Shown one piece after another: positions 1-64,000 of a stretch of 64,000 nucleotides of DNA (the first letter of the stretch is position 1; each line of letters starts with the position of its first letter). The DNA is taken from the IMG/VR virus record IMGVR_UViG_3300032562_000003, positions 194,860 to 258,859 of that record; one strand, written 5' to 3'. The position numbers and the translations under genes were made by a program. The notes below the pieces were generated by a model. The model ran no database searches. It had not been told where the DNA came from and saw only the letters and a list, made by a program, of their open reading frames with translations.

Positions 1-603
1 GAATGCATAGAATTTTATAAAAATAAGACATTAGGTAGGATCGAAAAATACTTGACCAAGTATAACACACAAGAAAAGGTTAGCAGTATTAACGGTGTTG
101 ACGTAAAGGACTATGCATATTACCTAAACAACATCGACTATTCTTATCTTACTGAGACAGTGCAAGCATCTTATATACACGGTGATTTGCAGTTTGATAA
201 TATCGTAATAGGTAAAGACTTCAAGCTCATCGATTGGCGCCCTGATTTTGCAGGTAATACCAACACCGGCGACATATATTATGACTTAGCAAAACTCGCC
301 GGCGGATTCATCATAAATTATAGTAAGATCAAAGAGAACAACTTCAAGGTTGATATTAAAAACAATCATGTTACTTTAGAGATTCCTTATATAGATAACC
401 ACGAACAGTATTTCACCCTATTAAAAAAGTTTGTGAATGAAAAACAGTTAGAGTGGAAGAAAGTGGAATTATTGATTCCTATTATATTTTGGAATATGTC
501 TCCATTACATACTAGTCCCTTCGACAAATTTCTCTGGTACTTAGGTATAAAATTGTTCCAAGAGTATGAAACTAAATACTCTAGCAATGAAGCAGTTTTA
601 TAG
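1..603 (+). CDS. APH/choline-kinase-like phosphotransferase (5' truncated by window)
   Basis: Frame is open from position 1 (ECIEFYKNKTLGRIEKYLTK...). Brenner motif HGDLQFDNI followed by LIDWR and YDLAKL. Confidence 0.7.
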   Translation, partial: ECIEFYKNKTLGRIEKYLTKYNTQEKVSSINGVDVKDYAYYLNNIDYSYLTETVQASYIHGDLQFDNIVIGKDFKLIDWRPDFAGNTNTGDIYYDLAKLAGGFIINYSKIKENNFKVDIKNNHVTLEIPYIDNHEQYFTLLKKFVNEKQLEWKKVELLIPIIFWNMSPLHTSPFDKFLWYLGIKLFQEYETKYSSNEAVL

Positions 604-1324
604 TCTAAGTCAATATCCTGGCAAAACCGGAACTTATTACTACAATTTGTTTTTTGATAAGTTTGGCATTGACGCAACCTATACGGCTTTAGCTTGTAAT
701 CCAAACGAGTTCGAAGATACTTTCAAGCACTTAACAAGCGATCATACTACATATGGTATTAGCGTGAGTATGCCATATAAGAACACTGTAACTTATCTGT
801 GTGATAATCTAGATAGTCTAGCACATAAGTATGGTATTTGCAATACCATAGCTGTGAATAATGGACATACCGTTGGCTACAATTGTGACATATACGGATT
901 GATGGGTATCATATCTGAGATTTCAATCGATGATAAGATTTTGATACTAGGTGACGGATCGATAGGACAGATGTTCTATCATTATCTCATCGAAAACGAT
1001 TATATGAATGTCAATATGTATAGCAGAAAAAACAACAACTGGCATGACAGACATGAACCGGCTGACATTATAATCAATTGTACTAGTTTAGGGACGAGTG
1101 AAGAGGCATCACCATTGCTATCAGTTCCTGATAAAACAAGATGCGTAATTGATCTAGCACTACGTAAAACTATTTTATATGAACAAAGTTTGCAGAGTCA
1201 AGTAAAGTATATAAGTGGTCTGAGTTTTTATGCCCATCAATTTCTAAAGCAGTTTGAGATATATACTGGTATGCATATCACGATTGATCAATTTAACGAG
1301 GCTACAGGAAATGATTATAGATAA
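587..1324 (+). CDS. Shikimate dehydrogenase (AroE)-like NAD(P)-dependent oxidoreductase
   Basis: Motifs GISVSMPYK, CNTI, GYNCD, ILGDGSIG, IINCTSLG and VIDL match the AroE layout. Likely ATG at 587. Confidence 0.75.
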   Translation: MKQFYSLSQYPGKTGTYYYNLFFDKFGIDATYTALACNPNEFEDTFKHLTSDHTTYGISVSMPYKNTVTYLCDNLDSLAHKYGICNTIAVNNGHTVGYNCDIYGLMGIISEISIDDKILILGDGSIGQMFYHYLIENDYMNVNMYSRKNNNWHDRHEPADIIINCTSLGTSEEASPLLSVPDKTRCVIDLALRKTILYEQSLQSQVKYISGLSFYAHQFLKQFEIYTGMHITIDQFNEATGNDYR

Positions 1325-1802
1325 ACTCATTATCGATGTTGATGGTGTATTAACATCCGGACACATGCTGTACAACAATTTAGGCAAAACTTTTAAAGTT
1401 TTCGGACCGCATGACAGAGATGGTCTCAAGCTGATCAGTAAGTATATAAATGATATCACTTTTATTACTGCGGATAAGACTGGATTTGACATCACTTACG
1501 CAAGAATTGTCACTGATTGGAAGTATCGGGATGATCAGTTAGTCTTAGTTCCGGAAGAATCTAGACTAGAATGGTTTATAGAAAATTGTAATTTCAACAC
1601 AACCGCATATATCGCAGATGGATATCATGATGCTGTTATATTAAAAAAAGTAGCTCTAGGCATCGCACCTAAGAGTGCTAGAATTGAAGCGAGAACTAGT
1701 GCTAAGTATGTGACACCGAGTGATGCTGCTAGCGGCGCAGTTCTTGATGCATGTTTATATATTGAAAAGATGATCAAAGGTTGGTGGTGGCGCCAACTAT
1801 AA
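1311..1802 (+). CDS. KdsC-like HAD phosphatase
   Basis: IIDVDGVLTSG, FKVFGPHDRDG, AYIADGYHD and SGAVLDAC motifs. ATG at 1311. Confidence 0.85.
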   Translation: MIIDKLIIDVDGVLTSGHMLYNNLGKTFKVFGPHDRDGLKLISKYINDITFITADKTGFDITYARIVTDWKYRDDQLVLVPEESRLEWFIENCNFNTTAYIADGYHDAVILKKVALGIAPKSARIEARTSAKYVTPSDAASGAVLDACLYIEKMIKGWWWRQL

Positions 1803-1822
1803 TCTATATGAAAGAATGATCG

Positions 1823-2827
1823 ATGGACTTGAAACGATTTAATTTAGGTATAGGTCCGATGAGCAAAGAAATAGTTGAGCTATGTCTCAGCTATAGTCAT
1901 CAGAACGACTATCCACTAATGATTATTGCTAGTCGCAATCAAGTAGACTATGATAGTGGCTATGCTATGAACACTAAAGAACTATCTGACCTAGTATTCA
2001 ATAGTGAGTATTATGACCGAGATAGAATATTGCTGTGTAGAGACCACTGCGGACCTTACTTTAGTGATGCAGACAAAAATCTAGACCTCGAAACGGTAAT
2101 AGAACGATGCATGAATACGATCAAAGCTGATGTCGATGCAAAATTCTACCTAATTCATATTGACGTGAGCAGAGTCGAGACTGACAAACAACGTGCTGTT
2201 GCAGAAAAGTTGTTTTCTTATGCTATGGCATTGAATCCGAAAATTATGTTTGAATTCGGTACCGAAGACAACACTGGTAATACGACAGAAACCTTGAACA
2301 TGTTGAATATGCAACTAGAGTATGTCAAGCCTTGGCAAAATAATATATGTTATATTGTTTCCCAGACTGGAAGCTTGACTAAACAAACTCAAGTAGGTAC
2401 GTTCAATGTAGAACAAACACAAAAACTGATAAATGTAATACATCAGAATGGTTACATGTTCAAAGAACACAACGCTGACTACCTTACAGTTGACCAAGTA
2501 AAGTTACGTAAAAATACAGGAGTGGATGCATTAAATATTGCTCCGCAACTCGGTACTGTAGCTAGTAGTGTGTTATATACATTGGGTTTGGGTACAAAAG
2601 AATTAACTAAGTTCATTGATGTTGTGATAGAATCAGGATATTATAAAAAATGGTGTACGGTTGATGTAGATAATGACAAAGACCGCTTTATCAGTTCAGC
2701 ACACTATCTATTCGAACATCCATGTTGTAAAGAATTAAAACAAGTAATAGATATGCGAGAATATAAAGCACTATTACAAGACCGATTGTTTTCTATTTTA
2801 GATGAATATAGATTAGGATACCATTAA
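1823..2827 (+). CDS. GatZ/KbaZ-like class II aldolase/epimerase family protein
   Basis: IIASRNQVD, RDHCGP, IHIDVS, EFGTED and KEHNADYL motifs. Confidence 0.7.
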   Translation: MDLKRFNLGIGPMSKEIVELCLSYSHQNDYPLMIIASRNQVDYDSGYAMNTKELSDLVFNSEYYDRDRILLCRDHCGPYFSDADKNLDLETVIERCMNTIKADVDAKFYLIHIDVSRVETDKQRAVAEKLFSYAMALNPKIMFEFGTEDNTGNTTETLNMLNMQLEYVKPWQNNICYIVSQTGSLTKQTQVGTFNVEQTQKLINVIHQNGYMFKEHNADYLTVDQVKLRKNTGVDALNIAPQLGTVASSVLYTLGLGTKELTKFIDVVIESGYYKKWCTVDVDNDKDRFISSAHYLFEHPCCKELKQVIDMREYKALLQDRLFSILDEYRLGYH

Positions 2828-2852
2828 TAGATTTAATGATAAGGGAATAACA

Positions 2853-2954
2853 ATGCATTTTATAAGAACATTAATCAATAAGATTAAACGTGAGATTCTA
2901 TATAGAAAAAGGATTAAAGAACTAAGAAAAAGAGATCCCTTTATATACAAATAA
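2853..2954 (+). CDS. Small basic protein (33 aa) upstream of carbamoyltransferase
   Basis: Translates as MHFIRTLINKIKREILYRKRIKELRKRDPFIYK, fills the intergenic gap and is preceded by AAGGGA. Below the ORF-track length cutoff. Confidence 0.5.
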   Translation: MHFIRTLINKIKREILYRKRIKELRKRDPFIYK

Positions 2955-2958
2955 TAGC

Positions 2959-4440
2959 ATGAATTATGTAGGTGTCAGTTGCGGGTTTCACGACGCTGGA
3001 TTGAGTGTCATTGATGATGCTGGCAATATCCTATACGCCGGCCACAGTGAACGATACAGTAAGAAGAAGCATGACGCTGATCTTTGTTTAGGCTTATTAA
3101 AAGATGCCCACAAATATATAGATGGGCATTATGAGCTTCATTATTATGAGAAGCCTTGGTTAAAGGTAATCCGCCAGCTCAGAGCTGGACAGAAGTTAGG
3201 ACCTTTCTCTGCAAAGGATGTCATCGGTAAAAACATGATGGTTCGTTTTAGCCATGACGGAGAAGTGAAAACACACAATCATCACTTATCTCATGCTGCT
3301 GCTGGTTTTCAAACTAGTCCATTTGACCATGCTACTGTAGTCATTATTGATGCTATCGGCGAGTTAGATACGATTACTATCTGGGATGCGTATTATGATG
3401 ATAACGGTAGAGCCGTATATAAGAGGCTTTGGGGAAAGCAATATCCAGATTCTATCGGTTTATTCTATTCTGCTATGACTGCGAAAGTAGGACTGAAGCC
3501 ATTAGATGAAGAATATATTCTTATGGGAATGGCTGCTTACGGTAAACCTATTCATGTTAATACGATTCAAAAAGCGTTGATTCATAATAGTGGTACATTA
3601 TCTTTCAAAGAAAATCTACATACCGGGGTGAGAGATGATTTCCTCAAAGATGCTGATAATATGGATATAGCTTCATCTACTCAAGAACTTACTGAAAGTT
3701 TGATACACCATGTCATAGCAAAAGCTATTAATATCGGTAAAAGTCATAATCTTGTTTTTGGTGGAGGAGTCGCACTCAACTGTGCAGCAAATCGTAATCT
3801 AGGCGGATACTTCGATAACATCTGGATCATGCCTAATCCGGGTGATGCAGGAAACTCATTGGGTGCTGCTGCATTAGGTTATGGAAAACGAGTAAATTGG
3901 GTCGATGCCTTTTTAGGATATAATATAAAAGGCAAATATCCTATTAACAATGTAATTAACCAATTGTATACTAAGAAGATGGTTGGTGTTGCTAGCGGAC
4001 GAGCCGAATTCGGTCCTAGAGCATTAGGCAATCGTTCACTATTAGCAGATCCACGCGGCCCTGATATAAAGGATACAGTAAATGAAATCAAGCGAAGACA
4101 GCAGTTCAGACCCTTTGCGCCGGTCATTCTGGAGGAACTATGTGGCGATTATTTTAATATGCCTTGCGGTTGGAACAACAGTAGGTATATGCAAGTCATC
4201 GCTCCTTGTAGGGCTCCTGACTTATTTCCTGCTATCGTTCACGCTGACGGGACTTCTCGTGTACAGACAGTACCGAAAGACGGTTCGGGAATCAGAAGAC
4301 TCTTAGAACGTTGGTATAATGAGACACGCTGTCCAATGCTACTTAATACATCCCTAAATATTAGAGGTGAGCCTATGGTAAATGACCGGGCAGATGCTGA
4401 TCGGTTCCAGCTACTATATGGGGTAAAAGTCTGCTCTTAA
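2959..4440 (+). CDS. Carbamoyltransferase (NodU/CmcH/TobZ family)
   Basis: GFHDA, HHLSHAA, IDAIGE, GGVALNC, EFGPRALGNRS, FRPFAP and LLNTSLN motifs. Confidence 0.92.
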   Translation: MNYVGVSCGFHDAGLSVIDDAGNILYAGHSERYSKKKHDADLCLGLLKDAHKYIDGHYELHYYEKPWLKVIRQLRAGQKLGPFSAKDVIGKNMMVRFSHDGEVKTHNHHLSHAAAGFQTSPFDHATVVIIDAIGELDTITIWDAYYDDNGRAVYKRLWGKQYPDSIGLFYSAMTAKVGLKPLDEEYILMGMAAYGKPIHVNTIQKALIHNSGTLSFKENLHTGVRDDFLKDADNMDIASSTQELTESLIHHVIAKAINIGKSHNLVFGGGVALNCAANRNLGGYFDNIWIMPNPGDAGNSLGAAALGYGKRVNWVDAFLGYNIKGKYPINNVINQLYTKKMVGVASGRAEFGPRALGNRSLLADPRGPDIKDTVNEIKRRQQFRPFAPVILEELCGDYFNMPCGWNNSRYMQVIAPCRAPDLFPAIVHADGTSRVQTVPKDGSGIRRLLERWYNETRCPMLLNTSLNIRGEPMVNDRADADRFQLLYGVKVCS

Positions 4441-4444
4441 AGCA

Positions 4445-4511
4445 TAAATAGATGTGAGTCGCGGGACTGCAATCCCCACTCACTCTAATGCTAGAAGGAG
4501 CTATCAGCATG
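4445..4511 (+). promoter_or_regulatory. Late promoter plus conserved structured leader of HNH gene (copy 1)
   Basis: TAAATA then GTGAGTCGC...CCCACTCACTCTAA...ATCAGCATG. GTGAGT pairs with ACTCAC. A near-identical layout occurs at 15265-15334 (-). Confidence 0.65.
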
Positions 4512-5171
4512 TCTATTTATCGTAAAATTTACGAACAGAATTTTGGTCCCATACCCAAAGACGGTGACGGAAGAAGTTGCGATGTTCATCATATAGATGG
4601 TAACCGCAATAATAATGTACCGGAAAATTTAATCGCATTGTCTATACAAGATCATTACGATATTCATTATCAGCAAGGAGATTATGGTGCATGTTGGCTC
4701 ATTTCAAGAAAGCTACGGTTGACGCCAGAGGAACTATCAGACCTCGCCAAATTAACCGGCGCCAACCGCATCGCAAACGGCACACATCACTTTTTAAAAA
4801 GGCCAGATGGGTCATCGTTAGGAAAAGACAGTGTACTCAGACAAACTGAAAACGGGACGAATGCTTTCTCTGGAGGAGAAGTTCAAAGAAAATCTAACGC
4901 TAAGCGAGTGAGGGAAGGAACTCACCATTTTCTTAGTGGTGATATACAAAGAAGAACTCAACAAAGGTTGGTGGAGAACGGGACTCATCATTTAATGGGG
5001 AACGGAGAATTTCAACGAAATGTTCAGAAAACATTGTTAGAGAATGGAACTCACCACTTTCTTACGAATCATCCAAATAAAATTCAGGTAACTTGTCCGC
5101 ATTGCAACAAAACTGGCGGAAAAACTAACATGCATCGATACCATTTCGATAAGTGTAGGGTCTTAAAATAA
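4509..5171 (+). CDS. HNH homing endonuclease with GTHHF repeats and C-terminal zinc-binding motif
   Basis: DVHHIDGNRNNNVPENL, five GT[HN]x[FL] repeats, and CPHC...HFDKC. ATG at 4509 follows AAGGAG. Confidence 0.88.
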   Translation: MSIYRKIYEQNFGPIPKDGDGRSCDVHHIDGNRNNNVPENLIALSIQDHYDIHYQQGDYGACWLISRKLRLTPEELSDLAKLTGANRIANGTHHFLKRPDGSSLGKDSVLRQTENGTNAFSGGEVQRKSNAKRVREGTHHFLSGDIQRRTQQRLVENGTHHLMGNGEFQRNVQKTLLENGTHHFLTNHPNKIQVTCPHCNKTGGKTNMHRYHFDKCRVLK

Positions 5172-5203
5172 TATGACATACTGTAATTAGTGTAAATATT
5201 GTT

Positions 5204-7744
5204 ATGGCAATTAGAGAAGTATTCTACTCCGGTTCCAAACCCAATGTCCATCCAAGAGAAAAATTTGCTGAATCACTAGAAGATGCTAGGAATCAGTGTA
5301 CGACTGAGCATTTTTGGATTATCAACGAGTTTTGTGACTACCGTAAATTTGATTGGGACTTTGATTTCGAGCTATTACCTGACGAAGATATTTGGGCAGA
5401 GGCACACGACAATGTATGGCCTAGCCAACATCAAAAAGATAGTGGTACATGGCTGTGTCCTAAGGTAGCCGGTGATTATACTATCTATCGAACCGATGTT
5501 CCCCCAATTCAACGCAAGAATGAAATCAATGATTTTTGGATTATAGATCCGGCCCTGGATAAATCTAGGTTTGACTTTTCTTGGCACCCAGATCCTACGT
5601 CTCCTCCATACATATATCAATTCGGTACTCTGCTCGATGAAAACGACGGACCCAGATACGTCACTCCCTATAATGACGGAACCATAGTACATCTAGAACG
5701 CAAGGAGGTCATACTAGAAGACCTAGAGTTTTCGAAGTACTACATCACTACTACATTGGAAGATTTAATCAACGACCACACTAATGAAATCTTTTGGGCA
5801 TTGAATCCTGAAATTGATTATTCTGGGTTTGACTTTAAATGGGTCCCTGACAGTAAGAACGTATATCACATAAATGCATTTGGTACGAAAGACAATATAA
5901 ACTCCCAGACTTACTTTGTTAATGGTAAGATGTGGGCACGTGGTTATCGGGACATTAACTACATTGAGGATAAGGTACTAGATGTACGAACCAAGATCGA
6001 TATTTTCTTTGTCGATAAAGGAAATCCTCAGGCACAAGAACGCTTTCAGCAATTATCTGAGCGTATGGGCAACGTAACTAAAACTAGATATCTGAACAGC
6101 TGGGTTGACACGATCAATCGTTGTGTGACTAAATCAACTACCAATCTATGTTGGATTCTCAATAGTGAATTAGACTATTCGTCATTTGAGTTTGATTTCT
6201 ATCCTAGCCCATGGCAGATGAACTTAGTTCATGTGTTTGGAACTCAGTGGTCACACTGGGGAACAACCTTTATGGTTAACAAAAATACATTTGCTGATGA
6301 TACCAAATATATAAAAGTCATTGAGCATTTGCCTAATATAAATTTTGTAAAACGATCACCTGCTAAGGCAGTTGATTGTCTTTATGCTATAGTAATCATC
6401 GACCATGGTAACGGTGTTGATACAGTAAAAGATGATCTACTCAGTAAAAATCTGAGCGAAAGAAACATCATTGCTGTGAAATATGATACCAATTATCTAA
6501 AAACATTCAAGGAGGTACTCAGTAAATTAGATGTCAATCGTGAACATTATGTATGGATTTGTAGTAGCGTGTGTGATTATAGCAGATTTGATTTTAGCTA
6601 TATCTGCGATCCGTACACCAAAGAACAACTCCACGTCTTCCCGAGCGGTAATCAAAAATTAGGAGACACGTTTCTAGTAAACGTCAACAAGCTGCGCAAA
6701 TTGATAGCAGATATGCATCGTCTAGAAGACTATGAAAAGATTAATTATAATCAACATCAAGTTGTCTCAAGATTGATGACACCCACAACTATCGAAGGTG
6801 CATATTTTCCAAATGAAACACATATGGATTATGCTAGAAATTATGAATGGGATTTTCCTTATGTAACTCTAGTAACTGAAGAAAACTGGGATATGGATCC
6901 TGAAATTGATCCCGAACCTATGTGTCTTTGGTCACCCGAACAGAAAGCAATCATTATTTCTAGTACAGGTGCAACTAGAGTTACGATTCCTCGCGAGGCT
7001 AAAAACTATGTCAAAAGTGAACTGTATGATTACCCGTATATAAAGCGAGCAAAAAAACTAACCAAATCTAAACCGATGGACATAGTGTATCTCAGTAACG
7101 GTGAAGCCGGGGCCGAAAAAAACTGGGAGCATCTACTTCAAATTACTAAAAACATACCAAATAGGGTAGTCAGAGTGGATGGAGTTAATGGTCGAGTTGC
7201 TGCATATCATGCTGCTGCCGAAGCCAGCGAGACACCATGGTTATTTACGGTATTCGCTAAGTTACACATCAATTCTAATTTTGATTGGTCATGGCAACCA
7301 GATCGAATGCAAGCACCTAAGCATTATATCTTTCATGCGAAGAATCCGGTCAATGGATTGATCTACGGTCACCAAGCGATGATCGCGTATAATAAGCAAT
7401 TAGTGCTAGAGAATGACGGTTATGGACTAGACTTTACGTTGGATGACCTGCACGAAGTTGTTCCACTCATGTCCGGTACTGCAAACTATAACACTGATCC
7501 GTTCTCTACTTGGCGTACCGCATTCCGTGAAGTGGTCAAATTGAAGGCCGAAGATACCGACATTGCCCGAGAGCGATTAGAAGCTTGGCTTACTAAAGCT
7601 GAAGGTGATTTTGCAGAATATAGCATCAAGGGTGCAAAAGACGCAGAAGCCTATTACGATGAAGTTGATGGCGATTTTGATGCACTGCGATTGAGCTACG
7701 AGTGGGAATGGTTAAAATCACGCTTCGTGCAAAAATACGGTTGA
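5204..7744 (+). CDS. Large multi-module glycosyltransferase-like protein
   Basis: Recurring F[DE]FxWxPD/FDFSY modules. C-terminal GT-A-like region (DIVYLSNGE...RVDGVNGRVAAYHAAAEASETPW). Lies in a sugar-enzyme neighbourhood. Confidence 0.55.
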   Translation: MAIREVFYSGSKPNVHPREKFAESLEDARNQCTTEHFWIINEFCDYRKFDWDFDFELLPDEDIWAEAHDNVWPSQHQKDSGTWLCPKVAGDYTIYRTDVPPIQRKNEINDFWIIDPALDKSRFDFSWHPDPTSPPYIYQFGTLLDENDGPRYVTPYNDGTIVHLERKEVILEDLEFSKYYITTTLEDLINDHTNEIFWALNPEIDYSGFDFKWVPDSKNVYHINAFGTKDNINSQTYFVNGKMWARGYRDINYIEDKVLDVRTKIDIFFVDKGNPQAQERFQQLSERMGNVTKTRYLNSWVDTINRCVTKSTTNLCWILNSELDYSSFEFDFYPSPWQMNLVHVFGTQWSHWGTTFMVNKNTFADDTKYIKVIEHLPNINFVKRSPAKAVDCLYAIVIIDHGNGVDTVKDDLLSKNLSERNIIAVKYDTNYLKTFKEVLSKLDVNREHYVWICSSVCDYSRFDFSYICDPYTKEQLHVFPSGNQKLGDTFLVNVNKLRKLIADMHRLEDYEKINYNQHQVVSRLMTPTTIEGAYFPNETHMDYARNYEWDFPYVTLVTEENWDMDPEIDPEPMCLWSPEQKAIIISSTGATRVTIPREAKNYVKSELYDYPYIKRAKKLTKSKPMDIVYLSNGEAGAEKNWEHLLQITKNIPNRVVRVDGVNGRVAAYHAAAEASETPWLFTVFAKLHINSNFDWSWQPDRMQAPKHYIFHAKNPVNGLIYGHQAMIAYNKQLVLENDGYGLDFTLDDLHEVVPLMSGTANYNTDPFSTWRTAFREVVKLKAEDTDIARERLEAWLTKAEGDFAEYSIKGAKDAEAYYDEVDGDFDALRLSYEWEWLKSRFVQKYG

Positions 7745-7770
7745 CATGCAATGTCATATATGATTAAATA
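7741..7770 (+). promoter_or_regulatory. Promoter for tmRNA (sigma70-like overlapping late TAAATA)
   Basis: TTGACA (7741), 17-nt spacer, TTAAAT. TAAATA at 7765. Confidence 0.5.
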
Positions 7771-7775
7771 GTATT

Positions 7776-8105
7776 TGTTCGTTGATACGGACTTAAAACC
7801 GGGGAAGACAGGGGTGCGATTCCCCTCGCCTCCACCAGTAAACACACGATAACAGGACGCTGGCTCTGTGAAGCGGGATATCGGGGTAGCTGCCGAGAAG
7901 ACGGGGAGAGCATCGTGTGTTTTCTTATGGGGGCGTATAGTATCGATTCACGGCTAGTAGGAAAGTGGAGAACACGGTAAGAAACGACCGTCAATCAGTT
8001 CAAATTACTAAATGCAAACGAAAATGATGCATATGAAGGCCTTGCGTTAGCCGCATAAGTCTTTTGGGCTTTGCTAGTTGAGCCTCGAAACAGAATCAAC
8101 TAGCA
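7776..8105 (+). ncRNA. ssrA: Circularly permuted two-piece tmRNA, tag ANENDAYEGLALAA
   Basis: Acceptor piece comes first with T-arm GGGGTGCGATTCCCC and CGCCTCCACCA ending at 7837. Coding piece starts GGGGGCG at 7929 and pairs with CGCCTCC including the G3:U alanine determinant. Tag ORF 8014-8058 ends ALAA-stop. Terminal GCTAGTTGA/TCAACTAGC stem. Outer ends are approximate. Confidence 0.9.
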
Positions 8106-8178
8106 CCTATAAAACCTTTAAATATGATATATCGTCCTATAGGTCATAAATAATTTTGACATGTTAGGAGAACAAATC

Positions 8179-8550
8179 ATGAAAAACAAGTCAATTATTG
8201 CAATCGCTGCATTGGTAGCACTAAGTTTGGCTGCACCTGCATCCGCACACCACTCGTTCGCAATGTTCGACAACCAAAAGTCGGTGACATTGGAAGGAAC
8301 AGTAAAAGAATTTCAATGGACTAATCCGCATTCTTGGATTCAACTAATTGTGACTGATTCCTCTGGTAAGCCAGTTGAATGGTCAATCGAAGGCGGTAGC
8401 CCAAATGGTCTATCACGTTCCGGTTGGAAGCGCACTTCATTGAAGTCCGGCGATAAGGCTGTCGTAGTTGTACATCCTCTTAAGGATGGCACGAACGGTG
8501 GCTCGCTCGTATCTGTTGCGGTTAATGGACAACCAATCGGCAGTCGTTAA
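8179..8550 (+). CDS. DUF6152-like secreted protein
   Basis: Signal peptide ending APASA, then HHSFAMFD...GTVKEFQWTNPHSWI. RBS AGGAG and TAAATA at 8147. Confidence 0.72.
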   Translation: MKNKSIIAIAALVALSLAAPASAHHSFAMFDNQKSVTLEGTVKEFQWTNPHSWIQLIVTDSSGKPVEWSIEGGSPNGLSRSGWKRTSLKSGDKAVVVVHPLKDGTNGGSLVSVAVNGQPIGSR

Positions 8551-8596
8551 TTCTTTATATAAGTGAAGTTAGTTGATGTTCATTACTAAATACAGT

Positions 8597-10606
8597 ATGG
8601 ACATCAACGAACTTCATTCTTTTAAATTATCAGATGCGGTCAAATTCCACACCAAACTAAACCCAAAGCTTTGGAAGAATGACCAGCTTGATCCATTGGT
8701 CAGAGACCAATTATTAGTCATAGCAAAAGATTTTGTGAGCCAATTGGGCGTAGGTGATCTTGATGTGGTTGACGTAACTATATCTGGATCTAACGCAGCT
8801 TTCTCATATACTCCTCATTCTGACTTAGACCTTCACGTTGTTGTGAATATGAGCAAGCTACACGACGATGAAGTCTATCAGGAATTGTTCAGAGCAAAGA
8901 AAACTCTATATAACGATTCGCACGATATCACAGTGCATGGCATTCCAGTCGAACTATATGCGCAGAATGCCGCAGAGCCGGTCGTATCATTAGGTGAATA
9001 CAGCCTGCTTCATGACAAGTGGATCAAGATTCCTAAAAGAAAAACAGCCAATCTAGATCAAAATGCTACCAAAGCAAAGTACGATCAATTAACCGACCTA
9101 ATCAGTCTAGCAGTAAAGACTAAAGATGAAGATCGTGTCAACAAAGCTATTAAGCTAATTAAGAGATATCGCCAGGCAGGTCTTGACACAGGTGGCGAAT
9201 TTAGTCCAGAAAATCTTGCATATAAAGCAATTCGTGCGCAAGGCGGAATCGATGACCTATATGCAGTGCGTGATTCTCTACACAGTAAAAAGCTAAGCAT
9301 CGAAGAAGATGACCAGCTACTAGATAAACCAACCCTCACCGTAGATGAACTGGCTAGAAAACACGGTGTAGACCGAATGTCCATAGCAAAGCAACTGGAC
9401 AAAGGTATAAAGGTCGAACTAGAACATACTAGTCATAAAGACATTGCGCGAGAGATTGCATTGGATCATATCAGCGAGGATCCGAAGTATTATGACAAGT
9501 TAGCTAAGGCTTCTTTGGAGGAACAGACTTTAACTGAACTAGCAGATGCTCCTTATCCGTATACTCTAACTTCTAGCGGACCTCACATGCTAGAGTACCA
9601 ATTTACAGCAGCAAATAATATAAAATATATAGTTGAACTTAAAGTTATGTACGGTGGAGTTAGTTTGCGATTTCATGCTGCGGGACAGTCTAGCAATGAT
9701 GATAGATTTCGCATCACTAAAACCGGCGACTCTATTAAGGTAATGTCTACTATCGCTACAATTCTTCGTTCATACATAAAAGAAAATTCACCGTCTTCAA
9801 TCTCATTTGGATGTTATGCAGACGAACCCACAAAGGTTAAGCTGTACACTAGTATGGCAAAACGTCTGTCAAAAGAGTTTCCATATGAAGTTGGTGGACC
9901 ATATTCGTATAGAGATCCTACATACGGTAATTCTGTGGGATTCAGATTGACCAAAAAAAAACAACAATCAGGTAACGTAAACAAAGACTCAGGATACATT
10001 CCAAACAGTGCCCAAAAGAATGATCCTGTATTATCTCTTGTCGATAAAGCAAGAGAAAGAATGGGCGAAGATGCATTATACGGTGGAAACTGTGGAATGT
10101 TCTCGTTGGCTTTAGCAAAAAAATTGAAAGAGGATGGAATCCCGGTCACGCTGGGTTTGCTGTTTAATGATGCTAATAATTTAGGAACCCCTTCTGATAT
10201 TGTAGCCAACGAAGCTGACTTGTATCATGTTGTAGTTGAATATAACGGCAAATATTATGATGGCACAGGGGTCGTGACACCTAACACGCTGTTAGATATC
10301 GCCAAAGACCAGTACGGTGATGACAACCCGGGATGGTTTACTGATGCTGATCCGTTTGATCCGAGCGTACAGCGAGTAATTCGTAGTGAAACAAACTGGA
10401 ACAAGCCTGCGTCTACTTTCTATCAAGCGCTAACCGAAGCCTCAGGGTACATTCCAAGCAATTCCCAAAAGAACGATCCTCGTTTTAAAACCGCGCTTAC
10501 GGTAGACGTGAAACCGAACGCAATAAAGAAAAATGCTAAGGCATTCGGATGGCTAACATCACGGGCAGGTATACCTCCACAAGCCAATCCTAACGGAAAG
10601 ATTTAA
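8597..10606 (+). CDS. Multidomain protein: Pol-beta-type nucleotidyltransferase + DUF5661-like + further modules
   Basis: SGSNAAFSYTPHSDLDLHV (GS-x-DxD), then KGIKVELEH...IALDHISEDPKYYDKL, then a module with GNCGMFSLAL...YHVVV. TAAATA at 8587. Confidence 0.75.
   Translation: MDINELHSFKLSDAVKFHTKLNPKLWKNDQLDPLVRDQLLVIAKDFVSQLGVGDLDVVDVTISGSNAAFSYTPHSDLDLHVVVNMSKLHDDEVYQELFRAKKTLYNDSHDITVHGIPVELYAQNAAEPVVSLGEYSLLHDKWIKIPKRKTANLDQNATKAKYDQLTDLISLAVKTKDEDRVNKAIKLIKRYRQAGLDTGGEFSPENLAYKAIRAQGGIDDLYAVRDSLHSKKLSIEEDDQLLDKPTLTVDELARKHGVDRMSIAKQLDKGIKVELEHTSHKDIAREIALDHISEDPKYYDKLAKASLEEQTLTELADAPYPYTLTSSGPHMLEYQFTAANNIKYIVELKVMYGGVSLRFHAAGQSSNDDRFRITKTGDSIKVMSTIATILRSYIKENSPSSISFGCYADEPTKVKLYTSMAKRLSKEFPYEVGGPYSYRDPTYGNSVGFRLTKKKQQSGNVNKDSGYIPNSAQKNDPVLSLVDKARERMGEDALYGGNCGMFSLALAKKLKEDGIPVTLGLLFNDANNLGTPSDIVANEADLYHVVVEYNGKYYDGTGVVTPNTLLDIAKDQYGDDNPGWFTDADPFDPSVQRVIRSETNWNKPASTFYQALTEASGYIPSNSQKNDPRFKTALTVDVKPNAIKKNAKAFGWLTSRAGIPPQANPNGKI
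9988..10480 (+). repeat. 40-bp imperfect direct repeat (35/40 identical) bracketing a 151-codon module
   Basis: 9988-10027 CTCAGGATACATTCCAAACAGTGCCCAAAAGAATGATCCT versus 10441-10480 CTCAGGGTACATTCCAAGCAATTCCCAAAAGAACGATCCT. Confidence 0.85.
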
Positions 10607-10607
10607 C

Positions 10608-11186
10608 ATGAAAATCAAAGATGTACTGAACGAAGGAATGACGTTTAATCCTGTAGTAGAAAAATCTTTTACTAAAGGGGAACATGCCGGCGAAACGTAT
10701 TGGACTGGTTCTGATTGGGAACGCAAAGAGAAACACGAATGTCCTGACTGCAAAGGTACAGGCAAGGGAACATATTCAAACGGCGAATTTCCTTGCGTAT
10801 TCTGCGGCGGCAAAGGGTACGAAGAGGAAACTTTTTCAGATGCGCCGGAGCTTTCGGTCAGTAACGCCAATGGTAAAATTATTCAAGAAATGTTAGGTTT
10901 GGATCCGGATTATTCAGGTGTCATTCATAATAAAGACTTATCTAACATAATGCGTCGATTGATACTGCTTAAAAACAAAGGTGCTCAGCAGTACACCAGA
11001 GAGCCTAAACAAGAACGTGGCCCGACACATCAATGGACAGATGACCATGGAATCACACATATAGGTCGCGGCCCAACGATGCACGACTATGGCCTCAGTC
11101 AAGATCAGATTAATAAGTACGTGGACAGACTCATTCAGATTATTCAATTCGCACAAAAAAACAATGCGAGTTTGGGCTGGGGTTGA
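10608..11186 (+). CDS. Hypothetical protein with DnaJ-type CxxCxGxG zinc finger; putative head protein
   Basis: CPDCKGTG...CVFCGGKG. N-terminus MKIKDVLNE-G. Confidence 0.6.
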   Translation: MKIKDVLNEGMTFNPVVEKSFTKGEHAGETYWTGSDWERKEKHECPDCKGTGKGTYSNGEFPCVFCGGKGYEEETFSDAPELSVSNANGKIIQEMLGLDPDYSGVIHNKDLSNIMRRLILLKNKGAQQYTREPKQERGPTHQWTDDHGITHIGRGPTMHDYGLSQDQINKYVDRLIQIIQFAQKNNASLGWG

Positions 11187-11217
11187 CATTTACCCAAATG
11201 CTTATTAATGTGCGGAC

Positions 11218-11487
11218 ATGATTACATTTCTAGACTCCATCGAAGCGCAGACTGTCCTAGTCGATCTAACTAAACAACTCAACCGACTTCCTTATAATTC
11301 CGACTTGCACAGGTTACATATTAATCTGTATGGTCTGATTTCAGAACTAAGCAAACTTGAGGTGTATGCAAGGAGAACCGGCCCCCGCTCTCGTTGGACT
11401 ATCGCACGTAATAAGAAGAAGGCGGAGATCCAAACTGCCATGTCCTACTTAGCTCAATTGCTACTCATTGCGCAGTTGATGGCTTGA
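11218..11487 (+). CDS. Hypothetical protein
   Basis: 89-aa ORF filling the intergenic space, with TTGACA at 11183 upstream. Confidence 0.5.
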   Translation: MITFLDSIEAQTVLVDLTKQLNRLPYNSDLHRLHINLYGLISELSKLEVYARRTGPRSRWTIARNKKKAEIQTAMSYLAQLLLIAQLMA

Positions 11488-11510
11488 AACATTCAGAAAC
11501 AAAAAAGCGG

Positions 11511-11539
11511 TTGACTTAGCTTTCTAGCTGCGTTATTTT
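11511..11539 (+). promoter_or_regulatory. sigma70-like promoter
   Basis: TTGACT, 17-nt spacer, TATTTT upstream of the MoxR gene. Confidence 0.55.
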
Positions 11540-11610
11540 TAATCATAGATTGACCAACAGGAAACAAATCTCAATCTCGTTTTTTAACAAACTTAAGGAG
11601 CTATATAAAC

Positions 11611-12711
11611 ATGTCTCGTGATATTGACACTCACACGATTACTTCTACTCAGGCCCGAAAGGCCATCCTCACTGCTTTCAAGGCAAAGCGTCCTGTCTTC
11701 CTCTGGGGTCCTCCGGGCATCGGCAAGTCGGAAGTCGTTCAGGAAATCACTGACGAACTCGGTGGTATCATGTTTGATCTGCGTATGGCGCAGATGGAAC
11801 CTACTGACATTCGCGGTATTCCCTTCTACAATAAGTACATCGGCAAGATGGATTGGGCTGAGCCCGTCGATCTGCCCAGTCAAGAAGTCGCCGATCAATA
11901 TCCGATCGTCGTTCTGTTCCTCGATGAAATGAACTCTGCTCCCCCTTCGGTGCAAGCTGCTGGCTATCAGCTGGTTCTGAACCGTCGAGTCGGTAAGTAC
12001 GTCCTCCCCGATAACGTCGTCATCGTTGCTGCTGGCAACCGTGACAGTGACAAGGGTGTCACGTATCGTATGCCCATGCCCCTTGCTAATCGCTTCGTTC
12101 ACCTCGAAATGAAGTATGATTTCGCTTCTTGGCAGATTTGGGCGGTCAACAAGAACATTCACAAGGACGTTGTCGGCTATCTGTCTTTCTCTAAGCAAGA
12201 CGGTTATGACTTCGACGCTAAGAGCTCCAGTCGAGCCTTCGCTACTCCTCGTTCTTGGACTTTCGTGAGCGATCTGCTCGTTGACGAACAAAACGTGGAT
12301 AACGATACTCTGTTCAATCTCGTTGCCGGCGCGATCGGTGATGGTCTCGCAACGAAGTTCATGGCTCACCGTCGAGTTGCTGGTCAGATGCCTGACCCGG
12401 CTGACATTCTTGAAGGTAGGGTCAAGGATCTTAAGGTCAAGGAAATCTCGGCTATGTACTCGTTGACGATCTCCATGTGCTATGAACTGAAGGACGCTCT
12501 CGAAAACAAGCGTGTGGACAACAAGAAGTTCCATGAAATGGGCAGCAACTTCATCGAATACATCATGAATAATTTCGAGACGGAACTGGTGGTCATGGGC
12601 GCTAAGATCGCCCTCAAGACTTACAAGCTGCCGCTTGAGCCCTCGCAACTGCGTAACTTTGATGAATTCTACAAGAAGTACGGCAAGTACATTGTAGAAG
12701 CTGGCAACTAA
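11611..12711 (+). CDS. MoxR-like AAA+ ATPase
   Basis: LWGPPGIGKS Walker A, LFLDEMN Walker B, AAGNR, LANRF. Adjacent to a vWA gene. Confidence 0.88.
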   Translation: MSRDIDTHTITSTQARKAILTAFKAKRPVFLWGPPGIGKSEVVQEITDELGGIMFDLRMAQMEPTDIRGIPFYNKYIGKMDWAEPVDLPSQEVADQYPIVVLFLDEMNSAPPSVQAAGYQLVLNRRVGKYVLPDNVVIVAAGNRDSDKGVTYRMPMPLANRFVHLEMKYDFASWQIWAVNKNIHKDVVGYLSFSKQDGYDFDAKSSSRAFATPRSWTFVSDLLVDEQNVDNDTLFNLVAGAIGDGLATKFMAHRRVAGQMPDPADILEGRVKDLKVKEISAMYSLTISMCYELKDALENKRVDNKKFHEMGSNFIEYIMNNFETELVVMGAKIALKTYKLPLEPSQLRNFDEFYKKYGKYIVEAGN

Positions 12712-12724
12712 GTCAGCGGCTCCT

Positions 12725-12758
12725 GGGGAGGGATTAGAGACAGTCCCTCCCCTTTTTT
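12725..12758 (+). terminator. Rho-independent terminator
   Basis: GGGGAGGGA/TCCCTCCCC stem followed by T6. Confidence 0.8.
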
Positions 12759-12826
12759 CTATTATCTATTGCATATCATGCCGCATTCTGTTATATTGTC
12801 TTATAACTTAATCAAAGGACACATTC

Positions 12827-14116
12827 ATGAGCGCCGTAATTACCCCTACTAAAAAGAGCAAGCGTACTCGCAGCAAGAAGTACGAAAATCTTATCGGTCC
12901 TATGGATCCTAAGATTGATGCTCAAGCCCGCGAACGTCTTGTTACGGCACGCATCGGTCTCCTTCTGCGTCATGCGTTTTTCGGCAACCTTGCTACTCGT
13001 CTTGCTCTTACTAATGCGGACGAATGGTGTCCGACTGCTGCGACCGACGGTCTGAGATTTTACTATAACTCTCGCTTCATCATGATGCTCAAGACGAAGG
13101 AAGTTGAATTCCTCGTTGGTCACGAAGTTCTGCACGTGGTCTACGATCACATGGGTCGTCGTGACAATCGTGATCCGGAAATCTGGAACATCGCTGATGA
13201 CTATGCAGTCAACGCAGACTTGAAGCGTCACCGCGTGGGCGAATTTATTACTACTGTGCCTTGCTTGTATGAGTCTAAGTACGAAAACTGGGCCGCAGAA
13301 GCCATCTACGATGACCTCATGAAGAATGTCAAGTACATCAATATTGAGGATCTCCTCGACAAGATGTTGGACGATCACGTTGACGGTGACGACGACGGCG
13401 ACGGCCGCGCAGGCGGCGACAAACCTGGCAAGGGCCGCCCCAAGCTTTCTCAGGAAGAAAAGGACCGCATTCGTCAAGAGGTCCGTCAAGCGGTAATCAA
13501 CGCTGCTTCTACGGCTGAGGCTGGCACTGTTCCGAAGGGCGTTGAACGCATGATCAAGCAACTGACTAGCCCGATCATGCCCTGGCGCGAATTGATCCAA
13601 ACTAATCTGACCTCTGCTATCAAGTCTGATTATACTTGGATGCGTCCTTCTCGTCGCAGCTGGCACATGGACGCTGTCATGCCCGGCATGAATCCTGGCG
13701 AAGAAATTGACGTTGACATTTATATCGACATGTCAGGTTCTATCTCGCAGAAGCAAGGTATGCAGTTTCTTTCGGAAGTTGCCGGCATGATGGATGCGTT
13801 CGATGGCTACAGCCTTCGGGTCTCGACATTCGACACTAAGGTCTATAACACTCAAGAATTTTCTTCTGAAAACATGGAAAACATTGAGGAGTATCAACTG
13901 TTCGGTGGCGGTGGCACTGACTTTGACTGCGTATTCGATGACCTTAAGGAAGCAGGACGAGTTCCGGCTCGTCTGATCGTCTTCACGGACGGGTATCCTT
14001 GCGGCAGCTGGGGCGATCAAAATTACTGTGATACGACTTGGATCATTCACGGTGACCCCGATCCTCACCCGCCCTTCGGTCAATGGGCCATTTATGATGA
14101 CCATCGCAAGTCCTAA
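12827..14116 (+). CDS. DUF2201-type putative metallopeptidase + vWA domain protein
   Basis: TAATDG, HEVLH (HExxH), MIDAS motif IDMSGS, TFDT, GGGGTDF and VFTDGY. Confidence 0.85.
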   Translation: MSAVITPTKKSKRTRSKKYENLIGPMDPKIDAQARERLVTARIGLLLRHAFFGNLATRLALTNADEWCPTAATDGLRFYYNSRFIMMLKTKEVEFLVGHEVLHVVYDHMGRRDNRDPEIWNIADDYAVNADLKRHRVGEFITTVPCLYESKYENWAAEAIYDDLMKNVKYINIEDLLDKMLDDHVDGDDDGDGRAGGDKPGKGRPKLSQEEKDRIRQEVRQAVINAASTAEAGTVPKGVERMIKQLTSPIMPWRELIQTNLTSAIKSDYTWMRPSRRSWHMDAVMPGMNPGEEIDVDIYIDMSGSISQKQGMQFLSEVAGMMDAFDGYSLRVSTFDTKVYNTQEFSSENMENIEEYQLFGGGGTDFDCVFDDLKEAGRVPARLIVFTDGYPCGSWGDQNYCDTTWIIHGDPDPHPPFGQWAIYDDHRKS

Positions 14117-14398
14117 CTTCAAGGGCATACTAAGCATCGGGGAAGTAATCTATGAATCCCCAGATAGCGGAAAGACGATCTACGCCAGAAAGCGTGGGTC
14201 GTCTGATCGCATTCTAGTACAAGATTTAAAATCTGAATTAGGACAGCAGAATCCGATTATAGAGCGCGTAAAAAACGTTGCGATATCATGTATGACATAG
14301 TAAGGCTAGCAGAAAACAACGTTGCACTAAACGACCAACTTGAAAAGCTGGAAATGTTATACGCACTTGTTAAGGCAGAAAACCGTGAAAACAATTGA
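14094..14398 (+). CDS. Hypothetical protein with apparent -1 frame break at 14270-14276
   Basis: Frame 0 reads ...IYESPDSGKTIYARK...ERVKN and stops at 14300. The -1 frame continues KRCDIMYDIVRLAENNVALNDQLEKLEMLYALVK to a stop at 14398 that overlaps the next start. Confidence 0.5.
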
Positions 14399-14636
14399 CG
14401 ACATTAACATAAATCAGTGGTTCATGGACCGAGAATTAAGTCATACCCCTGAACATTTTATAAGATCAAGCACTCCTTTTACTATCGAGTCGCGCATGTG
14501 GATTTTGGAAAGCCTTCAAGGCAGATTTTCTACACATTACCCCAACACATCGACCTATATTATGAATAGAATAGCACTTTGTCCATCGTTTGAAGATCCA
14601 CAAGAAGCAGTGTTTTACGAACTCAAGTGGGGCTAG
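14385..14636 (+). CDS. Small hypothetical protein, FxxExDxxxFxL[RK]W-like family
   Basis: GTG start. C-terminus FEDPQEAVFYELKWG. Confidence 0.6.
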   Translation: MKTIDDININQWFMDRELSHTPEHFIRSSTPFTIESRMWILESLQGRFSTHYPNTSTYIMNRIALCPSFEDPQEAVFYELKWG

Positions 14637-15267
14637 GTCTTACTAGTTCCCACCCTCCAGTAGCGTTAAGTCCTTTGTTATTTACAATACGACTAATTGC
14701 ACCGGACTTGAGATTATAACATGTCCTTAATTGATAATTCGTCATTGATACTACCTCCCCGGTCATACGATTTTTCCAAGTTCTAACAGTATGGTCATAC
14801 TGCGGATGTTTTTCTTTTTTCTTGGGGTCATTAACAAAATGATGAGTCCCGGCAGCAAGTCTGTTTAATTGTCGTTTACTGGCAGCTTCCCTGTCCAACC
14901 AATTATGTGTTCCATTAAGAATGCGGTCTCTGTTTAGTTGCGCTTGGTGCTTGTTGGGCCCAACCCAAGGATGCTTGCCCGTTTTAACTAGCTTGTTAGC
15001 ATTTTTTGTTGCGAGGGCTACTAGCTCATCGGGAAGTAAGTTGATCCTACTTGACATTTTTACACAAGCTGCCCAATCACCCTGTGAATAATGAATGTTG
15101 TAATGTTCTTGTATAGATACACATTTCAAGTTAGCAGGATTATTATTGGAATGATTTCCGTCTATATGATGTATTTCATATGACCGACCCGACTCTTCCT
15201 TAGGAATTGGACCGTAGTGATGTTCATAGATATTACGGTACTTGTTTGTACCACAATAAATACACAT
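14623..15267 (-). CDS. HNH homing endonuclease, paralog of 4509-5171
   Basis: YGPIPKEESGRSYEIHHIDGNHSNNNPANL, three G[TK]H[HNP][FW] repeats and a different C-terminal region. Inserted antisense to its neighbours. Confidence 0.88.
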   Translation of the reverse strand: MCIYCGTNKYRNIYEHHYGPIPKEESGRSYEIHHIDGNHSNNNPANLKCVSIQEHYNIHYSQGDWAACVKMSSRINLLPDELVALATKNANKLVKTGKHPWVGPNKHQAQLNRDRILNGTHNWLDREAASKRQLNRLAAGTHHFVNDPKKKEKHPQYDHTVRTWKNRMTGEVVSMTNYQLRTCYNLKSGAISRIVNNKGLNATGGWELVRPSPT

Positions 15268-15334
15268 GCTGATTGCTACTTATAAGCTGTTAGAGTGAGT
15301 GGGTACTAGTAATACTGCGACTCACACTTATTTA
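15265..15334 (-). promoter_or_regulatory. Late promoter plus conserved structured leader of HNH gene (copy 2)
   Basis: Reverse complement reads TAAATA-AGT-GTGAGTCGC-AGTATTACTAGTA-CCCACTCACTCTAA-...-AATCAGCATG. Confidence 0.65.
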
Positions 15335-15392
15335 TCTTTTTTATACCAACACACCCTACTCACTAAATACTTTTAGCAAAGGAGAATTAATA

Positions 15393-16097
15393 ATGTCATT
15401 TATCCGCCATGTAGGGAAGCACGGAGACCGTAAGGTAGCAATTGTATTTCGGGAAGTGCCCGGTGAACCCCATATGTGTCTAGTAGTGTATACGGAACTA
15501 CTCAATCAGAATATTCACGATCCGATGATTCAATGCATCGAAAGCGATATTGGTCAAAGCAGTGAAGACCTAGCTAACGCACTTAACCGGTCTTACACCA
15601 AAGATGGACAACTTATTCTACAGAAGTTACATGCTGAAGGTATGTTGAAGAAGGTTCAGACTGAACATATCGTTATGACACCTGCACCAAACACAAGAAT
15701 CAAGCTCAATGAGCTTAATAAGATTCTAGACGAAATGAAGCAAGGTGAGCAAGCAGTAAAGAAGCTAGCTGAAATGGACAAGCAGATGGGTATGCAAGAC
15801 CCAATGCAAGTCGCTAAGAGAATGCGCGGCGATAGTGAACCAAAGCCCACAGCACCAGTGGGGCTTCAAGCAAGCGGTGATGCTTTAGGTGATTCGGTAT
15901 TAGCTAACAATCTTCGTCAACAAGCAGAACGCATGAGTGCAGAAGCTAAGGGGCTACTAACCGAAGCAGATCGGTTACTCAATGAAGCCCGGTCGTTAGA
16001 TCCAACTGTAGTGCCACAAGCAACTACGGTTTCGGTAAAAACATCCGAAGATAAGAAGACACGAGGTAGACCAAAGAAGGTCACCATTACCGCATAA
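15393..16097 (+). CDS. Hypothetical phage protein
   Basis: 234-aa ORF with AAGGAG RBS and TAAATA at 15364. Confidence 0.7.
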   Translation: MSFIRHVGKHGDRKVAIVFREVPGEPHMCLVVYTELLNQNIHDPMIQCIESDIGQSSEDLANALNRSYTKDGQLILQKLHAEGMLKKVQTEHIVMTPAPNTRIKLNELNKILDEMKQGEQAVKKLAEMDKQMGMQDPMQVAKRMRGDSEPKPTAPVGLQASGDALGDSVLANNLRQQAERMSAEAKGLLTEADRLLNEARSLDPTVVPQATTVSVKTSEDKKTRGRPKKVTITA

Positions 16098-16111
16098 AGG
16101 CTAGTAAATAA

Positions 16112-16408
16112 ATGTCCCCTGAATTTATTCAAAAATGGGAGCGGTTAATTGAAGGTGTTGACAAGCAGACCTTTCCGTTACAGTTTGTCAAGAAGCTAAT
16201 ATTACGTTTACGCGGTAAAAAGCAACAGACAATTAATATTGCTAAGCTATTGGGTCAAGGAGTTGCTCCTGAGGAAATCGAAGAAGTGATAAGCAGAAAA
16301 CTTATCGAACTTGGCGATGATGTGCTTAGTATTGAGTTTATGTTAGATATACAAAGCATAGCAGAAACTGTTCAGCCTGAAACAGATAAACTATTGAATG
16401 GATTATGA
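16112..16408 (+). CDS. Hypothetical protein
   Basis: 98-aa ORF after TAAATA at 16105, with ATGA overlap into the DHFR gene. Confidence 0.65.
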   Translation: MSPEFIQKWERLIEGVDKQTFPLQFVKKLILRLRGKKQQTINIAKLLGQGVAPEEIEEVISRKLIELGDDVLSIEFMLDIQSIAETVQPETDKLLNGL

Positions 16409-16869
16409 AACTCAGTATTGCAGCGGACCCCAACGGTGGAATAGGATATAAAAACAGATTGCCCTGGATTAAACTTCAGGGCGATTTGCCAAGATTTAAG
16501 TATTTAACCGATAACCAAACCGTAATTATGGGAAGAAACACCTGGGATAGTCTTCCTATAAAACCGTTGTACAATAGGCACAATATAGTAGTTTCAAGTC
16601 AAACGTTTACCATGCCTGAAAAATCGGAATGCATTACATACGCTGCCCTAATAAAAAACATGTCATCATTTGATGACGCATGGCTCATCGGAGGTGCTCA
16701 GCTTGTAAATGCATGTTGGGATTACGTAACCGAAGTTTATTTGTCTAAGACCTTTGCCCAATACGATTGTGATAAATTCATTGATTTGTTATACTTAACA
16801 GATCATTATTATATATTAGACAGCGATGTATTTCCTGACCATGAGTATCAAATTTGGAAGCGTAAATGA
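16405..16869 (+). CDS. folA: Dihydrofolate reductase
   Basis: GGIGYKNRLPW, IMGRNTWDSLP, LIGGAQ and CDKF. Directly upstream of thyA. Confidence 0.93.
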   Translation: MKLSIAADPNGGIGYKNRLPWIKLQGDLPRFKYLTDNQTVIMGRNTWDSLPIKPLYNRHNIVVSSQTFTMPEKSECITYAALIKNMSSFDDAWLIGGAQLVNACWDYVTEVYLSKTFAQYDCDKFIDLLYLTDHYYILDSDVFPDHEYQIWKRK

Positions 16870-17759
16870 AAGAATACTTAAACCTATTACAGGACATTTT
16901 AGATAATGGTGAATTACGAAATGACCGCACTGGTGTAGGCACGATCAGTGTTTTCGGGCGCCAACTTCGCTTTGACTTGTCAAAAGGATTTCCGGCAGTA
17001 ACGACAAAGAAACTTGCGTGGAACGCATGTAAGTCTGAATTACTTTGGTTTTTAGAAGGAAGTAATGATGAACGAAGGTTATGTGAGATTCTACACGATA
17101 CCAGAGAGTCAGGGTATAACACGATCTGGACAGGAAATGCTCAAGCAACTTACTGGGCAGATAAAAAGAGACACGTCGGAGACCTTGGACGAGTATACGG
17201 AGTCCAGTGGCGGCACTGGAGAACACCGCCGGATTACATCTACGAACACGGAGACTTGCATGTCTCAAGTGGTCCAATTGCAGAAGTTGACCAAATAAAG
17301 AATCTAATCGAAGGCATCAAGAAAGACCCCAATGGTCGTCGCCACATCCTATCGGCGTGGAACGTAGGTGAATTAGATCAAATGGCACTTCCTCCGTGTC
17401 ACGTTATGAGCCAGTACTATGTCAGTACGGGCAGAAAGCTAAGCTGTCATATGTACCAAAGGAGTGTGGATGTCTTTTTAGGCCTTCCCTTTAACATCGC
17501 AAGTTACGCTCTACTAACTAGCATGATTGCGCATGTATGTGATCTGGAAGTAGGAGAGTTGATAATCTCTACTGGTGATACTCATATCTATCAAAATCAT
17601 GTGGAACAAGTTAAGGAGCAGTTGTTAAGAGAACCGTATGCTTCTCCCATTCTTTATCTGAATCCAGATGTAAAAGATATTGACAAATTTACAATGGATG
17701 ATATAGTGTTAGATGACTACATCAGCCACAGTACCATAAAGGCCGTTATGGCTGTATGA
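16866..17759 (+). CDS. thyA: Thymidylate synthase
   Basis: DRTGVGT, GRVYGVQWR, MALPPCH and YQRSVDVFLGLPFNIASY. Confidence 0.97.
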   Translation: MKEYLNLLQDILDNGELRNDRTGVGTISVFGRQLRFDLSKGFPAVTTKKLAWNACKSELLWFLEGSNDERRLCEILHDTRESGYNTIWTGNAQATYWADKKRHVGDLGRVYGVQWRHWRTPPDYIYEHGDLHVSSGPIAEVDQIKNLIEGIKKDPNGRRHILSAWNVGELDQMALPPCHVMSQYYVSTGRKLSCHMYQRSVDVFLGLPFNIASYALLTSMIAHVCDLEVGELIISTGDTHIYQNHVEQVKEQLLREPYASPILYLNPDVKDIDKFTMDDIVLDDYISHSTIKAVMAV

Positions 17760-17986
17760 AAACGAATTATAAGTATCTCATATATGAGTATTATTCTACT
17801 GCCTATGAACTTCCGGCGTCGTTGCAGTGGTGTTTGCCGCAAGATAAATCAGATTTCTTAGACCGTAATAGAATTGCGATAAATCATGAGCAATTACGGG
17901 ACGCGCAGCGAGACCTAACAATACATAGAATATATGGAATTTTTACCCCTGAACTTTTAACTTTTTGGAAGCTTAAATTCGAATGA
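17756..17986 (+). CDS. Small hypothetical protein
   Basis: ATGA-coupled to thyA. C-terminus ELLTFWKLKFE. Confidence 0.55.
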   Translation: MKTNYKYLIYEYYSTAYELPASLQWCLPQDKSDFLDRNRIAINHEQLRDAQRDLTIHRIYGIFTPELLTFWKLKFE

Positions 17987-18309
17987 TTAACTTGACATTT
18001 AGCATCACTAATCCATTTTGGAATTCAGACTACTTTGCTTCTGTCTACGAGAAGCACGGCAAAATCTCCGAACATAAATGTTGGGAGATTCAAGGTATGA
18101 GAGACGATAGTATCCTAGCGGTTGATTTTAGAATCACATCTAGAGAAGATCATGCTGGTATTACTTTAGAATTGGGACTTGTGGGCCACCGTATTGCCTT
18201 CCAAATCTACGATAATCGGCATTGGAATTACGATGAACAACGTTGGTACAATTACGGGGAAGAATTAGATGCCTGCGGAGTCGAAGATAATGAAGACGAG
18301 AAAACTTAA
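17983..18309 (+). CDS. Hypothetical protein
   Basis: 108-aa ORF coupled to the previous gene. Confidence 0.55.
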   Translation: MINLTFSITNPFWNSDYFASVYEKHGKISEHKCWEIQGMRDDSILAVDFRITSREDHAGITLELGLVGHRIAFQIYDNRHWNYDEQRWYNYGEELDACGVEDNEDEKT

Positions 18310-18466
18310 AGACGGCAGTGAAGTGCCAGAATTGGACAAGCCAGTCACTTTGCACGTAAAGACAAAGTGTCCAGAGAAGTGGTTGCTAATAGACATGGAA
18401 ACTGATGAAGTTTACGTCGGTAGCGCAATTGGCCCGCTTCATTGGGATAAGGTTGAGGAAGAATAG
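18290..18466 (+). CDS. Small hypothetical protein
   Basis: MKTRKLKDGSEVPEL...; stop abuts the epimerase start. Confidence 0.55.
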   Translation: MKTRKLKDGSEVPELDKPVTLHVKTKCPEKWLLIDMETDEVYVGSAIGPLHWDKVEEE

Positions 18467-19441
18467 TTGAAAGTCTTAGTAACTGGCGGATATGGTTTTA
18501 TAGGCCATAACGTTGTTCAACAGTTAGAACATCTGGGTCATTCAGTTGTCATAGTTGATAACTGTACAAATTATGATAGCATTCCATGGAAAGAACTGTT
18601 CTCACTTCAGAAAGAACGCAGTCAGTTTATAAAAACTAATGCAAACTATCGTTTAGATATAGAATCTAAAGTACTTAATAAGGTTTTTCAAACACATTGT
18701 CCCACCATAGTAATTCACTTAGCCAGCTTTCCTAGACAAAAGACGGTAAGCGCTGATCCTATTATGGGTGCAAGAACGATGATAGAAGGATTAGTGAATC
18801 TGTGCGAACTTAGTCGAGAGCATAAAGTAACCCGATTCGTAAACGTCAGCAGCAGTATGGTATATGGAGATTTTGTTGAAAATGTACCAGAAACAGCGCT
18901 ATGTAACCCGCAAGGTCAATACGGTATTCTAAAACACGCAGGGGAAAAAATAGTACAAGATTGCACTGCACACGGGTACTTTGATCACACGATTGTTCGC
19001 CCTAGTGCAGTATATGGCCCTCGTGACGTTGAAGATAGAGTGGTTGCTAAGTTCATGTTAGCTGCCATCAGGGGTGAGACTTTAAATGTTAACGGCTCAA
19101 AAGAACATTTGGATTTTACTTATGTAGAAGATGCTGCCGCCGGCATAGTGGGAGCAGCATTAAGTGAAAACACTGCTAATAAAACTTACAATATAACACG
19201 AAGCCAAAGCCGTAGTCTACTGGAAGCTGCTGAGTTAGCTATAAAAATTGCAGGTAAAGGCAATATTGTCATCAATCCCAAAAATCAAAATTATCCTAGT
19301 AGAGGGTCTCTCAACACCTTTGCGGCGCAAAGAGATTTTGGTTTTAATCCAAAAATAGATATCGAAGAAGGATTCCAACGATACTATGAGTATCTTACAA
19401 GTTCCCTTTACTGGTCTAGCAAGACAGTACAACAATCTTAA
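18467..19441 (+). CDS. NAD-dependent epimerase/dehydratase (extended SDR)
   Basis: VTGGYGFIG, SSSMVYG, YGILK (YxxxK), RPSAVYGP and DFTYVED. TTG start. Confidence 0.92.
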   Translation: MKVLVTGGYGFIGHNVVQQLEHLGHSVVIVDNCTNYDSIPWKELFSLQKERSQFIKTNANYRLDIESKVLNKVFQTHCPTIVIHLASFPRQKTVSADPIMGARTMIEGLVNLCELSREHKVTRFVNVSSSMVYGDFVENVPETALCNPQGQYGILKHAGEKIVQDCTAHGYFDHTIVRPSAVYGPRDVEDRVVAKFMLAAIRGETLNVNGSKEHLDFTYVEDAAAGIVGAALSENTANKTYNITRSQSRSLLEAAELAIKIAGKGNIVINPKNQNYPSRGSLNTFAAQRDFGFNPKIDIEEGFQRYYEYLTSSLYWSSKTVQQS

Positions 19442-20462
19442 GGATGAGTTAGCATCAGCAACTCACGATGCCCTTAAGGAAGGAATCCTTGTTTCCGGGC
19501 CGCAAACTGAAATGTTTGAAGCTTGGTTGCGGGACCGATGCTGTGCCGAATTCGCGTTGGTAACTCATTCCGGAACACAAGCACTAGAGATTATTGCCCG
19601 AGCCGAATTGAATGTAGAAAAAGAATATCACTATCCAGTATCAGATACTATTCGCATTCCTAATCTGACATATCCTGCAACTCTCAACGCTTTTTTGACT
19701 GCAGGATGGAATGTGGAATTAGTCGATGTTGATAAAAACGGATTGATAACAGAATTCCCGCACAACATACATACTTGTTACGTAGGATTATACGGCGCCG
19801 CCGGCAGTAGAAGCTTAGCTAAATTTGAGCAAGTTGCAGATACTCATATAATAGTAGATGGCGCCCAGCATTGGTTAGCAGATCCTAGTAACATAGGTAT
19901 CGCTATGGCAATTAGTTTTGATCCTACTAAAAATCTAAATGCCTCTGGTAATGGTGGTGCCATCGTCACTAATGACATAGAAATTTATAAGTTTGCTAAA
20001 GATTATGTGTCTAATGGCGGAAAGAGACATGAATGCGCAGGTACTAATAGTAAGATGAGCGAAATAGATTGCTCGCACCTATTAGTCAGATCCAAATATA
20101 TAGACGGATGGCAAATCCGTCGAAAGAAAATTAGACAATATTACTTGAATGCATTTAAGGATTTGCCCCTGCGCTGTCTAAGTAGAGACTTCATGTTTCA
20201 TATGGATCAAAAATTTGTTATTGAAACCGACCGTCGGAATGAATTAGCAGCTTACCTTAATACAAATGGTATAGAAACGAAAGTTCATTATCCTTATGCT
20301 CTAAGTGAACTTCCTATTGCAAAGAACTTAGTCAAGCCAGATTTCATTAGTACCGGCGTGATGCTTACTAGAGGTGTATTAAGTTTACCTATATATCCCG
20401 AGCTTACGGACAATGAAATTGAATATATTGCTAATACGGTAATTACTTTTTACAGTATGTAA
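19386..20462 (+). CDS. DegT/DnrJ/EryC1/StrS PLP-dependent sugar aminotransferase
   Basis: SGTQAL, VDGAQ, SFDPTKNLNASGNGGAIVT, GTNSKM and LSLPIYPEL. Confidence 0.9.
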   Translation: MSILQVPFTGLARQYNNLKDELASATHDALKEGILVSGPQTEMFEAWLRDRCCAEFALVTHSGTQALEIIARAELNVEKEYHYPVSDTIRIPNLTYPATLNAFLTAGWNVELVDVDKNGLITEFPHNIHTCYVGLYGAAGSRSLAKFEQVADTHIIVDGAQHWLADPSNIGIAMAISFDPTKNLNASGNGGAIVTNDIEIYKFAKDYVSNGGKRHECAGTNSKMSEIDCSHLLVRSKYIDGWQIRRKKIRQYYLNAFKDLPLRCLSRDFMFHMDQKFVIETDRRNELAAYLNTNGIETKVHYPYALSELPIAKNLVKPDFISTGVMLTRGVLSLPIYPELTDNEIEYIANTVITFYSM

Positions 20463-20492
20463 TTTATTCAACAAAGTATAAATAAAGTTGTT

Positions 20493-20960
20493 ATGCTTTG
20501 GTTGCTTTCTTTTTTTCCGGGTCTTTTGATTCACCTGCTCTTGTTAGCAGGAGGCCTTGCCCTTTTGGTTTCCTATTTTCTCGGACCTATACCTTTTGTA
20601 AAGCAATATACTATTCCAATTCGTGTTTTAGGATACGTTCTAGTGTGTTTTGGTTTGTACTACGAAGGTGGACTGTCATACAAAAAAGACTTAGATTTAC
20701 GTACAGCAAAAGTAGAAACTAAGATTGCAGTGGCTGCTGAAAAAAGCGCCAGCACAAACACTCAAATTCAAAATAAAGTGGACGCCGCCGAAAAGATCAT
20801 TCACGAAAAGGGTGATGATATCATTAAATATATCGACAGAGAAGTTGTGAAGTATGATAATGCATGTGTAATTCCGCAAGAGGTAATTAAAGCACACAAT
20901 ATAGCAGCAACTATCAATGCTGAGGCGACCGAAGCACCATCTTCTGGAGCACCGCAATGA
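20493..20960 (+). CDS. Putative inner-membrane spanin (Rz-like)
   Basis: N-terminal hydrophobic helices then a coiled coil, overlapping a downstream lipoprotein gene. Confidence 0.65.
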   Translation: MLWLLSFFPGLLIHLLLLAGGLALLVSYFLGPIPFVKQYTIPIRVLGYVLVCFGLYYEGGLSYKKDLDLRTAKVETKIAVAAEKSASTNTQIQNKVDAAEKIIHEKGDDIIKYIDREVVKYDNACVIPQEVIKAHNIAATINAEATEAPSSGAPQ

Positions 20961-21223
20961 AACCACTAATAATAACATTGCTCGCAGTAATGTTAACTGG
21001 ATGTGCAACCGTAGTTGCTGCACCTAAATTTCCAGATAGGCCACCTGCGCTTTCTAAAGATTGCGAAGAACTATCATTGTTAGCGGAAAACGCTAAACTT
21101 AGTGATCTTTTAAAAGTGGTAACTGAAAATTATGTCAAGTATCATATCTGTAAAAACCAAAACAAGGCTTGGAATAGCTGGTATGACGAACAAAAAAAGA
21201 TATATCAATCTGCTATCAAGTAA
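20957..21223 (+). CDS. Putative outer-membrane spanin lipoprotein (Rz1-like)
   Basis: Lipobox MLTG-C, proline-rich segment PKFPDRPP and a second Cys. Confidence 0.7.
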   Translation: MKPLIITLLAVMLTGCATVVAAPKFPDRPPALSKDCEELSLLAENAKLSDLLKVVTENYVKYHICKNQNKAWNSWYDEQKKIYQSAIK

Positions 21224-21275
21224 GTAGAATTGTAACTTCCGTTAGATAAATACTTAATAACAACGGAAGGTCTCT

Positions 21276-21833
21276 ATGAGTACGACACCTCAATACAGTC
21301 AAGAAATTATTAATATTGGCGCAGCACCTAATGACCAACAAGGTGATCCGTTACGTGTTGCATTCAGTAAGATCAACAATAATTTCTCAACTCTGTTTCA
21401 GACCTTTGTAAATTCAACTATATCATATACATCCGGTAATGTTCCAGGACAAGTAATATTTGAGACACCGGTCTCTACGTTTACTGAGGGACAATTCTAC
21501 ATCAAGTCATACAATGACGGAACACCAGACAGCCAGACAATTCAGCTATATGCACAAGTTAACGATGGCGGTAATGCAGTAAAATTTACTGGATATGGAT
21601 CGACCTTTTTTGGAAACAGCGTATCACTCTATGACATGATTGTTGATTCGGGTAGCGGAAATGTACAAATACTGTCCAATCCTCTACTGTCAGCGGACTT
21701 AACACACTTCATTTCTTCTCAAATTATGTGGGTTGGTCCAAATGTTCCGGGTGCATATATCTCCACAGAAAACTCCTTAAATTCGTCTCTGGCTACTGAA
21801 ACAGTAGTAGACATCACCACAGAGCAACCGTAA
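21276..21833 (+). CDS. Virion structural protein with T4 gp9/gp10-like N-terminal motif
   Basis: IINIGAAPNDQQGDPLRVAFSKINNNF. TAAATA at 21247. Confidence 0.6.
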   Translation: MSTTPQYSQEIINIGAAPNDQQGDPLRVAFSKINNNFSTLFQTFVNSTISYTSGNVPGQVIFETPVSTFTEGQFYIKSYNDGTPDSQTIQLYAQVNDGGNAVKFTGYGSTFFGNSVSLYDMIVDSGSGNVQILSNPLLSADLTHFISSQIMWVGPNVPGAYISTENSLNSSLATETVVDITTEQP

Positions 21834-22258
21834 TGAGAGCTTGGGAGTTTATAGTAGAAAGCGCACAGCCGTTACTTCCGGAACAACCAGGCTCTCCTAC
21901 ACCACCGGAAACTAAACTTTTACCAGACCAATTTGATGCTTTACCTGCAACGTATACTATACCAGGATTACCTAATCAGGATCCCTATCTACAGTATAGA
22001 TTTGGTGTAGCTATTGCTGGAGCCAAAGGTGCTTCTGCCCGCAGGGATGACGGAGTAAGCAGCATGACTCGTGAAAGTCCTTTCGGCGAGGGTGAGATAG
22101 TAGTTAGTTATGGTCATGATGCTGGACCATACATTGATGACGCACTAAAACAAATGGGACTGCGAGGCAAAAAGATGATTAGCAGCCCTACTAGTATTGA
22201 AACTAAGGATGTTGATAAAAGCAGTCCATTGAAGGCATTTAAAGGATACAAGAGATGA
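21833..22258 (+). CDS. Hypothetical putative head protein (paralog A)
   Basis: MRAWEFIVE-S; DPYLQYRFGVAIAGA; ends SPLKAFKGYKR. Confidence 0.65.
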   Translation: MRAWEFIVESAQPLLPEQPGSPTPPETKLLPDQFDALPATYTIPGLPNQDPYLQYRFGVAIAGAKGASARRDDGVSSMTRESPFGEGEIVVSYGHDAGPYIDDALKQMGLRGKKMISSPTSIETKDVDKSSPLKAFKGYKR

Positions 22259-22638
22259 GAGCGCACGAATTTATTACTGAATCTGACACACCTGCAAACC
22301 CTAAGGCATTTGCTGATGGTCAAATGGATGCTATCAAGGGCGCGATCAGCATGCCGGATATAAGCATCAATAAGTCAAACGGTAATCCTTATCTGGCTTG
22401 GCGTTTTGGTATTGCGATGGCCGGAGCTCCGGATTATCCAACTCCGCCGGTTGGTCCGATGGCAGGCGACCCTCTACTTTCTACCTACACTGATGTTGAA
22501 CTAGAAATAATCAATGTTGCTGCTAAAACAGTTGGTGCGGGCAGAGTAAAGAAACTGAGTGATAATCGTAGTACAGAGCTATCTAACACTCAAAAGAATA
22601 GCCCAATTAAAGCATTTAAGGGCTATAAGAAAAAATAA
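22255..22638 (+). CDS. Hypothetical putative head protein (paralog B)
   Basis: MRAHEFITE-S; NPYLAWRFGIAMAGA; ends SPIKAFKGYKKK. Confidence 0.65.
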   Translation: MRAHEFITESDTPANPKAFADGQMDAIKGAISMPDISINKSNGNPYLAWRFGIAMAGAPDYPTPPVGPMAGDPLLSTYTDVELEIINVAAKTVGAGRVKKLSDNRSTELSNTQKNSPIKAFKGYKKK

Positions 22639-22667
22639 CTGAGTTGTTTTCATGAATAAGTAATTTC

Positions 22668-23372
22668 ATGACAACATCAGCAGACATCAATCAAACTCTA
22701 GACCTAGTTAAGCTACGTTTTTATAACGATTGGCTATACCATGCTCATATCTATGATGAAGGTGAAAGCCAATTTCACGCTCAACTTACTAAACAAGTTG
22801 TGGAAACGTACATCGATCCGCTTAACCTGCCTAAGGATGCACACATCTTAGATTTGGGATGCGGCACCGGATATTTTCTAGATGAAATGAAGGAACGCAA
22901 CTATACTAATCTGGTCGGAGTGACACTAAGTCCTGGAGATATCCAAGTTTGTGAAAATAAGGGTCATACGATCAAGAAGTATGATTTATCATTTCTGCCT
23001 CAAACTGACGGTTACTATGATGAATCAGTAGACTTTATTTTCTTGCGCCATGCATTGGAACATTCACCCTATCCTATTTTCTCTCTTATGGAGTACAATA
23101 GAGTTTTGAAGCAAGGATCAAAGATTTATATCGAAGTTCCTGCACCTGACTGCGAGCGTCAGCATGAGTTTAATCTCAATCACTATAGCATTTTAGGTTC
23201 TAACCAATTGGGTGCCCTTCTGATTAGATGTGGATTCAACATTGATCAGTTTAATAATCTAGAGTTTGACTTGAATGTACCAGATGCGGAAGATCCTACT
23301 AAAACTAAAACTGTTAAAGAAAAGTACTTCTGCATAGTAGCTACTAAAGCTAGACCTCTGGATATCAAGTAA
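22668..23372 (+). CDS. Class I SAM-dependent methyltransferase
   Basis: ILDLGCGTG, DFIFLRHALEH and RVLKQG. Confidence 0.88.
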   Translation: MTTSADINQTLDLVKLRFYNDWLYHAHIYDEGESQFHAQLTKQVVETYIDPLNLPKDAHILDLGCGTGYFLDEMKERNYTNLVGVTLSPGDIQVCENKGHTIKKYDLSFLPQTDGYYDESVDFIFLRHALEHSPYPIFSLMEYNRVLKQGSKIYIEVPAPDCERQHEFNLNHYSILGSNQLGALLIRCGFNIDQFNNLEFDLNVPDAEDPTKTKTVKEKYFCIVATKARPLDIK

Positions 23373-23428
23373 TGTAGGAAATGAATTTTCTACAAGCCAT
23401 GATAAATACATTAAAGGGTTAGATATCA

Positions 23429-23716
23429 ATGGCATCATATATTCAAACACCGTCGGGTTCAACCGCAAGAGTTGGTCCCATATTAACAGACAAAGTGAGA
23501 ATTGCTACTACTTCATCGGCAATTGCGGTGAACGTAGGTAATTCTAGTGTCACCGCAAATGTTACTGCATGTGAAGTAATTCCTGCAAATACAGTAGAGC
23601 GCAGCTTCCTGGTAGGACAAGGCAATTATATTGCCTATATTAATGTTAATGGCACCGCTGCACCGTTCTCGATAACGGAATTGGGAGCCCCTCATGTAAA
23701 CACAGGATCTGAATAA
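23429..23716 (+). CDS. Small beta-rich hypothetical (probably structural) protein
   Basis: 95-aa ORF after TAAATA at 23403. Confidence 0.6.
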   Translation: MASYIQTPSGSTARVGPILTDKVRIATTSSAIAVNVGNSSVTANVTACEVIPANTVERSFLVGQGNYIAYINVNGTAAPFSITELGAPHVNTGSE

Positions 23717-23990
23717 TGGACGCACCGGCCAAATTACAACCGCAAACACTACTATAAACAAGGGCACGACAGCAGCTTTTACTGTTAATAATTCATATAT
23801 TACTAGTGCAAAAGATATGGTCATTGTAAACATCGCTAGCGGTGCATCTGTAAATTATTCAGTCAGTGTCAATTCTGTAAATGCCGCAGGTAGTTTTGTA
23901 ATAGTAATTGATAACTGTGATGGTACAGGCTCGGGCTCTAATGCCGCAGATACATTGGTAATCAATTTTGCTGTTATAAAGGTAAGTTAA
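23700..23990 (+). pseudogene. Start-less ORF encoding a tail-fibre C-terminal-like beta domain
   Basis: Open frame NNGRTGQITTANTTINKGTTAAFTVNNS...ADTLVINFAVIKVS. Stop lies 1 nt before the next ATG. No in-frame ATG until about 23817. Confidence 0.55.
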
Positions 23991-23991
23991 C

Positions 23992-24270
23992 ATGTTTGAT
24001 GCATTTAAACAAGCAAAACTACAAAATGCATATCAGACTATGCGCAACTATCAATTGCCGCCGGAAAAAGAAACGACGATTGAAGAACTAAAACGTCTCA
24101 GTGGAAACGGCAGGGTAAATGGTGAAGTAGAACCAGTAGACCCTGCCCTAAACACCAAAAAGCATCAATATATCCGGGACAACAATATTAGGCCCGGAGC
24201 TCCGGAATGGTTTAAAGTAATGTTTGCTAAACCACATCTTACTGGTGAGGATCCCTTCTCAAAAAAGTAG
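23992..24270 (+). CDS. Hypothetical protein
   Basis: 92-aa ORF immediately upstream of terL; NNIRPGAPEWFK. Confidence 0.6.
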   Translation: MFDAFKQAKLQNAYQTMRNYQLPPEKETTIEELKRLSGNGRVNGEVEPVDPALNTKKHQYIRDNNIRPGAPEWFKVMFAKPHLTGEDPFSKK

Positions 24271-24291
24271 TATATTATACTAAATAATATC

Positions 24292-25839
24292 ATGAGCAAT
24301 CAACCAACACTAATAAAAGATCCATATAAGAAGACGGTCTTCAAGAATAAAAAAGAACTTGAGGACTTCATGAAGTGTTGTGATCCTGAAACCGGATATC
24401 TATACTTTATGGATAACTTTTTCTACATTCAACATCCTACTAAAGGTAGTATGTTATATCACCCGTGGCCTTATCAAGAAAGATTGATAGAAACATACCA
24501 CAAGTATAGATTCTCTATATCGCTAATGCCTAGACAGTCAGGTAAGTCAACATCCGCTGCTGGTTACCTACTTTGGTATGCAATGTTCGTTCCTGACTCT
24601 ACGATTCTTATTGCAGCACACAAATATACTGGTGCACAAGAAATCATGCAGAGAATAAGGTATGCGTATGAAAACTGTCCAGATCACATAAAGGCAGGAG
24701 TCACTACATACAATAAGGGCTCTTTAGATTTTGAAAACGGTTCTCGTATTGTATCCGCCACTACTACTGAAAACACCGGTCGTGGTATGTCTATCACGCT
24801 GCTATATCTTGACGAATTTGCGTTCGTTAGACCTAGCATTGCTAAAGAATTTTGGACATCCATTACTCCTACGCTAGCAACTGGTGGTAAGGCAATCATC
24901 ACGTCAACGCCAAACTCAGACGAAGACCAATTCGCGTTGATTTGGAAGGGTGCAAATAAAACGGAAGATGAGTTCGGTAATACGACTGAGTTAGGTGTAA
25001 ACGGATTCAGAGCATATCGAGCTTATTGGAAAGAGCAGCCAGGAAGAGATGAGAAATGGGCAAACGAGATCCGCGCCCAGTTAGGTGATGATCGTTTTGG
25101 TCGAGAAATAGATTGTAACTTCATCATTGCGGATGAAACCTTAATAAATCCAAATACACTGTTGATGTTAGATGGCATAGAACCTATAACTAGAATGGGA
25201 CAAGTTCGCTGGTATAAGACACCAGAAAAGGGAAAGTTGTATGTAGTTGCATTGGACCCCTCATTGGGTACTGGTGGAGATCCGGCTGCTATGCAAATAT
25301 TTGAAGCCAGTACGACTACTCAAATAGGTGAGTGGAAGCATAACAAAACTGATATTCCCAGTCAGATTAAGCTAATGGCACAGATCACCAAATACATAGC
25401 TGAATGCACTGGTGAGCCCAACAACATTTATTATTCTGTGGAAAATAACTCTATTGGTGAAGCGTCATTGATCTCACTGGCAGAATACGGAGAAGCCAAC
25501 ATTCAGGGTACGTTTATCAGTGAACCAGGTAAGAAACGTAAAGGATTCAACACTAGCCAAAAGCCCAAATTAGCAGCGTGTGCAAAATTCAAGACACTGT
25601 TAGAATCAAAAAAGATGACAATATATAGCCGATCGCTGATCAGCGAACTTAAGGCTTTTGTCGCAAACGGGGGCAGTTATGCTGCTAAGATCGGCGATAC
25701 CGATGATTTAGTTATGTCATCCCTGTTAGCAGTTAGAATGATGCAACAACTAGCGGATTTTCATGGTGATCTGGAATCTCAAATTCGTGACCATGACGAG
25801 TTTGTTGCTCCGCTTCCATTCTTTGCAATCTTTGGCTAA
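24292..25839 (+). CDS. terL: Terminase large subunit (T4 gp17-like)
   Basis: MPRQSGKS Walker A, LYLDEFAF Walker B, ITSTPN, nuclease ALDPSLGTGGD and DDLVMS. Confidence 0.95.
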   Translation: MSNQPTLIKDPYKKTVFKNKKELEDFMKCCDPETGYLYFMDNFFYIQHPTKGSMLYHPWPYQERLIETYHKYRFSISLMPRQSGKSTSAAGYLLWYAMFVPDSTILIAAHKYTGAQEIMQRIRYAYENCPDHIKAGVTTYNKGSLDFENGSRIVSATTTENTGRGMSITLLYLDEFAFVRPSIAKEFWTSITPTLATGGKAIITSTPNSDEDQFALIWKGANKTEDEFGNTTELGVNGFRAYRAYWKEQPGRDEKWANEIRAQLGDDRFGREIDCNFIIADETLINPNTLLMLDGIEPITRMGQVRWYKTPEKGKLYVVALDPSLGTGGDPAAMQIFEASTTTQIGEWKHNKTDIPSQIKLMAQITKYIAECTGEPNNIYYSVENNSIGEASLISLAEYGEANIQGTFISEPGKKRKGFNTSQKPKLAACAKFKTLLESKKMTIYSRSLISELKAFVANGGSYAAKIGDTDDLVMSSLLAVRMMQQLADFHGDLESQIRDHDEFVAPLPFFAIFG

Positions 25840-25857
25840 GTTGGCATAAATATCATT

Positions 25858-27717
25858 ATGGCCACAGATTCAGAATCCTTTAACCGCGATTTGTACGACT
25901 TACTTAAAGTGAGAGGGTATAAACCTGTACCGCTCGATTCAAAAAACCAACGTGTTCCTGCATCGCAAAGTGCAGATGTTATGGAATTTACGTTTGTCAA
26001 GGATGACAAAGAGTATGGTAAAGCTTGGGTAAGTATCGATGATGTACAAAATGTCATTGTGTATTATGATAGTGAACAACAAGATAGTCCCAATAATATA
26101 ACACCGGGAGTCGAATACGATGATACCTGGACAGGGTTCTTAAAGAACCTTAAGACATGGGCACAACGTAGACAGCTTAGCTTCGAATTATCAAACAAAG
26201 ATCGCTTGGGCGACGACATGAGACAACGGGAATATTACAAGATGAAAGAAAAAGTTTCAGAAGGCTACTACCCGATGGGTAAGAAGGCCAGCTACAATGA
26301 CGCAGTACCAAACGTAAAGATCATCCTACAGCACAATCGCAATATCGAAGAAGGTGAACAGCGCTATCGCAACGTCGCTCGCATCTATCTAGAAAACGTC
26401 GATGGCGAAAGATTCTTAGCACCTACAAACAAGCCAGGTGTCGCACGAGTGTATGCACGTCATATTGCTGAAGGTGGTCTGCCTAATGATGAGCGCTGGA
26501 ACCACATCAAGGGACTATGCGAAGAATACAACAAGATGGCAGGCTTTGTGAGAGCTACCCGTAATAAGCAATTTAACGAATCAGCACAAGCTTTAGTTAA
26601 TGAGGGCTTAAATCATTATAATAAGTTGCGCGAAAACCTAAACAAAATGACTGGTCATCGCGGATACACTGCATATTTCGAATCATGGACTCCTACTCTT
26701 ATGGAAAACGAAAACGATTCGTCTTCTATAAATGAACTTTTCGTACAAGAAACTACTGACCCTCGCATCGAATCAGTAATGCCTATCCTTGCTCGCCTTC
26801 AGAAGAAGGTAAATGAAATGAGCGAAGTCAACGAACTAGCAGAGTGGGCTGATGGAATCGCTAACGAGCATCTGGAAGAAGTTTCTGATCCGTACAAGAA
26901 AGACGAAATGAAAGATTTCAAGACCCAACAGCGTCAAGGATTAAAATCAACCAATCCGGATCTCAAAAATGTAGAGGATTTGGATGATATTGAAGAAGCT
27001 ACTGGTACTGAAAAGATGTTAAGAAAGATACCAGGATTCAAGAGATATCAAGCTGGTGAAAAGTCTAAAGACAATAAAACTCTTGCTAATTTAATGTTAC
27101 ACGGAGAAATAGAAGGTGATTCTGCGACTGATCCTAAGGACATTAATTTAGGTAAGTCTGCGGCCCGTGCGGCACAAAGATTTGACAAAATCGCTAAAGG
27201 TAAAAAGCCATTCAGTAATGAAGAAGTAGAAGAAGCTTTAGAACCTTGGATGGGTAAGGACCTTGATACGCCTGCTTACCTTCGTAAGAAGAAGTATGAC
27301 GATGCAAAGAAGGACGCAGAATTGGGCGGACCAAAACTTCGTAGAGTTAAGGACAATCCAGAAGAAGTAAAAGAAACTGCTTACGAAAAGGATCTAGCAG
27401 ATCACGAACCTAGAAAGGTTTCTGGAGTTTATGGTGCAAAGTCTAAGTCCTTTAACAAGAAGTTTAAAAATCAAGCGGCACAAGACAAGTTTTTTGATCA
27501 TCCAGATAACGAGGGCAACTACGAAATCCACTACGTGTCCAAAGTAGATGAAACGGTTGAAGAAGACTTAGATGCAAATCAAAAGCGCGCCGGACAACTT
27601 GGACCTACAGAAAAGGTCAAGAATAATAATATTGGCAAACTAGTAGGCGCAAATGAATCGACTGAATTCCCAGAAGAATTACAGCGTATTATGGACATTG
27701 CCCGTTTTAGACTATAA
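25858..27717 (+). CDS. Large hypothetical late protein with acidic modular C-terminal half
   Basis: 619-aa ORF after TAAATA at 25847; many [LIV]xE sites between short modules. Confidence 0.65.
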   Translation: MATDSESFNRDLYDLLKVRGYKPVPLDSKNQRVPASQSADVMEFTFVKDDKEYGKAWVSIDDVQNVIVYYDSEQQDSPNNITPGVEYDDTWTGFLKNLKTWAQRRQLSFELSNKDRLGDDMRQREYYKMKEKVSEGYYPMGKKASYNDAVPNVKIILQHNRNIEEGEQRYRNVARIYLENVDGERFLAPTNKPGVARVYARHIAEGGLPNDERWNHIKGLCEEYNKMAGFVRATRNKQFNESAQALVNEGLNHYNKLRENLNKMTGHRGYTAYFESWTPTLMENENDSSSINELFVQETTDPRIESVMPILARLQKKVNEMSEVNELAEWADGIANEHLEEVSDPYKKDEMKDFKTQQRQGLKSTNPDLKNVEDLDDIEEATGTEKMLRKIPGFKRYQAGEKSKDNKTLANLMLHGEIEGDSATDPKDINLGKSAARAAQRFDKIAKGKKPFSNEEVEEALEPWMGKDLDTPAYLRKKKYDDAKKDAELGGPKLRRVKDNPEEVKETAYEKDLADHEPRKVSGVYGAKSKSFNKKFKNQAAQDKFFDHPDNEGNYEIHYVSKVDETVEEDLDANQKRAGQLGPTEKVKNNNIGKLVGANESTEFPEELQRIMDIARFRL

Positions 27718-27754
27718 CGCAATAAACTATTATATTACTTACCCATTACTGGGG

Positions 27755-27791
27755 TAAATACATTGACATCTGATGAAGTATACGTTATATT
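27755..27791 (+). promoter_or_regulatory. Tandem late and sigma70-like promoters for the SSB gene
   Basis: TAAATA at 27755. TTGACA (27763), 17-nt spacer, TATATT (27786). Confidence 0.65.
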
Positions 27792-27875
27792 TCATCATAT
27801 GTTAGTTGTCTCCAAACAACGACATTAAAACATACTCAGGCTCAACTTAGGCACATTTAAAAGGAGAAAATAAAA

Positions 27876-28856
27876 ATGGCTAGTCTAGCAGAAATCCGTG
27901 CGCGGTTAACGGCACAAGAAAATCGCAGTCAGACCAAGGCTTCTGGCACTCAATCAGATAACGCAATCTATCCTTTCTGGAATATTGACGAAGGAGCAAC
28001 TGCTTCTATTCGTCTGTTGCCAGACGGCAATCCTACTAACGAATTCTTTTGGGTAGAACGTCAAGTTATCAAGCTTCCGTTCAATGGCGTTAAGGGTGAT
28101 TCCAACATGAAGCAAGTTACTGTACAAGTTCCTTGCGTCGAGATGTATGGCGATAATTGCCCGGTTCTCGCAGAAGTTCGTCCGTGGTACAAAGACGACA
28201 CTCTTAAGGACCTTGCTAACAAGTATTGGAAGAAGCGTTCATATCTTTATCAAGGCTTTGTTCGCCAAAATCCACTAGGTGATGATCAAACTCCAGCGAA
28301 CCCAATTCGTCGCTTCATCATCTCCCCGCAAATTCAGACTATTATCAAGGCATCTTTGATGGATCCGGAACTTGATGAATTGCCAACCGACTACGTTCAC
28401 GGTCTTGACTTCAACATCAAGAAGACTTCTAAGGGCGGTTATGCAGACTATTCAACTTCCACTTGGTCTCGTAAGGAGTCACCGCTTACGGAAGCCGAGC
28501 AAGCAGCGATTGATTCGTTTGGGTTGTACAATCTCGCTGACTTCTTGCCAAAGAAGCCAAGCGAAGCCGAACTTCGGGTCATTAAGGAGATGTTTGAAGC
28601 ATCAGTTGATGGACGCCCGTATGACACTGATAAGTGGGGCGCATATTATCGTCCGTATGGCATTGAAGCTCCGTCCAGCACCGCACAAGCACAAACTGCT
28701 TCTGCTGCACCTAGTGCACCGACTACGGTAGCATCTGCGCCAATCGATGAGCCTCCTTTCGAAGTAGATCAACCAATCGTTGTTCCTACTGCACCAACGA
28801 GCGATAAGGCACAGGACATTCTAAAGATGATCCGCGAAAGACAGAATAAGGCCTAA
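27876..28856 (+). CDS. Single-stranded DNA-binding protein (T4 gp32-like)
   Basis: IRLLPDGN, VPCVEMYGDNCPV, YWKKRSY, GYADYSTS and a low-complexity tail. Upstream of uvsX. Confidence 0.85.
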   Translation: MASLAEIRARLTAQENRSQTKASGTQSDNAIYPFWNIDEGATASIRLLPDGNPTNEFFWVERQVIKLPFNGVKGDSNMKQVTVQVPCVEMYGDNCPVLAEVRPWYKDDTLKDLANKYWKKRSYLYQGFVRQNPLGDDQTPANPIRRFIISPQIQTIIKASLMDPELDELPTDYVHGLDFNIKKTSKGGYADYSTSTWSRKESPLTEAEQAAIDSFGLYNLADFLPKKPSEAELRVIKEMFEASVDGRPYDTDKWGAYYRPYGIEAPSSTAQAQTASAAPSAPTTVASAPIDEPPFEVDQPIVVPTAPTSDKAQDILKMIRERQNKA

Positions 28857-28861
28857 TTAGG

Positions 28862-28887
28862 TTTGGGGAGGAGAAATCCTCCCCAAA
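28862..28887 (+). terminator. 11-bp GAAA-tetraloop hairpin (terminator or stabilising stem)
   Basis: TTTGGGGAGGA-GAAA-TCCTCCCCAAA; lacks a clear U-tract. Confidence 0.6.
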
Positions 28888-28908
28888 ATTCTGGCTAAGG
28901 AGAATACC

Positions 28909-29139
28909 ATGACCAATTCAGATGATAGATACCGTGCAATAAAGCAAGGTAAAAAACTGTTGGAGGAACTGTGTGATCCAGGCAAAACTCCAAGAGTTCC
29001 GAGTATAGTAAGAGACCGGGCGCGGAGCGTACTAAGACATTTTCCGAATGACTATGAATTAGACCAAATCGCAGTGAATAGTCCCGAATTACTCGAAAAA
29101 TTATCAGTTAATGATAAGATGAAACAGATTGTAAGATAG
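28909..29139 (+). CDS. Hypothetical protein
   Basis: 76-aa ORF with AAGGAG RBS. Confidence 0.6.
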   Translation: MTNSDDRYRAIKQGKKLLEELCDPGKTPRVPSIVRDRARSVLRHFPNDYELDQIAVNSPELLEKLSVNDKMKQIVR

Positions 29140-29148
29140 GATATATAC

Positions 29149-30222
29149 TTGACAACTAAACCTTTCGACCTCAGCAAGTTCCGTAAAGACATTACTAAGG
29201 CCATCGATGGTCTCAGCATTGGATTTAATGATCCCACTGATTGGATCAGCACAGGAAACTATGCACTTAACTACCGCATCAGCAGCGAATTTGACAAGGG
29301 AATTCCTCTTGGAAAAGTAACCGTATTTGCTGGTGAATCAGGAGCCGGCAAATCATATATTTGTTCCGGAAATATTGTACGACATGCCCAAGAACAGGGC
29401 ATTTACGTAGTTCTAATTGATAGCGAAAACGCACTAGACGAATCATGGCTACAGGCACTTGGTGTAGACACTAGTGCAGAAAAGCTACTAAAGCTTAATA
29501 TGGCAATGATTGATGATGTTGCAAAGACGATCAGCGAGTTCATGAAGGGCTATAAGGGAATGAGCGAAACGGATCGCCCTAAGGTTCTTTTCGTTATCGA
29601 CTCACTTGGTATGTTGCTTACTCCTACTGATGTAAATCAGTTTGAGGCAGGCGATATGAAGGGTGATATGGGTCGTAAGCCTAAGGCTCTTACATCTTTG
29701 GTACGTAATTGTGTTAACATGTTCGGTTCATGTAATGTAGGATTAGTGGCCACAAATCACACATATGCATCACAAGATATGTTTGATCCTGATGACAAGA
29801 TTTCAGGTGGACAAGGCTTTATCTATGCGTCTTCTATCGTAGTTGCGATGAAGAAGCTAAAGCTTAAAGAGGACGAGGACGGAAACAAGATTTCACAAGT
29901 GCGTGGCATTCGTGCAGCTTGTAAGGTCATGAAAACTCGTTATGCAAAGCCTTTTGAAAACGTACAAGTTAAGATTCCGTATGACACAGGAATGAGTCCG
30001 TATTCGGGATTAACTGAGATGTTTGAAGGTATGGAGATTTTCAAGAAAGAAGGAAACTCTCTCGTCTACACTAAGCTTGACGGGTCTATCATTAAGAAGT
30101 TCCGAAAGGGATGGGAACGAAATGATGACGGTTGCCTAGATACTGTTATGGAAGAATTCCACAAAAGGGCAGATACTGCACTAAGTACTGTCGCTAGCGA
30201 GGAAGAGGAAGTAGCAGAATGA
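29149..30222 (+). CDS. uvsX: RecA-like recombinase (T4 UvsX-like)
   Basis: FAGESGAGKS, IDSENA, VIDSLGML, TNHTY and SGGQG. TTG start. Confidence 0.92.
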   Translation: MTTKPFDLSKFRKDITKAIDGLSIGFNDPTDWISTGNYALNYRISSEFDKGIPLGKVTVFAGESGAGKSYICSGNIVRHAQEQGIYVVLIDSENALDESWLQALGVDTSAEKLLKLNMAMIDDVAKTISEFMKGYKGMSETDRPKVLFVIDSLGMLLTPTDVNQFEAGDMKGDMGRKPKALTSLVRNCVNMFGSCNVGLVATNHTYASQDMFDPDDKISGGQGFIYASSIVVAMKKLKLKEDEDGNKISQVRGIRAACKVMKTRYAKPFENVQVKIPYDTGMSPYSGLTEMFEGMEIFKKEGNSLVYTKLDGSIIKKFRKGWERNDDGCLDTVMEEFHKRADTALSTVASEEEEVAE

Positions 30223-30500
30223 GCAACTTAAGTTTGGTTAATGAAATTTGGAAGGTACTTAGACCTAATATTGAAGCAGGTGACATTAGTACTGCCGCAG
30301 AAGTGTTGGTCAATTATCTAGTTGATGAAGACTACTCTCCTAATGAAATTAAGCAAGCATTTCGAGGAGACTCGGACATTAAGGATGCACTGTCTTTCTA
30401 TCTAGAAACCCCAGAAGATGGCTTATATCATCAAGTTAAAGAAGAATTATTTTACGATGAGTACTATGACGATGAAGATGGGTATGACGAGGACTACTGA
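30219..30500 (+). CDS. Hypothetical acidic protein
   Basis: 93-aa ORF coupled between uvsX and uvsY. Confidence 0.6.
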   Translation: MSNLSLVNEIWKVLRPNIEAGDISTAAEVLVNYLVDEDYSPNEIKQAFRGDSDIKDALSFYLETPEDGLYHQVKEELFYDEYYDDEDGYDEDY

Positions 30501-30958
30501 TGTCCTGGTATAGCCGAATTACCGGCGATCTATCCGTTCTCCCTGACTTCATCTCTCATTACGAGAATGAGCTAGTCTCTGCCAAACAAGATGTTAAGGT
30601 GTATGGCAATGTAGAGAAAAACATTGCCGCACTTCCTGGAATAACTGAGTACCGTTTCAACCAACTCCAAGAAATCGAAGCGGTACTCAATTTTCTAAAC
30701 ATCCAGCTTCGCAAGATTCGTAGAAAACACTTTCAAAAATATCTTGAAGGTTATGCTCGTGCGTTAACGTCACGGGACGCAGAGAAGTATGTTGACGGTG
30801 AACAAGAAGTCATCGATTTTGAAGTTCTCATAAATGAAGTTGCACTACTTCGCAACAAATGGTTGGGCGTGCTTAAAGCAATCGAATCTAAAAACTTCAT
30901 GCTGGGTCATGTGGTGCGTCTACGTACCGCAGGCATGGAAGACATTAGCATTGGGTAA
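30500..30958 (+). CDS. uvsY: Recombination mediator (UvsY-like)
   Basis: Helical protein with DAEKYVDGE and a ...LRTAGMEDI C-terminus, positioned after uvsX. Confidence 0.72.
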   Translation: MSWYSRITGDLSVLPDFISHYENELVSAKQDVKVYGNVEKNIAALPGITEYRFNQLQEIEAVLNFLNIQLRKIRRKHFQKYLEGYARALTSRDAEKYVDGEQEVIDFEVLINEVALLRNKWLGVLKAIESKNFMLGHVVRLRTAGMEDISIG

Positions 30959-31019
30959 CAAGTTTATTGTATTAATGTAACAAGTATTCTATTATAAGAA
31001 TAATAAGGAAATCAAAAAG

Positions 31020-31775
31020 ATGCACCCAGCATTCACTTCTCTAGATGATACTAACGAAGATGATGACTTCTTCGCTTCGTTAACCGCAACTACACAAGCA
31101 AAGCAATCTGCGGAAATGTTTACTACAAAAGAAGACGTTTTGGTTCTTAGTTGTGTATTGTATAGATTAAAAACAACCGCTACCACTGAAGAAGACAAAA
31201 ATTATTGGAACGCATTTGGTCTACTTTCTGTACCCACAGACAAAATTACACAAGACGATAGAATACTAGCAGACCACGTTCGTTCTTATTTTAATAGTAA
31301 GTTAGTATTGGCTAGAATACGAGGTGAATCTCTATCTAAGTACAGAACTGATCTATCTAAATTTTTAAATACAGCTTATTCTATCGCTGACGGATACATG
31401 TATCCTATTAACTTTGCCGGATTGATATACAAGCTTCCTTACTTTCATGAATATGATCAGGGTTTGTATGAAGTATTTGGCGGCGACTATTACAATCTTC
31501 GTGGACCTGGTAATCGATTAAGTGGCAACAAAACTCTGACATTTATCAAGCGATTGGATCCTCATCGTAGACTGCTTGCGGTTGAAGATTTTTGGTTTTC
31601 GGACGAACACGGTAACCGAATATTGCTAACGATTGACAAGAAGAATCCACTCACTCCATTGTTCGAAACTGTTCTTAATCATAAGGTCAAGATTGAGGCA
31701 AATTATGATCCTCGTCATAAGGACACCCTCAATTTTTATCAAGCTAACTCTTGGAAATTCGTTTCGGTCGATTAA
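31020..31775 (+). CDS. Hypothetical protein
   Basis: 251-aa ORF. Confidence 0.6.
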   Translation: MHPAFTSLDDTNEDDDFFASLTATTQAKQSAEMFTTKEDVLVLSCVLYRLKTTATTEEDKNYWNAFGLLSVPTDKITQDDRILADHVRSYFNSKLVLARIRGESLSKYRTDLSKFLNTAYSIADGYMYPINFAGLIYKLPYFHEYDQGLYEVFGGDYYNLRGPGNRLSGNKTLTFIKRLDPHRRLLAVEDFWFSDEHGNRILLTIDKKNPLTPLFETVLNHKVKIEANYDPRHKDTLNFYQANSWKFVSVD

Positions 31776-31781
31776 TTTTGG

Positions 31782-31810
31782 TTGACACCGCATAACTCTG
31801 TTGCTATGAT
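31782..31810 (+). promoter_or_regulatory. sigma70-like promoter
   Basis: TTGACA, 17-nt spacer ending TGC, TATGAT. Confidence 0.75.
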
Positions 31811-31835
31811 TTAAAGATAGCAAAGGAGCTACGAC

Positions 31836-32042
31836 ATGGGCTACAAGAATCTTCCTGAACGTGATGCTAAATGGCAACCGCGTAAGGGCCTTGAAGGTCC
31901 GTTCGTGTATCCTAATGGTCGGGTGATCTACTACGATCCTAAGGAAGGTGCTTATTGGGATCCGACGACTGATTTTTATCTGTCATATGAGGAATCGTCC
32001 TCGCTACAAAATTCTGTCTTTGACATTATTCGTGGAAAATAA
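31836..32042 (+). CDS. Small hypothetical protein
   Basis: AAGGAG RBS; LEGPFVYPNGRVIYYDPKEGAYWDP. Confidence 0.65.
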   Translation: MGYKNLPERDAKWQPRKGLEGPFVYPNGRVIYYDPKEGAYWDPTTDFYLSYEESSSLQNSVFDIIRGK

Positions 32043-32043
32043 A

Positions 32044-32199
32044 ATGACGTTCGAAGAATGGTGGCAACAGGTACACCTGCCGAGTTATGCGTATTCAAAC
32101 ATTACCGATGAAGAATTAGATGCTGCGCAATCGGCAGCACGATCTGCATGGGAAGCCGCATATGATTTTGGTTATGATCAAGGCCGAATAAATAATTGA
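32044..32199 (+). CDS. Small hypothetical protein
   Basis: MTFEEWWQQ...; starts 1 nt after the previous stop. Confidence 0.5.
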   Translation: MTFEEWWQQVHLPSYAYSNITDEELDAAQSAARSAWEAAYDFGYDQGRINN

Positions 32200-32234
32200 G
32201 CACGATCAATGGTGCATGAAAGGGTTGATTTAAA

Positions 32235-33440
32235 GTGAATTACGAATTCCCTGTAATTAAGAATATCTCAGAGGTGCTTCCTGCGATTAAGGATGCTCCT
32301 GAGTTCGTTGTGGCTGAGCGTGACGGCTATACCGTCATCAACTACAACGTAATGATGTCAGATACCTTTCCCACCATTAACGTCGCTGGCGGTTCTGCTA
32401 AGATGCGTGCAGAACGCTCTTTGCACAATATGCTGCGGCGTGAGTGTCGCGGTATCATCTTCTGTTCGAAGACCGGAGACCTTCTGCGGCGTCCCCTGCA
32501 TAAATTTTTCAATGTCAACGAAAGAGAAGAAACCCAAGACCATGTTTTGGATCTGTCTCGTCCGCACGTTATTCTTGAAAAGCTTGACGGCTCTATGCTA
32601 GTTCCTTTCATGCTCAACGACGAAGTTCGTTGGGGTACTAAGATGGGTCTGACTGACGTTGCTGCTCCTGTTGAGGAATTCGTTAAAAATAATCCTAAGT
32701 ACGAGGAATTCGCTCGCGTTTATCTAACTCAATCTTTCATCACCCCTATCTTTGAATGGTGTTCGCGTAAGCAACGCATCGTCATCGATTACGGGAGCAA
32801 AGATCACTTAGTCCTTATCGCTCTCCGTTTTAATGACACAGGTGAGTATGTTAAGTATGATAAAATGACCTTTATTGCTAAGAACTGGAATCTCCCAGTC
32901 GTAAAGGCTTTCGAGCCTGCTACGGATATGAATGAATTTATGGCTTATGTTGCTGGTCTGAAAGATATGGAAGGCTTTGTGATTCGTTTCGATGACGGTC
33001 ACATGGTTAAGGCTAAGTGTGACTGGTACGTTCAAATTCATAAGGCTAAGGAAGCCATTCTGCAAGATCGTAATATCGTGGAAATGATCCTGAGCAACAC
33101 CCTCGATGATGTTAAGGCTCATCTTCTTACTGAAGATCGAGTTCGCCTGGAAGAATTTGAGGATAAGGTTGTCACTCGCATCAAGTATCTGGCTCGTGAA
33201 CTGCATGACAATGTGGCTCATATTCGTGCCCGAAACGTTGATCGTAAGAACTTTGCGCTGAACGAATCTCAAAATTTTGATTCGCTCATGAAAGCAGCGA
33301 TCTTCTCGCTGTTTGACTGTTGTACTATTGAGTCTGCCCAGGAACATATTACTAAAACTGTGGCTATCAAACTGTCGAGCAACAAGAGCTATGACCTGAT
33401 TAAGGACGTTTGGTTTAAAGGAATTAAACATAATGACTAA
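32235..33440 (+). CDS. rnlA: RNA ligase 1 (T4 RnlA family)
   Basis: RECRGIIF, LHKFFNVNE, EKLDGS (motif I), EGFVI (motif IV) and VKAKCDWY (motif V). Confidence 0.9.
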   Translation: MNYEFPVIKNISEVLPAIKDAPEFVVAERDGYTVINYNVMMSDTFPTINVAGGSAKMRAERSLHNMLRRECRGIIFCSKTGDLLRRPLHKFFNVNEREETQDHVLDLSRPHVILEKLDGSMLVPFMLNDEVRWGTKMGLTDVAAPVEEFVKNNPKYEEFARVYLTQSFITPIFEWCSRKQRIVIDYGSKDHLVLIALRFNDTGEYVKYDKMTFIAKNWNLPVVKAFEPATDMNEFMAYVAGLKDMEGFVIRFDDGHMVKAKCDWYVQIHKAKEAILQDRNIVEMILSNTLDDVKAHLLTEDRVRLEEFEDKVVTRIKYLARELHDNVAHIRARNVDRKNFALNESQNFDSLMKAAIFSLFDCCTIESAQEHITKTVAIKLSSNKSYDLIKDVWFKGIKHND

Positions 33441-33715
33441 GCAATATCGACTAAGAGAAATATTCAATTACAATACCACTGGACCTACATACTTTGTTGT
33501 AGAAGAAAAGAAGCTTTTTGTCTGGAAGAATGTATATGGTGACGCTTGTTCTTTATCTGTATTGTGGCCGCGATTCCTTTCCGTATGATGAAGCCAAACA
33601 AAGGCTAGAAAATTGTATCGAACAAGCAGCACTAGACGAAGAAGCCAGTAACCGGTATAAGGCATTTAAGCCTCGTATTCTGACTCCGCCTCTACCGGAC
33701 AAGGAACCGGAATAA
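33433..33715 (+). CDS. Hypothetical protein, possibly frame-broken
   Basis: ORF MTKQYRLRE... (33433-33588) overlaps a +1-frame ORF ending at 33715. Confidence 0.35.
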
Positions 33716-33775
33716 TTTTGGTTGATACCTTGCGTCATTCAGTGCATAATGCACTTTGTAATGAAGGATAAATAC

Positions 33776-34243
33776 ATGCCTAAGTGTAACATTCTCGTCG
33801 GTCTTCCCGCTAGTGGCAAGAGCACCTTTTTGGAAAAGGTGCAGGCTCGTAATGTCGCGTCTTCGGACAATATCATCGACCAAATTGCTAAGGAACGAGG
33901 TTCCACGTACAACGAGGTCTTTGCTGACGCTATGAGCATCGCTGATGCCCAGTTTTGGAAGCAAATCAAAGCGTACTGCGAAGCCGGTGAGGACTTTGAT
34001 GTTGATCGTACTAACATGTCGGTCAAGAGCCGTAAGCGCATCATTGACATTCTCAAGCCCTATGGCTACACTATCGACGCTATCGTGTTTGAGAAGCCCG
34101 ACGACGCTGAATGGAATCGCCGCCTGAATTCTCGTATCGGTAAGACTATTCCGAAACACGTTCTGACTCTTATGGAACAGAATTTTGTCATGCCCACTGA
34201 GGCCGAAGGATTTTCTGAGATTCGAGTGTACGCTGCGAGTTGA
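33776..34243 (+). CDS. P-loop kinase (Pnk kinase-domain/AAA_33-like)
   Basis: LVGLPASGKST, SSD, DRTNMSVKSR and RLNSR. No phosphatase domain. Confidence 0.8.
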   Translation: MPKCNILVGLPASGKSTFLEKVQARNVASSDNIIDQIAKERGSTYNEVFADAMSIADAQFWKQIKAYCEAGEDFDVDRTNMSVKSRKRIIDILKPYGYTIDAIVFEKPDDAEWNRRLNSRIGKTIPKHVLTLMEQNFVMPTEAEGFSEIRVYAAS

Positions 34244-34268
34244 CAGCAGCAAAATGTTCTGTTATATT
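34240..34268 (+). promoter_or_regulatory. sigma70-like promoter
   Basis: TTGACA, 17-nt spacer ending TGT, TATATT. Confidence 0.72.
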
Positions 34269-34299
34269 GAAATATAAAACAATCGACAAAGGATAACGC

Positions 34300-35310
34300 A
34301 TGTCTCGAATTTTGATCAAGAGAGGTGAATACCGTAACCAGCCGGTCGTCAACACTCATTTCACTTTGGTGAAGGGTTTTCAAATCGGAAAAAAGGGCAG
34401 CTACGTCACCGTAAAGAATGACGGGCACTTCTCTGTTGCTATCGACACCATCAAAATTAAGGTAAATTATATCTCTGACATTGAGTTTGTTGATGGTGAA
34501 CCAGTAGAAGCCGCTCCGGCGGAAATCGAGACCGACGAACAGGCGATGGATCGCATTGCTGCTCGATTTAAGATCCTTGACGAAATGTCTGCTGCGTGTA
34601 TTAACGGTGACATTCGTGCGATGATCGTGTCTGGTCCACCTGGCGTAGGCAAGTCACACGGTGTTGAAATGCAACTTGAGCGGGCTTCTATGTTCGACAA
34701 GATCGCTGGAAATCGCATTAAGCATACTGTGGTTAAGGGTGCTATGACTGCGCTGGGTCTTTACGCCCAGCTATACAAGTACAGTGACAAGAAAAATGTG
34801 CTAGTATTTGATGACTGCGACAGCGTGTTCGGTGATGAATTGTCACTGAACATTCTGAAGGCGGCGCTGGATTCTGGACGTCATCGAAAGATTTGTTGGA
34901 ATTCGGATTCTCGTCTGCTTCGTGATGAAGGCATTCCGAATTCCTTTAACTTCAACGGGTCTGCTATCTTTATCACTAACCTTAAGTTTGACAGCGTGAA
35001 GTCTAAGCGTATGCAAGATCACCTTGAAGCGCTGGAATCTCGTTGTCACTTCTTGGATCTGACTATCGATTCTCAGCGTGACAAAATGTTGCGCATTCGG
35101 CAAGTGGATCGTGATGTTGAAAATGGTCTGTTTGGTAGCTACAACTTTGCTGATGATCAAGGCGCCGAGATTTTCAAGTTTATGGAAGATAACGAGTTGA
35201 AGCTAAGAGAACTGTCCATTCGAATGGCGCTCAAAATCGCTGATCTAGTTAAGATTTCTCCCAACAACTGGAAATCTCTTGCGCTGAGCACTTGTACTAA
35301 GCGTAATTAA
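34300..35310 (+). CDS. P-loop (AAA+-like) ATPase of unknown function
   Basis: VSGPPGVGKS, LVFDDCD, FITN and ALESR. Confidence 0.75.
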   Translation: MSRILIKRGEYRNQPVVNTHFTLVKGFQIGKKGSYVTVKNDGHFSVAIDTIKIKVNYISDIEFVDGEPVEAAPAEIETDEQAMDRIAARFKILDEMSAACINGDIRAMIVSGPPGVGKSHGVEMQLERASMFDKIAGNRIKHTVVKGAMTALGLYAQLYKYSDKKNVLVFDDCDSVFGDELSLNILKAALDSGRHRKICWNSDSRLLRDEGIPNSFNFNGSAIFITNLKFDSVKSKRMQDHLEALESRCHFLDLTIDSQRDKMLRIRQVDRDVENGLFGSYNFADDQGAEIFKFMEDNELKLRELSIRMALKIADLVKISPNNWKSLALSTCTKRN

Positions 35311-35333
35311 CAAAAACTGAATTTTAGTGAATT

Positions 35334-35380
35334 AAAATCCCTTTGCCTTACATTATTTATGCATGACAAAGGGATTTTTT
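35334..35380 (+). terminator. Rho-independent terminator
   Basis: AAAATCCCTTTG/CAAAGGGATTTT stem ending in a T-run; large loop. Confidence 0.6.
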
Positions 35381-35382
35381 AA

Positions 35383-35716
35383 ATGGCTATACCTCCTCCG
35401 CCATACAGCGGTATTAATGGCTTATATGTACAGATTGATAAGCACGTTGATGACACTAAAGCAAACTACGACGGAAATGCGCGTCCAGGCCAACTAGTAG
35501 TCGATACTAGTGATTATTCTTTGTACATAGGTAATTCAAACGGTGTTCTAAATTTAGTAACCGGCGGCGGAGGTGGCGGATCCTTCGGTAACCTAACGGC
35601 CAGCAATGTCACTATTAATACGATAACTTCAGGTAACCCGACAATTGTACGCAACGGGAATGTTCCAGCTATACTATGATCCGACTACTGGCGAAATTGT
35701 CTATTATCAAACATAA
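35383..35716 (+). CDS. Small fibre-like protein with apparent +1 frame break near 35650
   Basis: RPGQLVVDTSDYSLYIGNSNG and a Gly run. Frame stops at 35679, while the +1 frame gives MFQLYYDPTTGEIVYYQT to a stop at 35716. Confidence 0.5.
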
Positions 35717-35766
35717 TAGGTAACCTTAACTATTGCTTTTTATCGCAAGTATGTCATAATGCTAAG

Positions 35767-36759
35767 ATGAACTATAAAGAACACCTCCTGCATTTTTTCC
35801 TTCAAGGTAAAATAAGCTTAAGTCAATACGACTATAAGTTCATGTCGAATCTTCAACAGATGATTCACGCGAACCATAGGATTACGACTAATCAGGTTGA
35901 ACTGTTCGATAAACTGGTCAGTAAATATCGTAAACAGTTGATTAAGACCGAATTTAATGTAGATACACTGAAGTCGTTGCCATGGAAAACTTCAGTTGTA
36001 CAAAGCACCGAAGAGTATACCAGCGCCAAAGTCAGTTTGGTAGGCAATGAATTAACTATTAAGCTACCCTTCAACAAAACGTTCATTTCAGAATTCAGAG
36101 ATATAAAGTACAACACATTCGAATGGAACAAAGATCGAAAAGTGTACACTGCACCATTCAGCACGACTGCATTGCATGTTGCTGCTACTAAGTTACAGAA
36201 ATATTTTTCTGTAGTTAGGTTTTGTGATACCTTACAAGCCATACTAGATCAACTTAAGCAGTATGAGGCCGCCACAGTTTGGGACCCGACTTTGGTAAAA
36301 GTGGGGAATTCATATTTTATTGCAGCGTGCAATCCGATCATAGCTGATGTACTCTCTGATGTGGAATTAAATACTGAACCTAAAACTCTGTATACGCTAT
36401 CTAATGCGGGTGTTAAGGTTGATCCTGCCTTGCTTACAGAACCAAAATTGAAGTTTGCACATGAATATTCTACGCAAGTGGACTTATGTGATCTTACGTC
36501 GCTCATATCTTGGTTACAAGAGTTAGATTGTAAAAATGTAATTTTGGGTAGAGGAATCACATTAAATAAGCAGGTATATAATGAGTTGACACTCAAGTTA
36601 AATGAGGCAAACATCTACTATAGGTCCTTGCAAGGTGCAACCTTAACCAAAGCAGACGTGCTAATTCAACCAACCTCAACATTAACGATAGATCGCGGCT
36701 TTAGAGATTTAGGTAAAATAGTAACCCTATCAAATTCAAATCCAGTAGTAGTTAAATAA
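35767..36759 (+). CDS. Hypothetical protein
   Basis: 330-aa ORF upstream of the helicase. Confidence 0.65.
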   Translation: MNYKEHLLHFFLQGKISLSQYDYKFMSNLQQMIHANHRITTNQVELFDKLVSKYRKQLIKTEFNVDTLKSLPWKTSVVQSTEEYTSAKVSLVGNELTIKLPFNKTFISEFRDIKYNTFEWNKDRKVYTAPFSTTALHVAATKLQKYFSVVRFCDTLQAILDQLKQYEAATVWDPTLVKVGNSYFIAACNPIIADVLSDVELNTEPKTLYTLSNAGVKVDPALLTEPKLKFAHEYSTQVDLCDLTSLISWLQELDCKNVILGRGITLNKQVYNELTLKLNEANIYYRSLQGATLTKADVLIQPTSTLTIDRGFRDLGKIVTLSNSNPVVVK

Positions 36760-36812
36760 CGAAATCTCATTATCAACAGGCTATGGAGAAGGAAAGACCC
36801 AAGGAATAAACA

Positions 36813-37838
36813 TTGAAAACAGCAACAATAGAAATTAAGGACGAAGTAAACGTTAAAATTTTAGGACTTGAGTTAGATGTAAGGCGCGCTCTCATGAAAA
36901 AATTTGAGTACGAGAAGCCCGGTGCCAGATATCAACCAGCAGTTCGATTGGGTAGATGGAATGGTAAGATCAGCTATTTTTCTTTAGCAGGGAGTACCTA
37001 TCTAAATCTACTGGATGAAATCATTCCGATACTAATCGATTACGGCTATGACATAGTACTAGACGACAAGAGAAAAAATCACTTAGACCTAAAGTTTGAC
37101 CTGATAAACGAGAATACTTTTGCTAACATATGCTGGCCCGCCGGACATGAACGTGAAGGTCAACCTATAATTCTGCGTGATTATCAAGTGGAAATCGTCA
37201 ATAACTTTTTAGCCAATCCACAGTCACTTCAAGAAATAGCAACAGGCGCTGGCAAGACATTAATGACAGCCGCATTGTCTAAAAGTATTGAGCCATATGG
37301 TCGATCTATCGTAGTTGTTCCCAACAAGTCGTTGGTAGTACAAACCGAAGCAGATTACAAAAATCTTCAACTTGAGGTAGGCGTGTACTTTGGTGATCGA
37401 AAGGATTACGGTAAAACACATACCATCTGTACATGGCAATCACTGAACAATTTGCTCAAGGTTAAAGCTGAACAAGATCCTAACAAGGATCCTGATATGG
37501 AAGACTTTTTCTTTGATGATGTTGTTTGTGTCATGGTTGATGAATGTTTTCACGGAGAATCAGTGGTGCTAACCCCGGTTGGATATGTACCCATCAAGGA
37601 CATTAAAGCCGGAGATAAAGTAATCAATTATTGTGAACAGTCCGGAACCTTCAAGGAAGATACAGTGGTAAAACAACAGCACAATCTTACTGTGTCGTCC
37701 ACTGAAAAAATGTATGAGATGGAATTTGATAACGGACGTGTAATTAGGGTTACTGGAAATCATCAATTTCTAACAAATCTAGGCTGGTGCCGGGCTGACG
37801 AACTTACTGAAAATCACGAAATAGTAAATAAAACATAA
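36813..37838 (+). CDS. uvsW: UvsW-like SF2 helicase, N-terminal part fused to N-intein
   Basis: LRDYQ Q-motif, IATGAGKT Walker A, TWQSL, then VDE-CFHGESVVLT at the intein start. Confidence 0.9.
   Translation: MKTATIEIKDEVNVKILGLELDVRRALMKKFEYEKPGARYQPAVRLGRWNGKISYFSLAGSTYLNLLDEIIPILIDYGYDIVLDDKRKNHLDLKFDLINENTFANICWPAGHEREGQPIILRDYQVEIVNNFLANPQSLQEIATGAGKTLMTAALSKSIEPYGRSIVVVPNKSLVVQTEADYKNLQLEVGVYFGDRKDYGKTHTICTWQSLNNLLKVKAEQDPNKDPDMEDFFFDDVVCVMVDECFHGESVVLTPVGYVPIKDIKAGDKVINYCEQSGTFKEDTVVKQQHNLTVSSTEKMYEMEFDNGRVIRVTGNHQFLTNLGWCRADELTENHEIVNKT
37545..37835 (+). other. Split intein N-fragment (97 aa)
   Basis: Block A CFHGESVVLTPVGYVPIKDIKAGDKV and block B IRVTGNHQFLT (TxxH). Ends WCRADELTENHEIVNKT at a stop codon. 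Confidence 0.88.
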
Positions 37839-37865
37839 ATACATATGGCTAAGGCAGGAGTATTC

Positions 37866-38786
37866 ATGAAAATTACATATGAACAATGGAAAGATCGGTT
37901 AAACAAGCGACTAGCAGAACATAACCAACAGGTAAGGGTCGTTACTTTTGGAAAATCAACACTAGAATTATCAACCGGCGAGATATTAATACAGCCCGAG
38001 TTTAATAATTTTAAAAAGAGGGTAATGAATTCCAAGACTGATCTTTGGGTGAAGAATATGGATTTGCTTCTATCCGGATTAATATCTGATCGGGAAGTCA
38101 AGGCTAAGCTTGCTGCAATTGGTGGCGAAGCCGTTCATAAATTACATCCTGAACTTAGTAGTCGCAATTTAAATACAGGTGTGCCGTGGAATAAAGGGAA
38201 AACAGGACTACAAACTTCTTGGGCGAAGGGTTTGACTAAACAAACCGACAGTCGGGTTGCTGCTAGAGTAAATAGCGGGGAAGCAAACGGTATGTATGGT
38301 GTAAAAATGTCTGACCAGGATAAAAAATTCCGATCGGATATAATGAAGGATAAAATTTTATATGGAGACTTTACCCCAAATTCCAACAATAGAAACACGC
38401 ACTGGGAAGCAACGTTTAACAGAAAGAAATATAGATCGAGTTGGGAAGCGTTGTTTCAGTATATGTATCAGGATGCAGCGTATGAAACATTGAGATTAGA
38501 ATACATTATCAACGGTAATCGAAAAATATACATAGTTGATTTTGTTGATTATAAAACCAAACAGGTAGTAGAAGTGAAGCCGACGGAGTTATGCCGAGGT
38601 AAGATATTTGACGCAAAAATGGTTGCCCTTAAAGAGTGGGCAGATCAAAATGGGTTTAGTGTCATTGTCGCAACACGGGAATGGCTATTGAATAATAGCT
38701 GCCCTTCCGACCTCTCTGGATTTGATGAAAAAACCGCAACAAAGATAAGGAAGTTATATGAAGCTAATAAGAAAAACCGAAATTGA
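37866..38786 (+). CDS. Free-standing endonuclease: NUMOD3-like motifs + TnsA-like PD-(D/E)XK domain
   Basis: PWNKGKTG and NGMYGVKMS motifs; YRSSWE...YIVDF...VVEVKP. AGGAG RBS before 37866 and TAAATA at 37836. Confidence 0.78.
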   Translation: MKITYEQWKDRLNKRLAEHNQQVRVVTFGKSTLELSTGEILIQPEFNNFKKRVMNSKTDLWVKNMDLLLSGLISDREVKAKLAAIGGEAVHKLHPELSSRNLNTGVPWNKGKTGLQTSWAKGLTKQTDSRVAARVNSGEANGMYGVKMSDQDKKFRSDIMKDKILYGDFTPNSNNRNTHWEATFNRKKYRSSWEALFQYMYQDAAYETLRLEYIINGNRKIYIVDFVDYKTKQVVEVKPTELCRGKIFDAKMVALKEWADQNGFSVIVATREWLLNNSCPSDLSGFDEKTATKIRKLYEANKKNRN

Positions 38787-38862
38787 TAAACCTGACGAAG
38801 TGTTCAATCTCCACATTGAAAATGATCATAATTACATAGTTGACGGTGCAGTAGTATCCAAC
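38758..38862 (+). other. Split intein C-fragment (35 aa)
   Basis: MKLIRKTEIDKPDEVFNLHIENDHNYIVDGAVVSN followed by Cys(+1). Block F VFNLHIENDHNY. Confidence 0.88.
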
Positions 38863-39594
38863 TGTCACATGGCAAAAGCTGATGTTCTCAAGCAAATGCT
38901 TACTGGGGTATTCGCTGATGTTCCTATTCGCTGGGGATTAACCGGTACCATACCTAAAGCCGAAATGGATCGCGCTTCGATTCTAGTATCTCTTGGGCCA
39001 GTCATCGGGAAGTTAGCAGCAAGTGAGCTACAAGATCGAGGTGTTCTTGCAAGTTGTCACGTTAACATAGTGCAGCTTAAAGATACTTCGGAGTTTACAA
39101 ACTATCAAAGCGAGTTAAAGTTTCTACTAGAGGACGGCCATCGTTTAGACAAAATCGCTGATCTTGTACGAGCCGTCAATAAAACAGGCAACACATTGGT
39201 TTTGGTTGATAGAGTAAATGCAGGTAAAGAACTAGTCAGCAGACTACAAAATTCAGTGTTTGTTAATGGTGGAACAAAACTAACAGAACGCAAAGAAGAA
39301 TACGATGAGGTTGCGATCAGTGATGATAAGATAATTGTAGCTACATATGGTGTTGCGGCTGTGGGCATCAACATTCCTCGAATCTTTAATTTGGTTCTCA
39401 TCGAACCAGGCAAATCATTTGTACGAGTTATACAGAGCATTGGTCGTGGCATAAGAAAAGCAGAAGACAAAGACCACGTGCAGATTTGGGACGTTACTAG
39501 TACGTGTAAGTTTGCAAAGAGGCATTTAACCCAGCGTAAGGCTTTTTATAAAGAGGCTAAATATCCCTTTACTATAGAGAAACTGGATTACTAA
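38758..39594 (+). CDS. uvsW: C-intein fused to UvsW-like helicase C-terminal part
   Basis: After SN: CHMAK, WGLTGT (motif III), VATYGVAAVGINIP and QSIGRGIR (motif VI). Confidence 0.9.
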   Translation: MKLIRKTEIDKPDEVFNLHIENDHNYIVDGAVVSNCHMAKADVLKQMLTGVFADVPIRWGLTGTIPKAEMDRASILVSLGPVIGKLAASELQDRGVLASCHVNIVQLKDTSEFTNYQSELKFLLEDGHRLDKIADLVRAVNKTGNTLVLVDRVNAGKELVSRLQNSVFVNGGTKLTERKEEYDEVAISDDKIIVATYGVAAVGINIPRIFNLVLIEPGKSFVRVIQSIGRGIRKAEDKDHVQIWDVTSTCKFAKRHLTQRKAFYKEAKYPFTIEKLDY

Positions 39595-39598
39595 AATG

Positions 39599-39627
39599 TT
39601 GACTTTTACACACATTGTTGCTAGAAT
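39599..39627 (+). promoter_or_regulatory. sigma70-like promoter
   Basis: TTGACT, 17-nt spacer ending TGC, TAGAAT. Confidence 0.65.
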
Positions 39628-39633
39628 AACACT

Positions 39634-40137
39634 ATGAGAATTTTATCACTGGACACCAACGAGGCATATAATCTAGAACATCTACCGGAAGAAATTGATG
39701 ATTTGCGATTTGCAATATTAGACAACTCTACTCCCACAAACGTAGACTATCATTTTATTCCTCTTATTTTTCTAGAATCATTTAATTCACCGGCACTGGT
39801 TTTAAAAATTGGTGAGAGAACAATCAAGATGCCGGTCGACTGGCAAGTCTTGATAGGTGAACAAGAACACGGTGACCTAGAGACTCTACCCTTATCAAGC
39901 TTGAATGATCGTGGATTTCATGCATTTCAATTTAATCCGTTGACTTCTCATTCCCCGACATTTTTACCAATTGAAATTGTTGATATCTATACAGACGTGA
40001 CATGGTATGCACCGAGATTACGTAATGGACAATTTTTAGCAGTACCAATCGATGATGGACCTAAACCAAGGTGTGTTTACTTTGTCAAGGAAATCAGCAG
40101 GAACTGTGAGACTGTAGACTATAGCCAAGCATTTTAA
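39634..40137 (+). CDS. Hypothetical phage protein
   Basis: 167-aa ORF after a promoter. Confidence 0.7.
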   Translation: MRILSLDTNEAYNLEHLPEEIDDLRFAILDNSTPTNVDYHFIPLIFLESFNSPALVLKIGERTIKMPVDWQVLIGEQEHGDLETLPLSSLNDRGFHAFQFNPLTSHSPTFLPIEIVDIYTDVTWYAPRLRNGQFLAVPIDDGPKPRCVYFVKEISRNCETVDYSQAF

Positions 40138-40146
40138 GGAGAGAAA

Positions 40147-40293
40147 ATGATTAAGACAGACGAACTTGAAAAGTTTCAGGACAACAACAAGGATTTCGAT
40201 ATCGTAGGTGTTATTAGAACACTTTATCCGAAGATAGAAATAAAGGTCTTGCTAGACTTAACTGCAAAGGATGATACGTATGAAGTGGTTTGA
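40147..40293 (+). CDS. Small hypothetical protein (48 aa)
   Basis: AAGGAG RBS; MIKTDELEKFQDNNKDFDIVGVIRTLYPK... Confidence 0.5.
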   Translation: MIKTDELEKFQDNNKDFDIVGVIRTLYPKIEIKVLLDLTAKDDTYEVV

Positions 40294-40597
40294 TCGATGG
40301 TTTGCTAAAATGTGTCGCCGGGTCTGGGACGAGCCACAAGATGAATTTATATCTTCTCCCAAAGCACGGTTAGTTTCTAACAGTAGACGTACTCCGGGAC
40401 GTACTCCGGAAGGAAATTGCATCAATTTCACTGTCTTTAAGGCTGACGGAGGATTCATTGTACAATACATGTCAGACGCATCATACGCTAATGTCACGTC
40501 TGCAAATCATATGCCCAAACTAACTATAGTCCCGCATGGAACAGATTTGGGTCAGACTGTTGCACATATCATAACTCTGGAAGCGCTAAAGAACTAA
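40280..40597 (+). CDS. Hypothetical protein
   Basis: MKWFDRWFAKMCRR... Confidence 0.6.
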   Translation: MKWFDRWFAKMCRRVWDEPQDEFISSPKARLVSNSRRTPGRTPEGNCINFTVFKADGGFIVQYMSDASYANVTSANHMPKLTIVPHGTDLGQTVAHIITLEALKN

Positions 40598-41184
40598 TGG
40601 CAAAGGAGCAGGTTCCCGTAGACGAAACGTTGCCCGATCAGGACCTAGTTCTATTTGACGTTTTGGCTGCTATAGACAGAAAAGACTATGGGTACTATGA
40701 TAGATTAACAGCCGCACAACAAAAGAAAATTGTTCCATTTGTTTTAATGCATTGGGTCAGTGCAGTAAAAGCTAACAGAGATATCCAGCGCTATTACGTT
40801 CAAAGTACCGACTATCATGCCAATAAACATTTCTTTAACGAGAATGTACAAGAGCATCCTAAATTGCTTTGGATGATGCTGTGTGCATCTAGTCCGGGTA
40901 TAGGCAAACAATTCCATCAGTGGGTACCCCAAATCAAAGAACGTGTAGTTAAATTACGCGAAAACGCAAAGCCTAAAGAAATTAAGGAATATTTCAAGAA
41001 GATTTATCCTAAATCAAGTGATGCAGACGTTGCCCTAATCACTGAGGTTTACATTGAAAATCACAAGAAAAAGATGTATCTTGCTGATAAGTTCCCTACA
41101 TTAAAGTACGACGAGATTGAGTTGTTAAGTGACCTTATTACAGACGACGACATTGAACACTACGAAAAAGCCTGGGGAAACTAA
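40597..41184 (+). CDS. Hypothetical protein, possibly clamp-loader small subunit (gp62)-like
   Basis: Helical protein in replication context; weak recalled resemblance only. Confidence 0.4.
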   Translation: MAKEQVPVDETLPDQDLVLFDVLAAIDRKDYGYYDRLTAAQQKKIVPFVLMHWVSAVKANRDIQRYYVQSTDYHANKHFFNENVQEHPKLLWMMLCASSPGIGKQFHQWVPQIKERVVKLRENAKPKEIKEYFKKIYPKSSDADVALITEVYIENHKKKMYLADKFPTLKYDEIELLSDLITDDDIEHYEKAWGN

Positions 41185-41860
41185 ACCAGAATTTAGTTGT
41201 GAGTTTTGCAATCGTGGGTTTCAGAAAGAAACGACCATGATGAATCACCTATGCGAAAATAAACGCAGATGGCAAGATAAGGACTTAGCTGGAAACAGAA
41301 TTGGCTTTCATTCTTGGTTACGCTTCTACAAAAAGAACACGGCTTCCAAAAAGACAAAAACATATTTGGACTTTACAAAAAGTGCATATTACCTTGCTTT
41401 CGTTAAGTTCGGTCACTATTGCGTGAACGTTAACGTACTTAATGTCAACGCTTATGCGGATTGGTTGCTAAAGAACGATGTTAAGATTGACAGTTGGTGC
41501 AGCGATACGAATTATACTAAATTCATCATTGATTATCTAAAAACCGAAGACCCCCTAGACGCGATTGCTCGCAGCATAGAAACCTGTATTGCTAAGGCCA
41601 ACGAAGAAGGTATTCAAAGCAAAGACTATCTTCGCTACGGCAATCGTAACAAGCTATGTCACATTATAACTACGGGTAAAATCAGTCCATGGATGTTATA
41701 TCAATGCCCTAGTGGCATCGATTTACTAGAAAGTTTTGACGAACTACAACAGAAGATGGTTCTAGATTACATTAATCCAGAACAATGGGCAATTAAATTT
41801 AGACGAAGCGCTGATAGAGTACCTCAAGTAAAATCTCTGTTAACTTCGGCCGGATTTTAA
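41129..41860 (+). CDS. Hypothetical protein with N-terminal zinc finger
   Basis: FSCEFCNRGFQKETTMMNHLC. Confidence 0.65.
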   Translation: MTLLQTTTLNTTKKPGETKPEFSCEFCNRGFQKETTMMNHLCENKRRWQDKDLAGNRIGFHSWLRFYKKNTASKKTKTYLDFTKSAYYLAFVKFGHYCVNVNVLNVNAYADWLLKNDVKIDSWCSDTNYTKFIIDYLKTEDPLDAIARSIETCIAKANEEGIQSKDYLRYGNRNKLCHIITTGKISPWMLYQCPSGIDLLESFDELQQKMVLDYINPEQWAIKFRRSADRVPQVKSLLTSAGF

Positions 41861-42138
41861 TGATGTACTATCAACAGGATATAAATCCGTTCAGTGAACC
41901 ACCAAGTTTTGCGTATATATACGGTAAGACATATTACATAGTATATACATTTAATATTGCAGAATGTAAAGAATGGTGTACGCGAATGTTTGGAGAATCA
42001 GGTAATGATCAAACCATTTCAGCTAGATGGTATGATCCAGAATTAGTAAGTGGCACTGGTGCTCGGTACAAGATACCCAATGCGTTCTACCTAAGAGATG
42101 AAAAAGACCTGTTATGGTTTAACATGAGATGGTCATGA
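41860..42138 (+). CDS. Small protein, FxxExDxxxFxL[RK]W-like family
   Basis: Ends YLRDEKDLLWFNMRWS. Confidence 0.6.
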   Translation: MMYYQQDINPFSEPPSFAYIYGKTYYIVYTFNIAECKEWCTRMFGESGNDQTISARWYDPELVSGTGARYKIPNAFYLRDEKDLLWFNMRWS

Positions 42139-42329
42139 CGGAGATAACTGTTGTAAAGTTAAATACCGAAAATACCGATAATCTGCGAGAAGTAGAAAAT
42201 TGGGCAATTAGCAATTGTCCTACATTTTTAGGATTGGAACTGGATTGCGGGTTATATGGTTTTACCTACACTGAGTTTTATTTTGAAACCGACAAAGATG
42301 CGGTTATGTTTTCATTGAGGTGGTTATGA
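42129..42329 (+). CDS. Small protein, FxxExDxxxFxL[RK]W-like family
   Basis: Ends YFETDKDAVMFSLRWL. Confidence 0.6.
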   Translation: MVMTEITVVKLNTENTDNLREVENWAISNCPTFLGLELDCGLYGFTYTEFYFETDKDAVMFSLRWL

Positions 42330-42541
42330 ACACTGCTGATCTTGAGCGCCGCCTATTTGATATGTACGCCTTTGCTGAATATACTCCTGCTTTGATAGAA
42401 CAAATAAAAGATGAGATAATGCAAATTTATCCGGAACTAGATGATGTTATCATAACAGTTGACTCAGATTACAATATGAGTGTCCGACTGGTAATACACG
42501 ATGAAGCTATTTTAGCTTGGTTTATGCTTAAGTATCAATGA
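42320..42541 (+). CDS. Small protein, FxxExDxxxFxL[RK]W-like family
   Basis: Ends IHDEAILAWFMLKYQ. Confidence 0.55.
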   Translation: MVMNTADLERRLFDMYAFAEYTPALIEQIKDEIMQIYPELDDVIITVDSDYNMSVRLVIHDEAILAWFMLKYQ

Positions 42542-42840
42542 TTTATAGAGAACATTATAATCAGCAGGTTAGAGTAGTAGATTATGATTCATCTATTAAA
42601 GAACAAATGAATTGGCAAGAAACCAAACCGGGTTGGTATGAGGCAGTAGTCATACATAACGGAACAACCTATCAAGCACAGCATCGAAAGCACGACGAAG
42701 TAGTACAATGGTTATATGATAACATAGACATGTGCGAGCGGCATTGCAGATGGGCTGTGGATCCTAGTAACAATCCTAATGCTACTAGAGTTAAGTTTAG
42801 ATATGAGAAAGATTATATGTGGTTTAAGTTGCGATGGTAG
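42538..42840 (+). CDS. Small protein, FxxExDxxxFxL[RK]W-like family
   Basis: Ends KFRYEKDYMWFKLRW. Confidence 0.6.
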   Translation: MIYREHYNQQVRVVDYDSSIKEQMNWQETKPGWYEAVVIHNGTTYQAQHRKHDEVVQWLYDNIDMCERHCRWAVDPSNNPNATRVKFRYEKDYMWFKLRW

Positions 42841-43046
42841 AACAACGAAAAATACGGAAAAAGATATGGTTATACGGTGAATGGCATGATATGACATTCA
42901 TTCTGTTGCCACAAACTAAGGAATTAGAAGACTGGTGCAACCAGTATTATCGAACCAAACGAGAATACTTAGGTGCATGGTTTAAAACACATTCACATAT
43001 TGTCATGGACGAGAAAACTTATGTCCATTGGAAGCTATGTGAATAG
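42834..43046 (+). CDS. Small protein, divergent member of same family
   Basis: Ends VMDEKTYVHWKLCE. Confidence 0.55.
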   Translation: MVEQRKIRKKIWLYGEWHDMTFILLPQTKELEDWCNQYYRTKREYLGAWFKTHSHIVMDEKTYVHWKLCE

Positions 43047-43109
43047 TTATCCGAATTACTTGAATCACACCATAATGTAAAGTATGTTTAAATTTGAAAG
43101 GTACTAACT

Positions 43110-43658
43110 ATGGCACATATTATGCTTGACATGGAGACGCTGGACACAGCGCCAACCACTGTCATTCTAACTATCGGACTCGTTAAGTTTGATCCGCGCG
43201 GGTCAGGCGTAATCGAGAAACTAGAACTTCGTCCAACCATTGACGAACAAACAGATACTTTTGGTCGAAGCATCAGTGACGACACCCTTCGTTGGTGGAG
43301 TACTCAGAGCGCAGAAGCGATCAACGAATCTATGGGAGACCAGGACAGAATCTCTTACAAAGAATGTATGGAAAAGCTGTACAAGTTTTGTTGGAATCAA
43401 CAGGCTATCTGGTCCAACGGCGCAGGGTTCGATGTGGTGGTAGCAGAGAATGCATTCCGTGAATTAGACATGCGTATTCCCTGGCCCTTTTGGACTATTC
43501 GTGACTGTCGTACAATCTACGATCTTGCAGGTGTGTCGTTGAAAGATGACGGGCACGTCACTACTCACAAAGCAGTAGAAGATGCCGAACGCCAGGCTAT
43601 CGTGGTTCAACGTGCTTACCAAAAGTTAATTAAGGCTGGCTTTACTCATATCAAATGA
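43110..43658 (+). CDS. DEDDh 3'-5' exonuclease (Rv2179c-like)
   Basis: IMLDMETL (ExoI), WSNGAGFD (ExoII), RDCRT and HKAVEDA (ExoIII). Confidence 0.85.
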   Translation: MAHIMLDMETLDTAPTTVILTIGLVKFDPRGSGVIEKLELRPTIDEQTDTFGRSISDDTLRWWSTQSAEAINESMGDQDRISYKECMEKLYKFCWNQQAIWSNGAGFDVVVAENAFRELDMRIPWPFWTIRDCRTIYDLAGVSLKDDGHVTTHKAVEDAERQAIVVQRAYQKLIKAGFTHIK

Positions 43659-44236
43659 GAATAGATTCAGACATTGACATTGATTTGGGAAATCGTGACG
43701 CAGTGTTGTCACTGATTAAGCATGTCCATGCTGCAATGCGAAAAGTCAATCCTATCAGAAAGCACCCGTCTGGTATATATCCCACAGATATTCCTTATGA
43801 TCCCGTGTATGACATGGCTGCAATCGATTATGCAGAAGCAGAAGCCCGTGGCTATTTTAAGATTGATTTACTGAATGTTTACGTATATAATATGGTCAAA
43901 GATGAAGAACATCTAATTAGGTTAATGCAAGAACCGGATTGGTCAATGCTCAATGATAAAAATATCGTTGAGCAACTGATTCACTTGAATAGCCAATTTG
44001 AAGCAGTTAGACGAATGCCGGAGCCTATAAACTCTATTCCTAGGCTGGCCATGTTTCTTGCAGCAATTAGACCTGCGAAGCGACACTTGCTTAATAAGAC
44101 CTGGAAAGAAATAAACGAGACTGTTTGGGAAAAGGATCAGACTGGTTATGCTTATAAACGTAGCCACGCGATTAGTTACAGTCACTTAGTGGTGGTACAC
44201 ATGAATTTACTAAAAGAAAACAGTGAGAAAGTTTAA
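43655..44236 (+). CDS. Miniature DnaE/Pol III alpha-like protein (193 aa)
   Basis: Family C motifs in the correct order: SDIDID, KHPSG, GYFKIDLL, AAIRP and GYAYKRSHAISY. Confidence 0.75.
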   Translation: MRIDSDIDIDLGNRDAVLSLIKHVHAAMRKVNPIRKHPSGIYPTDIPYDPVYDMAAIDYAEAEARGYFKIDLLNVYVYNMVKDEEHLIRLMQEPDWSMLNDKNIVEQLIHLNSQFEAVRRMPEPINSIPRLAMFLAAIRPAKRHLLNKTWKEINETVWEKDQTGYAYKRSHAISYSHLVVVHMNLLKENSEKV

Positions 44237-44265
44237 ATAAATACTACATACAATGGAGTATTTAT
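44237..44265 (+). promoter_or_regulatory. Late promoter within an RBS-occluding hairpin
   Basis: ATAAATACT (44237-45, contains TAAATA) is the reverse complement of AGTATTTAT (44257-65), which overlaps GGAG at 44255-58. Confidence 0.65.
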
Positions 44266-44955
44266 ATGGGAAGACCAAAAGGTTCAAAGAACAAGATTCA
44301 ATCAGGTATTGCTTATCCTCGAAAATGCAATCATTGCGATTATGTATCTAATAATCCACAGATGTGGCATTATCACGACAAGACACACCAAATGATACCT
44401 GATGGAACTAGGTGTCAGTTTGGCTGTGGGAATACCGCAAGATTTAGGAATACCAAAGGAACTTATTCCTGCTCTAAAATATCACAACACTGTCCGGGTT
44501 ATTTAGAGAAACATTCCGAAAGAATTAAAGAACACTGGCAAAGACCGGAAGCAGTAGCTAGAAAAGAAGAAACTGCAAGGTCACTACGAAAACGTTTACA
44601 CAATAATGAAAATTATGAAAAGGTGTCTAATACTAGACGCAAAAAGTTTGGAACATACGATCCGGAACGAGCGGTAGATTATCGCCACTACGCCCGGCTT
44701 GTCCGGGCTCGGGCCCAAAAATGGGCTACTGAAAATGGGCATGTTTTGGGAAAACAGACTTATCATGTTGATCATCGGTTTAGTGTATTAGACGCATGGA
44801 AGAACAACTTACCGGAGCATATAGTTAATCACCCTGCCAATCTTCGCATACTTGAAGCAAGGGTAAACTCAAGTAAAGGGTCAAAAAGCGAGTTGACTCT
44901 TGACGAATTATATACTATGATCGAAGAACATGATACACGAAATGATGACACCTAA
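44266..44955 (+). CDS. HNH homing endonuclease with N-terminal zinc-binding motifs
   Basis: CNHC, CQFGC and CS...HC; C-terminal YHVDHRFS...HPANLRILEARVNSSKG. Confidence 0.8.
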   Translation: MGRPKGSKNKIQSGIAYPRKCNHCDYVSNNPQMWHYHDKTHQMIPDGTRCQFGCGNTARFRNTKGTYSCSKISQHCPGYLEKHSERIKEHWQRPEAVARKEETARSLRKRLHNNENYEKVSNTRRKKFGTYDPERAVDYRHYARLVRARAQKWATENGHVLGKQTYHVDHRFSVLDAWKNNLPEHIVNHPANLRILEARVNSSKGSKSELTLDELYTMIEEHDTRNDDT

Positions 44956-45017
44956 GCAAGTGCTTTCTAGGAACAAAATTTTAGAAGTTGACGTTCAAGT
45001 TTCCATAATGGAACAAA

Positions 45018-45365
45018 ATGCGTAATCACATTCGAGAAATGTGTGAAAAGCATTTCAACGAACCAGTACTGGTAGACACTGAGGTTGTGCGGTTGATTGG
45101 ATACGCCGAAGACAAACACGATGCCTATCTGATCATGAAAAAGGCAGACGGATCTGTCTACTGGCACAGTGCAGTAGGTGGATACATATTTCTTGATTGC
45201 CTAAAAAGTCAAGGATATGTCATCTCAACTGAGGGTGAACCGTGGGATGATTTTTACAGGTTGGACTGCCAGTTGGAGTTTAGCAGTTGTCCCAAAGAAA
45301 AAGAATTCTTAATAGACCTGAGACCAGAGCAAGGTTGGGAATGGGAAACTGATGACAGTGAATGA
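45018..45365 (+). CDS. Hypothetical protein
   Basis: 115-aa ORF. Confidence 0.55.
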   Translation: MRNHIREMCEKHFNEPVLVDTEVVRLIGYAEDKHDAYLIMKKADGSVYWHSAVGGYIFLDCLKSQGYVISTEGEPWDDFYRLDCQLEFSSCPKEKEFLIDLRPEQGWEWETDDSE

Positions 45366-45636
45366 AGAAATTCTAGTTATTACAGCAGAAGAATGTGCCG
45401 AGGTAACACAGATAGTAACTAAATCACTTCGATTTGGTTTGGACTCTAACTTTACTGGTCCGACTAATAGACAGCTACTGGCTAATGAGTTAGGTGATCT
45501 ATTGTGCATGGTAGACTTATTGGTATCACGAGGAATTATCTCAGCAGACCAACTAGAGATATCAAAGGCAGCTAAGCTAGAACGTCTAAAAATCTGGTCT
45601 AACATTTTTGCAGGAAAAGGAGATGAAATTAATTAA
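45352..45636 (+). CDS. MazG-like NTP pyrophosphohydrolase
   Basis: ITAEECAEVTQ...LANELGDLL. Confidence 0.78.
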   Translation: MTVNEEILVITAEECAEVTQIVTKSLRFGLDSNFTGPTNRQLLANELGDLLCMVDLLVSRGIISADQLEISKAAKLERLKIWSNIFAGKGDEIN

Positions 45637-45871
45637 CATTAGGTTAGTATTACAGGCCATCTGGGACGGTGTAAAGTGGTTACCTATTACAATTGGTGTT
45701 GTTGCGTTGATATTTAGTGAAATATATGCGTTAAGACATTTTGGATATGTTGCGACCGCCATCATATTTGGACTGATAGTACTGATAACAGTCATTGTAG
45801 TTAGATATGTGCAACTATACGACGAAGACAAAATGGGTAAAGAAAAAATGATGGATGTGTTAAAGCGATGA
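45623..45871 (+). CDS. Small membrane protein
   Basis: Two hydrophobic stretches. Confidence 0.55.
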   Translation: MKLINIRLVLQAIWDGVKWLPITIGVVALIFSEIYALRHFGYVATAIIFGLIVLITVIVVRYVQLYDEDKMGKEKMMDVLKR

Positions 45872-46365
45872 AATTAGAACTCTTAAAAGAAAACGATCCG
45901 CAACTATTAGAAGTTTCCGAATTATGGGATTTTGAAGTTGACGGTGATCCGACCGATCTAGTAAAGGAAATGGTTCGTGTTCTAACTGAAAACGGGGGCG
46001 TCGGTCTTGCCGCTCCGCAGTGCGGAATTAAGAAGCGTATCTTTATCATGGGTAACTTTACTAAGATGGTTGTCTGCATCAATCCAAAGATTGTCGCGTT
46101 ATCAGAGGAACGAGACTTTTCGCTTGAAGGCTGTCTAAGCTTTCCTAATCTTTACCTTAAGGTAAAGAGGCCCGCCGGCGCCATGGTTGAATATCAAACG
46201 ACCACAGGAGAAACCAAACAAGAAGAAATTTCTGGGTTTATGGCCCGTGTTTTCCTTCATGAGTATGATCATCTGATGGGAATAACATTTGATCAGCGTG
46301 TGGGTGATCTTAGTATGAAAATGGCTAAAGAAAAGAGAACCAAAGACGCAAAAAAAGGCCGCTAG
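45868..46365 (+). CDS. def: Peptide deformylase
   Basis: GVGLAAPQCG, EGCLSFP and HEYDHLMG. Confidence 0.95.
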   Translation: MKLELLKENDPQLLEVSELWDFEVDGDPTDLVKEMVRVLTENGGVGLAAPQCGIKKRIFIMGNFTKMVVCINPKIVALSEERDFSLEGCLSFPNLYLKVKRPAGAMVEYQTTTGETKQEEISGFMARVFLHEYDHLMGITFDQRVGDLSMKMAKEKRTKDAKKGR

Positions 46366-46742
46366 GGCAAACGCTTAACCAGTGTGATGCTCTTTCTTTT
46401 AGCCCGCTTTTTAGTAAATTCAGTAATGCTAACTACGGGTCCGTGAAGAACGATCAAACTCTTGTTATTGAATGTTCGAATGTATGGTCTAAAGATAGCC
46501 CATTCTTCTTTGAGAAATATGTTGATGGGGATCGATCTATTCGATTCCCACCACCATATATCACCTAATTCTAAAAACTTAGCTCGCAACTCAGACTGAA
46601 CTATTGCACCATAGTCATAGAGCGTAGTGACCATATCATCCCTGTTTTGAATGATGCCCACATAATCTTGTTGCGCATAGGAACACACCGAAATAAACGG
46701 GTGATTTTCACTTAATTTCTTGAAAAATTCGTTGCTGCTCAT
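46362..46742 (-). CDS. Hypothetical phage protein
   Basis: 126-aa ORF convergent on def; WWWESNRSIPINIFL. Confidence 0.7.
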   Translation of the reverse strand: MSSNEFFKKLSENHPFISVCSYAQQDYVGIIQNRDDMVTTLYDYGAIVQSELRAKFLELGDIWWWESNRSIPINIFLKEEWAIFRPYIRTFNNKSLIVLHGPVVSITEFTKKRAKRKSITLVKRLP

Positions 46743-46830
46743 ACTATACTATATTTACACTATTTTGCCCAAAGATAATATTTTCATATTTCTAAGACTA
46801 AATATATGATGATAGGGATAACAAGTAACC

Positions 46831-47610
46831 ATGGCTTATAGTACTCAAGTATTCGTGTATGTCCAACGCCAGATTGTTGTCCTACTAGTAGGTAACTCAG
46901 CGAGAATATACATGCCCCAGTACGCCAAACCACTAACGCTACACAGAGGTGTGGACAATAAAATCCAATTTCAGTTTCTCAATCAGGAACAAAAGCCCGT
47001 CGACATTACAGGTAAATCAATCACCTGCAGAGTTATCAGCTATGACGGTAATGCTGTATTAATTAACAAAGCCTTAGATTTGGATCTTCCTCTTACTGGA
47101 ATTGCGTCTTTGAATTTAAATGCGGCTGACATCGAGGACATTCCTGCGCAGAAATGTCACTATTCTCTAGAGATTCCTATCGGAGACTTCGGATATCCGG
47201 TCTTCGTGGATCAAAATGCAGGCGCAAGGGGCGATATGAATATTGTCAATTCTGTGCTTCCTGCATTTGTCCCTTCATCCAATGTTACTATTCCGTCTGG
47301 TCAAGCCTTTCCTAATCTAAACAATAATGCTGAATGGTCTGTTCCTGCGAATTCAAGAGCATACTATAGTAGTGTCATAAACACAGAAGACAATCCTATA
47401 CTCACTATACAGGCTAGCTATGACCAATACAATGGTGATGTGACAATTGAAGGATCTACCCAACCTGACGCTGATTGGTATCCTATTCTTAACAATACAT
47501 ACGAGGATGTTACTGATACTTTTGGATACACTATAAAAGGTTTCCATCCGTTTGTTCGTATGGTATTTTCTAGCAACGCCGGCGCGGTCACCAATATTCT
47601 ATCTCGCTAA
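46831..47610 (+). CDS. Hypothetical late (probably baseplate/structural) protein
   Basis: Beta-rich ORF after TAAATA at 46799. Confidence 0.6.
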   Translation: MAYSTQVFVYVQRQIVVLLVGNSARIYMPQYAKPLTLHRGVDNKIQFQFLNQEQKPVDITGKSITCRVISYDGNAVLINKALDLDLPLTGIASLNLNAADIEDIPAQKCHYSLEIPIGDFGYPVFVDQNAGARGDMNIVNSVLPAFVPSSNVTIPSGQAFPNLNNNAEWSVPANSRAYYSSVINTEDNPILTIQASYDQYNGDVTIEGSTQPDADWYPILNNTYEDVTDTFGYTIKGFHPFVRMVFSSNAGAVTNILSR

Positions 47611-47657
47611 GTTACCGTATTACTTGAGTTTTACTCAGTAAGTGTTACAATACCTTT

Positions 47658-48635
47658 ATGTTTAATATTCTGTCAGTAATTCCGGGAAAAAAGAAGACTA
47701 CCGGTAGTGGCTGGATTAGCTTTAATGCACCGTGCTGTCATCATCGCGGTCATAAAGCAGATAAACGTATGCGCGGCGGAATCAAGTTTATAACAGACGT
47801 TAACTGGTCGTTTCATTGCTTTAACTGCGATTACAAGTGCGGATTTACCTTAGGTAAACAAATTAGTAAGAATCTACGACAATTATTGCTTTGGTGCGGT
47901 GTCGGTGACAGTGAGATTACTAAATGGAATTTTGAGAGCCTTCAGCATCGAGATTTAGTAGACCTATATACGATAAAGAAAAATCTCAAGAAAGTAAGAT
48001 TTAATGAGATACCGCTACCACAAAATGCTATAATGATTGATTCTGCCTGTCCTGAGCATAAACCTTTTATAGACTATCTTTCCACAAGAGGATTTCAACC
48101 AAACGATTATCCATTTTTAATCACTCCTAAAGATGAAGGTAGAAATGCTAATAGAATTATCATTCCATATACTTTCAATAATAAAGTTGTCGGTCATATA
48201 AGCAGATATCTAGATGACAGATTTCCCAAATATATTAAGGAGCAACAACCCGGATTCGTATTTGGCTTCGACTTACAAAAACCAGAATGGGAAGTATGTA
48301 TCGTTGTTGAGGGCATATTTGACGCACTCAGTATCAATGGCTGCGCACTAACTCATGATACTATAAGCGACGAACAAGCAGAGGTTCTTCGTCGCCTTAA
48401 TAAACGTATTATTGTAGTTCCTGATTTGGATAAGACAGGGCTAGCTATATGTGACCGAGCGCTAGATTTGGGTTTTCAGGTGAGTATACCAAATTGGGCC
48501 GAAGGAATAAAAGACACCAATGATGCTGTTAGAAAGTATGGAAGACTTCCTACTCTGCTAAGTATATTGCAAAGCGCAACTACTAGCAAAATCAAGCTTA
48601 AGATGCAACGGAGAACGCTTGACAAAAGAATATAA
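47658..48635 (+). CDS. DNA primase (gp61-like)
   Basis: Zinc domain APCC...HCFNC; TOPRIM VVEGIFDA and PDLDKTG; KDTNDA. Confidence 0.88.
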   Translation: MFNILSVIPGKKKTTGSGWISFNAPCCHHRGHKADKRMRGGIKFITDVNWSFHCFNCDYKCGFTLGKQISKNLRQLLLWCGVGDSEITKWNFESLQHRDLVDLYTIKKNLKKVRFNEIPLPQNAIMIDSACPEHKPFIDYLSTRGFQPNDYPFLITPKDEGRNANRIIIPYTFNNKVVGHISRYLDDRFPKYIKEQQPGFVFGFDLQKPEWEVCIVVEGIFDALSINGCALTHDTISDEQAEVLRRLNKRIIVVPDLDKTGLAICDRALDLGFQVSIPNWAEGIKDTNDAVRKYGRLPTLLSILQSATTSKIKLKMQRRTLDKRI

Positions 48636-50028
48636 CATAGACGTACAGACGCTCTTTCTACGTATGATGGTAACCAACGCCGAGTTATATACTCGCGTCA
48701 TAAACATCATGAATCCAAATAATTTTGATAGGACGCTGAGAGCATCCGCAGAATTCTTGGTAGAACACGCTACCAAATATAATGTTATGCCGGATCCTAT
48801 TCAGATCAAGGCTACGACTGGTGTTAGCATAGAACCTATACCAGAGCTTACTGATGGACACTATGATTGGTTTCTAGAAGAATTCGAATCATTCACTAAG
48901 AGACAAGAGCTTGAGCGAGCCATTCTTAAAGCAGCGGATATGCTAGAGAAGGGCGACTTTAATCCAATTGAAAAATTAATAAAAGATGCTATTCAGATTT
49001 CATTGCAACGAGATATGGGTACAGACTACTTTGCTGATCCAAAAGAGCGACTAAACAAATACTTCAATGCAGGTGGTCAAGTAAGCACAGGTTGGCCACA
49101 GCTTGATCGTGTCATGTATGGTGGCATGAGTCGAGGAGAGTTGAACATCTTTGCAGGTGGTTCGGGCTCGGGTAAATCATTGGTGATGATGAATCTGGCT
49201 CTAAACTGGCTACAGCAAGGGTTAAGCGGAGTATACATAACGCTAGAACTATCAGAAGAATTGACTTCGCTACGTACTGATGCCATGTTGACTAGCATGA
49301 GTACAAAAGATATTCGAAAGGATATGGATACTGCTGAGCTAAAAGTCAAGATGGTTGCTAGAAAGTCTGGTAAGTATCGTGTTAAGGGTCTTCCGGCACA
49401 GTCTAACGTAAATGATATTCGAAGCTATCTAAAAGAAGTTCAGATTCAGACTGGCATCAAAGTAGATTTTGTGATGATCGATTATCTCGATCTAGTCATG
49501 CCAGTCTCCGTAAAAGTAAATCCTAATGATCAGTTTATCAAGGACAAGTATGTTTCAGAAGAACTACGTAATCTAGCTAAGGAATTAGGTGTTCTGATGG
49601 TTACGGCATCGCAGTTGAATCGTTCGGCAGTTGAAGAAATTGAGTTCGATCACTCACACATTGCTGGTGGTATTTCAAAGATCAACACAGCAGACTATGT
49701 GTTTGGTATTTTCACTTCCAGGTCAATGCGTGAACGCGGAAAGTATCAAATTCAGTGTATGAAGTCTCGTAGTTCCACTGGAGTGGGTCAAAAGATCGAC
49801 TTAGAATATAACATCGAAACCATGAGAATAACCGACGAAGATCCAGAAAATGATTACAAACCACAACCGTCTGCTAATGACATTATCAGTAAAATAAAAA
49901 CAACTAGCCAAGTTGGCTCAGTAGACGCAGCGGTACATGCAACTGTAGAAGCAGCACCAAAGCACGTAGTTGCAGATGTCAAATCTGCACAATTAAAATC
50001 GTTGTTAAATTCTCTCAAGAAATCATAA
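48619..50028 (+). CDS. Replicative DNA helicase (gp41/DnaB-like)
   Basis: FAGGSGSGKS, ITLELSE, IDYLDL, TASQLNR and KSRSS. Confidence 0.92.
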   Translation: MTKEYNIDVQTLFLRMMVTNAELYTRVINIMNPNNFDRTLRASAEFLVEHATKYNVMPDPIQIKATTGVSIEPIPELTDGHYDWFLEEFESFTKRQELERAILKAADMLEKGDFNPIEKLIKDAIQISLQRDMGTDYFADPKERLNKYFNAGGQVSTGWPQLDRVMYGGMSRGELNIFAGGSGSGKSLVMMNLALNWLQQGLSGVYITLELSEELTSLRTDAMLTSMSTKDIRKDMDTAELKVKMVARKSGKYRVKGLPAQSNVNDIRSYLKEVQIQTGIKVDFVMIDYLDLVMPVSVKVNPNDQFIKDKYVSEELRNLAKELGVLMVTASQLNRSAVEEIEFDHSHIAGGISKINTADYVFGIFTSRSMRERGKYQIQCMKSRSSTGVGQKIDLEYNIETMRITDEDPENDYKPQPSANDIISKIKTTSQVGSVDAAVHATVEAAPKHVVADVKSAQLKSLLNSLKKS

Positions 50029-50053
50029 ATACTGTCAGTAGGATCTTTACCCA

Positions 50054-50302
50054 ATGCAAAAGAAAACAAAAAGCCTTCTTGAGGAATTACAAGCATATGG
50101 TGAAAACCGTGATGTCAATCATATTATTGAGTCTCGGGCTTCCAATATTATTACCAGTGCTATCAATCTAATTGAATTGATGAATCGTAATTATTCTCCT
50201 GAAAAAGCAGAATTTCTTGAAAAGAAATTGCTTAGCGCTATCAAAGGTAAAGATCAAGCAAGATTTTCGAAGTCCATAAGGAGGAATCATGAAGATAAAT
50301 GA
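50054..50302 (+). CDS. Hypothetical protein
   Basis: 82-aa ORF after TAAATA near 50026. Confidence 0.6.
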   Translation: MQKKTKSLLEELQAYGENRDVNHIIESRASNIITSAINLIELMNRNYSPEKAEFLEKKLLSAIKGKDQARFSKSIRRNHEDK

Positions 50303-51626
50303 GTTTAATTCACCTAAGCAAGTAGATGAGGGTCTATTGAGCAACGTATTTGGAGATTACGGAGCATCTACTATTACGAATACACTCGGTAAGTACGCTG
50401 AGCCAATGATGAAACGGGCACAACAGAATTTAACCCAGAAAAACTTCATCAATAGCTTTCTTAAGAGTGCATCAACGGCTTTGGCTAATGTAGCTGCTCC
50501 TGCCACTAGGGTATCAGCAGCACCAGCTGCCCCGACAGGGTCTGCGGGTCCAACAGCAGCATCTTCTGCCCCGACAGGGTCTGCGGGTCCAACAGCAGCA
50601 TCTTCTGCCCCGACTGCTGCAACTGCAACTACACAAAATACAGCATCCACAGACCCTTATGAAAACCTTAAAGGACAAGTACGTAGTATTCAACCTACAC
50701 CAAATGCAAAGCCTCTTCCGGCTAATATGGTTGCAAGCTTGCAAGGAGATATGCAAAAATTAGCTAAGGGTGATAAGGAAAGTGGCGCCTTTGCTGCTAA
50801 TAAGATTTTAAAATTTGCAAATGCTGGATACGATGTCAGTAAGCTAGCACCAGCATGGACAGCAAGCAGCAAGGCAGGTGAAAGGTTCTTGACCCAGAGT
50901 GTATATCGCGCTATAAGTAAAATGCTTAAGGAACACGGACTGGTTTGGGCTAATCTAGGTCTTCGTATTAGGTTGACTGAAAGTGTTAAAGGATCTGGAG
51001 TCTTTATAAGCACTTGCAAGCCAGTTTCCGTCGTAGTCTCACCGTATGATAGATTAAATTACGTACTTGAAAGTATCATATCAGAATATGATCCTACTTT
51101 GGCTAGAACTACCGGCAATGCACCAAAACCAACTGCGCCTAAAGCGGTTAATACTCCTAGATTCGGCACAAAGCCTGCGTCATCGGCCGCCGCACCAAAG
51201 ACGGTAGCGCCACAGGCCGCCGCACCAAAGACGGTAGCGCCACAGGCCGCCGCACCAAAGACGGCGCCACCACAACCCGCTGCCCCTAAAGGAAAACCTT
51301 CTCAGATATTGAATAGCTGGTTTTATAACTATATGCACGGAGTAAACATTAATGATAACCAACAAAAGCTAATCAGTGATTTACTTAGCCAAGTAGATGC
51401 TACGTATAGCAAAGACAAGGGCAATGAAGCACTCCAAAAATTGGCATTATTAGCGTTCAAACTTACAGCCGCAGCTAAACCTGAATTAATAAAAAATACC
51501 CCATCTACATCAGGGTCACTCTCTACTTCTTCGGAACAAATAAAGGCCTCGTTGGACTCACTAAAAAACAAAAACCCAGCTGAATATAAAAAAATTATAG
51601 CAGACATTAATCAAACAGCACAATGA
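50289..51626 (+). CDS. Hypothetical putative head protein with Ala/Pro-rich tandem repeats
   Basis: MKINEF...VDE-G N-terminus and two in-frame repeat tracts. Confidence 0.65.
   Translation: MKINEFNSPKQVDEGLLSNVFGDYGASTITNTLGKYAEPMMKRAQQNLTQKNFINSFLKSASTALANVAAPATRVSAAPAAPTGSAGPTAASSAPTGSAGPTAASSAPTAATATTQNTASTDPYENLKGQVRSIQPTPNAKPLPANMVASLQGDMQKLAKGDKESGAFAANKILKFANAGYDVSKLAPAWTASSKAGERFLTQSVYRAISKMLKEHGLVWANLGLRIRLTESVKGSGVFISTCKPVSVVVSPYDRLNYVLESIISEYDPTLARTTGNAPKPTAPKAVNTPRFGTKPASSAAAPKTVAPQAAAPKTVAPQAAAPKTAPPQPAAPKGKPSQILNSWFYNYMHGVNINDNQQKLISDLLSQVDATYSKDKGNEALQKLALLAFKLTAAAKPELIKNTPSTSGSLSTSSEQIKASLDSLKNKNPAEYKKIIADINQTAQ
50527..50614 (+). repeat. In-frame 39-bp tandem repeat (2 copies + partial)
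   Basis: Unit CTGCCCCGACAGGGTCTGCGGGTCCAACAGCAGCATCTT (APTGSAGPTAASS). Confidence 0.9.
51185..51264 (+). repeat. In-frame 30-bp tandem repeat (2 copies + partial)
   Basis: Unit GGCCGCCGCACCAAAGACGGTAGCGCCACA (AAAPKTVAPQ). Confidence 0.9.
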
Positions 51627-52768
51627 GTGACCTCAGGGCCTTAATAGATAAACTGGAATCCATCAACACCGTAGTTGTTGAAGGCAAAGGTCATTTGGAT
51701 CATCCTGAAGATTTAGTTTTTTTAGGGGATGAGGAAGGTGCAAAACGCGCAATATCTGCAATAGAAGCAACTGTAAATCAACCAAACTCTATAACTATCA
51801 AATGGGACGGGTATCCTGCGCTTATATTCGGTCGAGGATCTGATGGAAAATTCTCCATCATGGATAAGCACATGTTTAATAAAAAGGACGGCACTGGTAG
51901 AGCAGTATACAGTCCTGAACAATTTATGGAATATGATCGGGCCAGAGGAGTAGACAGAGGAAATCTATACCATCTGATTGGTACTATTTGGTCTGGTTTG
52001 GAAAAAGATGATCGCGGTGGAAATGGTTACTACTGGGGTGATCTTTTATTTAGCAGTCCACTTAAGGATGAAAATGGGGTATTCAAGTTTAGAGCCAATC
52101 CTAATGGAATTGCATATACAGTAGATGTAAACAGCGACGTTGGTAAACTACTAGCAGGAAAAGCCGCTGGTATTGCTGTCCACCAGTTTATACCGGCTCA
52201 GTCGGCGTCAACTGATGAGGCTGTTTCATTGAACGGATCATTGGGTAATCTACAAAATGCTTCTAATGTAGCTATAGTACCTAGTAAGATGCCGATTACA
52301 CCTAAATTAAAAATGCCAGCTAGACTCAAGAACGTAGCAGAAAGAGAACTACAGCAGTATGGACCATCAATCAAAGATTTGATGAATACTGCCCCTCAGG
52401 CTAGAAATACATTCAATCAACTTTTTACAGTTTACATCAACAAGAAAATTGTGTCAGGTAGTCTTACTAATTTAATAAAAGACTTTTTAGAGTATGTAAA
52501 AGCTAGACCTATGTCCGACGCCATGAAGCAAAAAATTCTAGAACATCTAGAAGTAAACAAAGAAGGCCTAGTAGGTGCCTTCAAAGTTTGGATATCATTG
52601 TACAATCTTAAAATGAATGTAGTGAAACAATTAGACGCATCAGCTACACATAGTCCCGTAAAGGGATATTTGCAGGATGGATCACAGACACATGAGGGTT
52701 TCGTCGCACAAGGTCTTAAGTTTGTTGATCGTATGGGATTTTCTCGTCAAAATCTTCAAGGCCGATAA
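51623..52768 (+). CDS. DUF6267-like protein with ATP-dependent ligase-type motifs
   Basis: HLDHPEDL, TIKWDGYPA (KxDG), HEGFVA and LKFVDR. Confidence 0.62.
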   Translation: MSDLRALIDKLESINTVVVEGKGHLDHPEDLVFLGDEEGAKRAISAIEATVNQPNSITIKWDGYPALIFGRGSDGKFSIMDKHMFNKKDGTGRAVYSPEQFMEYDRARGVDRGNLYHLIGTIWSGLEKDDRGGNGYYWGDLLFSSPLKDENGVFKFRANPNGIAYTVDVNSDVGKLLAGKAAGIAVHQFIPAQSASTDEAVSLNGSLGNLQNASNVAIVPSKMPITPKLKMPARLKNVAERELQQYGPSIKDLMNTAPQARNTFNQLFTVYINKKIVSGSLTNLIKDFLEYVKARPMSDAMKQKILEHLEVNKEGLVGAFKVWISLYNLKMNVVKQLDASATHSPVKGYLQDGSQTHEGFVAQGLKFVDRMGFSRQNLQGR

Positions 52769-52849
52769 CCCAAAACCGACTTTTTTGTTGCCAGGCATAA
52801 ATATTAATATGGAACAGCAGGTTCCAAATATTAATAAGGATCCATCAAG

Positions 52850-53233
52850 ATGGCACAATTTACAAAGACACATGGTGATTTTCAACCAGTACTACACATT
52901 GACTCACCAGCATATACAACTGGCGCTCTTAACGCTGTAACTTCAGGCGTAGCTGTACAACCACAGGGCCCAAAGCTTGACTACTTCACTTCTACTGCTA
53001 CTGGCCACTTGACTGGCGCCCAAGTTCTAACCATTGTTCAGACTCTTGAGCAACTTGCAACAGTACACATCTATCAGTTCACAACTGGTGGCTCAAACGA
53101 CACCTTCGCTGCTGCTCTTTACCCAGCATCAGCTTGGACTGCTTCTGCAATCGACACTGCTCTAACCGCAGCTGGCGTAACTGGTACAACTACTGCAACC
53201 GGCGCAACTTTCGTTGCTGGTTCAGACCTCTAA
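52850..53233 (+). CDS. Small Ala/Thr-rich late (probably structural) protein
   Basis: TAAATA at 52798, AAGGA RBS, followed by a strong terminator. Confidence 0.65.
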   Translation: MAQFTKTHGDFQPVLHIDSPAYTTGALNAVTSGVAVQPQGPKLDYFTSTATGHLTGAQVLTIVQTLEQLATVHIYQFTTGGSNDTFAAALYPASAWTASAIDTALTAAGVTGTTTATGATFVAGSDL

Positions 53234-53258
53234 TATAAAAAGTTATTATTAACTAACG

Positions 53259-53291
53259 AAGCCCGGAAATAATATTATTTCCGGGCTTTTT
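53259..53291 (+). terminator. Terminator from a perfect 30-bp palindrome
   Basis: AAGCCCGGAAATAAT-ATTATTTCCGGGCTT followed by TTT. Confidence 0.8.
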
Positions 53292-53309
53292 GTTGCTCTA
53301 AATAACACT

Positions 53310-53750
53310 ATGCATAGAATTCGGTGCTATACGTTATTTGACATCACCCAAACTGGAGTGATGAATCGTTCTAGACCGAATGTGGATGACATTGACGGTT
53401 GGCTACGTAAACGTAATACACAATGCAATTTCGATACAGTACTTCAGATTATATCTTTAAGATCGCAGCCTGAGGTAACTAAATTACCTACTAAAATAGA
53501 AATGAGTGAATCTGAATTTGAAAAATTTGGGTTTGCATATGAGATGCAAGATAAATTTAGTTACTGCTGGAGTTTCGAGTTTGAGATTCAACACACTAGC
53601 GTATTTGAAAATGGAATTGTACCGTTGGGATCATTGTACAGCGATTGTGACGGAGTACCGATGATAGTTTGCGGAGAACAGAATGTTCCCACTTCATCCT
53701 TTTTAAATACTACAGTAGAGTTAAAAAATATCTATTTTGAGATAATGTAA
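53310..53750 (+). CDS. Hypothetical protein
   Basis: 146-aa ORF after TAAATA at 53299. Confidence 0.65.
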   Translation: MHRIRCYTLFDITQTGVMNRSRPNVDDIDGWLRKRNTQCNFDTVLQIISLRSQPEVTKLPTKIEMSESEFEKFGFAYEMQDKFSYCWSFEFEIQHTSVFENGIVPLGSLYSDCDGVPMIVCGEQNVPTSSFLNTTVELKNIYFEIM

Positions 53751-53751
53751 T

Positions 53752-54240
53752 ATGAAAAATGTGGTAAAACTAGCTAAATTTTTTGACGAAGAATTGAATT
53801 CTAACCTCAGTGAAGTGTTAGTTACTAAATACCAATTTGGAGAATATGGTCTATTTGGTAAATATTTAGTTAAACTCACACCTGCAGGTTGGTATAAAGT
53901 AGTTGTATTAAAAAATAAAGACGCCCATGAGTTTACTACACTAAGAAATGCTGTTACCTGGTGTACATTGCAGCATGCTGATTTGGGAAAACAAGCAAGA
54001 AGGTTACAACAACTAGATGCAAAACTTAGTAGCTTGCAAGTAGAGATTACTCTACATAAAAATATGAGCAGAACATCAACCAATGTTTACACTAAACAAA
54101 TGTATAGAATGAAGTTACAGGAAGACACCTTTCAGAAAAAACAAGTAGTCAATGAAGTCAATTCTTTCATAAATAGTTCTATGATGATTCAGGCTCGTAA
54201 GTTTGACAAGTCAAAAGAACGTAAATTTACATACCGATGA
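53752..54240 (+). CDS. Hypothetical coiled-coil protein
   Basis: 162-aa ORF coupled to the previous gene. Confidence 0.6.
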   Translation: MKNVVKLAKFFDEELNSNLSEVLVTKYQFGEYGLFGKYLVKLTPAGWYKVVVLKNKDAHEFTTLRNAVTWCTLQHADLGKQARRLQQLDAKLSSLQVEITLHKNMSRTSTNVYTKQMYRMKLQEDTFQKKQVVNEVNSFINSSMMIQARKFDKSKERKFTYR

Positions 54241-54271
54241 TAAATATTACAATCAACAGGAAGATTAACTT

Positions 54272-54979
54272 ATGAAACTTAACGATTTAGACAAGAATAA
54301 CGTTGCTGAAAGAGCACTTAAGGAATCCTTTTCTATGAATTTTGACGTATCGAACTTAGACCGCGCAAAAACCCGTGCTATGTTAAAGAAGGTTACTGGT
54401 CTGATCAACGAATCAAGACGATCACCTAATTTTCATAAAGCACAGAACAATCCAACTTATTTGAAGTTGAAGTTTATGGAGCAGGCTCTAACTCAGCATT
54501 TACCTTATGCTAAGTCTCCTCGCATCGTATTTGAAAATGAAGAAGTAGAGAAGTCACAGGTCATTCTTGCTGCACAAGATATGGTTGACACTGTACAAAA
54601 GTACTATGAAGATGTCAATGATATGCTTGTTAAGGAACTTCCGGCACTGGTCGATTCGATTCAATCAGAAATTGGTGTCAACGAAAGCACACAATTCAAT
54701 CAGCAAGTGTCCGAAGCACTTACTACTCTCAATAGCACTCTACAAGAAACAAAGGCTGCGCTTCAAGGTGCGCTAGGCACACTCACTGGTCAAGGCGGCG
54801 AAGATGCATTTGCAACCAACGAACCTGAGCTTGGAGCTGACATGGGTGCAGAGTTAGGAGCCGACTTAGGTGGCGAACTTGGTGACGAAGAAGATTTAGA
54901 TATGGATCTCTCTGAACCAAAGTCTGATGAGGAAGAACTTCCACCTAGATTCAGCGGTGCAGGCCGCCCAAAGCGATAA
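54272..54979 (+). CDS. Hypothetical helical acidic protein (possible head scaffold/core)
   Basis: TAAATA at 54241; coiled coil and acidic tail with LGA[DE] repeats. Confidence 0.55.
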   Translation: MKLNDLDKNNVAERALKESFSMNFDVSNLDRAKTRAMLKKVTGLINESRRSPNFHKAQNNPTYLKLKFMEQALTQHLPYAKSPRIVFENEEVEKSQVILAAQDMVDTVQKYYEDVNDMLVKELPALVDSIQSEIGVNESTQFNQQVSEALTTLNSTLQETKAALQGALGTLTGQGGEDAFATNEPELGADMGAELGADLGGELGDEEDLDMDLSEPKSDEEELPPRFSGAGRPKR

Positions 54980-54983
54980 TTTA

Positions 54984-55340
54984 ATGTTTCTTTTTGAATT
55001 CGATCAGGATAGCGCACAAGTCGCAAAAATTGTTGCGCTAACCAATCAATTGAAAGATGATGTAGAAAACGGCGAAGTTGATAGTGACAATTTTACCGTT
55101 GATGAATTGCTGGATTACTTTCAACAATATGACGTTATTCTAGATGTTAACGATTTATACAACATGATTAAGGTCGCGCCGCTCAAAACACTTGTTAAGA
55201 ACATTCAAGGTGATAAAGTAGTCTTTAAAGGACAAGAAGATGATTCTGCTGAGACAAAAGCACCAGAAGATGAAAACAAAAAGATAGTATCTAAAATGGC
55301 CAATTCTGCGCTATCTAATCTTAAGTCAGCCAATAAATGA
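54984..55340 (+). CDS. Hypothetical acidic protein
   Basis: MFLFEFDQDS... Confidence 0.6.
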   Translation: MFLFEFDQDSAQVAKIVALTNQLKDDVENGEVDSDNFTVDELLDYFQQYDVILDVNDLYNMIKVAPLKTLVKNIQGDKVVFKGQEDDSAETKAPEDENKKIVSKMANSALSNLKSANK

Positions 55341-55387
55341 TAGCCCAATACCATTGATTTGATTATACATTACTGTATACTGTACAG

Positions 55388-56074
55388 ATGGCTATAACTA
55401 ATAAATTCCCTTATACAGACCTACAAAGAGTAAATGTTGACGGATCAAGAAGATACGTAACTCCTGATGGTAACAAACTACCTTCTGTAACGACTATACT
55501 CGATGCTACAAAATCAGAAGATTCGAAAAAAGCACTTCAAAATTGGCGAAATCGTGTAGGTCATGCCAAAGCTCAGGAAATCACCACTGAGGCAGCGGGT
55601 AGAGGTACTCGTATGCACAAGTGGATCGAAAACTACATTAAGTTAGATGCTACTGGTGATCCAGGTACTAATCCATACAGCACACAAAGTCATGCTATGG
55701 CACAGAGCATTATTTCTCAGGGACTAGTCAATTGCACTGAATATTGGGGAACCGAAGTAGGTTTGTATTTTCCTGAAATCTATGCAGGCACGACAGATTT
55801 GGTCGGAGTTCATGCAGGTGATGAAGCGGTTATGGACCACAAACAAACAAATAAACCTAAAAAGCGCGAATGGATTGACGACTATTTCGTGCAAACCACT
55901 GCATATGCTAATGCTCATAACGAAGTTTGGGGAACCAAAATTCGAAAGGGTGTTATTTTTATGTGTTCTGCTGACGTGATCTATCAAGAATTCATAATTG
56001 AAGGAAATGAGTTTGATCGTTATGCTGACTTGTGGTGGAAACGAGTAGAACAGTACTACACTAAATTCCTTTAG
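55388..56074 (+). CDS. PD-(D/E)XK exonuclease
   Basis: LPSVTTIL, RGTRMH, YAGTTDL, MDHKQTNK and QTTAYA. Confidence 0.85.
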   Translation: MAITNKFPYTDLQRVNVDGSRRYVTPDGNKLPSVTTILDATKSEDSKKALQNWRNRVGHAKAQEITTEAAGRGTRMHKWIENYIKLDATGDPGTNPYSTQSHAMAQSIISQGLVNCTEYWGTEVGLYFPEIYAGTTDLVGVHAGDEAVMDHKQTNKPKKREWIDDYFVQTTAYANAHNEVWGTKIRKGVIFMCSADVIYQEFIIEGNEFDRYADLWWKRVEQYYTKFL

Positions 56075-56134
56075 CGGAATTCTAATATGTAAAGACTAAA
56101 TAAGAGTATATACCAGTTGGGTGAAAATACTCTT

Positions 56135-58234
56135 ATGTCGATTTTACAAATTTCAAAACTTCAAGTTCGTACAGGTAACCTAGTTGATCTACCGCAACTA
56201 GATGAAGGTGAATTTGGTTGGGCCACAGATAATAAACGTTTGTTTGTAGGTAAAACTACTCCTAACGAAAACATTGAAGTTCTTACTGGCTATTCGAAAA
56301 TAGCCTTCAGTCAAATTGATGGCGTGGTTGGGAACCTTTTAATTACTTCTCCAACTGCTGGACAGGTACTAGCGTACAATGGAAGTAGTTGGGTAAACAC
56401 AGGTGGGTCTTCTGGTGGCACTTTAAATTTTGGTAGTATATCAAATGTAAAAATTACCGGCGGAGCTATTGGTTATGTGTTAAGCACTGATGGTTTAGGT
56501 AATCTTTCTTGGACACCAAAAGGTTCACTTTATACCAACATCGTGGCTCTAAGCAATGATACTCCTGTTGTCATGACAGTAGCAAATACTACTCCATACA
56601 CAAATGACTTGCAGGTTACTATTAGTGGTGTTAACGGTGTTGCTAATGCCAATGTTAATGGTAACACATTTTATGTTAAGCTTGCGAGTGATTTCCCTTC
56701 GTCTGGTAACGTATCCTTGTATACTGATGCAGGTTTAACTACTGGAGTTAATGGAACTGGATTAACTTACACCAATTCTCCCAACGCTATTGCAACTGCT
56801 ATTATTTCTTCGGGTAGCGGAACCGCAGCAGCTGGCGGTTCAAACACTTCAATTCAATATAATGCCAGCAGCGTGATAACTGGAGATGCAAACTTAGTTT
56901 ATGATTACACAGGTAAGGTTTTATCTCTTAATGGTGACGCAAACGTAGGTAATCTCAACTCCAACGGTATTGTTACATCTACTAGATTTGTGTCAAATGT
57001 AACTACCGGAACTGCACCATTTACAGTTACATCGACTACTCAAGTAGCAAACTTAAATTCTGCAACCGCAGGTACCGCAGGTACGGTAACAACTAACGCA
57101 CAACCAAATATCACATCAGTTGGTACACTAACATCATTAACAGTTACTGGAAACATAAGTGGTGCAAATATAATTGGAAACCATTATGGTGCCGGCAACA
57201 ACCTATCTAACATTCAAGGTGCAAACGTATCGGGTGCAGTCGCATACGCAACTACAGCAAACGCAGTGGCAGGCGCCAATGTTTCAGGCGCGGTAGGTCT
57301 AGCCACATATGCTACGACAGCAAACGCAGTGGCAGGCGGCAATGTTTCTGGTACAGTTTCTTCTGCAACTAGTGCTACGAATGCAGCCGCAGTCCTTAAT
57401 AATTCAGCATCAACTGGTACTTATTATATTCCATTCATCTCGTCTACTGCGAATGGCAATTATACACACGCATCAAATGCCAACTTCTTCGCTAACCTAG
57501 CTAATGGATACATCACTGCTACTGGTTTTGTAGGAACACTTAGTGGTTCTGCTACATCTGCAACTACAGCAGGTACAGTGACAACTAATGCACAACCAAA
57601 CATCACATCAGTTGGTACGCTGTCCGCAGTCTCCGTTACTGCAAACGTAACAACGGGCGGAATTAAGACTGATAATTATTATTATGCCAATGGCGTAGCA
57701 ATTAGTTTTGATGGCGCATATAGCAACTCAAACGTCGCCTCATATTTGCCTACGTATACCGGAACGGTAGGAGCAACCGCGCTTACTACTGGAGCAAACA
57801 CAACTGCCGGAACAATCACAGGTAATTGGTCCCTGTCTAGCGGATCAAAACTACAATCAACTTACGCTGACTTAGCAGAATACTATACCGCTGATATTAG
57901 CACATATGAACCCGGCACCGTATTACAGTTTGGGGGAACAGCAGAAGTAACTGTAGCCTCCCCCGAAACAAGTAGGGTCGCGGGAGTAGTTTCTACTAAT
58001 CCTGCATTTGCCATGCATGAAATATGTGCAGCACCTGCGGTTCCAATTGCACTACAAGGACGTGTGCCATGTAAAGTTACGGGTTCTATTAGAAAAGGTG
58101 ACATGCTAGTAAGTGCGGGATATGGACGCGCAATGGCGTCATCTTCTCCGTCTATGGGCACAGTTATAGGTAAGTCTCTAGAAGACTTCGACGGTCTCTT
58201 CGGTGTGATCGAAGTAGCAGTAGGTAGACTATAA
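56135..58234 (+). CDS. Tail-fibre-like virion protein with C-terminal chaperone/peptidase-like domain
   Basis: N-terminal LDEGEFGWATDNKRLFVG, Gly/Asn/Thr-rich repeats, C-terminal ADLAEYY...AGVVSTNPA...IALQGRVPCKV...KGDMLV. TAAATA at 56097. Confidence 0.7.
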   Translation: MSILQISKLQVRTGNLVDLPQLDEGEFGWATDNKRLFVGKTTPNENIEVLTGYSKIAFSQIDGVVGNLLITSPTAGQVLAYNGSSWVNTGGSSGGTLNFGSISNVKITGGAIGYVLSTDGLGNLSWTPKGSLYTNIVALSNDTPVVMTVANTTPYTNDLQVTISGVNGVANANVNGNTFYVKLASDFPSSGNVSLYTDAGLTTGVNGTGLTYTNSPNAIATAIISSGSGTAAAGGSNTSIQYNASSVITGDANLVYDYTGKVLSLNGDANVGNLNSNGIVTSTRFVSNVTTGTAPFTVTSTTQVANLNSATAGTAGTVTTNAQPNITSVGTLTSLTVTGNISGANIIGNHYGAGNNLSNIQGANVSGAVAYATTANAVAGANVSGAVGLATYATTANAVAGGNVSGTVSSATSATNAAAVLNNSASTGTYYIPFISSTANGNYTHASNANFFANLANGYITATGFVGTLSGSATSATTAGTVTTNAQPNITSVGTLSAVSVTANVTTGGIKTDNYYYANGVAISFDGAYSNSNVASYLPTYTGTVGATALTTGANTTAGTITGNWSLSSGSKLQSTYADLAEYYTADISTYEPGTVLQFGGTAEVTVASPETSRVAGVVSTNPAFAMHEICAAPAVPIALQGRVPCKVTGSIRKGDMLVSAGYGRAMASSSPSMGTVIGKSLEDFDGLFGVIEVAVGRL

Positions 58235-58260
58235 CATCTCCTATTTTTTTAACCTTATGA

Positions 58261-58327
58261 TAAATATAGAAAGAACACTCTGTTGAGAGTTTACGCGGTT
58301 ACCCACCGCGTAGTGGCTAGAACCCAC
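58261..58327 (+). promoter_or_regulatory. Late promoter and three-hairpin leader
   Basis: TAAATA at 58261; ACTCT/AGAGT, TACGCGG/CCGCGTA and GTGG/CCAC stems before AAGGAG. Confidence 0.55.
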
Positions 58328-58345
58328 ACATAAAGGAGAAAACAA

Positions 58346-59614
58346 ATGGGACGTCCTCTAAAGATTGCGAAGGCACAAGCAGTCGTAACTATCACAAACA
58401 CAACTACTACGACCAACGTCGTAACAACTTCAGCAAATTTCACCACGCTAGGTATTATTGCAGGTATGCCGTTCGTAACTGCATCTAGCATCGGTGGACT
58501 TACTGCCGGAAAGCTATATTGGATTCTTAGCATATTGAATGCAGGAAACAATAGCACCTTCACTGTTTCTGCAACACCGCTTAATGCTAATCCAACTAAT
58601 GCACAAGTTCCACTAAGCACTGCTTCGGGTTCTGTTTCGACTACTGTTGCTCCAGTTGACATGTATTTCAACAATCCAACCGGATCACAATGGCCTGCAA
58701 CTAATGCAAACACTTACTCAGTAGTAGGTGGAAATACTGCTCTTTACGGTAATCAAGTTCTATGTAATGTAGGATTTGGTGTAAACGGCACTGGTACTGA
58801 GTTTGCTTCCACGTCAAGCAATGTGGTTGTAGGATTAGGTACTGATTTTGCAAACGTTGCAACTGGTACTATTCTTTACGCAATTTGGGCTGATGGATCA
58901 CAACAACTTTTAGGAACTACGACCTCAACTAACGGCAATCTAACGGTAGCTGTTGCTAACACTACTGCAACAGGTAACGTTATAGGTACTTCAGGTAATG
59001 CTCAAACACTTACTGTAAATACTCCGGTGGTATTTGACGCATCCTTCGGTAACCTAACTGCAGGTACAACTTACTTTGTCAAAACTATCGCTAACGCAGC
59101 AGCATTCACTGTTTCTACTACACCAGGCGGCGCGGTGCAGGCACTAACTTCAAACGTTAGCGTAACTGGAAATGCAGTTCAAAATCGTGTTGTGTTGAGT
59201 GCCGTTTCAGCTAATAACTCAAGTGGTCCAACTGGTTACGGAGACCCATTCGTTCAGGTTCTTCCAGAAGCAGGATACATTGTGCGTCAAAAGGGCAAGC
59301 AAAAGTATTTGGTAAAGGGCACTACAACTGGTATCGTGGGTGCAGCATATACTGCTAATCTTGCTAATACTGCTCTAACACCAAACACAATGACTATTAC
59401 TGCAACTTATGCAAATAGTTCAACTGTTAATGTTCAAAGCTTGAGCGATCACACTGCGGAACTATTCAGTTCCACTTCAGGAACTACTGCTACCGGCAAC
59501 ATCGTTCTAGAAAATGCAAACCCTGCATATGCAACGTTCAATAGTGCAGCGGCAGCAGACGCAAATACAGCAAATGCTCAACCTTACCCAATCGTGACTA
59601 TCGGCGCAGCGTAA
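58346..59614 (+). CDS. Virion structural protein (Thr/Asn/Ala-rich, internally repeated beta domain)
   Basis: Two copies of an F...(I)GGLTAG..Y(W/F)(I/V)...FTVS.TP-type unit; strong RBS. Confidence 0.65.
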   Translation: MGRPLKIAKAQAVVTITNTTTTTNVVTTSANFTTLGIIAGMPFVTASSIGGLTAGKLYWILSILNAGNNSTFTVSATPLNANPTNAQVPLSTASGSVSTTVAPVDMYFNNPTGSQWPATNANTYSVVGGNTALYGNQVLCNVGFGVNGTGTEFASTSSNVVVGLGTDFANVATGTILYAIWADGSQQLLGTTTSTNGNLTVAVANTTATGNVIGTSGNAQTLTVNTPVVFDASFGNLTAGTTYFVKTIANAAAFTVSTTPGGAVQALTSNVSVTGNAVQNRVVLSAVSANNSSGPTGYGDPFVQVLPEAGYIVRQKGKQKYLVKGTTTGIVGAAYTANLANTALTPNTMTITATYANSSTVNVQSLSDHTAELFSSTSGTTATGNIVLENANPAYATFNSAAAADANTANAQPYPIVTIGAA

Positions 59615-59627
59615 GGCGTAGAATACT

Positions 59628-59948
59628 ATGGCGATTCAAACTTCAGTTGAGCAATTAAATCAGACCGAAACCGAAGTTGCGGTCCTTCAGGTAAAGTACA
59701 AAAACATTGATGAAAAAGTCAGTGATTTGAAAACTGACTTGAAGGACCTTCGCACTCATATAGATAAGCACATAGAAGATACTCAAACGCTTATTAAAGA
59801 ATATCAAATTGAAAATGTTAAGGCTCACAAAGAAATGGCAACCAAAATCACCGCTTTAGAAAAGTGGAAATGGATGATTATGGGAGCAAGTGTACTGGCA
59901 GGAGCAATGGGTTGGCCAGTACTGGGCAAATTATTAGGTATGCACTAA
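59628..59948 (+). CDS. Coiled-coil protein with C-terminal TM helix (possible holin-like)
   Basis: Heptad-like region followed by WKWMIMGASVLAGAMGW. Confidence 0.5.
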   Translation: MAIQTSVEQLNQTETEVAVLQVKYKNIDEKVSDLKTDLKDLRTHIDKHIEDTQTLIKEYQIENVKAHKEMATKITALEKWKWMIMGASVLAGAMGWPVLGKLLGMH

Positions 59949-60356
59949 TTATTTTTCAAGCGATCTTAGTTTTTCATTAACGATATCAATATTGACAGTA
60001 GAAAATAAACCAGGATGTAATGGTTTAGGGTACTGTCCTTCTTTAACCCAAGCATATCCCACGTGTTCGTCGTTCAACACCGGAATAAATTCTTCTGTAA
60101 CTTCACAAAAAAATGTATTATATGTGAATGAGTTATTCACAAATTTTTGAATTGGAATGAGCTTCCATAATGGATTAAACATTCCTATTTCTTCAGTACA
60201 TTCTCGTTGGATCCCTTCATACAGGGTTTCAGTTTTTTCTATTTTTCCGCCCGGTATACTCCATGTAGGATTTTTTTGGTCGGCTCTCAATAGATACAGG
60301 TATCTATTAGTAGAGGTGCTGTAGAAAAACACACCTGCTGCTTGAATAATTGTCAT
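59949..60356 (-). CDS. NUDIX hydrolase
   Basis: WSIPGGKIEKTETLYEGIQRECTEEIG Nudix box. Confidence 0.9.
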   Translation of the reverse strand: MTIIQAAGVFFYSTSTNRYLYLLRADQKNPTWSIPGGKIEKTETLYEGIQRECTEEIGMFNPLWKLIPIQKFVNNSFTYNTFFCEVTEEFIPVLNDEHVGYAWVKEGQYPKPLHPGLFSTVNIDIVNEKLRSLEK

Positions 60357-60388
60357 ATTGGTATTTAATCTGATATATCGGTGATATA

Positions 60389-61765
60389 TTAAATGACTAT
60401 CGAATAGTCACCCTGATCATACCAACCCTCCACAGATTTAATCCACATTCCCTGAGTGTTTACATAACGATACTGAACGTTTGTGGTTAGATTGGTCACA
60501 AATTCTACACCAGAAGAAGCTTGGCTATCAAATGCAACAAACCATTGTCCCGTTTCAGCATCATATTCGATGATGTCATTTGCATTGGCTACTAAATTTC
60601 CCCAAGCAATAGTGCTGTCACCGGTATGACCGATATGTTCAACGATTAAATATCTTTTATTTGTAGTAGGTCCCGGAAGCCCGGCATTAGGACCAGTTAG
60701 TAATGGATTGATAACACTATCTACTGGTGGCATTGTGTTTTGAGGTAGTGTATCCGGATCAATATTATAGATCAAGAATCTGTCATCCGTTGGATTAGGT
60801 ACGATAGTCCCCACAATGTCATTTTCCATATATGGGTTCTGTAGCCAAATTTGCGAGATACCCGGCACTACCGTACCGTATACATTTAGTAAACTAGACC
60901 AATACAAGTCGGTGTTAGGACTGATTGGTTGTTCAAGGTCTGAATTACTAGGAAAGAATGCCTCATCTGCCGGAAGAAGTTGCAGTTGATTGCCTATTAA
61001 TAATAACTTATAGCCATATGGCGTAATTTTTTGTCTAGTACCCAATAGAAGGTCTTCATCCTGAACATCTTGTAATGCAGTACCTTGATAGATAGATGCT
61101 ATAATTTTTTGAATGACTCCCATCTTCTTGAGTTTAGCAGCAGTCGAGAGCCAAACAGGCATATAGAACTTCCAAGTCATGATGTCGATAGGATTACCTG
61201 TACCTTGAGGAATAGAACGACTAGTGAATGTAAGTCCGTCTTGGAACACAGATGACAACGAAGTCCAGTCTATAAAGTTATCAGTGCTTTGAATTTCAAG
61301 AGCAGGATTGAATAGTGTCCCCAGCTGTTCGATGATTTCTAGTTTCTGCTGATAGTTGGTAGTCCAAAAGTCAACAGTTATTCTTAGAGTATACGGCACT
61401 GGCATCAAGCGCTCAATCGTAAATGCTTGTCCTTGCGTAGTGTCATATGTCTGGGTTTCTTGATTATATGCACGCTGTCTCACATTCAATCTATCAACAA
61501 ACGTGGGATCCTGAGTCCACTTTTGATTATACTCTAATCCACTGATATAATATGTAATTAGCGGCGCCGTAGGTAGATTGCTCGCACTGTTGTTGGCGAT
61601 AATGGTAGCAGCTTGTCGGCTACTATCCCCGTACATGACAGGTATTCTAACGATAATATTGTTACCGTTAGGATCTTTTCCTTTAGTGACGTTCCAAGAA
61701 CTAAAAATCTTAGCAAATTGGATTAGATAACGTCGGATTTGATTGTCGTAGAAGAATTCAGCCAC
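60389..61765 (-). CDS. Tail sheath stabiliser/completion protein (T4 gp15-like)
   Basis: FFYDNQIRRYLIQFAKIFS, PVPY and QILEQ-like IIEQLGTLFNP. Confidence 0.72.
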   Translation of the reverse strand: MAEFFYDNQIRRYLIQFAKIFSSWNVTKGKDPNGNNIIVRIPVMYGDSSRQAATIIANNSASNLPTAPLITYYISGLEYNQKWTQDPTFVDRLNVRQRAYNQETQTYDTTQGQAFTIERLMPVPYTLRITVDFWTTNYQQKLEIIEQLGTLFNPALEIQSTDNFIDWTSLSSVFQDGLTFTSRSIPQGTGNPIDIMTWKFYMPVWLSTAAKLKKMGVIQKIIASIYQGTALQDVQDEDLLLGTRQKITPYGYKLLLIGNQLQLLPADEAFFPSNSDLEQPISPNTDLYWSSLLNVYGTVVPGISQIWLQNPYMENDIVGTIVPNPTDDRFLIYNIDPDTLPQNTMPPVDSVINPLLTGPNAGLPGPTTNKRYLIVEHIGHTGDSTIAWGNLVANANDIIEYDAETGQWFVAFDSQASSGVEFVTNLTTNVQYRYVNTQGMWIKSVEGWYDQGDYSIVI

Positions 61766-61776
61766 TTAACATCTCA

Positions 61777-63489
61777 TTATTCTGGTGGTGGTACGTCGGG
61801 AGTCAATTGTAAAATTGAAGATAGAGGCTGCGCTTCTGGCACACGCTTCCCTTCATTATTTACATAAATTTCATTGGTATCATTAATAAAGCTTGACAGC
61901 AACGATTGGTTTGCGTTAGATTCGAATCCGGTTTGTGTTCGAACATTTTCGGAGATTCTAACCCACATTACTCCGTCCCAACGATATAGAAGTTGCGGTA
62001 AGTAGTCGATACGTAAGAAGTATTCCCCGACTTGTGGATTTTGCGGGAACGAAATGCCGGCGCCAGTCGCTTCACCGTTTGGTGCAGTGCCGTCTCCTAT
62101 CAAATAACCCATCGTATATCCGAACGATCTAGGTGTAGAACGAGTGATATATTGATAACCTGGAATACAGTCTGCACGATAGTCCATGTTTATGGTTATA
62201 TCGCCGATAAATCCGGTTGCAGTAGGATCCTGGTCTGCTGTAGCATATGTGTTATCAGCAGTACCGTACGGGCCATACGCCATACCTAAGGATTCAATAG
62301 TGAGTAATTTATCTGATTCGACAGATCCTGATCCTCCCGCCGTTCTTTGAGGAGCTACCTCCACCACTTGCAATTGTGCCTGAACAAACGAATCTATTTT
62401 TTCTATTCCGACCATATCCGCGGTCATGTCCCAAATACTTTGCATTACTTCTTTGGAAACTTTAATTCCGGCCGCTGCATTTCTATAGCGAGGATCACGT
62501 ATCATCACGACTGATCCATATGCTACTGGCGTATTATTTAAGTCTACTGCAAGATTGATAGGCGGAGCAGGTTGGTTAATTTTATCGGACAACGTTCCAT
62601 TAGACTCATACGTACCATAAGTAGGTACGATATAAAGATTGCTGGTATCGTGTCCTGATTTTGGAAGCAAGCGCTCTGCTTCCTTTAAAGCGGCATCATT
62701 GATTGCAATATTTTTGTTGTACGTTGATAGAATATCTGCCAAACTGCCGTCTGACACAACTTCCCAGTATGCTGCATTTGGTGGTGTTGTACCGACGGGA
62801 ACATCGGTTGTTGATTGATAAACAACACCGCCGTAGGTAACGGTATATCCCGGCGGATAGGTTTTAGTAGGATCAAAGTCCCCTAAATAATTATCCTGTT
62901 GAATTGGAGCGTTAAGAATATCAGCAAATTCTTCAGAGTTCACTAGAGGCTCGCACTTAATTCGCCAAAGATGCGGGAACCATGTTTGCGAAAACCCTTC
63001 ACTTGCATAGTTAGCATCTGTTATTTGCATGAAACGTTTCAGTGCAGTAGGGATAGCTTCGTTGAGAGGATTATAGTCCAGCAAGTGCGGCAACTCCAAC
63101 ACATCTCCTACCATCAGTTTACGACCGATTATGTCAATCATATCGTTATAGTGAACTGTGATAAAAATGATGTCGTTATTCAGAAAAAGTCCAAATTGAC
63201 TTAGATCAAAATCCAGATTCTGCACATTATAGTGCCCTCGCAGGCGATATATGTTTGAGTCGTATTTTCTATCTCTGTTTTCCAAAAACAGTAGATCCTG
63301 AATTTGAGTCGGATCAGGATCTACATACTGCGGCTGCGTGTAATCTATAGAAGGTCCTTGATTCGTGACTCCTGCATATTTATGGATATACAGGTCTGTT
63401 CCGCCGACCGTTAACATTTCTGAAATCGTGCGGTCTAAGAACCTATAATCGTTCTGCTTATTCGGGCGGTATAAACTAAGTCGTGGCAT
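61777..63489 (-). CDS. Neck/head-completion protein (T4 gp14-like N-terminal domain)
   Basis: MPRLSLYRPNK after TAAATA at 63495-63500 (-); FDLSQFGLFL, GDVLELPHL and WFPHLWRIKC. Adjacent to the gp15-like gene. Confidence 0.65.
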   Translation of the reverse strand: MPRLSLYRPNKQNDYRFLDRTISEMLTVGGTDLYIHKYAGVTNQGPSIDYTQPQYVDPDPTQIQDLLFLENRDRKYDSNIYRLRGHYNVQNLDFDLSQFGLFLNNDIIFITVHYNDMIDIIGRKLMVGDVLELPHLLDYNPLNEAIPTALKRFMQITDANYASEGFSQTWFPHLWRIKCEPLVNSEEFADILNAPIQQDNYLGDFDPTKTYPPGYTVTYGGVVYQSTTDVPVGTTPPNAAYWEVVSDGSLADILSTYNKNIAINDAALKEAERLLPKSGHDTSNLYIVPTYGTYESNGTLSDKINQPAPPINLAVDLNNTPVAYGSVVMIRDPRYRNAAAGIKVSKEVMQSIWDMTADMVGIEKIDSFVQAQLQVVEVAPQRTAGGSGSVESDKLLTIESLGMAYGPYGTADNTYATADQDPTATGFIGDITINMDYRADCIPGYQYITRSTPRSFGYTMGYLIGDGTAPNGEATGAGISFPQNPQVGEYFLRIDYLPQLLYRWDGVMWVRISENVRTQTGFESNANQSLLSSFINDTNEIYVNNEGKRVPEAQPLSSILQLTPDVPPPE

Positions 63490-63523
63490 ATCTTTATTTA
63501 TCGTCGGGTCTACGATAAAAATG

Positions 63524-63552
63524 TTGACAAGTCTACAGTACCCTGCTAAGTT
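63524..63552 (+). promoter_or_regulatory. sigma70-like promoter (divergent from neck operon)
   Basis: TTGACA, 17-nt spacer ending TGC, TAAGTT. Confidence 0.6.
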
Positions 63553-63577
63553 GAACATTCACTCAATAGGAAATACG

Positions 63578-63835
63578 ATGAACAAGAATCAAGAGTACGT
63601 AAAGCAAATTGACGGTCAAATCATGAGCTTGCAAATTAATAAACCTGAAGGCTGGGAAGGAACTGTTTCTTATCTCCAAATGGCTCTGACCGACGTAATG
63701 GGACGATTAAGTGCAGAAGAACTTGCAGAAGTTCGTGCCTCTCAAACTCAGGTCATGAGTGCCGAAGAAGCTAAGGTCCGACGGGCCGAAGAAGCCAAGG
63801 AAATGGCTAACAATCGAGATAAACCGAGTATCTAA
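63578..63835 (+). CDS. Hypothetical protein
   Basis: MNKNQEYVKQIDG... with AGGA RBS. Confidence 0.55.
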   Translation: MNKNQEYVKQIDGQIMSLQINKPEGWEGTVSYLQMALTDVMGRLSAEELAEVRASQTQVMSAEEAKVRRAEEAKEMANNRDKPSI

Positions 63836-63864
63836 CATAGGCTAGAAAGCCTAAAAGAGCAGAC

Positions 63865-64000
63865 ATGCTACCTCCGATATCTGATGAACAAATGATGTGG
63901 TATATCCTTAAGGGGTATACTATTAACGTGGACGTATTCGGAAATCGGGAGTGGTGTCTAAACGGGCAGTGGCACCGAGAAGGCGGCCCGGCGGTTGAAG
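63865..64000 (+). CDS. HRxxGPAVE-repeat-type phage protein (3' truncated)
   Basis: MLPPISDEQ...EWCLNGQWHREGGPAVE, running off the window end. Confidence 0.55.
   Translation, partial: MLPPISDEQMMWYILKGYTINVDVFGNREWCLNGQWHREGGPAVE

What the first reader, a model, noticed from the sequence alone, without database searches (positions are those of the whole stretch)
10608..54979. Multiple late genes begin with T4 capsid-targeting-like N-termini
Seen: MKIKDVLNE-G (10608), MRAWEFIVE-S (21833), MRAHEFITE-S (22255), MKINEF...VDE-G (50289) and MSDLRALIDKLE...VVVE-G (51623), with looser MDINEL (8597) and MKLNDL (54272). Established: T4 internal proteins carry a ~10-aa capsid-targeting sequence of the MKTY[QK]EFIAE type that is removed by gp21. 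Inference: this phage packages a sizeable set of uncharacterised internal proteins, which are good candidates for anti-defence factors and a possible cargo-loading tag.
Basis: partly seen in the sequence, partly recalled or inferred. Interest (0 to 1): 0.6.

Follow-up and report, generated by a model that had tools for sequence, protein, structure and literature searches.

The report
T4-like capsid-loading tag in a jumbo phage
A large uncultivated phage, and a whole clade of its relatives, starts many unrelated proteins with the same nine-residue tag, M-R/K-x-x-E-F/L-I/L-x-E, which closely matches the signal phage T4 uses to load proteins into its head, so the tag probably marks enzymes that are injected together with the DNA.

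Summary
The core motif is well above chance. Across the 259-kb genome, M[KR]xx[DE][FLIVM] starts 16 of 308 ORFs but follows only 4 of 1376 internal Met. The strict form M[RK]xxE[FL..][IL..]xE scores 9 against 0.

The window is the end of an uncultivated jumbo-phage contig that encodes a T4 gp21-type prohead protease (Peptidase_S77, catalytic His and Ser kept) and a gp23-like capsid protein.

The tag is portable. It sits on proteins with no other similarity, including a GH19 lysozyme, T7 0.7-like kinases, a methyltransferase and the DUF6267 ligase-like protein. In IMG/VR it heads at least 30 protein clusters. Five relatives (TerL 65-83% identical) each carry 4-10 copies and an S77 protease.

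Per gene:
- 21833 and 22255 are canonical.
- 10608 and 50289 are supported by their homologues.
- 51623 is supported indirectly.
- 8597 and 54272 are doubtful.

Most likely these are T4-type capsid-targeting propeptides cut after the Glu. No virion data exist, so packaging and cleavage remain inferred. This is a new member of a known kind, on an unusually large scale.

The parts
21833..22258 (+). 141-aa protein with the canonical tag MRAWEFIVE|S (tag = 21833-21859). First of a tandem pair of small, largely disordered proteins.
   Evidence: Its start overlaps the stop of the preceding ORF. It belongs to the largest tag-bearing family (70 of 172 clustered proteins).
22255..22638 (+). 127-aa paralogue with the canonical tag MRAHEFITE|S (tag = 22255-22281).
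   Evidence: There are 954 metagenomic homologues, and 118 of the best 120 carry M-R-A-x-E-F-[IVL]-x-E followed by A/S/T/G/N. The AF2 model is weak (pLDDT 71, pTM 0.36).
10608..11186 (+). 192-aa protein with the near-canonical tag MKIKDVLNE|G (10608-10634). It contains a CxxCxGxG-type cysteine motif.
   Evidence: Homologues at 64-65% identity start MKI[KT]ELLNE|G, which is the strict motif.
50289..51626 (+). 445-aa protein with a longer tag, MKINEFNSPKQVDE|G (50289-50330). It has the form of the 19-residue leader of T4 IPI.
   Evidence: Homologues at 34-51% identity keep MKI[DS]ELKNP(Q..)LNE|G while the following residues diverge. T4 ipI reads MKTFKEF...ITE|A.
51623..52768 (+). 381-aa DUF6267 protein (KxDG, ligase-like) with a non-canonical 20-aa N-terminal extension, MSDLRALIDKLESINTVVVE|G (51623-51682).
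   Evidence: The Pfam match starts at residue 24. Cyanophage and Vibrio-phage homologues start directly at the HLEHLED block. Eight IMG/VR homologues have MRAxEFLxE plus a variable linker in the same place.
8597..10606 (+). 669-aa multidomain protein (DUF5661, weak DUF6934) starting MDINEL. Doubtful as a tag carrier.
   Evidence: Close homologues keep MDI[NS]EL, but no Glu site follows. It clusters with tagged proteins only through shared internal domains. TAAATA lies 4 nt before the ATG.
54272..54979 (+). 235-aa protein starting MKLNDL. Its first ~25 residues are a conserved part of its own family and contain A-L-K-E|S. It does not carry the portable tag.
   Evidence: It gives a PHROG 'virion structural protein' match over residues 85-215. 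No cultured-phage tblastn hit.
50054..50302 (+). 82-aa ORF heading the 50054-52768 operon. Context only.
   Evidence: It matches phrog_11854 'virion structural protein' at E=5e-15. Its end overlaps the start of 50289.
24292..25839 (+). Large terminase. In all six related genomes the tagged 126-aa gene pair lies 1-4 kb from it.
20477..20484 (+). TATAAATA, the T4 late-promoter consensus, 8 nt before the first gene of the operon 20493-22638 that ends with the two canonical carriers.
   Evidence: The full octamer is not enriched in the window (2 found, about 6 expected), so this is suggestive only.

Best explanation
The N-terminal nonapeptide M-[RK]-[AVI]-x-E-[FL]-[ILV]-x-E, and a few longer variants that also end in hydrophobic-x-Glu, is this phage lineage's version of the T4 capsid targeting sequence.

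Proposed mechanism: the tag binds newly made cargo proteins to the scaffolding core while the prohead assembles. The gp21-type serine protease (Peptidase_S77, genome 129736-130398, outside the window) then cuts after the Glu, normally residue 9. The mature protein is left free inside the head and leaves with the DNA at infection.

Shown here:
- The motif is strongly enriched at N-termini.
- It is portable between unrelated proteins.
- It co-occurs with an intact S77 protease and a gp23-like capsid protein whose own leader holds L-x-E sites.
- The cargo includes enzymes of the kinds phages are known to inject.

Inferred: binding to the core, cleavage after Glu, presence in virions, and delivery into the host.

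Within the window this applies with good confidence to 21833, 22255, 10608 and 50289, and with moderate confidence to 51623. It probably does not apply to 8597 or 54272.
For: 1. Match to T4. In the T4 record, ipII and ipIII start MKTYQEFIAE|A and ipI starts MKTFKEF...ITE|A. One carrier here starts MRVTEFIAE|G, and the window pair start MRAWEFIVE|S and MRAHEFITE|S. The E-F-I-x-E core and the I/L-x-E cut site are the same. T4 gp21 specificity for I/LxE is stated in PMC12991175.

2. Protease. An S77 match of 89 bits is above the cut-off. It is 33% identical to T4 gp21, and the His85 and Ser140 equivalents (LGEVDHP, GVSSRG) are kept. The capsid protein is 35% identical to gp23 and has a ~45-aa leader containing LLE|S, LLE|G, LFE|N and LAE|S.

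3. Enrichment.

4. Portability. After removing the first 12-14 residues, carriers fall into many unrelated BLAST clusters: at least 5 for the strict set in this genome, and 42 overall including at least 30 from IMG/VR. All 156 IMG/VR pattern hits sit exactly at ORF starts.

5. The tag is an add-on. DUF6267 occurs untagged in cyanophages and tagged in this clade, with linkers of variable length. The SOD and NT5C domains start at residues 17-18.

6. The alignment of the GH19 carrier with Salicola phage SCTP-2 gp45 runs through the predicted cut site: VTEFIAE|GYKE against ITQYLFE|SYKD. The residues before it differ in length.

7. Clade-wide. Five contigs of 191-525 kb (TerL 65-83% identical) each have 4-10 pattern hits against 0-1 for the control, and all have an S77 protease.

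8. In an unbiased homologue sample, positions 1, 2, 3, 5, 6, 7 and 9 are essentially invariant, positions 4 and 8 are free, and P1' is small. Codons vary synonymously.

9. Cargo types fit injected proteins: GH19, lysozyme and LysM; T7 0.7-like kinases; an ADP-ribosyltransferase (as T4 Alt); GNATs; a methyltransferase; a sigma region-4 protein.

10. Four carriers lie just downstream of the protease-scaffold-capsid gene block (genome 123866-125848).
Against: - There is no proteomic, N-terminal or structural evidence. No cultured phage carries the main families.
- The protease-tag complex prediction gave no answer.
- A phage-encoded ClpP also co-occurs with the tag in 5 of 6 genomes, so co-occurrence alone does not single out the S77 protease.
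- Two IMG/VR carriers have a Tat signal straight after the tag, which fits awkwardly with head packaging.
- Some looser carriers (SOD, NT5C nucleotidase) are ordinary cytoplasmic enzymes.
- Cultured relatives with S77 proteases (PA5oct, GAP32, Vibrio 2.275.O) have 0-1 matches. The tag is therefore lineage-specific, not a general feature of S77 phages.
Confidence: 0.68

Rival explanations
1. The tag is an N-terminal degron or recognition signal for the phage's own Clp machinery (ClpP, ClpX, ClpA-like and ClpS-like genes are encoded). On this reading it times the destruction of early or toxic proteins and has nothing to do with loading them into heads.
For: ClpP is present in this genome and in 4 of 5 tag-rich relatives; the fifth is only 54% complete. 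ClpX-, ClpA- and ClpS-like N-termini are visible in the ORF list. ClpX is known to read short N-terminal motifs (own knowledge).
Against: T4 has the nearly identical tag and no ClpP. PA5oct has ClpP but only one pattern match. The motif ends in the I/L-x-E cut site of gp21-type proteases and is followed by small residues. Cargo such as peptidoglycan hydrolases, and the position of four carriers beside the head genes, fit packaging better.
Confidence: 0.08
2. The tag is cut by the prohead protease but is not a targeting signal. It would be a short pro-peptide that keeps enzymes inactive, or the proteins would reach the head by other means. The converse is also possible: it targets but is never removed.
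For: The sequence data show only a cut-site-like ending and N-terminal position. Targeting is inferred purely by analogy with T4.
Against: Nine residues are unlikely to inhibit dozens of unrelated folds. Residues 2-7 lie upstream of the P3-P1 site and are more conserved than cleavage alone would need. In T4 the equivalent peptide is sufficient for targeting (PMC3012670 and PMC5694885).
Confidence: 0.12
3. The similarities come from chance, general N-terminal composition (Lys/Arg at position 2, AT-rich early codons), or plain paralogy. No tag exists.
For: The loose '[LIVF]xE in the first 12 residues' criterion is only 1.6-fold enriched. Several carriers are paralogues. 8597 and 54272 look like family-specific N-termini.
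Against: The strict motif scores 9 against 0, and 10 against 1 as a DNA pattern. Cultured relatives have 0-2. The motif occurs on unrelated proteins and at the exact start of 156 of 156 IMG/VR hits.
Confidence: 0.05
4. The conserved element acts at the RNA level, as a translation-initiation or leaderless-mRNA signal, and not as a peptide.
For: About 20 genes have a TAAATA element 3-6 nt before the ATG, which suggests leaderless transcripts.
Against: Codons at the conserved positions vary synonymously: AGA/CGA/CGT, GCA/GCC/GCT/GCG, GAA/GAG, TTT/TTC, ATC/ATA/ATT/CTT/CTA. Most strict carriers are internal genes of operons with overlapping stop and start codons.
Confidence: 0.03

Closest known systems
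[quoted passage not shown]
   Same: Both are extreme N-terminal leaders of about 10 residues (19 in IPI) that start Met-basic, share the core E-F-I-x-E, and end in the I/L-x-E site of a gp21-type protease. Both are shared by otherwise unrelated proteins, and both phages have gp21, gp22-like and gp23 homologues.
   Different: This tag is 9 residues, not 10, with the consensus MRAxEF[ILV]xE or MKIxEL[LF]xE. About 18-22 candidate carriers occur in one genome, against 3 IPs plus Alt in T4. Many carriers are large enzymes (up to 756 aa), not small basic proteins. The host phage is an uncultivated jumbo phage whose terminase is at most 52% identical to that of any cultured phage. Function is untested here.
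T4 Alt, a packaged ADP-ribosyltransferase with a gp21-cleaved N-terminal propeptide
   Same: It is an enzyme cargo loaded through a short N-terminal propeptide and injected with the DNA (PMC5694885). One IMG/VR tag carrier has an ADP-ribosyltransferase exoenzyme domain.
   Different: No ART was seen in this genome. The enzyme cargo here is a kinase-like pair, a methyltransferase, GH19, the DUF6267 ligase-like protein and a sigma region-4 protein.
P1 DarB N-terminal packaging signal (PMC9024508)
   Same: An N-terminal peptide (30 residues in P1) is sufficient to send a large enzyme into the capsid for delivery into the next host.
   Different: There is no sequence similarity. In P1 the signal belongs to one stepwise Dar assembly pathway and is not a tag shared by many proteins.
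Propeptides of phiKZ and SPN3US head and ejection proteins (PMC5694885, PMC10052503)
   Same: These are jumbo phages with a gp21-related prohead protease that cuts after Glu and processes many inner-head proteins.
   Different: Their propeptides are mostly longer than 100 residues, protein-specific, and cut at a different motif. Here the leader is a short, shared, T4-style tag.

Membership tests
T4-type capsid targeting sequence (CTS) | Located at the extreme N-terminus, about 10-20 residues, starting Met-Lys/Arg | tested here: met
   All 156 IMG/VR pattern hits are ORF starts. 8597 (Asp at position 2) and 51623 (Ser at position 2) do not meet this.
T4-type capsid targeting sequence (CTS) | Ends in the gp21 cleavage motif I/L-x-Glu, followed by a small residue | tested here: met
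   IVE|S, ITE|S and LNE|G for 21833, 22255 and 10608. 50289 has VDE|G, and LNE|G in its homologues. P1' is A/S/T/G/N in 108 of 115 homologues. No such site occurs in 8597. 54272 has LKE|S at residues 16-18.
T4-type capsid targeting sequence (CTS) | Shared by proteins that are otherwise unrelated (portable module) | tested here: met
   BLAST clustering without the N-terminus. DUF6267 occurs with and without the extension. Pfam domains of carriers are diverse.
T4-type capsid targeting sequence (CTS) | The phage encodes a gp21-type prohead protease and a T4-type core and shell | tested here: met
   The same holds in 5 of 5 tag-rich relatives.
T4-type capsid targeting sequence (CTS) | The peptide is sufficient to direct a foreign protein into the prohead | not testable with these tools
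   Needs a fusion and encapsidation experiment. The complex prediction gave no verdict.
T4-type capsid targeting sequence (CTS) | Carriers are present in virions with the leader removed | not testable with these tools
   There is no cultured member and no proteome. Only neighbouring ORFs carry PHROG 'virion structural protein' labels.
Peptidase_S77 (T4 gp21 prohead protease) | Pfam score above the curated cut-off, with catalytic His85 and Ser140 conserved | tested here: met
   89 bits against a cut-off of 27. H in LGEVDHP and S in GVSSRG align with T4 H85 and S140.
DUF6267 (window 51623) | Pfam match over the whole domain | tested here: met
   127 bits against a cut-off of 27, residues 24-379. 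The KxDG-like IKWDG motif is visible in the sequence. Ligase activity is not tested.
ClpX/ClpA N-terminal degron | Recognition and degradation by Clp unfoldases | not testable with these tools
   Only co-occurrence could be examined. It is uninformative, or mildly against.
T4-type late genes | TATAAATA-like promoter upstream, with a gp55-like factor in the genome | tested here: inconclusive
   TAAATA lies 3-6 nt before the ATG of 19 genes, including TerL and 8597. TATAAATA precedes the 20493 operon. A gp55-like N-terminus was seen in ORF 145890 by eye only. Nothing was found upstream of 50054.

The most novel reading that the evidence does not exclude
The nonapeptide MRAxEF[ILV]xE is the address label of a large, fast-evolving arsenal of injected effectors, used by a widespread and wholly uncultivated clade of jumbo phages (191-525 kb). 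That arsenal covers dozens of families: kinases, ADP-ribosyl-, acetyl- and methyltransferases, peptidoglycan hydrolases, a sigma-like factor, a ligase-like enzyme, and a very abundant family of ~126-aa disordered proteins. If so, the tag lets injected phage proteins, a class rich in anti-defence and host-takeover factors, be read straight from metagenomes. It may also work as a cargo-loading tag interchangeable with the T4 one.
Probability: 0.5. Interest if true: 0.75.

Novelty: new member of a known kind. Interest (0 to 1): 0.6.

Why it matters
Proteins that travel inside the phage head are the first phage products to meet the host. In T4 and P1 they include dedicated inhibitors of restriction systems. 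They are hard to find because they share no fold and usually need virion mass spectrometry of a cultured phage.

Here a nine-residue tag picks out about 20 candidates in one genome and hundreds across metagenomes, many with enzyme domains, and no culturing is needed. Full literature-text searches for the capsid targeting sequence, for DUF6267 and for PA5oct with 'prohead protease' found no description of this tag or clade.

If the tag is confirmed, it gives a search key for injected effectors. It would also extend the T4 protein-packaging principle to jumbo phages, where only long, protein-specific propeptides had been described.

Tried and rejected
- Near-identity DNA search of the window against cultured phages found no match.
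- tblastn of 22255, 54272 and 50289 against 50,697 cultured phage records found no match. No MS-verified homologue could therefore be used.
- Complex prediction of the S77 protease with residues 1-40 of the GH19 carrier gave no answer (score 0.01). This is evidence neither for nor against binding.
- AlphaFold2 of the 126-aa family with 62 sequences gave pLDDT 71 and pTM 0.36, mostly coil with three short helices. It was too weak for a fold search, so none was run.
- The full T4 late-promoter octamer is not enriched in the window: 2 found, about 6 expected.
- The bare 'hydrophobic-x-Glu near the N-terminus' criterion was rejected as non-discriminating.
- T4 alt was not in the stretch I fetched. 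The statement that Alt is processed rests on PMC5694885.

Full report
**What the window is**

The 64-kb window is the last quarter of a 258,859-bp IMG/VR viral contig, estimated 73% complete. GC content is about 40% and nearly all genes lie on the plus strand.

The large terminase (24292-25839) is at most 50-52% identical to that of any cultured phage. The nearest are the jumbo phages PA5oct, Atu_ph07, Phosso and the Rak2-like group.

Outside the window the genome encodes:
- a T4 gp21-type prohead protease (Peptidase_S77, 89 bits, genome 129736-130398);
- a gp23-like major capsid protein (genome 127403-128599), with a scaffold-like gene between the two.

The protease is 33% identical to T4 gp21. 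It keeps the residues that align with catalytic His85 and Ser140 (residue numbers from PMC12991175). The capsid protein is 35% identical to gp23. Ahead of the region that aligns with mature gp23 it has a leader of about 45 residues containing LLE|S, LLE|G, LFE|N and LAE|S. A T4-style head maturation system that cuts after hydrophobic-x-Glu is therefore present.

**The observation**

All seven N-termini read as quoted. Outside the window the starts include:
- MRANEFIFE
- MRANEFLIE
- MRVTEFIAE
- MRVTEFLSE
- MRAREFISE
- MRAIEFLIE
- MKIQELLNE
- MKIQELFE
- MKIIELIE
- MRITELVE
- MKISDIYE

There are others as well.

Enrichment counts:
- Strict motif M[RK]xxE[FLIVY][FLIVY]xE: 9 of 308 ORFs against 0 of 1376 internal Met.
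- M[KR]xx[DE][FLIVM]: 16 against 4 (p=3e-9).
- A bare hydrophobic-x-Glu near the N-terminus: only 1.6-fold enriched, so not informative.
- As a DNA pattern: 10 matches against 1 for the reversed control. PA5oct, Atu_ph07, Phosso, Vibrio phage 2.275.O and GAP32 have 1, 1, 2, 0 and 0.

**Comparison with T4, tested and not recalled**

In the T4 record, ipII and ipIII start MKTYQEFIAE|A and ipI starts MKTFKEFTSTTTPVSTITE|A. The core E-F-I-x-E and the I/L-x-E ending are identical to MRVTEFIAE|G and to the window's MRAWEFIVE|S and MRAHEFITE|S. The longer IPI form parallels 50289, MKINEFNSPKQVDE|G.

**Portability**

I removed the first 12-14 residues and ran BLAST on what was left. The strict carriers of this genome then fall into at least five unrelated groups.

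Every match is the first codon of an ORF, and 155 of 156 read MRA. Together with this genome's candidates they form 42 single-linkage clusters.

Pfam domains among 68 IMG/VR carriers outside the 126-aa family:
- DUF6267 (7)
- GH19 (6)
- DUF6321 (3)
- GNAT acetyltransferases (3)
- DUF6934 (2)
- LysM (2)
- a phage lysozyme (1)
- an ADP-ribosyltransferase exoenzyme domain (1)
- a Tat signal (1)

Carriers in this genome:
- a 756-aa GH19 protein;
- two T7 gp0.7-like kinase-related proteins;
- a SAM methyltransferase;
- a sigma-70 region-4 protein;
- with looser tags, an Fe/Mn superoxide dismutase and an NT5C nucleotidase, whose domains begin at residues 17-18.

**The tag is an add-on**

DUF6267 proteins of cyanophages and of Vibrio phage 2.275.O start directly at the conserved HLEHLED block. 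Eight IMG/VR homologues have MRAxEFLxE plus a linker of 3-10 residues in front of that block. The window's 51623 has its own 20-residue extension there, ending VVVE|G.

The GH19 carrier aligns with gp45 of the cultured jumbo phage Salicola SCTP-2 straight through the predicted cut site: VTEFIAE|GYKE against ITQYLFE|SYKD. The residues upstream differ in number.

**Clade**

Five IMG/VR contigs of 191-525 kb reached through the tag have TerL 65-83% identical to the window's. Each has 4-10 pattern matches (controls 0-1). Each has an S77 protease, and each keeps the tagged ~126-aa genes (two adjacent copies in four contigs, one in the fifth) 1-4 kb from TerL, as in the window.

A homology search with 22255, which does not depend on the motif, found 954 metagenomic relatives. 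Of the best 120, 118 carry M-R-A-x-E-F-[IVL]-x-E. Positions 4 and 8 are free, and position 10 is A/S/T/G/N in 108 of 115. Codons at the fixed positions vary synonymously, so selection acts on the peptide.

**Verdict per gene in the window**

| Gene | Verdict | Basis |
|---|---|---|
| 21833, 22255 | Canonical | Strict motif |
| 10608 | Near-canonical | Homologues read MKIKELLNE\|G |
| 50289 | Supported | Long variant, kept as MKI[DS]ELKNP..LNE\|G at 34-51% identity |
| 51623 | Supported indirectly | N-terminal extension replaced by the tag in homologues |
| 8597 | Doubtful | Keeps MDI[NS]EL among close relatives but has no Glu site; linked to carriers only through internal domains |
| 54272 | Doubtful | Family-specific conserved first 25 residues with an A-L-K-E\|S site; PHROG 'virion structural protein' match. 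It may be a head protein, but it does not carry the portable tag |

**Timing**

TAAATA lies 3-6 nt before the ATG of 19 genes (10 at exactly 5 nt, against about 0.15 expected per position). These include TerL, the structural-protein-like ORF at 25858, and four looser carriers. The 8597 ATG has the element 4 nt upstream.

TATAAATA precedes the operon 20493-22638, and ATAAATA lies 25 nt before 54272. Nothing comparable precedes 50054-52768, which follows primase and helicase genes. 'Late' is therefore plausible for most candidates but not shown.

**Rivals**

A phage-encoded ClpP co-occurs with the tag in 5 of 6 genomes, so a Clp degron cannot be excluded by co-occurrence. Three points count against it. 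T4 has the tag without ClpP. PA5oct has ClpP with only one pattern match. The motif ends in a gp21-type site.

Chance, paralogy and RNA-level explanations are contradicted for the core set by the counts, the clustering and the synonymous variation.

Two IMG/VR carriers place a Tat signal straight after the tag. This remains unexplained.

**What is known, and novelty**

The following points are established:
- CTS-directed packaging in T4 (PMC3012670 and PMC5694885).
- The P1 DarB signal (PMC9024508).
- The phiKZ and SPN3US jumbo phages use long, protein-specific propeptides.

Full-text searches for the CTS, for DUF6267 and for PA5oct with 'prohead protease' found no description of this tag or clade.

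I file it as a new member of the T4-type CTS kind. Four defining features were tested and met. The two functional ones, sufficiency for targeting and removal in virions, cannot be tested here. What sets it apart is the number and the enzymatic nature of the carriers, and its spread through an uncultivated jumbo-phage clade.

Noticed in passing
Genome-wide; in the window e.g. 24278-24283 (before TerL), 8587-8592, 25844-25849, 53296-53301: A TAAATA element sits 3-6 nt upstream of the start codon of 19 genes (10 at exactly 5 nt, against about 0.15 expected per position). It looks like a T4-late-type promoter placed so close to the ATG that the transcripts would be leaderless or nearly so.
   Followed up: partly
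window 36813-39594 (+): A UvsW-like helicase is split into three ORFs. The first has ResIII/DEAD plus the N-terminal half of a HINT/intein domain. The second is a free-standing 313-aa ORF. The third starts with an intein C-terminal-like ...HNYIVDGAVVSNC motif followed by Helicase_C. This is the 'fractured gene' arrangement of a split intein with an intervening ORF.
   Followed up: partly
Outside the window: genome 36449-37039, 39206-39562, 40129-41325, 101818-104082 (all minus strand): The phage encodes its own Clp system. ClpP has a Pfam E-value of 5e-81. ClpX-, ClpS- and ClpA/B-like N-termini are visible by eye. ClpP is also present in 4 of 5 related jumbo contigs, in PA5oct and in SCTP-2.
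   Followed up: partly
window 21833-22638, alignment A1: The ~126-aa tagged family has a second invariant Glu (S-x-E, residue 108 of the 22255 protein) followed by a conserved basic tail, SP[VI]K.FKGYKK. This could be a second processing site or a DNA-binding tail. The proteins are predicted to be largely disordered.
   Followed up: no
IMG/VR loci L029:2992-3612 (+) and L074:3858-4493 (-): In two carriers the tag is followed at once by a twin-arginine (Tat) signal, MRAxEFxxE(I/M)DRRGFL.... If the tag is removed in the head, the delivered protein would present a Tat signal in the next host.
   Followed up: no
Outside the window: genome 86204-96456 (minus strand): A 10-kb same-strand 'cargo island' holds six tagged or tag-like genes (GH19 protein, kinase-like protein, unknowns). 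A Dps/ferritin-like ORF (90504-90947) lies among them.
   Followed up: no
window 4488-5171 (+), 14623-15267 (-); genome 131551-132186, 9490-10221, 30248-30910, 141975-142682: Several copies of two families of homing-endonuclease-like genes (HNH-like 'IYEQ..GPIPK..HHIDG' and 'MTIYLYKKTHN.TGL.YLGKT') are scattered through the genome. One lies between the capsid gene and the tagged genes next to it.
   Followed up: no
window 11611-14116 (+): A MoxR/AAA ATPase lies next to a DUF2201 metallopeptidase-like plus VWA protein. This region has the highest GC in the window (about 0.50).
   Followed up: no
window 51623-52768 and locus L142 (Methylophilales phage Melnitz-3, gene 16): The DUF6267 homologue of the T4-like phage Melnitz has its own short extension, ..INFSKYITE|D, ahead of the conserved block. 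Other T4-like lineages may therefore tag this enzyme too.
   Followed up: no

What the first reader, a model, noticed from the sequence alone, without database searches (positions are those of the whole stretch)
43110..44236. 193-aa DnaE-like polymerase core coupled to a separate DEDDh exonuclease
Seen: the family C catalytic motifs (DIDID, HPSG, KIDLL, IRP, GYAYKRSHA..Y) are compressed into 193 aa with a normal start and stop, ATGA-coupled to a 3'-5' exonuclease. No PHP, clamp-binding or OB region is present. Established: cellular DnaE is over 1000 aa and uses three aspartates corresponding to DxD and KxD. Inference: a minimal C-family nucleotidyltransferase with a trans proofreader, possibly for priming, repair or template-independent synthesis. 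Short DnaE-like genes are, to my recollection, annotated in related large phages, but I know of no functional work.
Basis: partly seen in the sequence, partly recalled or inferred. Interest (0 to 1): 0.72.

Follow-up and report, generated by a model that had tools for sequence, protein, structure and literature searches.

The report
Half of a split mini-DnaE polymerase
The 193-aa gene is real and DnaE-like, but it is only the C-terminal half of a two-gene, stripped-down Pol III alpha-type polymerase that was already described by sequence analysis in this group of giant phages, and its pairing with the neighbouring exonuclease is a lineage-specific gene arrangement rather than a demonstrated proofreading partnership.

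Summary
The exonuclease is 43110-43658 (182 aa, DEDDh, Pfam Rv2179c-like). It overlaps by ATGA a 193-aa ORF (43655-44236) whose model (pLDDT 96.7) matches only Pol III alpha/PolC structures (Z up to 9.5; E. coli residues 397-781).

The 193-aa protein is not a self-contained core. The NTP-binding half of the palm (GRGS motif, E. coli alpha 239-392) is a separate 169-aa gene at C1:109974-110483, outside the window.

- Both pieces keep their lengths and gene neighbourhoods in PA5oct, 121Q/RaK2-like, Atu_ph07 and Phosso phages and in thousands of metagenomic clusters.
- A natural fused 375-aa form exists.
- Complex prediction scores 0.91, against 0.00 for the best control.
- The genome also carries a proofreading family B polymerase.

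Iyer et al. 2021 (PMC7824862) described this split minimal Pol III alpha for group 2.2 jumbo phages; I found no biochemistry.

The exonuclease lies upstream in 44 of 69 close relatives. It is absent from PA5oct and Atu_ph07 and elsewhere in 121Q and Phosso, and its family reaches T4-type DexA. The HNH-like gene is a rare, polymorphic insertion that truncates nothing.

Verdict: a new member of a known, uncharacterised kind.

The parts
43655..44236 (+). C-terminal subunit (193 aa) of the split minimal Pol III alpha-like polymerase. It holds the Mg2+-binding palm half (D6, D8, D71, K69) and trimmed fingers (R139-P140, K168/R169-S170-H171). A short hairpin stands where cellular enzymes carry the thumb.
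   Evidence: phrog_11778 at E 2e-55. AF2 model pLDDT 96.7. The Foldseek top 15 hits are all Pol III alpha. VIA-align gives Z 8.8-9.5 to E. coli 397..781 and Taq 459..841, with the next unrelated chain at Z 3.5.
43110..43658 (+). DEDDh 3'-5' exonuclease (182 aa) of the Rv2179c-like / phage DexA-related family. It overlaps the polymerase piece by ATGA.
   Evidence: PF16473 at E 4e-33 and phrog_255 'exonuclease'. The DEDDh residues are present. tblastn finds 549 phage records, including dexA of KVP40 and other T4-type phages. It lies upstream of the C-piece in 44 of 69 IMG/VR relatives. It is absent or elsewhere in the cultured relatives.
44266..44955 (+). HNH-like 229-aa ORF, a rare and polymorphic insertion downstream of the polymerase piece. 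It is not part of the enzyme.
   Evidence: Only weak zinc-finger Pfam hits and unknown-function PHROGs. The HNH call rests on my reading of the C-terminal H-x-D-H...N...N motif. It is present at this place in 2 of 69 relatives. In 3 of 4 lake runs a second form replaces 44588-44939 by 938 other letters.
46362..46742 (-). Conserved convergent 126-aa ORF of unknown function (phrog_11637, WWWESNR motif, basic C-terminal tail). It is the most constant neighbour of the C-piece.
   Evidence: Downstream of the C-piece in 69 of 69 IMG/VR relatives. It is 38-46% identical to the ORFs at the same place in 121Q, PA5oct and Phosso. No similarity to DnaE or to any solved structure.
41129..41860 (+). Conserved 243-aa zinc-finger-like ORF (phrog_11058). 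It is the ancestral upstream neighbour of the C-piece. The exonuclease and five small ORFs (41860-43046) lie in the variable slot between the two.
   Evidence: 33% identical to PA5oct gp219, which directly precedes the C-piece there, and 26% identical to 121Q gp14.
47658..48635 (+). Toprim DNA primase. With the DnaB-like helicase that follows it in relatives, it forms the conserved replication block next to the C-piece.
   Evidence: Pfam Toprim_2. The order C-piece, convergent ORF, structural protein, primase, helicase is the same in PA5oct, Phosso, 121Q and the metagenomic relatives.

Best explanation
The 193-aa ORF is the C-terminal subunit of a two-gene, minimal Pol III alpha-type (C-family) polymerase. 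This enzyme is typical of T4-related 'group 2.2' jumbo phages such as RaK2/121Q, PA5oct and Atu_ph07.

The partner is a 169-aa protein encoded at C1:109974-110483, outside the window. It supplies the first half of the Pol-beta-like palm with the GRGS triphosphate-binding motif.

The window's ORF supplies the three catalytic aspartates, the conserved lysine and a shortened fingers domain.

The two chains assemble non-covalently into a core of about 360 aa. That core has no PHP domain, no thumb, no distal fingers, no clamp-binding region and no OB fold.

Shown here:
- homology and fold
- the split and its conservation
- co-occurrence with a proofreading family B replicase
- a natural fused form

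Inferred: the heterodimer is an active, poorly processive, template-directed DNA polymerase. It would serve beside the family B replicase in gap filling, repair or extension of primers, given that its genes sit beside the primase-helicase and clamp-loader blocks.

The upstream exonuclease is a DexA/Rv2179c-like DEDDh enzyme that entered a variable gene slot in the freshwater subclade. Whether it works with the polymerase is open.
For: N-piece:
- PF07733 at E 1e-9 to 2e-11.
- It aligns to E. coli alpha residues 239-392 and ends 8 residues before the first catalytic aspartate (D401) of DFDVDF.
- NCBIfam Pol III alpha models all stop at its residue 168.
- All 20 aligned N-pieces end in EFLK followed by a stop.

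C-piece:
- The structural alignment starts at E. coli residue 397 and runs to 781.
- The catalytic residues are invariant.

Fusion:
- P0162 (375 aa) joins both parts through a 10-residue linker.
- Its N part is 33% identical to the own N-piece (E 3e-22).
- Its PF07733 match runs across the junction.

Complex: ipSAE is 0.91 in three runs against 0.00 for the best of 3 controls, with about 170 contacts. The mark was reached by 58 of 80 solved complexes and 2 of 110 mismatched pairs, roughly, because my own alignments were used.

Co-occurrence:
- 96 and 79 phage records respectively, all jumbo phages.
- The N-piece is on 3 of 5 partial contigs that carry the C-piece.
- Each family has at least 7,900 clusters of constant length.

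Family B polymerase with its own exonuclease domain.

Literature: Iyer et al. 2021 describe the same split minimal enzyme.
Against: - No biochemistry exists for any member.
- Sequence-only comparison of the C-piece with cellular DnaE is weak. There is no HMM hit in the PDB, and hhalign finds only the KSH motif at 14.6% probability.
- Loss of the thumb and distal fingers might abolish normal primer-template handling, so the substrate could be something other than primed DNA.
- The complex score could partly reflect the model's memory of single-chain Pol III alpha.
- In this record the two genes are 128 kb apart on opposite strands, unlike relatives. This may be an assembly or inversion issue.
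Confidence: 0.85

Rival explanations
1. One reading: the 193-aa protein alone is a complete minimal C-family nucleotidyltransferase that works with the upstream exonuclease as a trans proofreader.
For: All three catalytic aspartates and the fingers motifs lie in the 193 aa. It has ATGA coupling with a DEDDh exonuclease. The exonuclease lies directly adjacent in 25 of 69 relatives.
Against: - The triphosphate-binding GS half of the palm is absent from the 193 aa and is encoded by a co-occurring 169-aa gene.
- A fused form exists and the complex prediction is strong.
- The exonuclease is absent from PA5oct and Atu_ph07 and lies elsewhere in 121Q and Phosso.
- The PHP domain, to which cellular epsilon binds (established knowledge), is missing.
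Confidence: 0.04
2. In the freshwater subclade the Rv2179c/DexA-like exonuclease has been recruited as a dedicated editing subunit of the split mini-polymerase, giving a three-piece enzyme. This is compatible with the best explanation and adds to it.
For: The exonuclease is upstream on the same strand in 44 of 69 relatives, directly adjacent in 25, and overlaps by ATGA here. The mini-polymerase has no editing domain of its own.
Against: - 23 of 69 close relatives and the cultured relatives lack the linkage.
- The slot is variable and also holds unrelated small ORFs.
- Stop-start overlaps are usual in this block.
- The family is common in phages that have no mini-Pol III, and it reaches T4-type DexA. 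T4 DexA is an oligonucleotide-degrading salvage enzyme (my knowledge, not tested here).
Confidence: 0.15
3. The heterodimer is a Pol-beta-fold nucleotidyltransferase with a non-replicative chemistry, such as template-independent tailing, RNA-primer handling only, or synthesis of a nucleotide product, rather than a templated DNA polymerase.
For: The thumb, distal fingers and all processivity modules are lost. A complete proofreading family B replicase is present.
Against: Fingers residues that are conserved in Pol III alpha (R-P, K/R-S-H) stay nearly invariant. The only structural relatives are replicative C-family polymerases. The genes lie in replication blocks.
Confidence: 0.1
4. The short ORF is a fragment of a long DnaE that was truncated by the HNH-like insertion or by decay (a pseudogene).
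For: An HNH-like ORF follows 30 nt downstream.
Against: - Relatives without the HNH-like gene (67 of 69) have the same C-piece length of 183-220 aa.
- Cultured relatives end at the same point, with a convergent conserved ORF right behind.
- Catalytic residues are invariant over at least 90 diverse sequences.
- No further DnaE domains are found in the record.
Confidence: 0.01

Closest known systems
Split minimal DNA polymerase III alpha of group 2.2 jumbo phages (Iyer, Anantharaman, Krishnan, Burroughs, Aravind 2021, Viruses 13:63; PMC7824862)
   Same: Two standalone proteins are encoded by distant genes: an N-terminal NTP-binding part and a C-terminal Mg2+- and template-binding part. There are no other Pol III domains. 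The enzyme sits beside a family B polymerase and a T4-like replisome. The phage clade is the same (Atu_ph07, 121Q/RaK2-like, PA5oct).
   Different: Here the C-piece is directly preceded by a DEDDh exonuclease and followed by an HNH-like insertion, peptide deformylase and a MazG-like gene. The host phage is an uncultured freshwater lineage. In this record the two pieces lie on opposite strands 128 kb apart.
Cellular Pol III alpha (DnaE) and PolC, e.g. E. coli 2HNH, Taq 2HPI/3E0D, M. tuberculosis DnaE1 5LEW/7PU7
   Same: A Pol-beta-like palm with the GS motif, the DxD plus D catalytic triad and the KxD lysine, and fingers motifs R-P and K-S-H. VIA-align gives Z 8.8-9.5 over 186-189 of 193 residues. 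The N-piece aligns to residues 239-392.
   Different: - About 360 aa in two chains, against 1,000-1,400 aa in one.
- No PHP domain, no thumb (D8 to H37 is 29 residues, against 108 from D403 to H511), nothing beyond E. coli residue ~781, no beta-binding, HhH or OB region.
- Pfam and NCBIfam models do not detect the C-piece.
Cyanobacterial split DnaE joined by a split intein
   Same: DnaE is encoded as two distant genes.
   Different: There is no intein. The N-piece ends in an invariant EFLK-stop and the C-piece starts at Met five residues before the first catalytic Asp, so there is no room for intein halves. The pieces are expected to associate non-covalently. The comparison rests on my knowledge of split inteins and not on a tool test.
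Rv2179c-like / phage DexA-type DEDDh exonucleases (PF16473)
   Same: The Pfam match is far above the cut-off, the DEDDh residues are present, and the size is that of a standalone protein. tblastn links it to phage 'exonuclease', '3'-5' exoribonuclease' and dexA genes.
   Different: It is only 23-38% identical to any cultured-phage member. The position next to a polymerase piece is specific to this subclade.

Membership tests
Split minimal Pol III alpha of group 2.2 jumbo phages | C-terminal Mg2+/template-binding part as a standalone protein of about 190-200 aa | tested here: met
   193 aa. phrog_11778 (197 positions) at E 2e-55. 93 of 96 phage records cover at least 80% of it.
Split minimal Pol III alpha of group 2.2 jumbo phages | N-terminal NTP-binding part as a separate, distantly encoded protein in the same genome | tested here: met
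   169-aa ORF at C1:109974-110483 with PF07733 and phrog_11127 matches. It is 128 kb from the C-piece.
Split minimal Pol III alpha of group 2.2 jumbo phages | Accompanied by a family B polymerase and T4-like replisome genes; no other Pol III domains | tested here: met
   Family B polymerase with an exonuclease domain. Primase in the window, DnaB-like helicase after it in relatives, and GroES next to the N-piece as in relatives. No PHP, PF17657 or HHH_6.
Split minimal Pol III alpha of group 2.2 jumbo phages | The two proteins reconstitute one enzyme | tested here: inconclusive
   Prediction only: ipSAE 0.91 against 0.00 for the best control, and a natural fusion, P0162. No experiment exists.
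C-family DNA polymerase (Pol III alpha / PolC) | Pol-beta-like palm with three catalytic aspartates and the conserved lysine | tested here: met
   D6, D8, D71 and K69 are invariant in 90 sequences. The structural match is to Pol III alpha only.
C-family DNA polymerase (Pol III alpha / PolC) | GS (GRGS) triphosphate-binding motif in the same polypeptide | tested here: not met
   The motif lies in the separate 169-aa protein at residues 137-140.
C-family DNA polymerase (Pol III alpha / PolC) | PHP domain, thumb, full fingers, beta-clamp-binding and OB domains | tested here: not met
   No Pfam PHP, fingers or HHH_6 domain in the record. 186 residues are aligned over a 385-residue span of the E. 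coli chain, ending at 781. The motif spacing shows the thumb is missing.
C-family DNA polymerase (Pol III alpha / PolC) | Template-directed DNA synthesis | not testable with these tools
   Needs a primer-extension assay.
DEDDh exonuclease, Rv2179c-like (PF16473) | Pfam match above the gathering score and the D-E-D-D-h catalytic residues | tested here: met
   115 bits against a cut-off of 27. D7, E9, D108, H153 and D158 are present.
Pol III epsilon-type proofreading subunit | Conserved association with the polymerase, by binding to the PHP domain or by conserved linkage | tested here: not met
   There is no PHP domain. The linkage is missing in PA5oct, Atu_ph07, 121Q, Phosso and 23 of 69 close relatives. 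Physical binding was not tested.

The most novel reading that the evidence does not exclude
In the freshwater lineage the DexA/Rv2179c-like exonuclease has become a dedicated editing subunit of the split, thumbless mini-Pol III. This would give a three-gene C-family polymerase-exonuclease that docks without a PHP domain. It would be a natural minimal model of a proofreading C-family enzyme, possibly acting as the primer-extending or gap-filling partner of the family B replicase.
Probability: 0.15. Interest if true: 0.6.

Novelty: new member of a known kind. Interest (0 to 1): 0.4.

Why it matters
A C-family polymerase core of about 360 aa in two chains, without a thumb, is the smallest known relative of the bacterial replicase. 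It is very abundant in nature: each piece has at least 7,900 clusters at 90% identity.

If it is active, it defines the minimal catalytic unit of Pol III alpha. That bears on how this polymerase family arose, and Iyer et al. proposed it as a model of the ancestral state. It could also show why phages that already have a complete family B replicase keep a second polymerase.

For this finding the main value is corrective:
- The gene must be read together with its distant partner.
- The exonuclease link should be treated as a hypothesis limited to one subclade.

Tried and rejected
- blastn of the region against cultured phages found no match.
- An HMM profile of the C-piece against PDB sequences gave no hit even at E 10. 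hhalign against E. coli DnaE gave only the KSH motif for the C-piece and residues 348-392 for the N-piece. The homology of the C-piece therefore rests on structure.
- A first joint alignment of the fused protein with both pieces (A3) was misaligned by MAFFT. A corrected one (A4) still gave a poor AF2 model of the fusion (pLDDT 52.6), which I did not use.
- The conserved convergent 126-aa ORF is not a missing thumb or other DnaE part: no similarity to E. coli DnaE, to solved structures or to named Atlas clusters.
- Truncation by the HNH-like gene is rejected.
- An intein-based split is rejected on sequence ends and lengths.
- The PA5oct omics paper has nothing on these genes. Literature searches found no functional work.
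- An exonuclease-polymerase interaction could not be predicted, because the single complex job went to the N plus C pair.

Full report
**What is at the coordinates.** The window is the last 64 kb (C1:194860-258859, + strand) of a 258,859-bp IMG/VR virus record that CheckV rates 73% complete.
- ORF 43110-43658 (182 aa) and ORF 43655-44236 (193 aa) are both on the + strand and overlap in ATGA.
- The first is a DEDDh exonuclease. It matches Pfam PF16473 (Rv2179c-like) at E 4e-33 and has D7, E9, D108, H153 and D158.
- The second has no Pfam or NCBIfam hit. It matches phrog_11778 'DNA polymerase', a profile of only 197 positions, at E 2e-55.
- The 2-kb region is held almost word for word by at least 20 freshwater and lake metagenome runs from 2017 to 2023. 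Contigs of four of these runs cover 42600-44583 without a difference, so the arrangement is real.

**The 193-aa protein is Pol III alpha-like by structure.**
- With an alignment of 90 homologues, AlphaFold2 gives pLDDT 96.7 and pTM 0.89.
- Foldseek's 15 best PDB matches are all Pol III alpha (probability up to 0.98, but E only 0.035).
- VIA-align aligns 186-189 of the 193 residues to several structures:
  - Taq alpha 459-841 (Z 9.5)
  - M. tuberculosis DnaE1 417-808 (Z 9.2)
  - E. coli alpha 397-781 (Z 8.8)
  - PolC 967-1301 (Z 7.7)
  - The first unrelated chain scores Z 3.5.
- D6, D8 and D71 correspond to E. coli D401, D403 and D555, and K69 to K553. These residues and P140 are invariant in 90 sequences of 27% mean column identity.
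- The spacing from D8 to H37 is 29 residues, against 108 from D403 to H511 in E. coli. The thumb is therefore replaced by a hairpin.
- The chain ends at about E. coli residue 781, so the distal fingers, the clamp-binding domain and the OB domain are missing.
- No PHP, PF17657 or HHH_6 domain is found anywhere in the record.

**It is only half of the catalytic domain.** A PF07733 search of the whole record finds a second DnaE-like gene, a 169-aa ORF at C1:109974-110483 on the - strand.
- It aligns to E. coli alpha residues 239-392. It carries the GRGS triphosphate-binding motif and ends eight residues before the first catalytic aspartate (D401) of DFDVDF.
- Ten NCBIfam Pol III alpha models all stop at its residue 168.
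- All 20 aligned homologues end in EFLK followed by a stop.
- The C-piece's structural match begins at E. coli residue 397, so the two ORFs are consecutive parts of one palm.

**Evidence that the two pieces belong together.**
- Co-occurrence in cultured phages. tblastn finds the C-piece in 96 and the N-piece in 79 phage records, all of them jumbo phages: PA5oct-like, 121Q/PBECO4/RaK2/GAP32/CBB-like, Atu_ph07, Phosso, SCTP-2 and Xanthomonas jumbo phages. The two pieces are always far apart.
- Conserved neighbourhoods.
  - The C-piece is followed by a convergent small ORF, a structural protein, the primase and a DnaB-like helicase.
  - The N-piece is followed by a small ORF, GroES and the clamp loader.
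- Abundance in metagenomes. Each piece has at least 7,900 clusters at 90% identity, of constant length. The N-piece lies 42-45 kb from the C-piece on 3 of 5 partial contigs.
- A natural fusion. A profile search of 1.84 billion representatives gives 438 clusters, nearly all of about 190-200 aa, plus one 375-aa protein, P0162.
  - P0162 joins both parts through a 10-residue linker.
  - Its N part is 33% identical to the own N-piece (E 3e-22).
  - Its PF07733 match runs across the junction.
  - It rests on a single 2.4-kb contig.
- Complex prediction. The own N and C pieces score ipSAE 0.91 in three runs, against 0.00 for the best of three controls, with about 170 contacts. That mark was reached by 58 of 80 solved complexes and 2 of 110 mismatched pairs; the counts hold only roughly because my own alignments were used, and memory of single-chain Pol III alpha may contribute.

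**It is already in the literature.** Iyer et al. 2021 (PMC7824862, sections 3.4.1 and 3.5) describe it for group 2.2 jumbo phages.
- They note that it accompanies a family B polymerase.
- They suggest a role in synthesis of one strand or in repair.
- I found no biochemical work on it.
- As in that description, this record has a family B polymerase with its own exonuclease domain.

**The exonuclease link.**
- In 69 IMG/VR relatives with enough upstream sequence:
  - 44 have the exonuclease upstream on the same strand, directly adjacent in 25 and 200-1242 nt away in 19
  - 23 have none there
  - 2 have it elsewhere in the locus.
- Two close relatives have a 67-74-aa ORF between the exonuclease and the C-piece.
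- PA5oct and Atu_ph07 have no PF16473 gene. 121Q and Phosso have one far from either polymerase piece.
- The ancestral upstream neighbour of the C-piece is a 243-aa zinc-finger-like ORF (41129-41860). The exonuclease and five small ORFs lie in a variable slot between them.
- Stop-start overlaps are the rule in this block.
- The exonuclease family occurs in 549 phage records, most without any mini-Pol III, and it reaches dexA of KVP40 and other T4-type phages.
- A proofreading partnership is therefore possible in this subclade, but it is neither conserved nor tested.

**The HNH-like gene.**
- It is present at this place in 2 of 69 relatives, and the C-piece has the same length with or without it.
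- In three of four lake runs a second form replaces 44588-44939 by 938 other letters.
- It is a mobile, polymorphic insertion and does not truncate the polymerase piece.

**Mechanism.**
- Shown: the fold, the conserved catalytic residues, the split, the co-occurrence and the fusion.
- Inferred: the two chains form one Pol-beta-like active site. The N-piece GS motif holds the triphosphate. The C-piece aspartates hold two Mg2+ ions. The trimmed fingers hold the template and the incoming nucleotide.
- Without a thumb and without clamp contacts, synthesis should be short-patch.
- Possible roles are gap filling, repair, or extension of primers beside the family B replicase. The primer-extension idea is an analogy from my own knowledge of DnaE extending RNA primers for PolC in Bacillus. 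It is not a result of this work.

**Verdict.** This is a new member of a known but biochemically unstudied kind. The modest additions here are the natural fusion, the structural quantification, the subclade-specific exonuclease linkage and the HNH polymorphism.

Noticed in passing
G000:C1:72953-76791 (L102), outside the window: The family B polymerase is itself in two ORFs. One has 558 aa (exonuclease domain plus polymerase profile positions 11-138) and the other 413 aa (polymerase profile positions 146 onward). About 900 nt separate them and hold an opposite-strand 299-aa ORF with weak PD-(D/E)xK restriction-endonuclease-like hits. It looks like a gp43A/gp43B-type split with a homing-endonuclease-like insert.
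   Followed up: partly
window 44588-44939: This is a population polymorphism. In three of four lake runs a 1002-nt contig replaces this 352-nt 3' part of the HNH-like ORF by 938 other letters, alongside the window's form. In run X4 the alternative form has the higher depth.
   Followed up: no
window end (64000 = C1:258859) and C1:~106000-124000: Relative G002 is colinear with own 235.4-258.4 kb up to the end of the record. It then continues into a block that in the own record lies at 123.6 to 106 kb in reverse. This is either a large inversion or an assembly join. It explains why the N-piece here is on the opposite strand 128 kb away, while in relatives it is on the same strand 31-45 kb away.
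   Followed up: partly
window 46362-46742 (-): This 126-aa ORF (phrog_11637) has an invariant WWW motif and a basic C-terminal tail. It lies convergent to the C-piece in 69 of 69 relatives and in 121Q, PA5oct and Phosso. Its function is unknown, with no match to DnaE, the PDB or named Atlas clusters.
   Followed up: partly
window 45352-46365: A MazG-like ORF (weak, E 3e-4) and a peptide deformylase (E 2e-37) are cargo between the C-piece and the convergent ORF. The deformylase is present in 22 of 69 relatives at this place.
   Followed up: no
window 41860-43046: This is a run of five small overlapping ORFs (92, 66, 73, 100 and 70 aa) without family matches, in the variable slot upstream of the exonuclease. 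Several end in similar ...W(F/L)..(R/K)W(S/L) tails, which may indicate paralogues.
   Followed up: no
L020 (metagenome contig, 2415 bp), 1066-2193: P0162 is a single-chain 375-aa version of the mini-Pol III with both halves fused. It was the only such protein among the 150 best of 438 clusters.
   Followed up: partly
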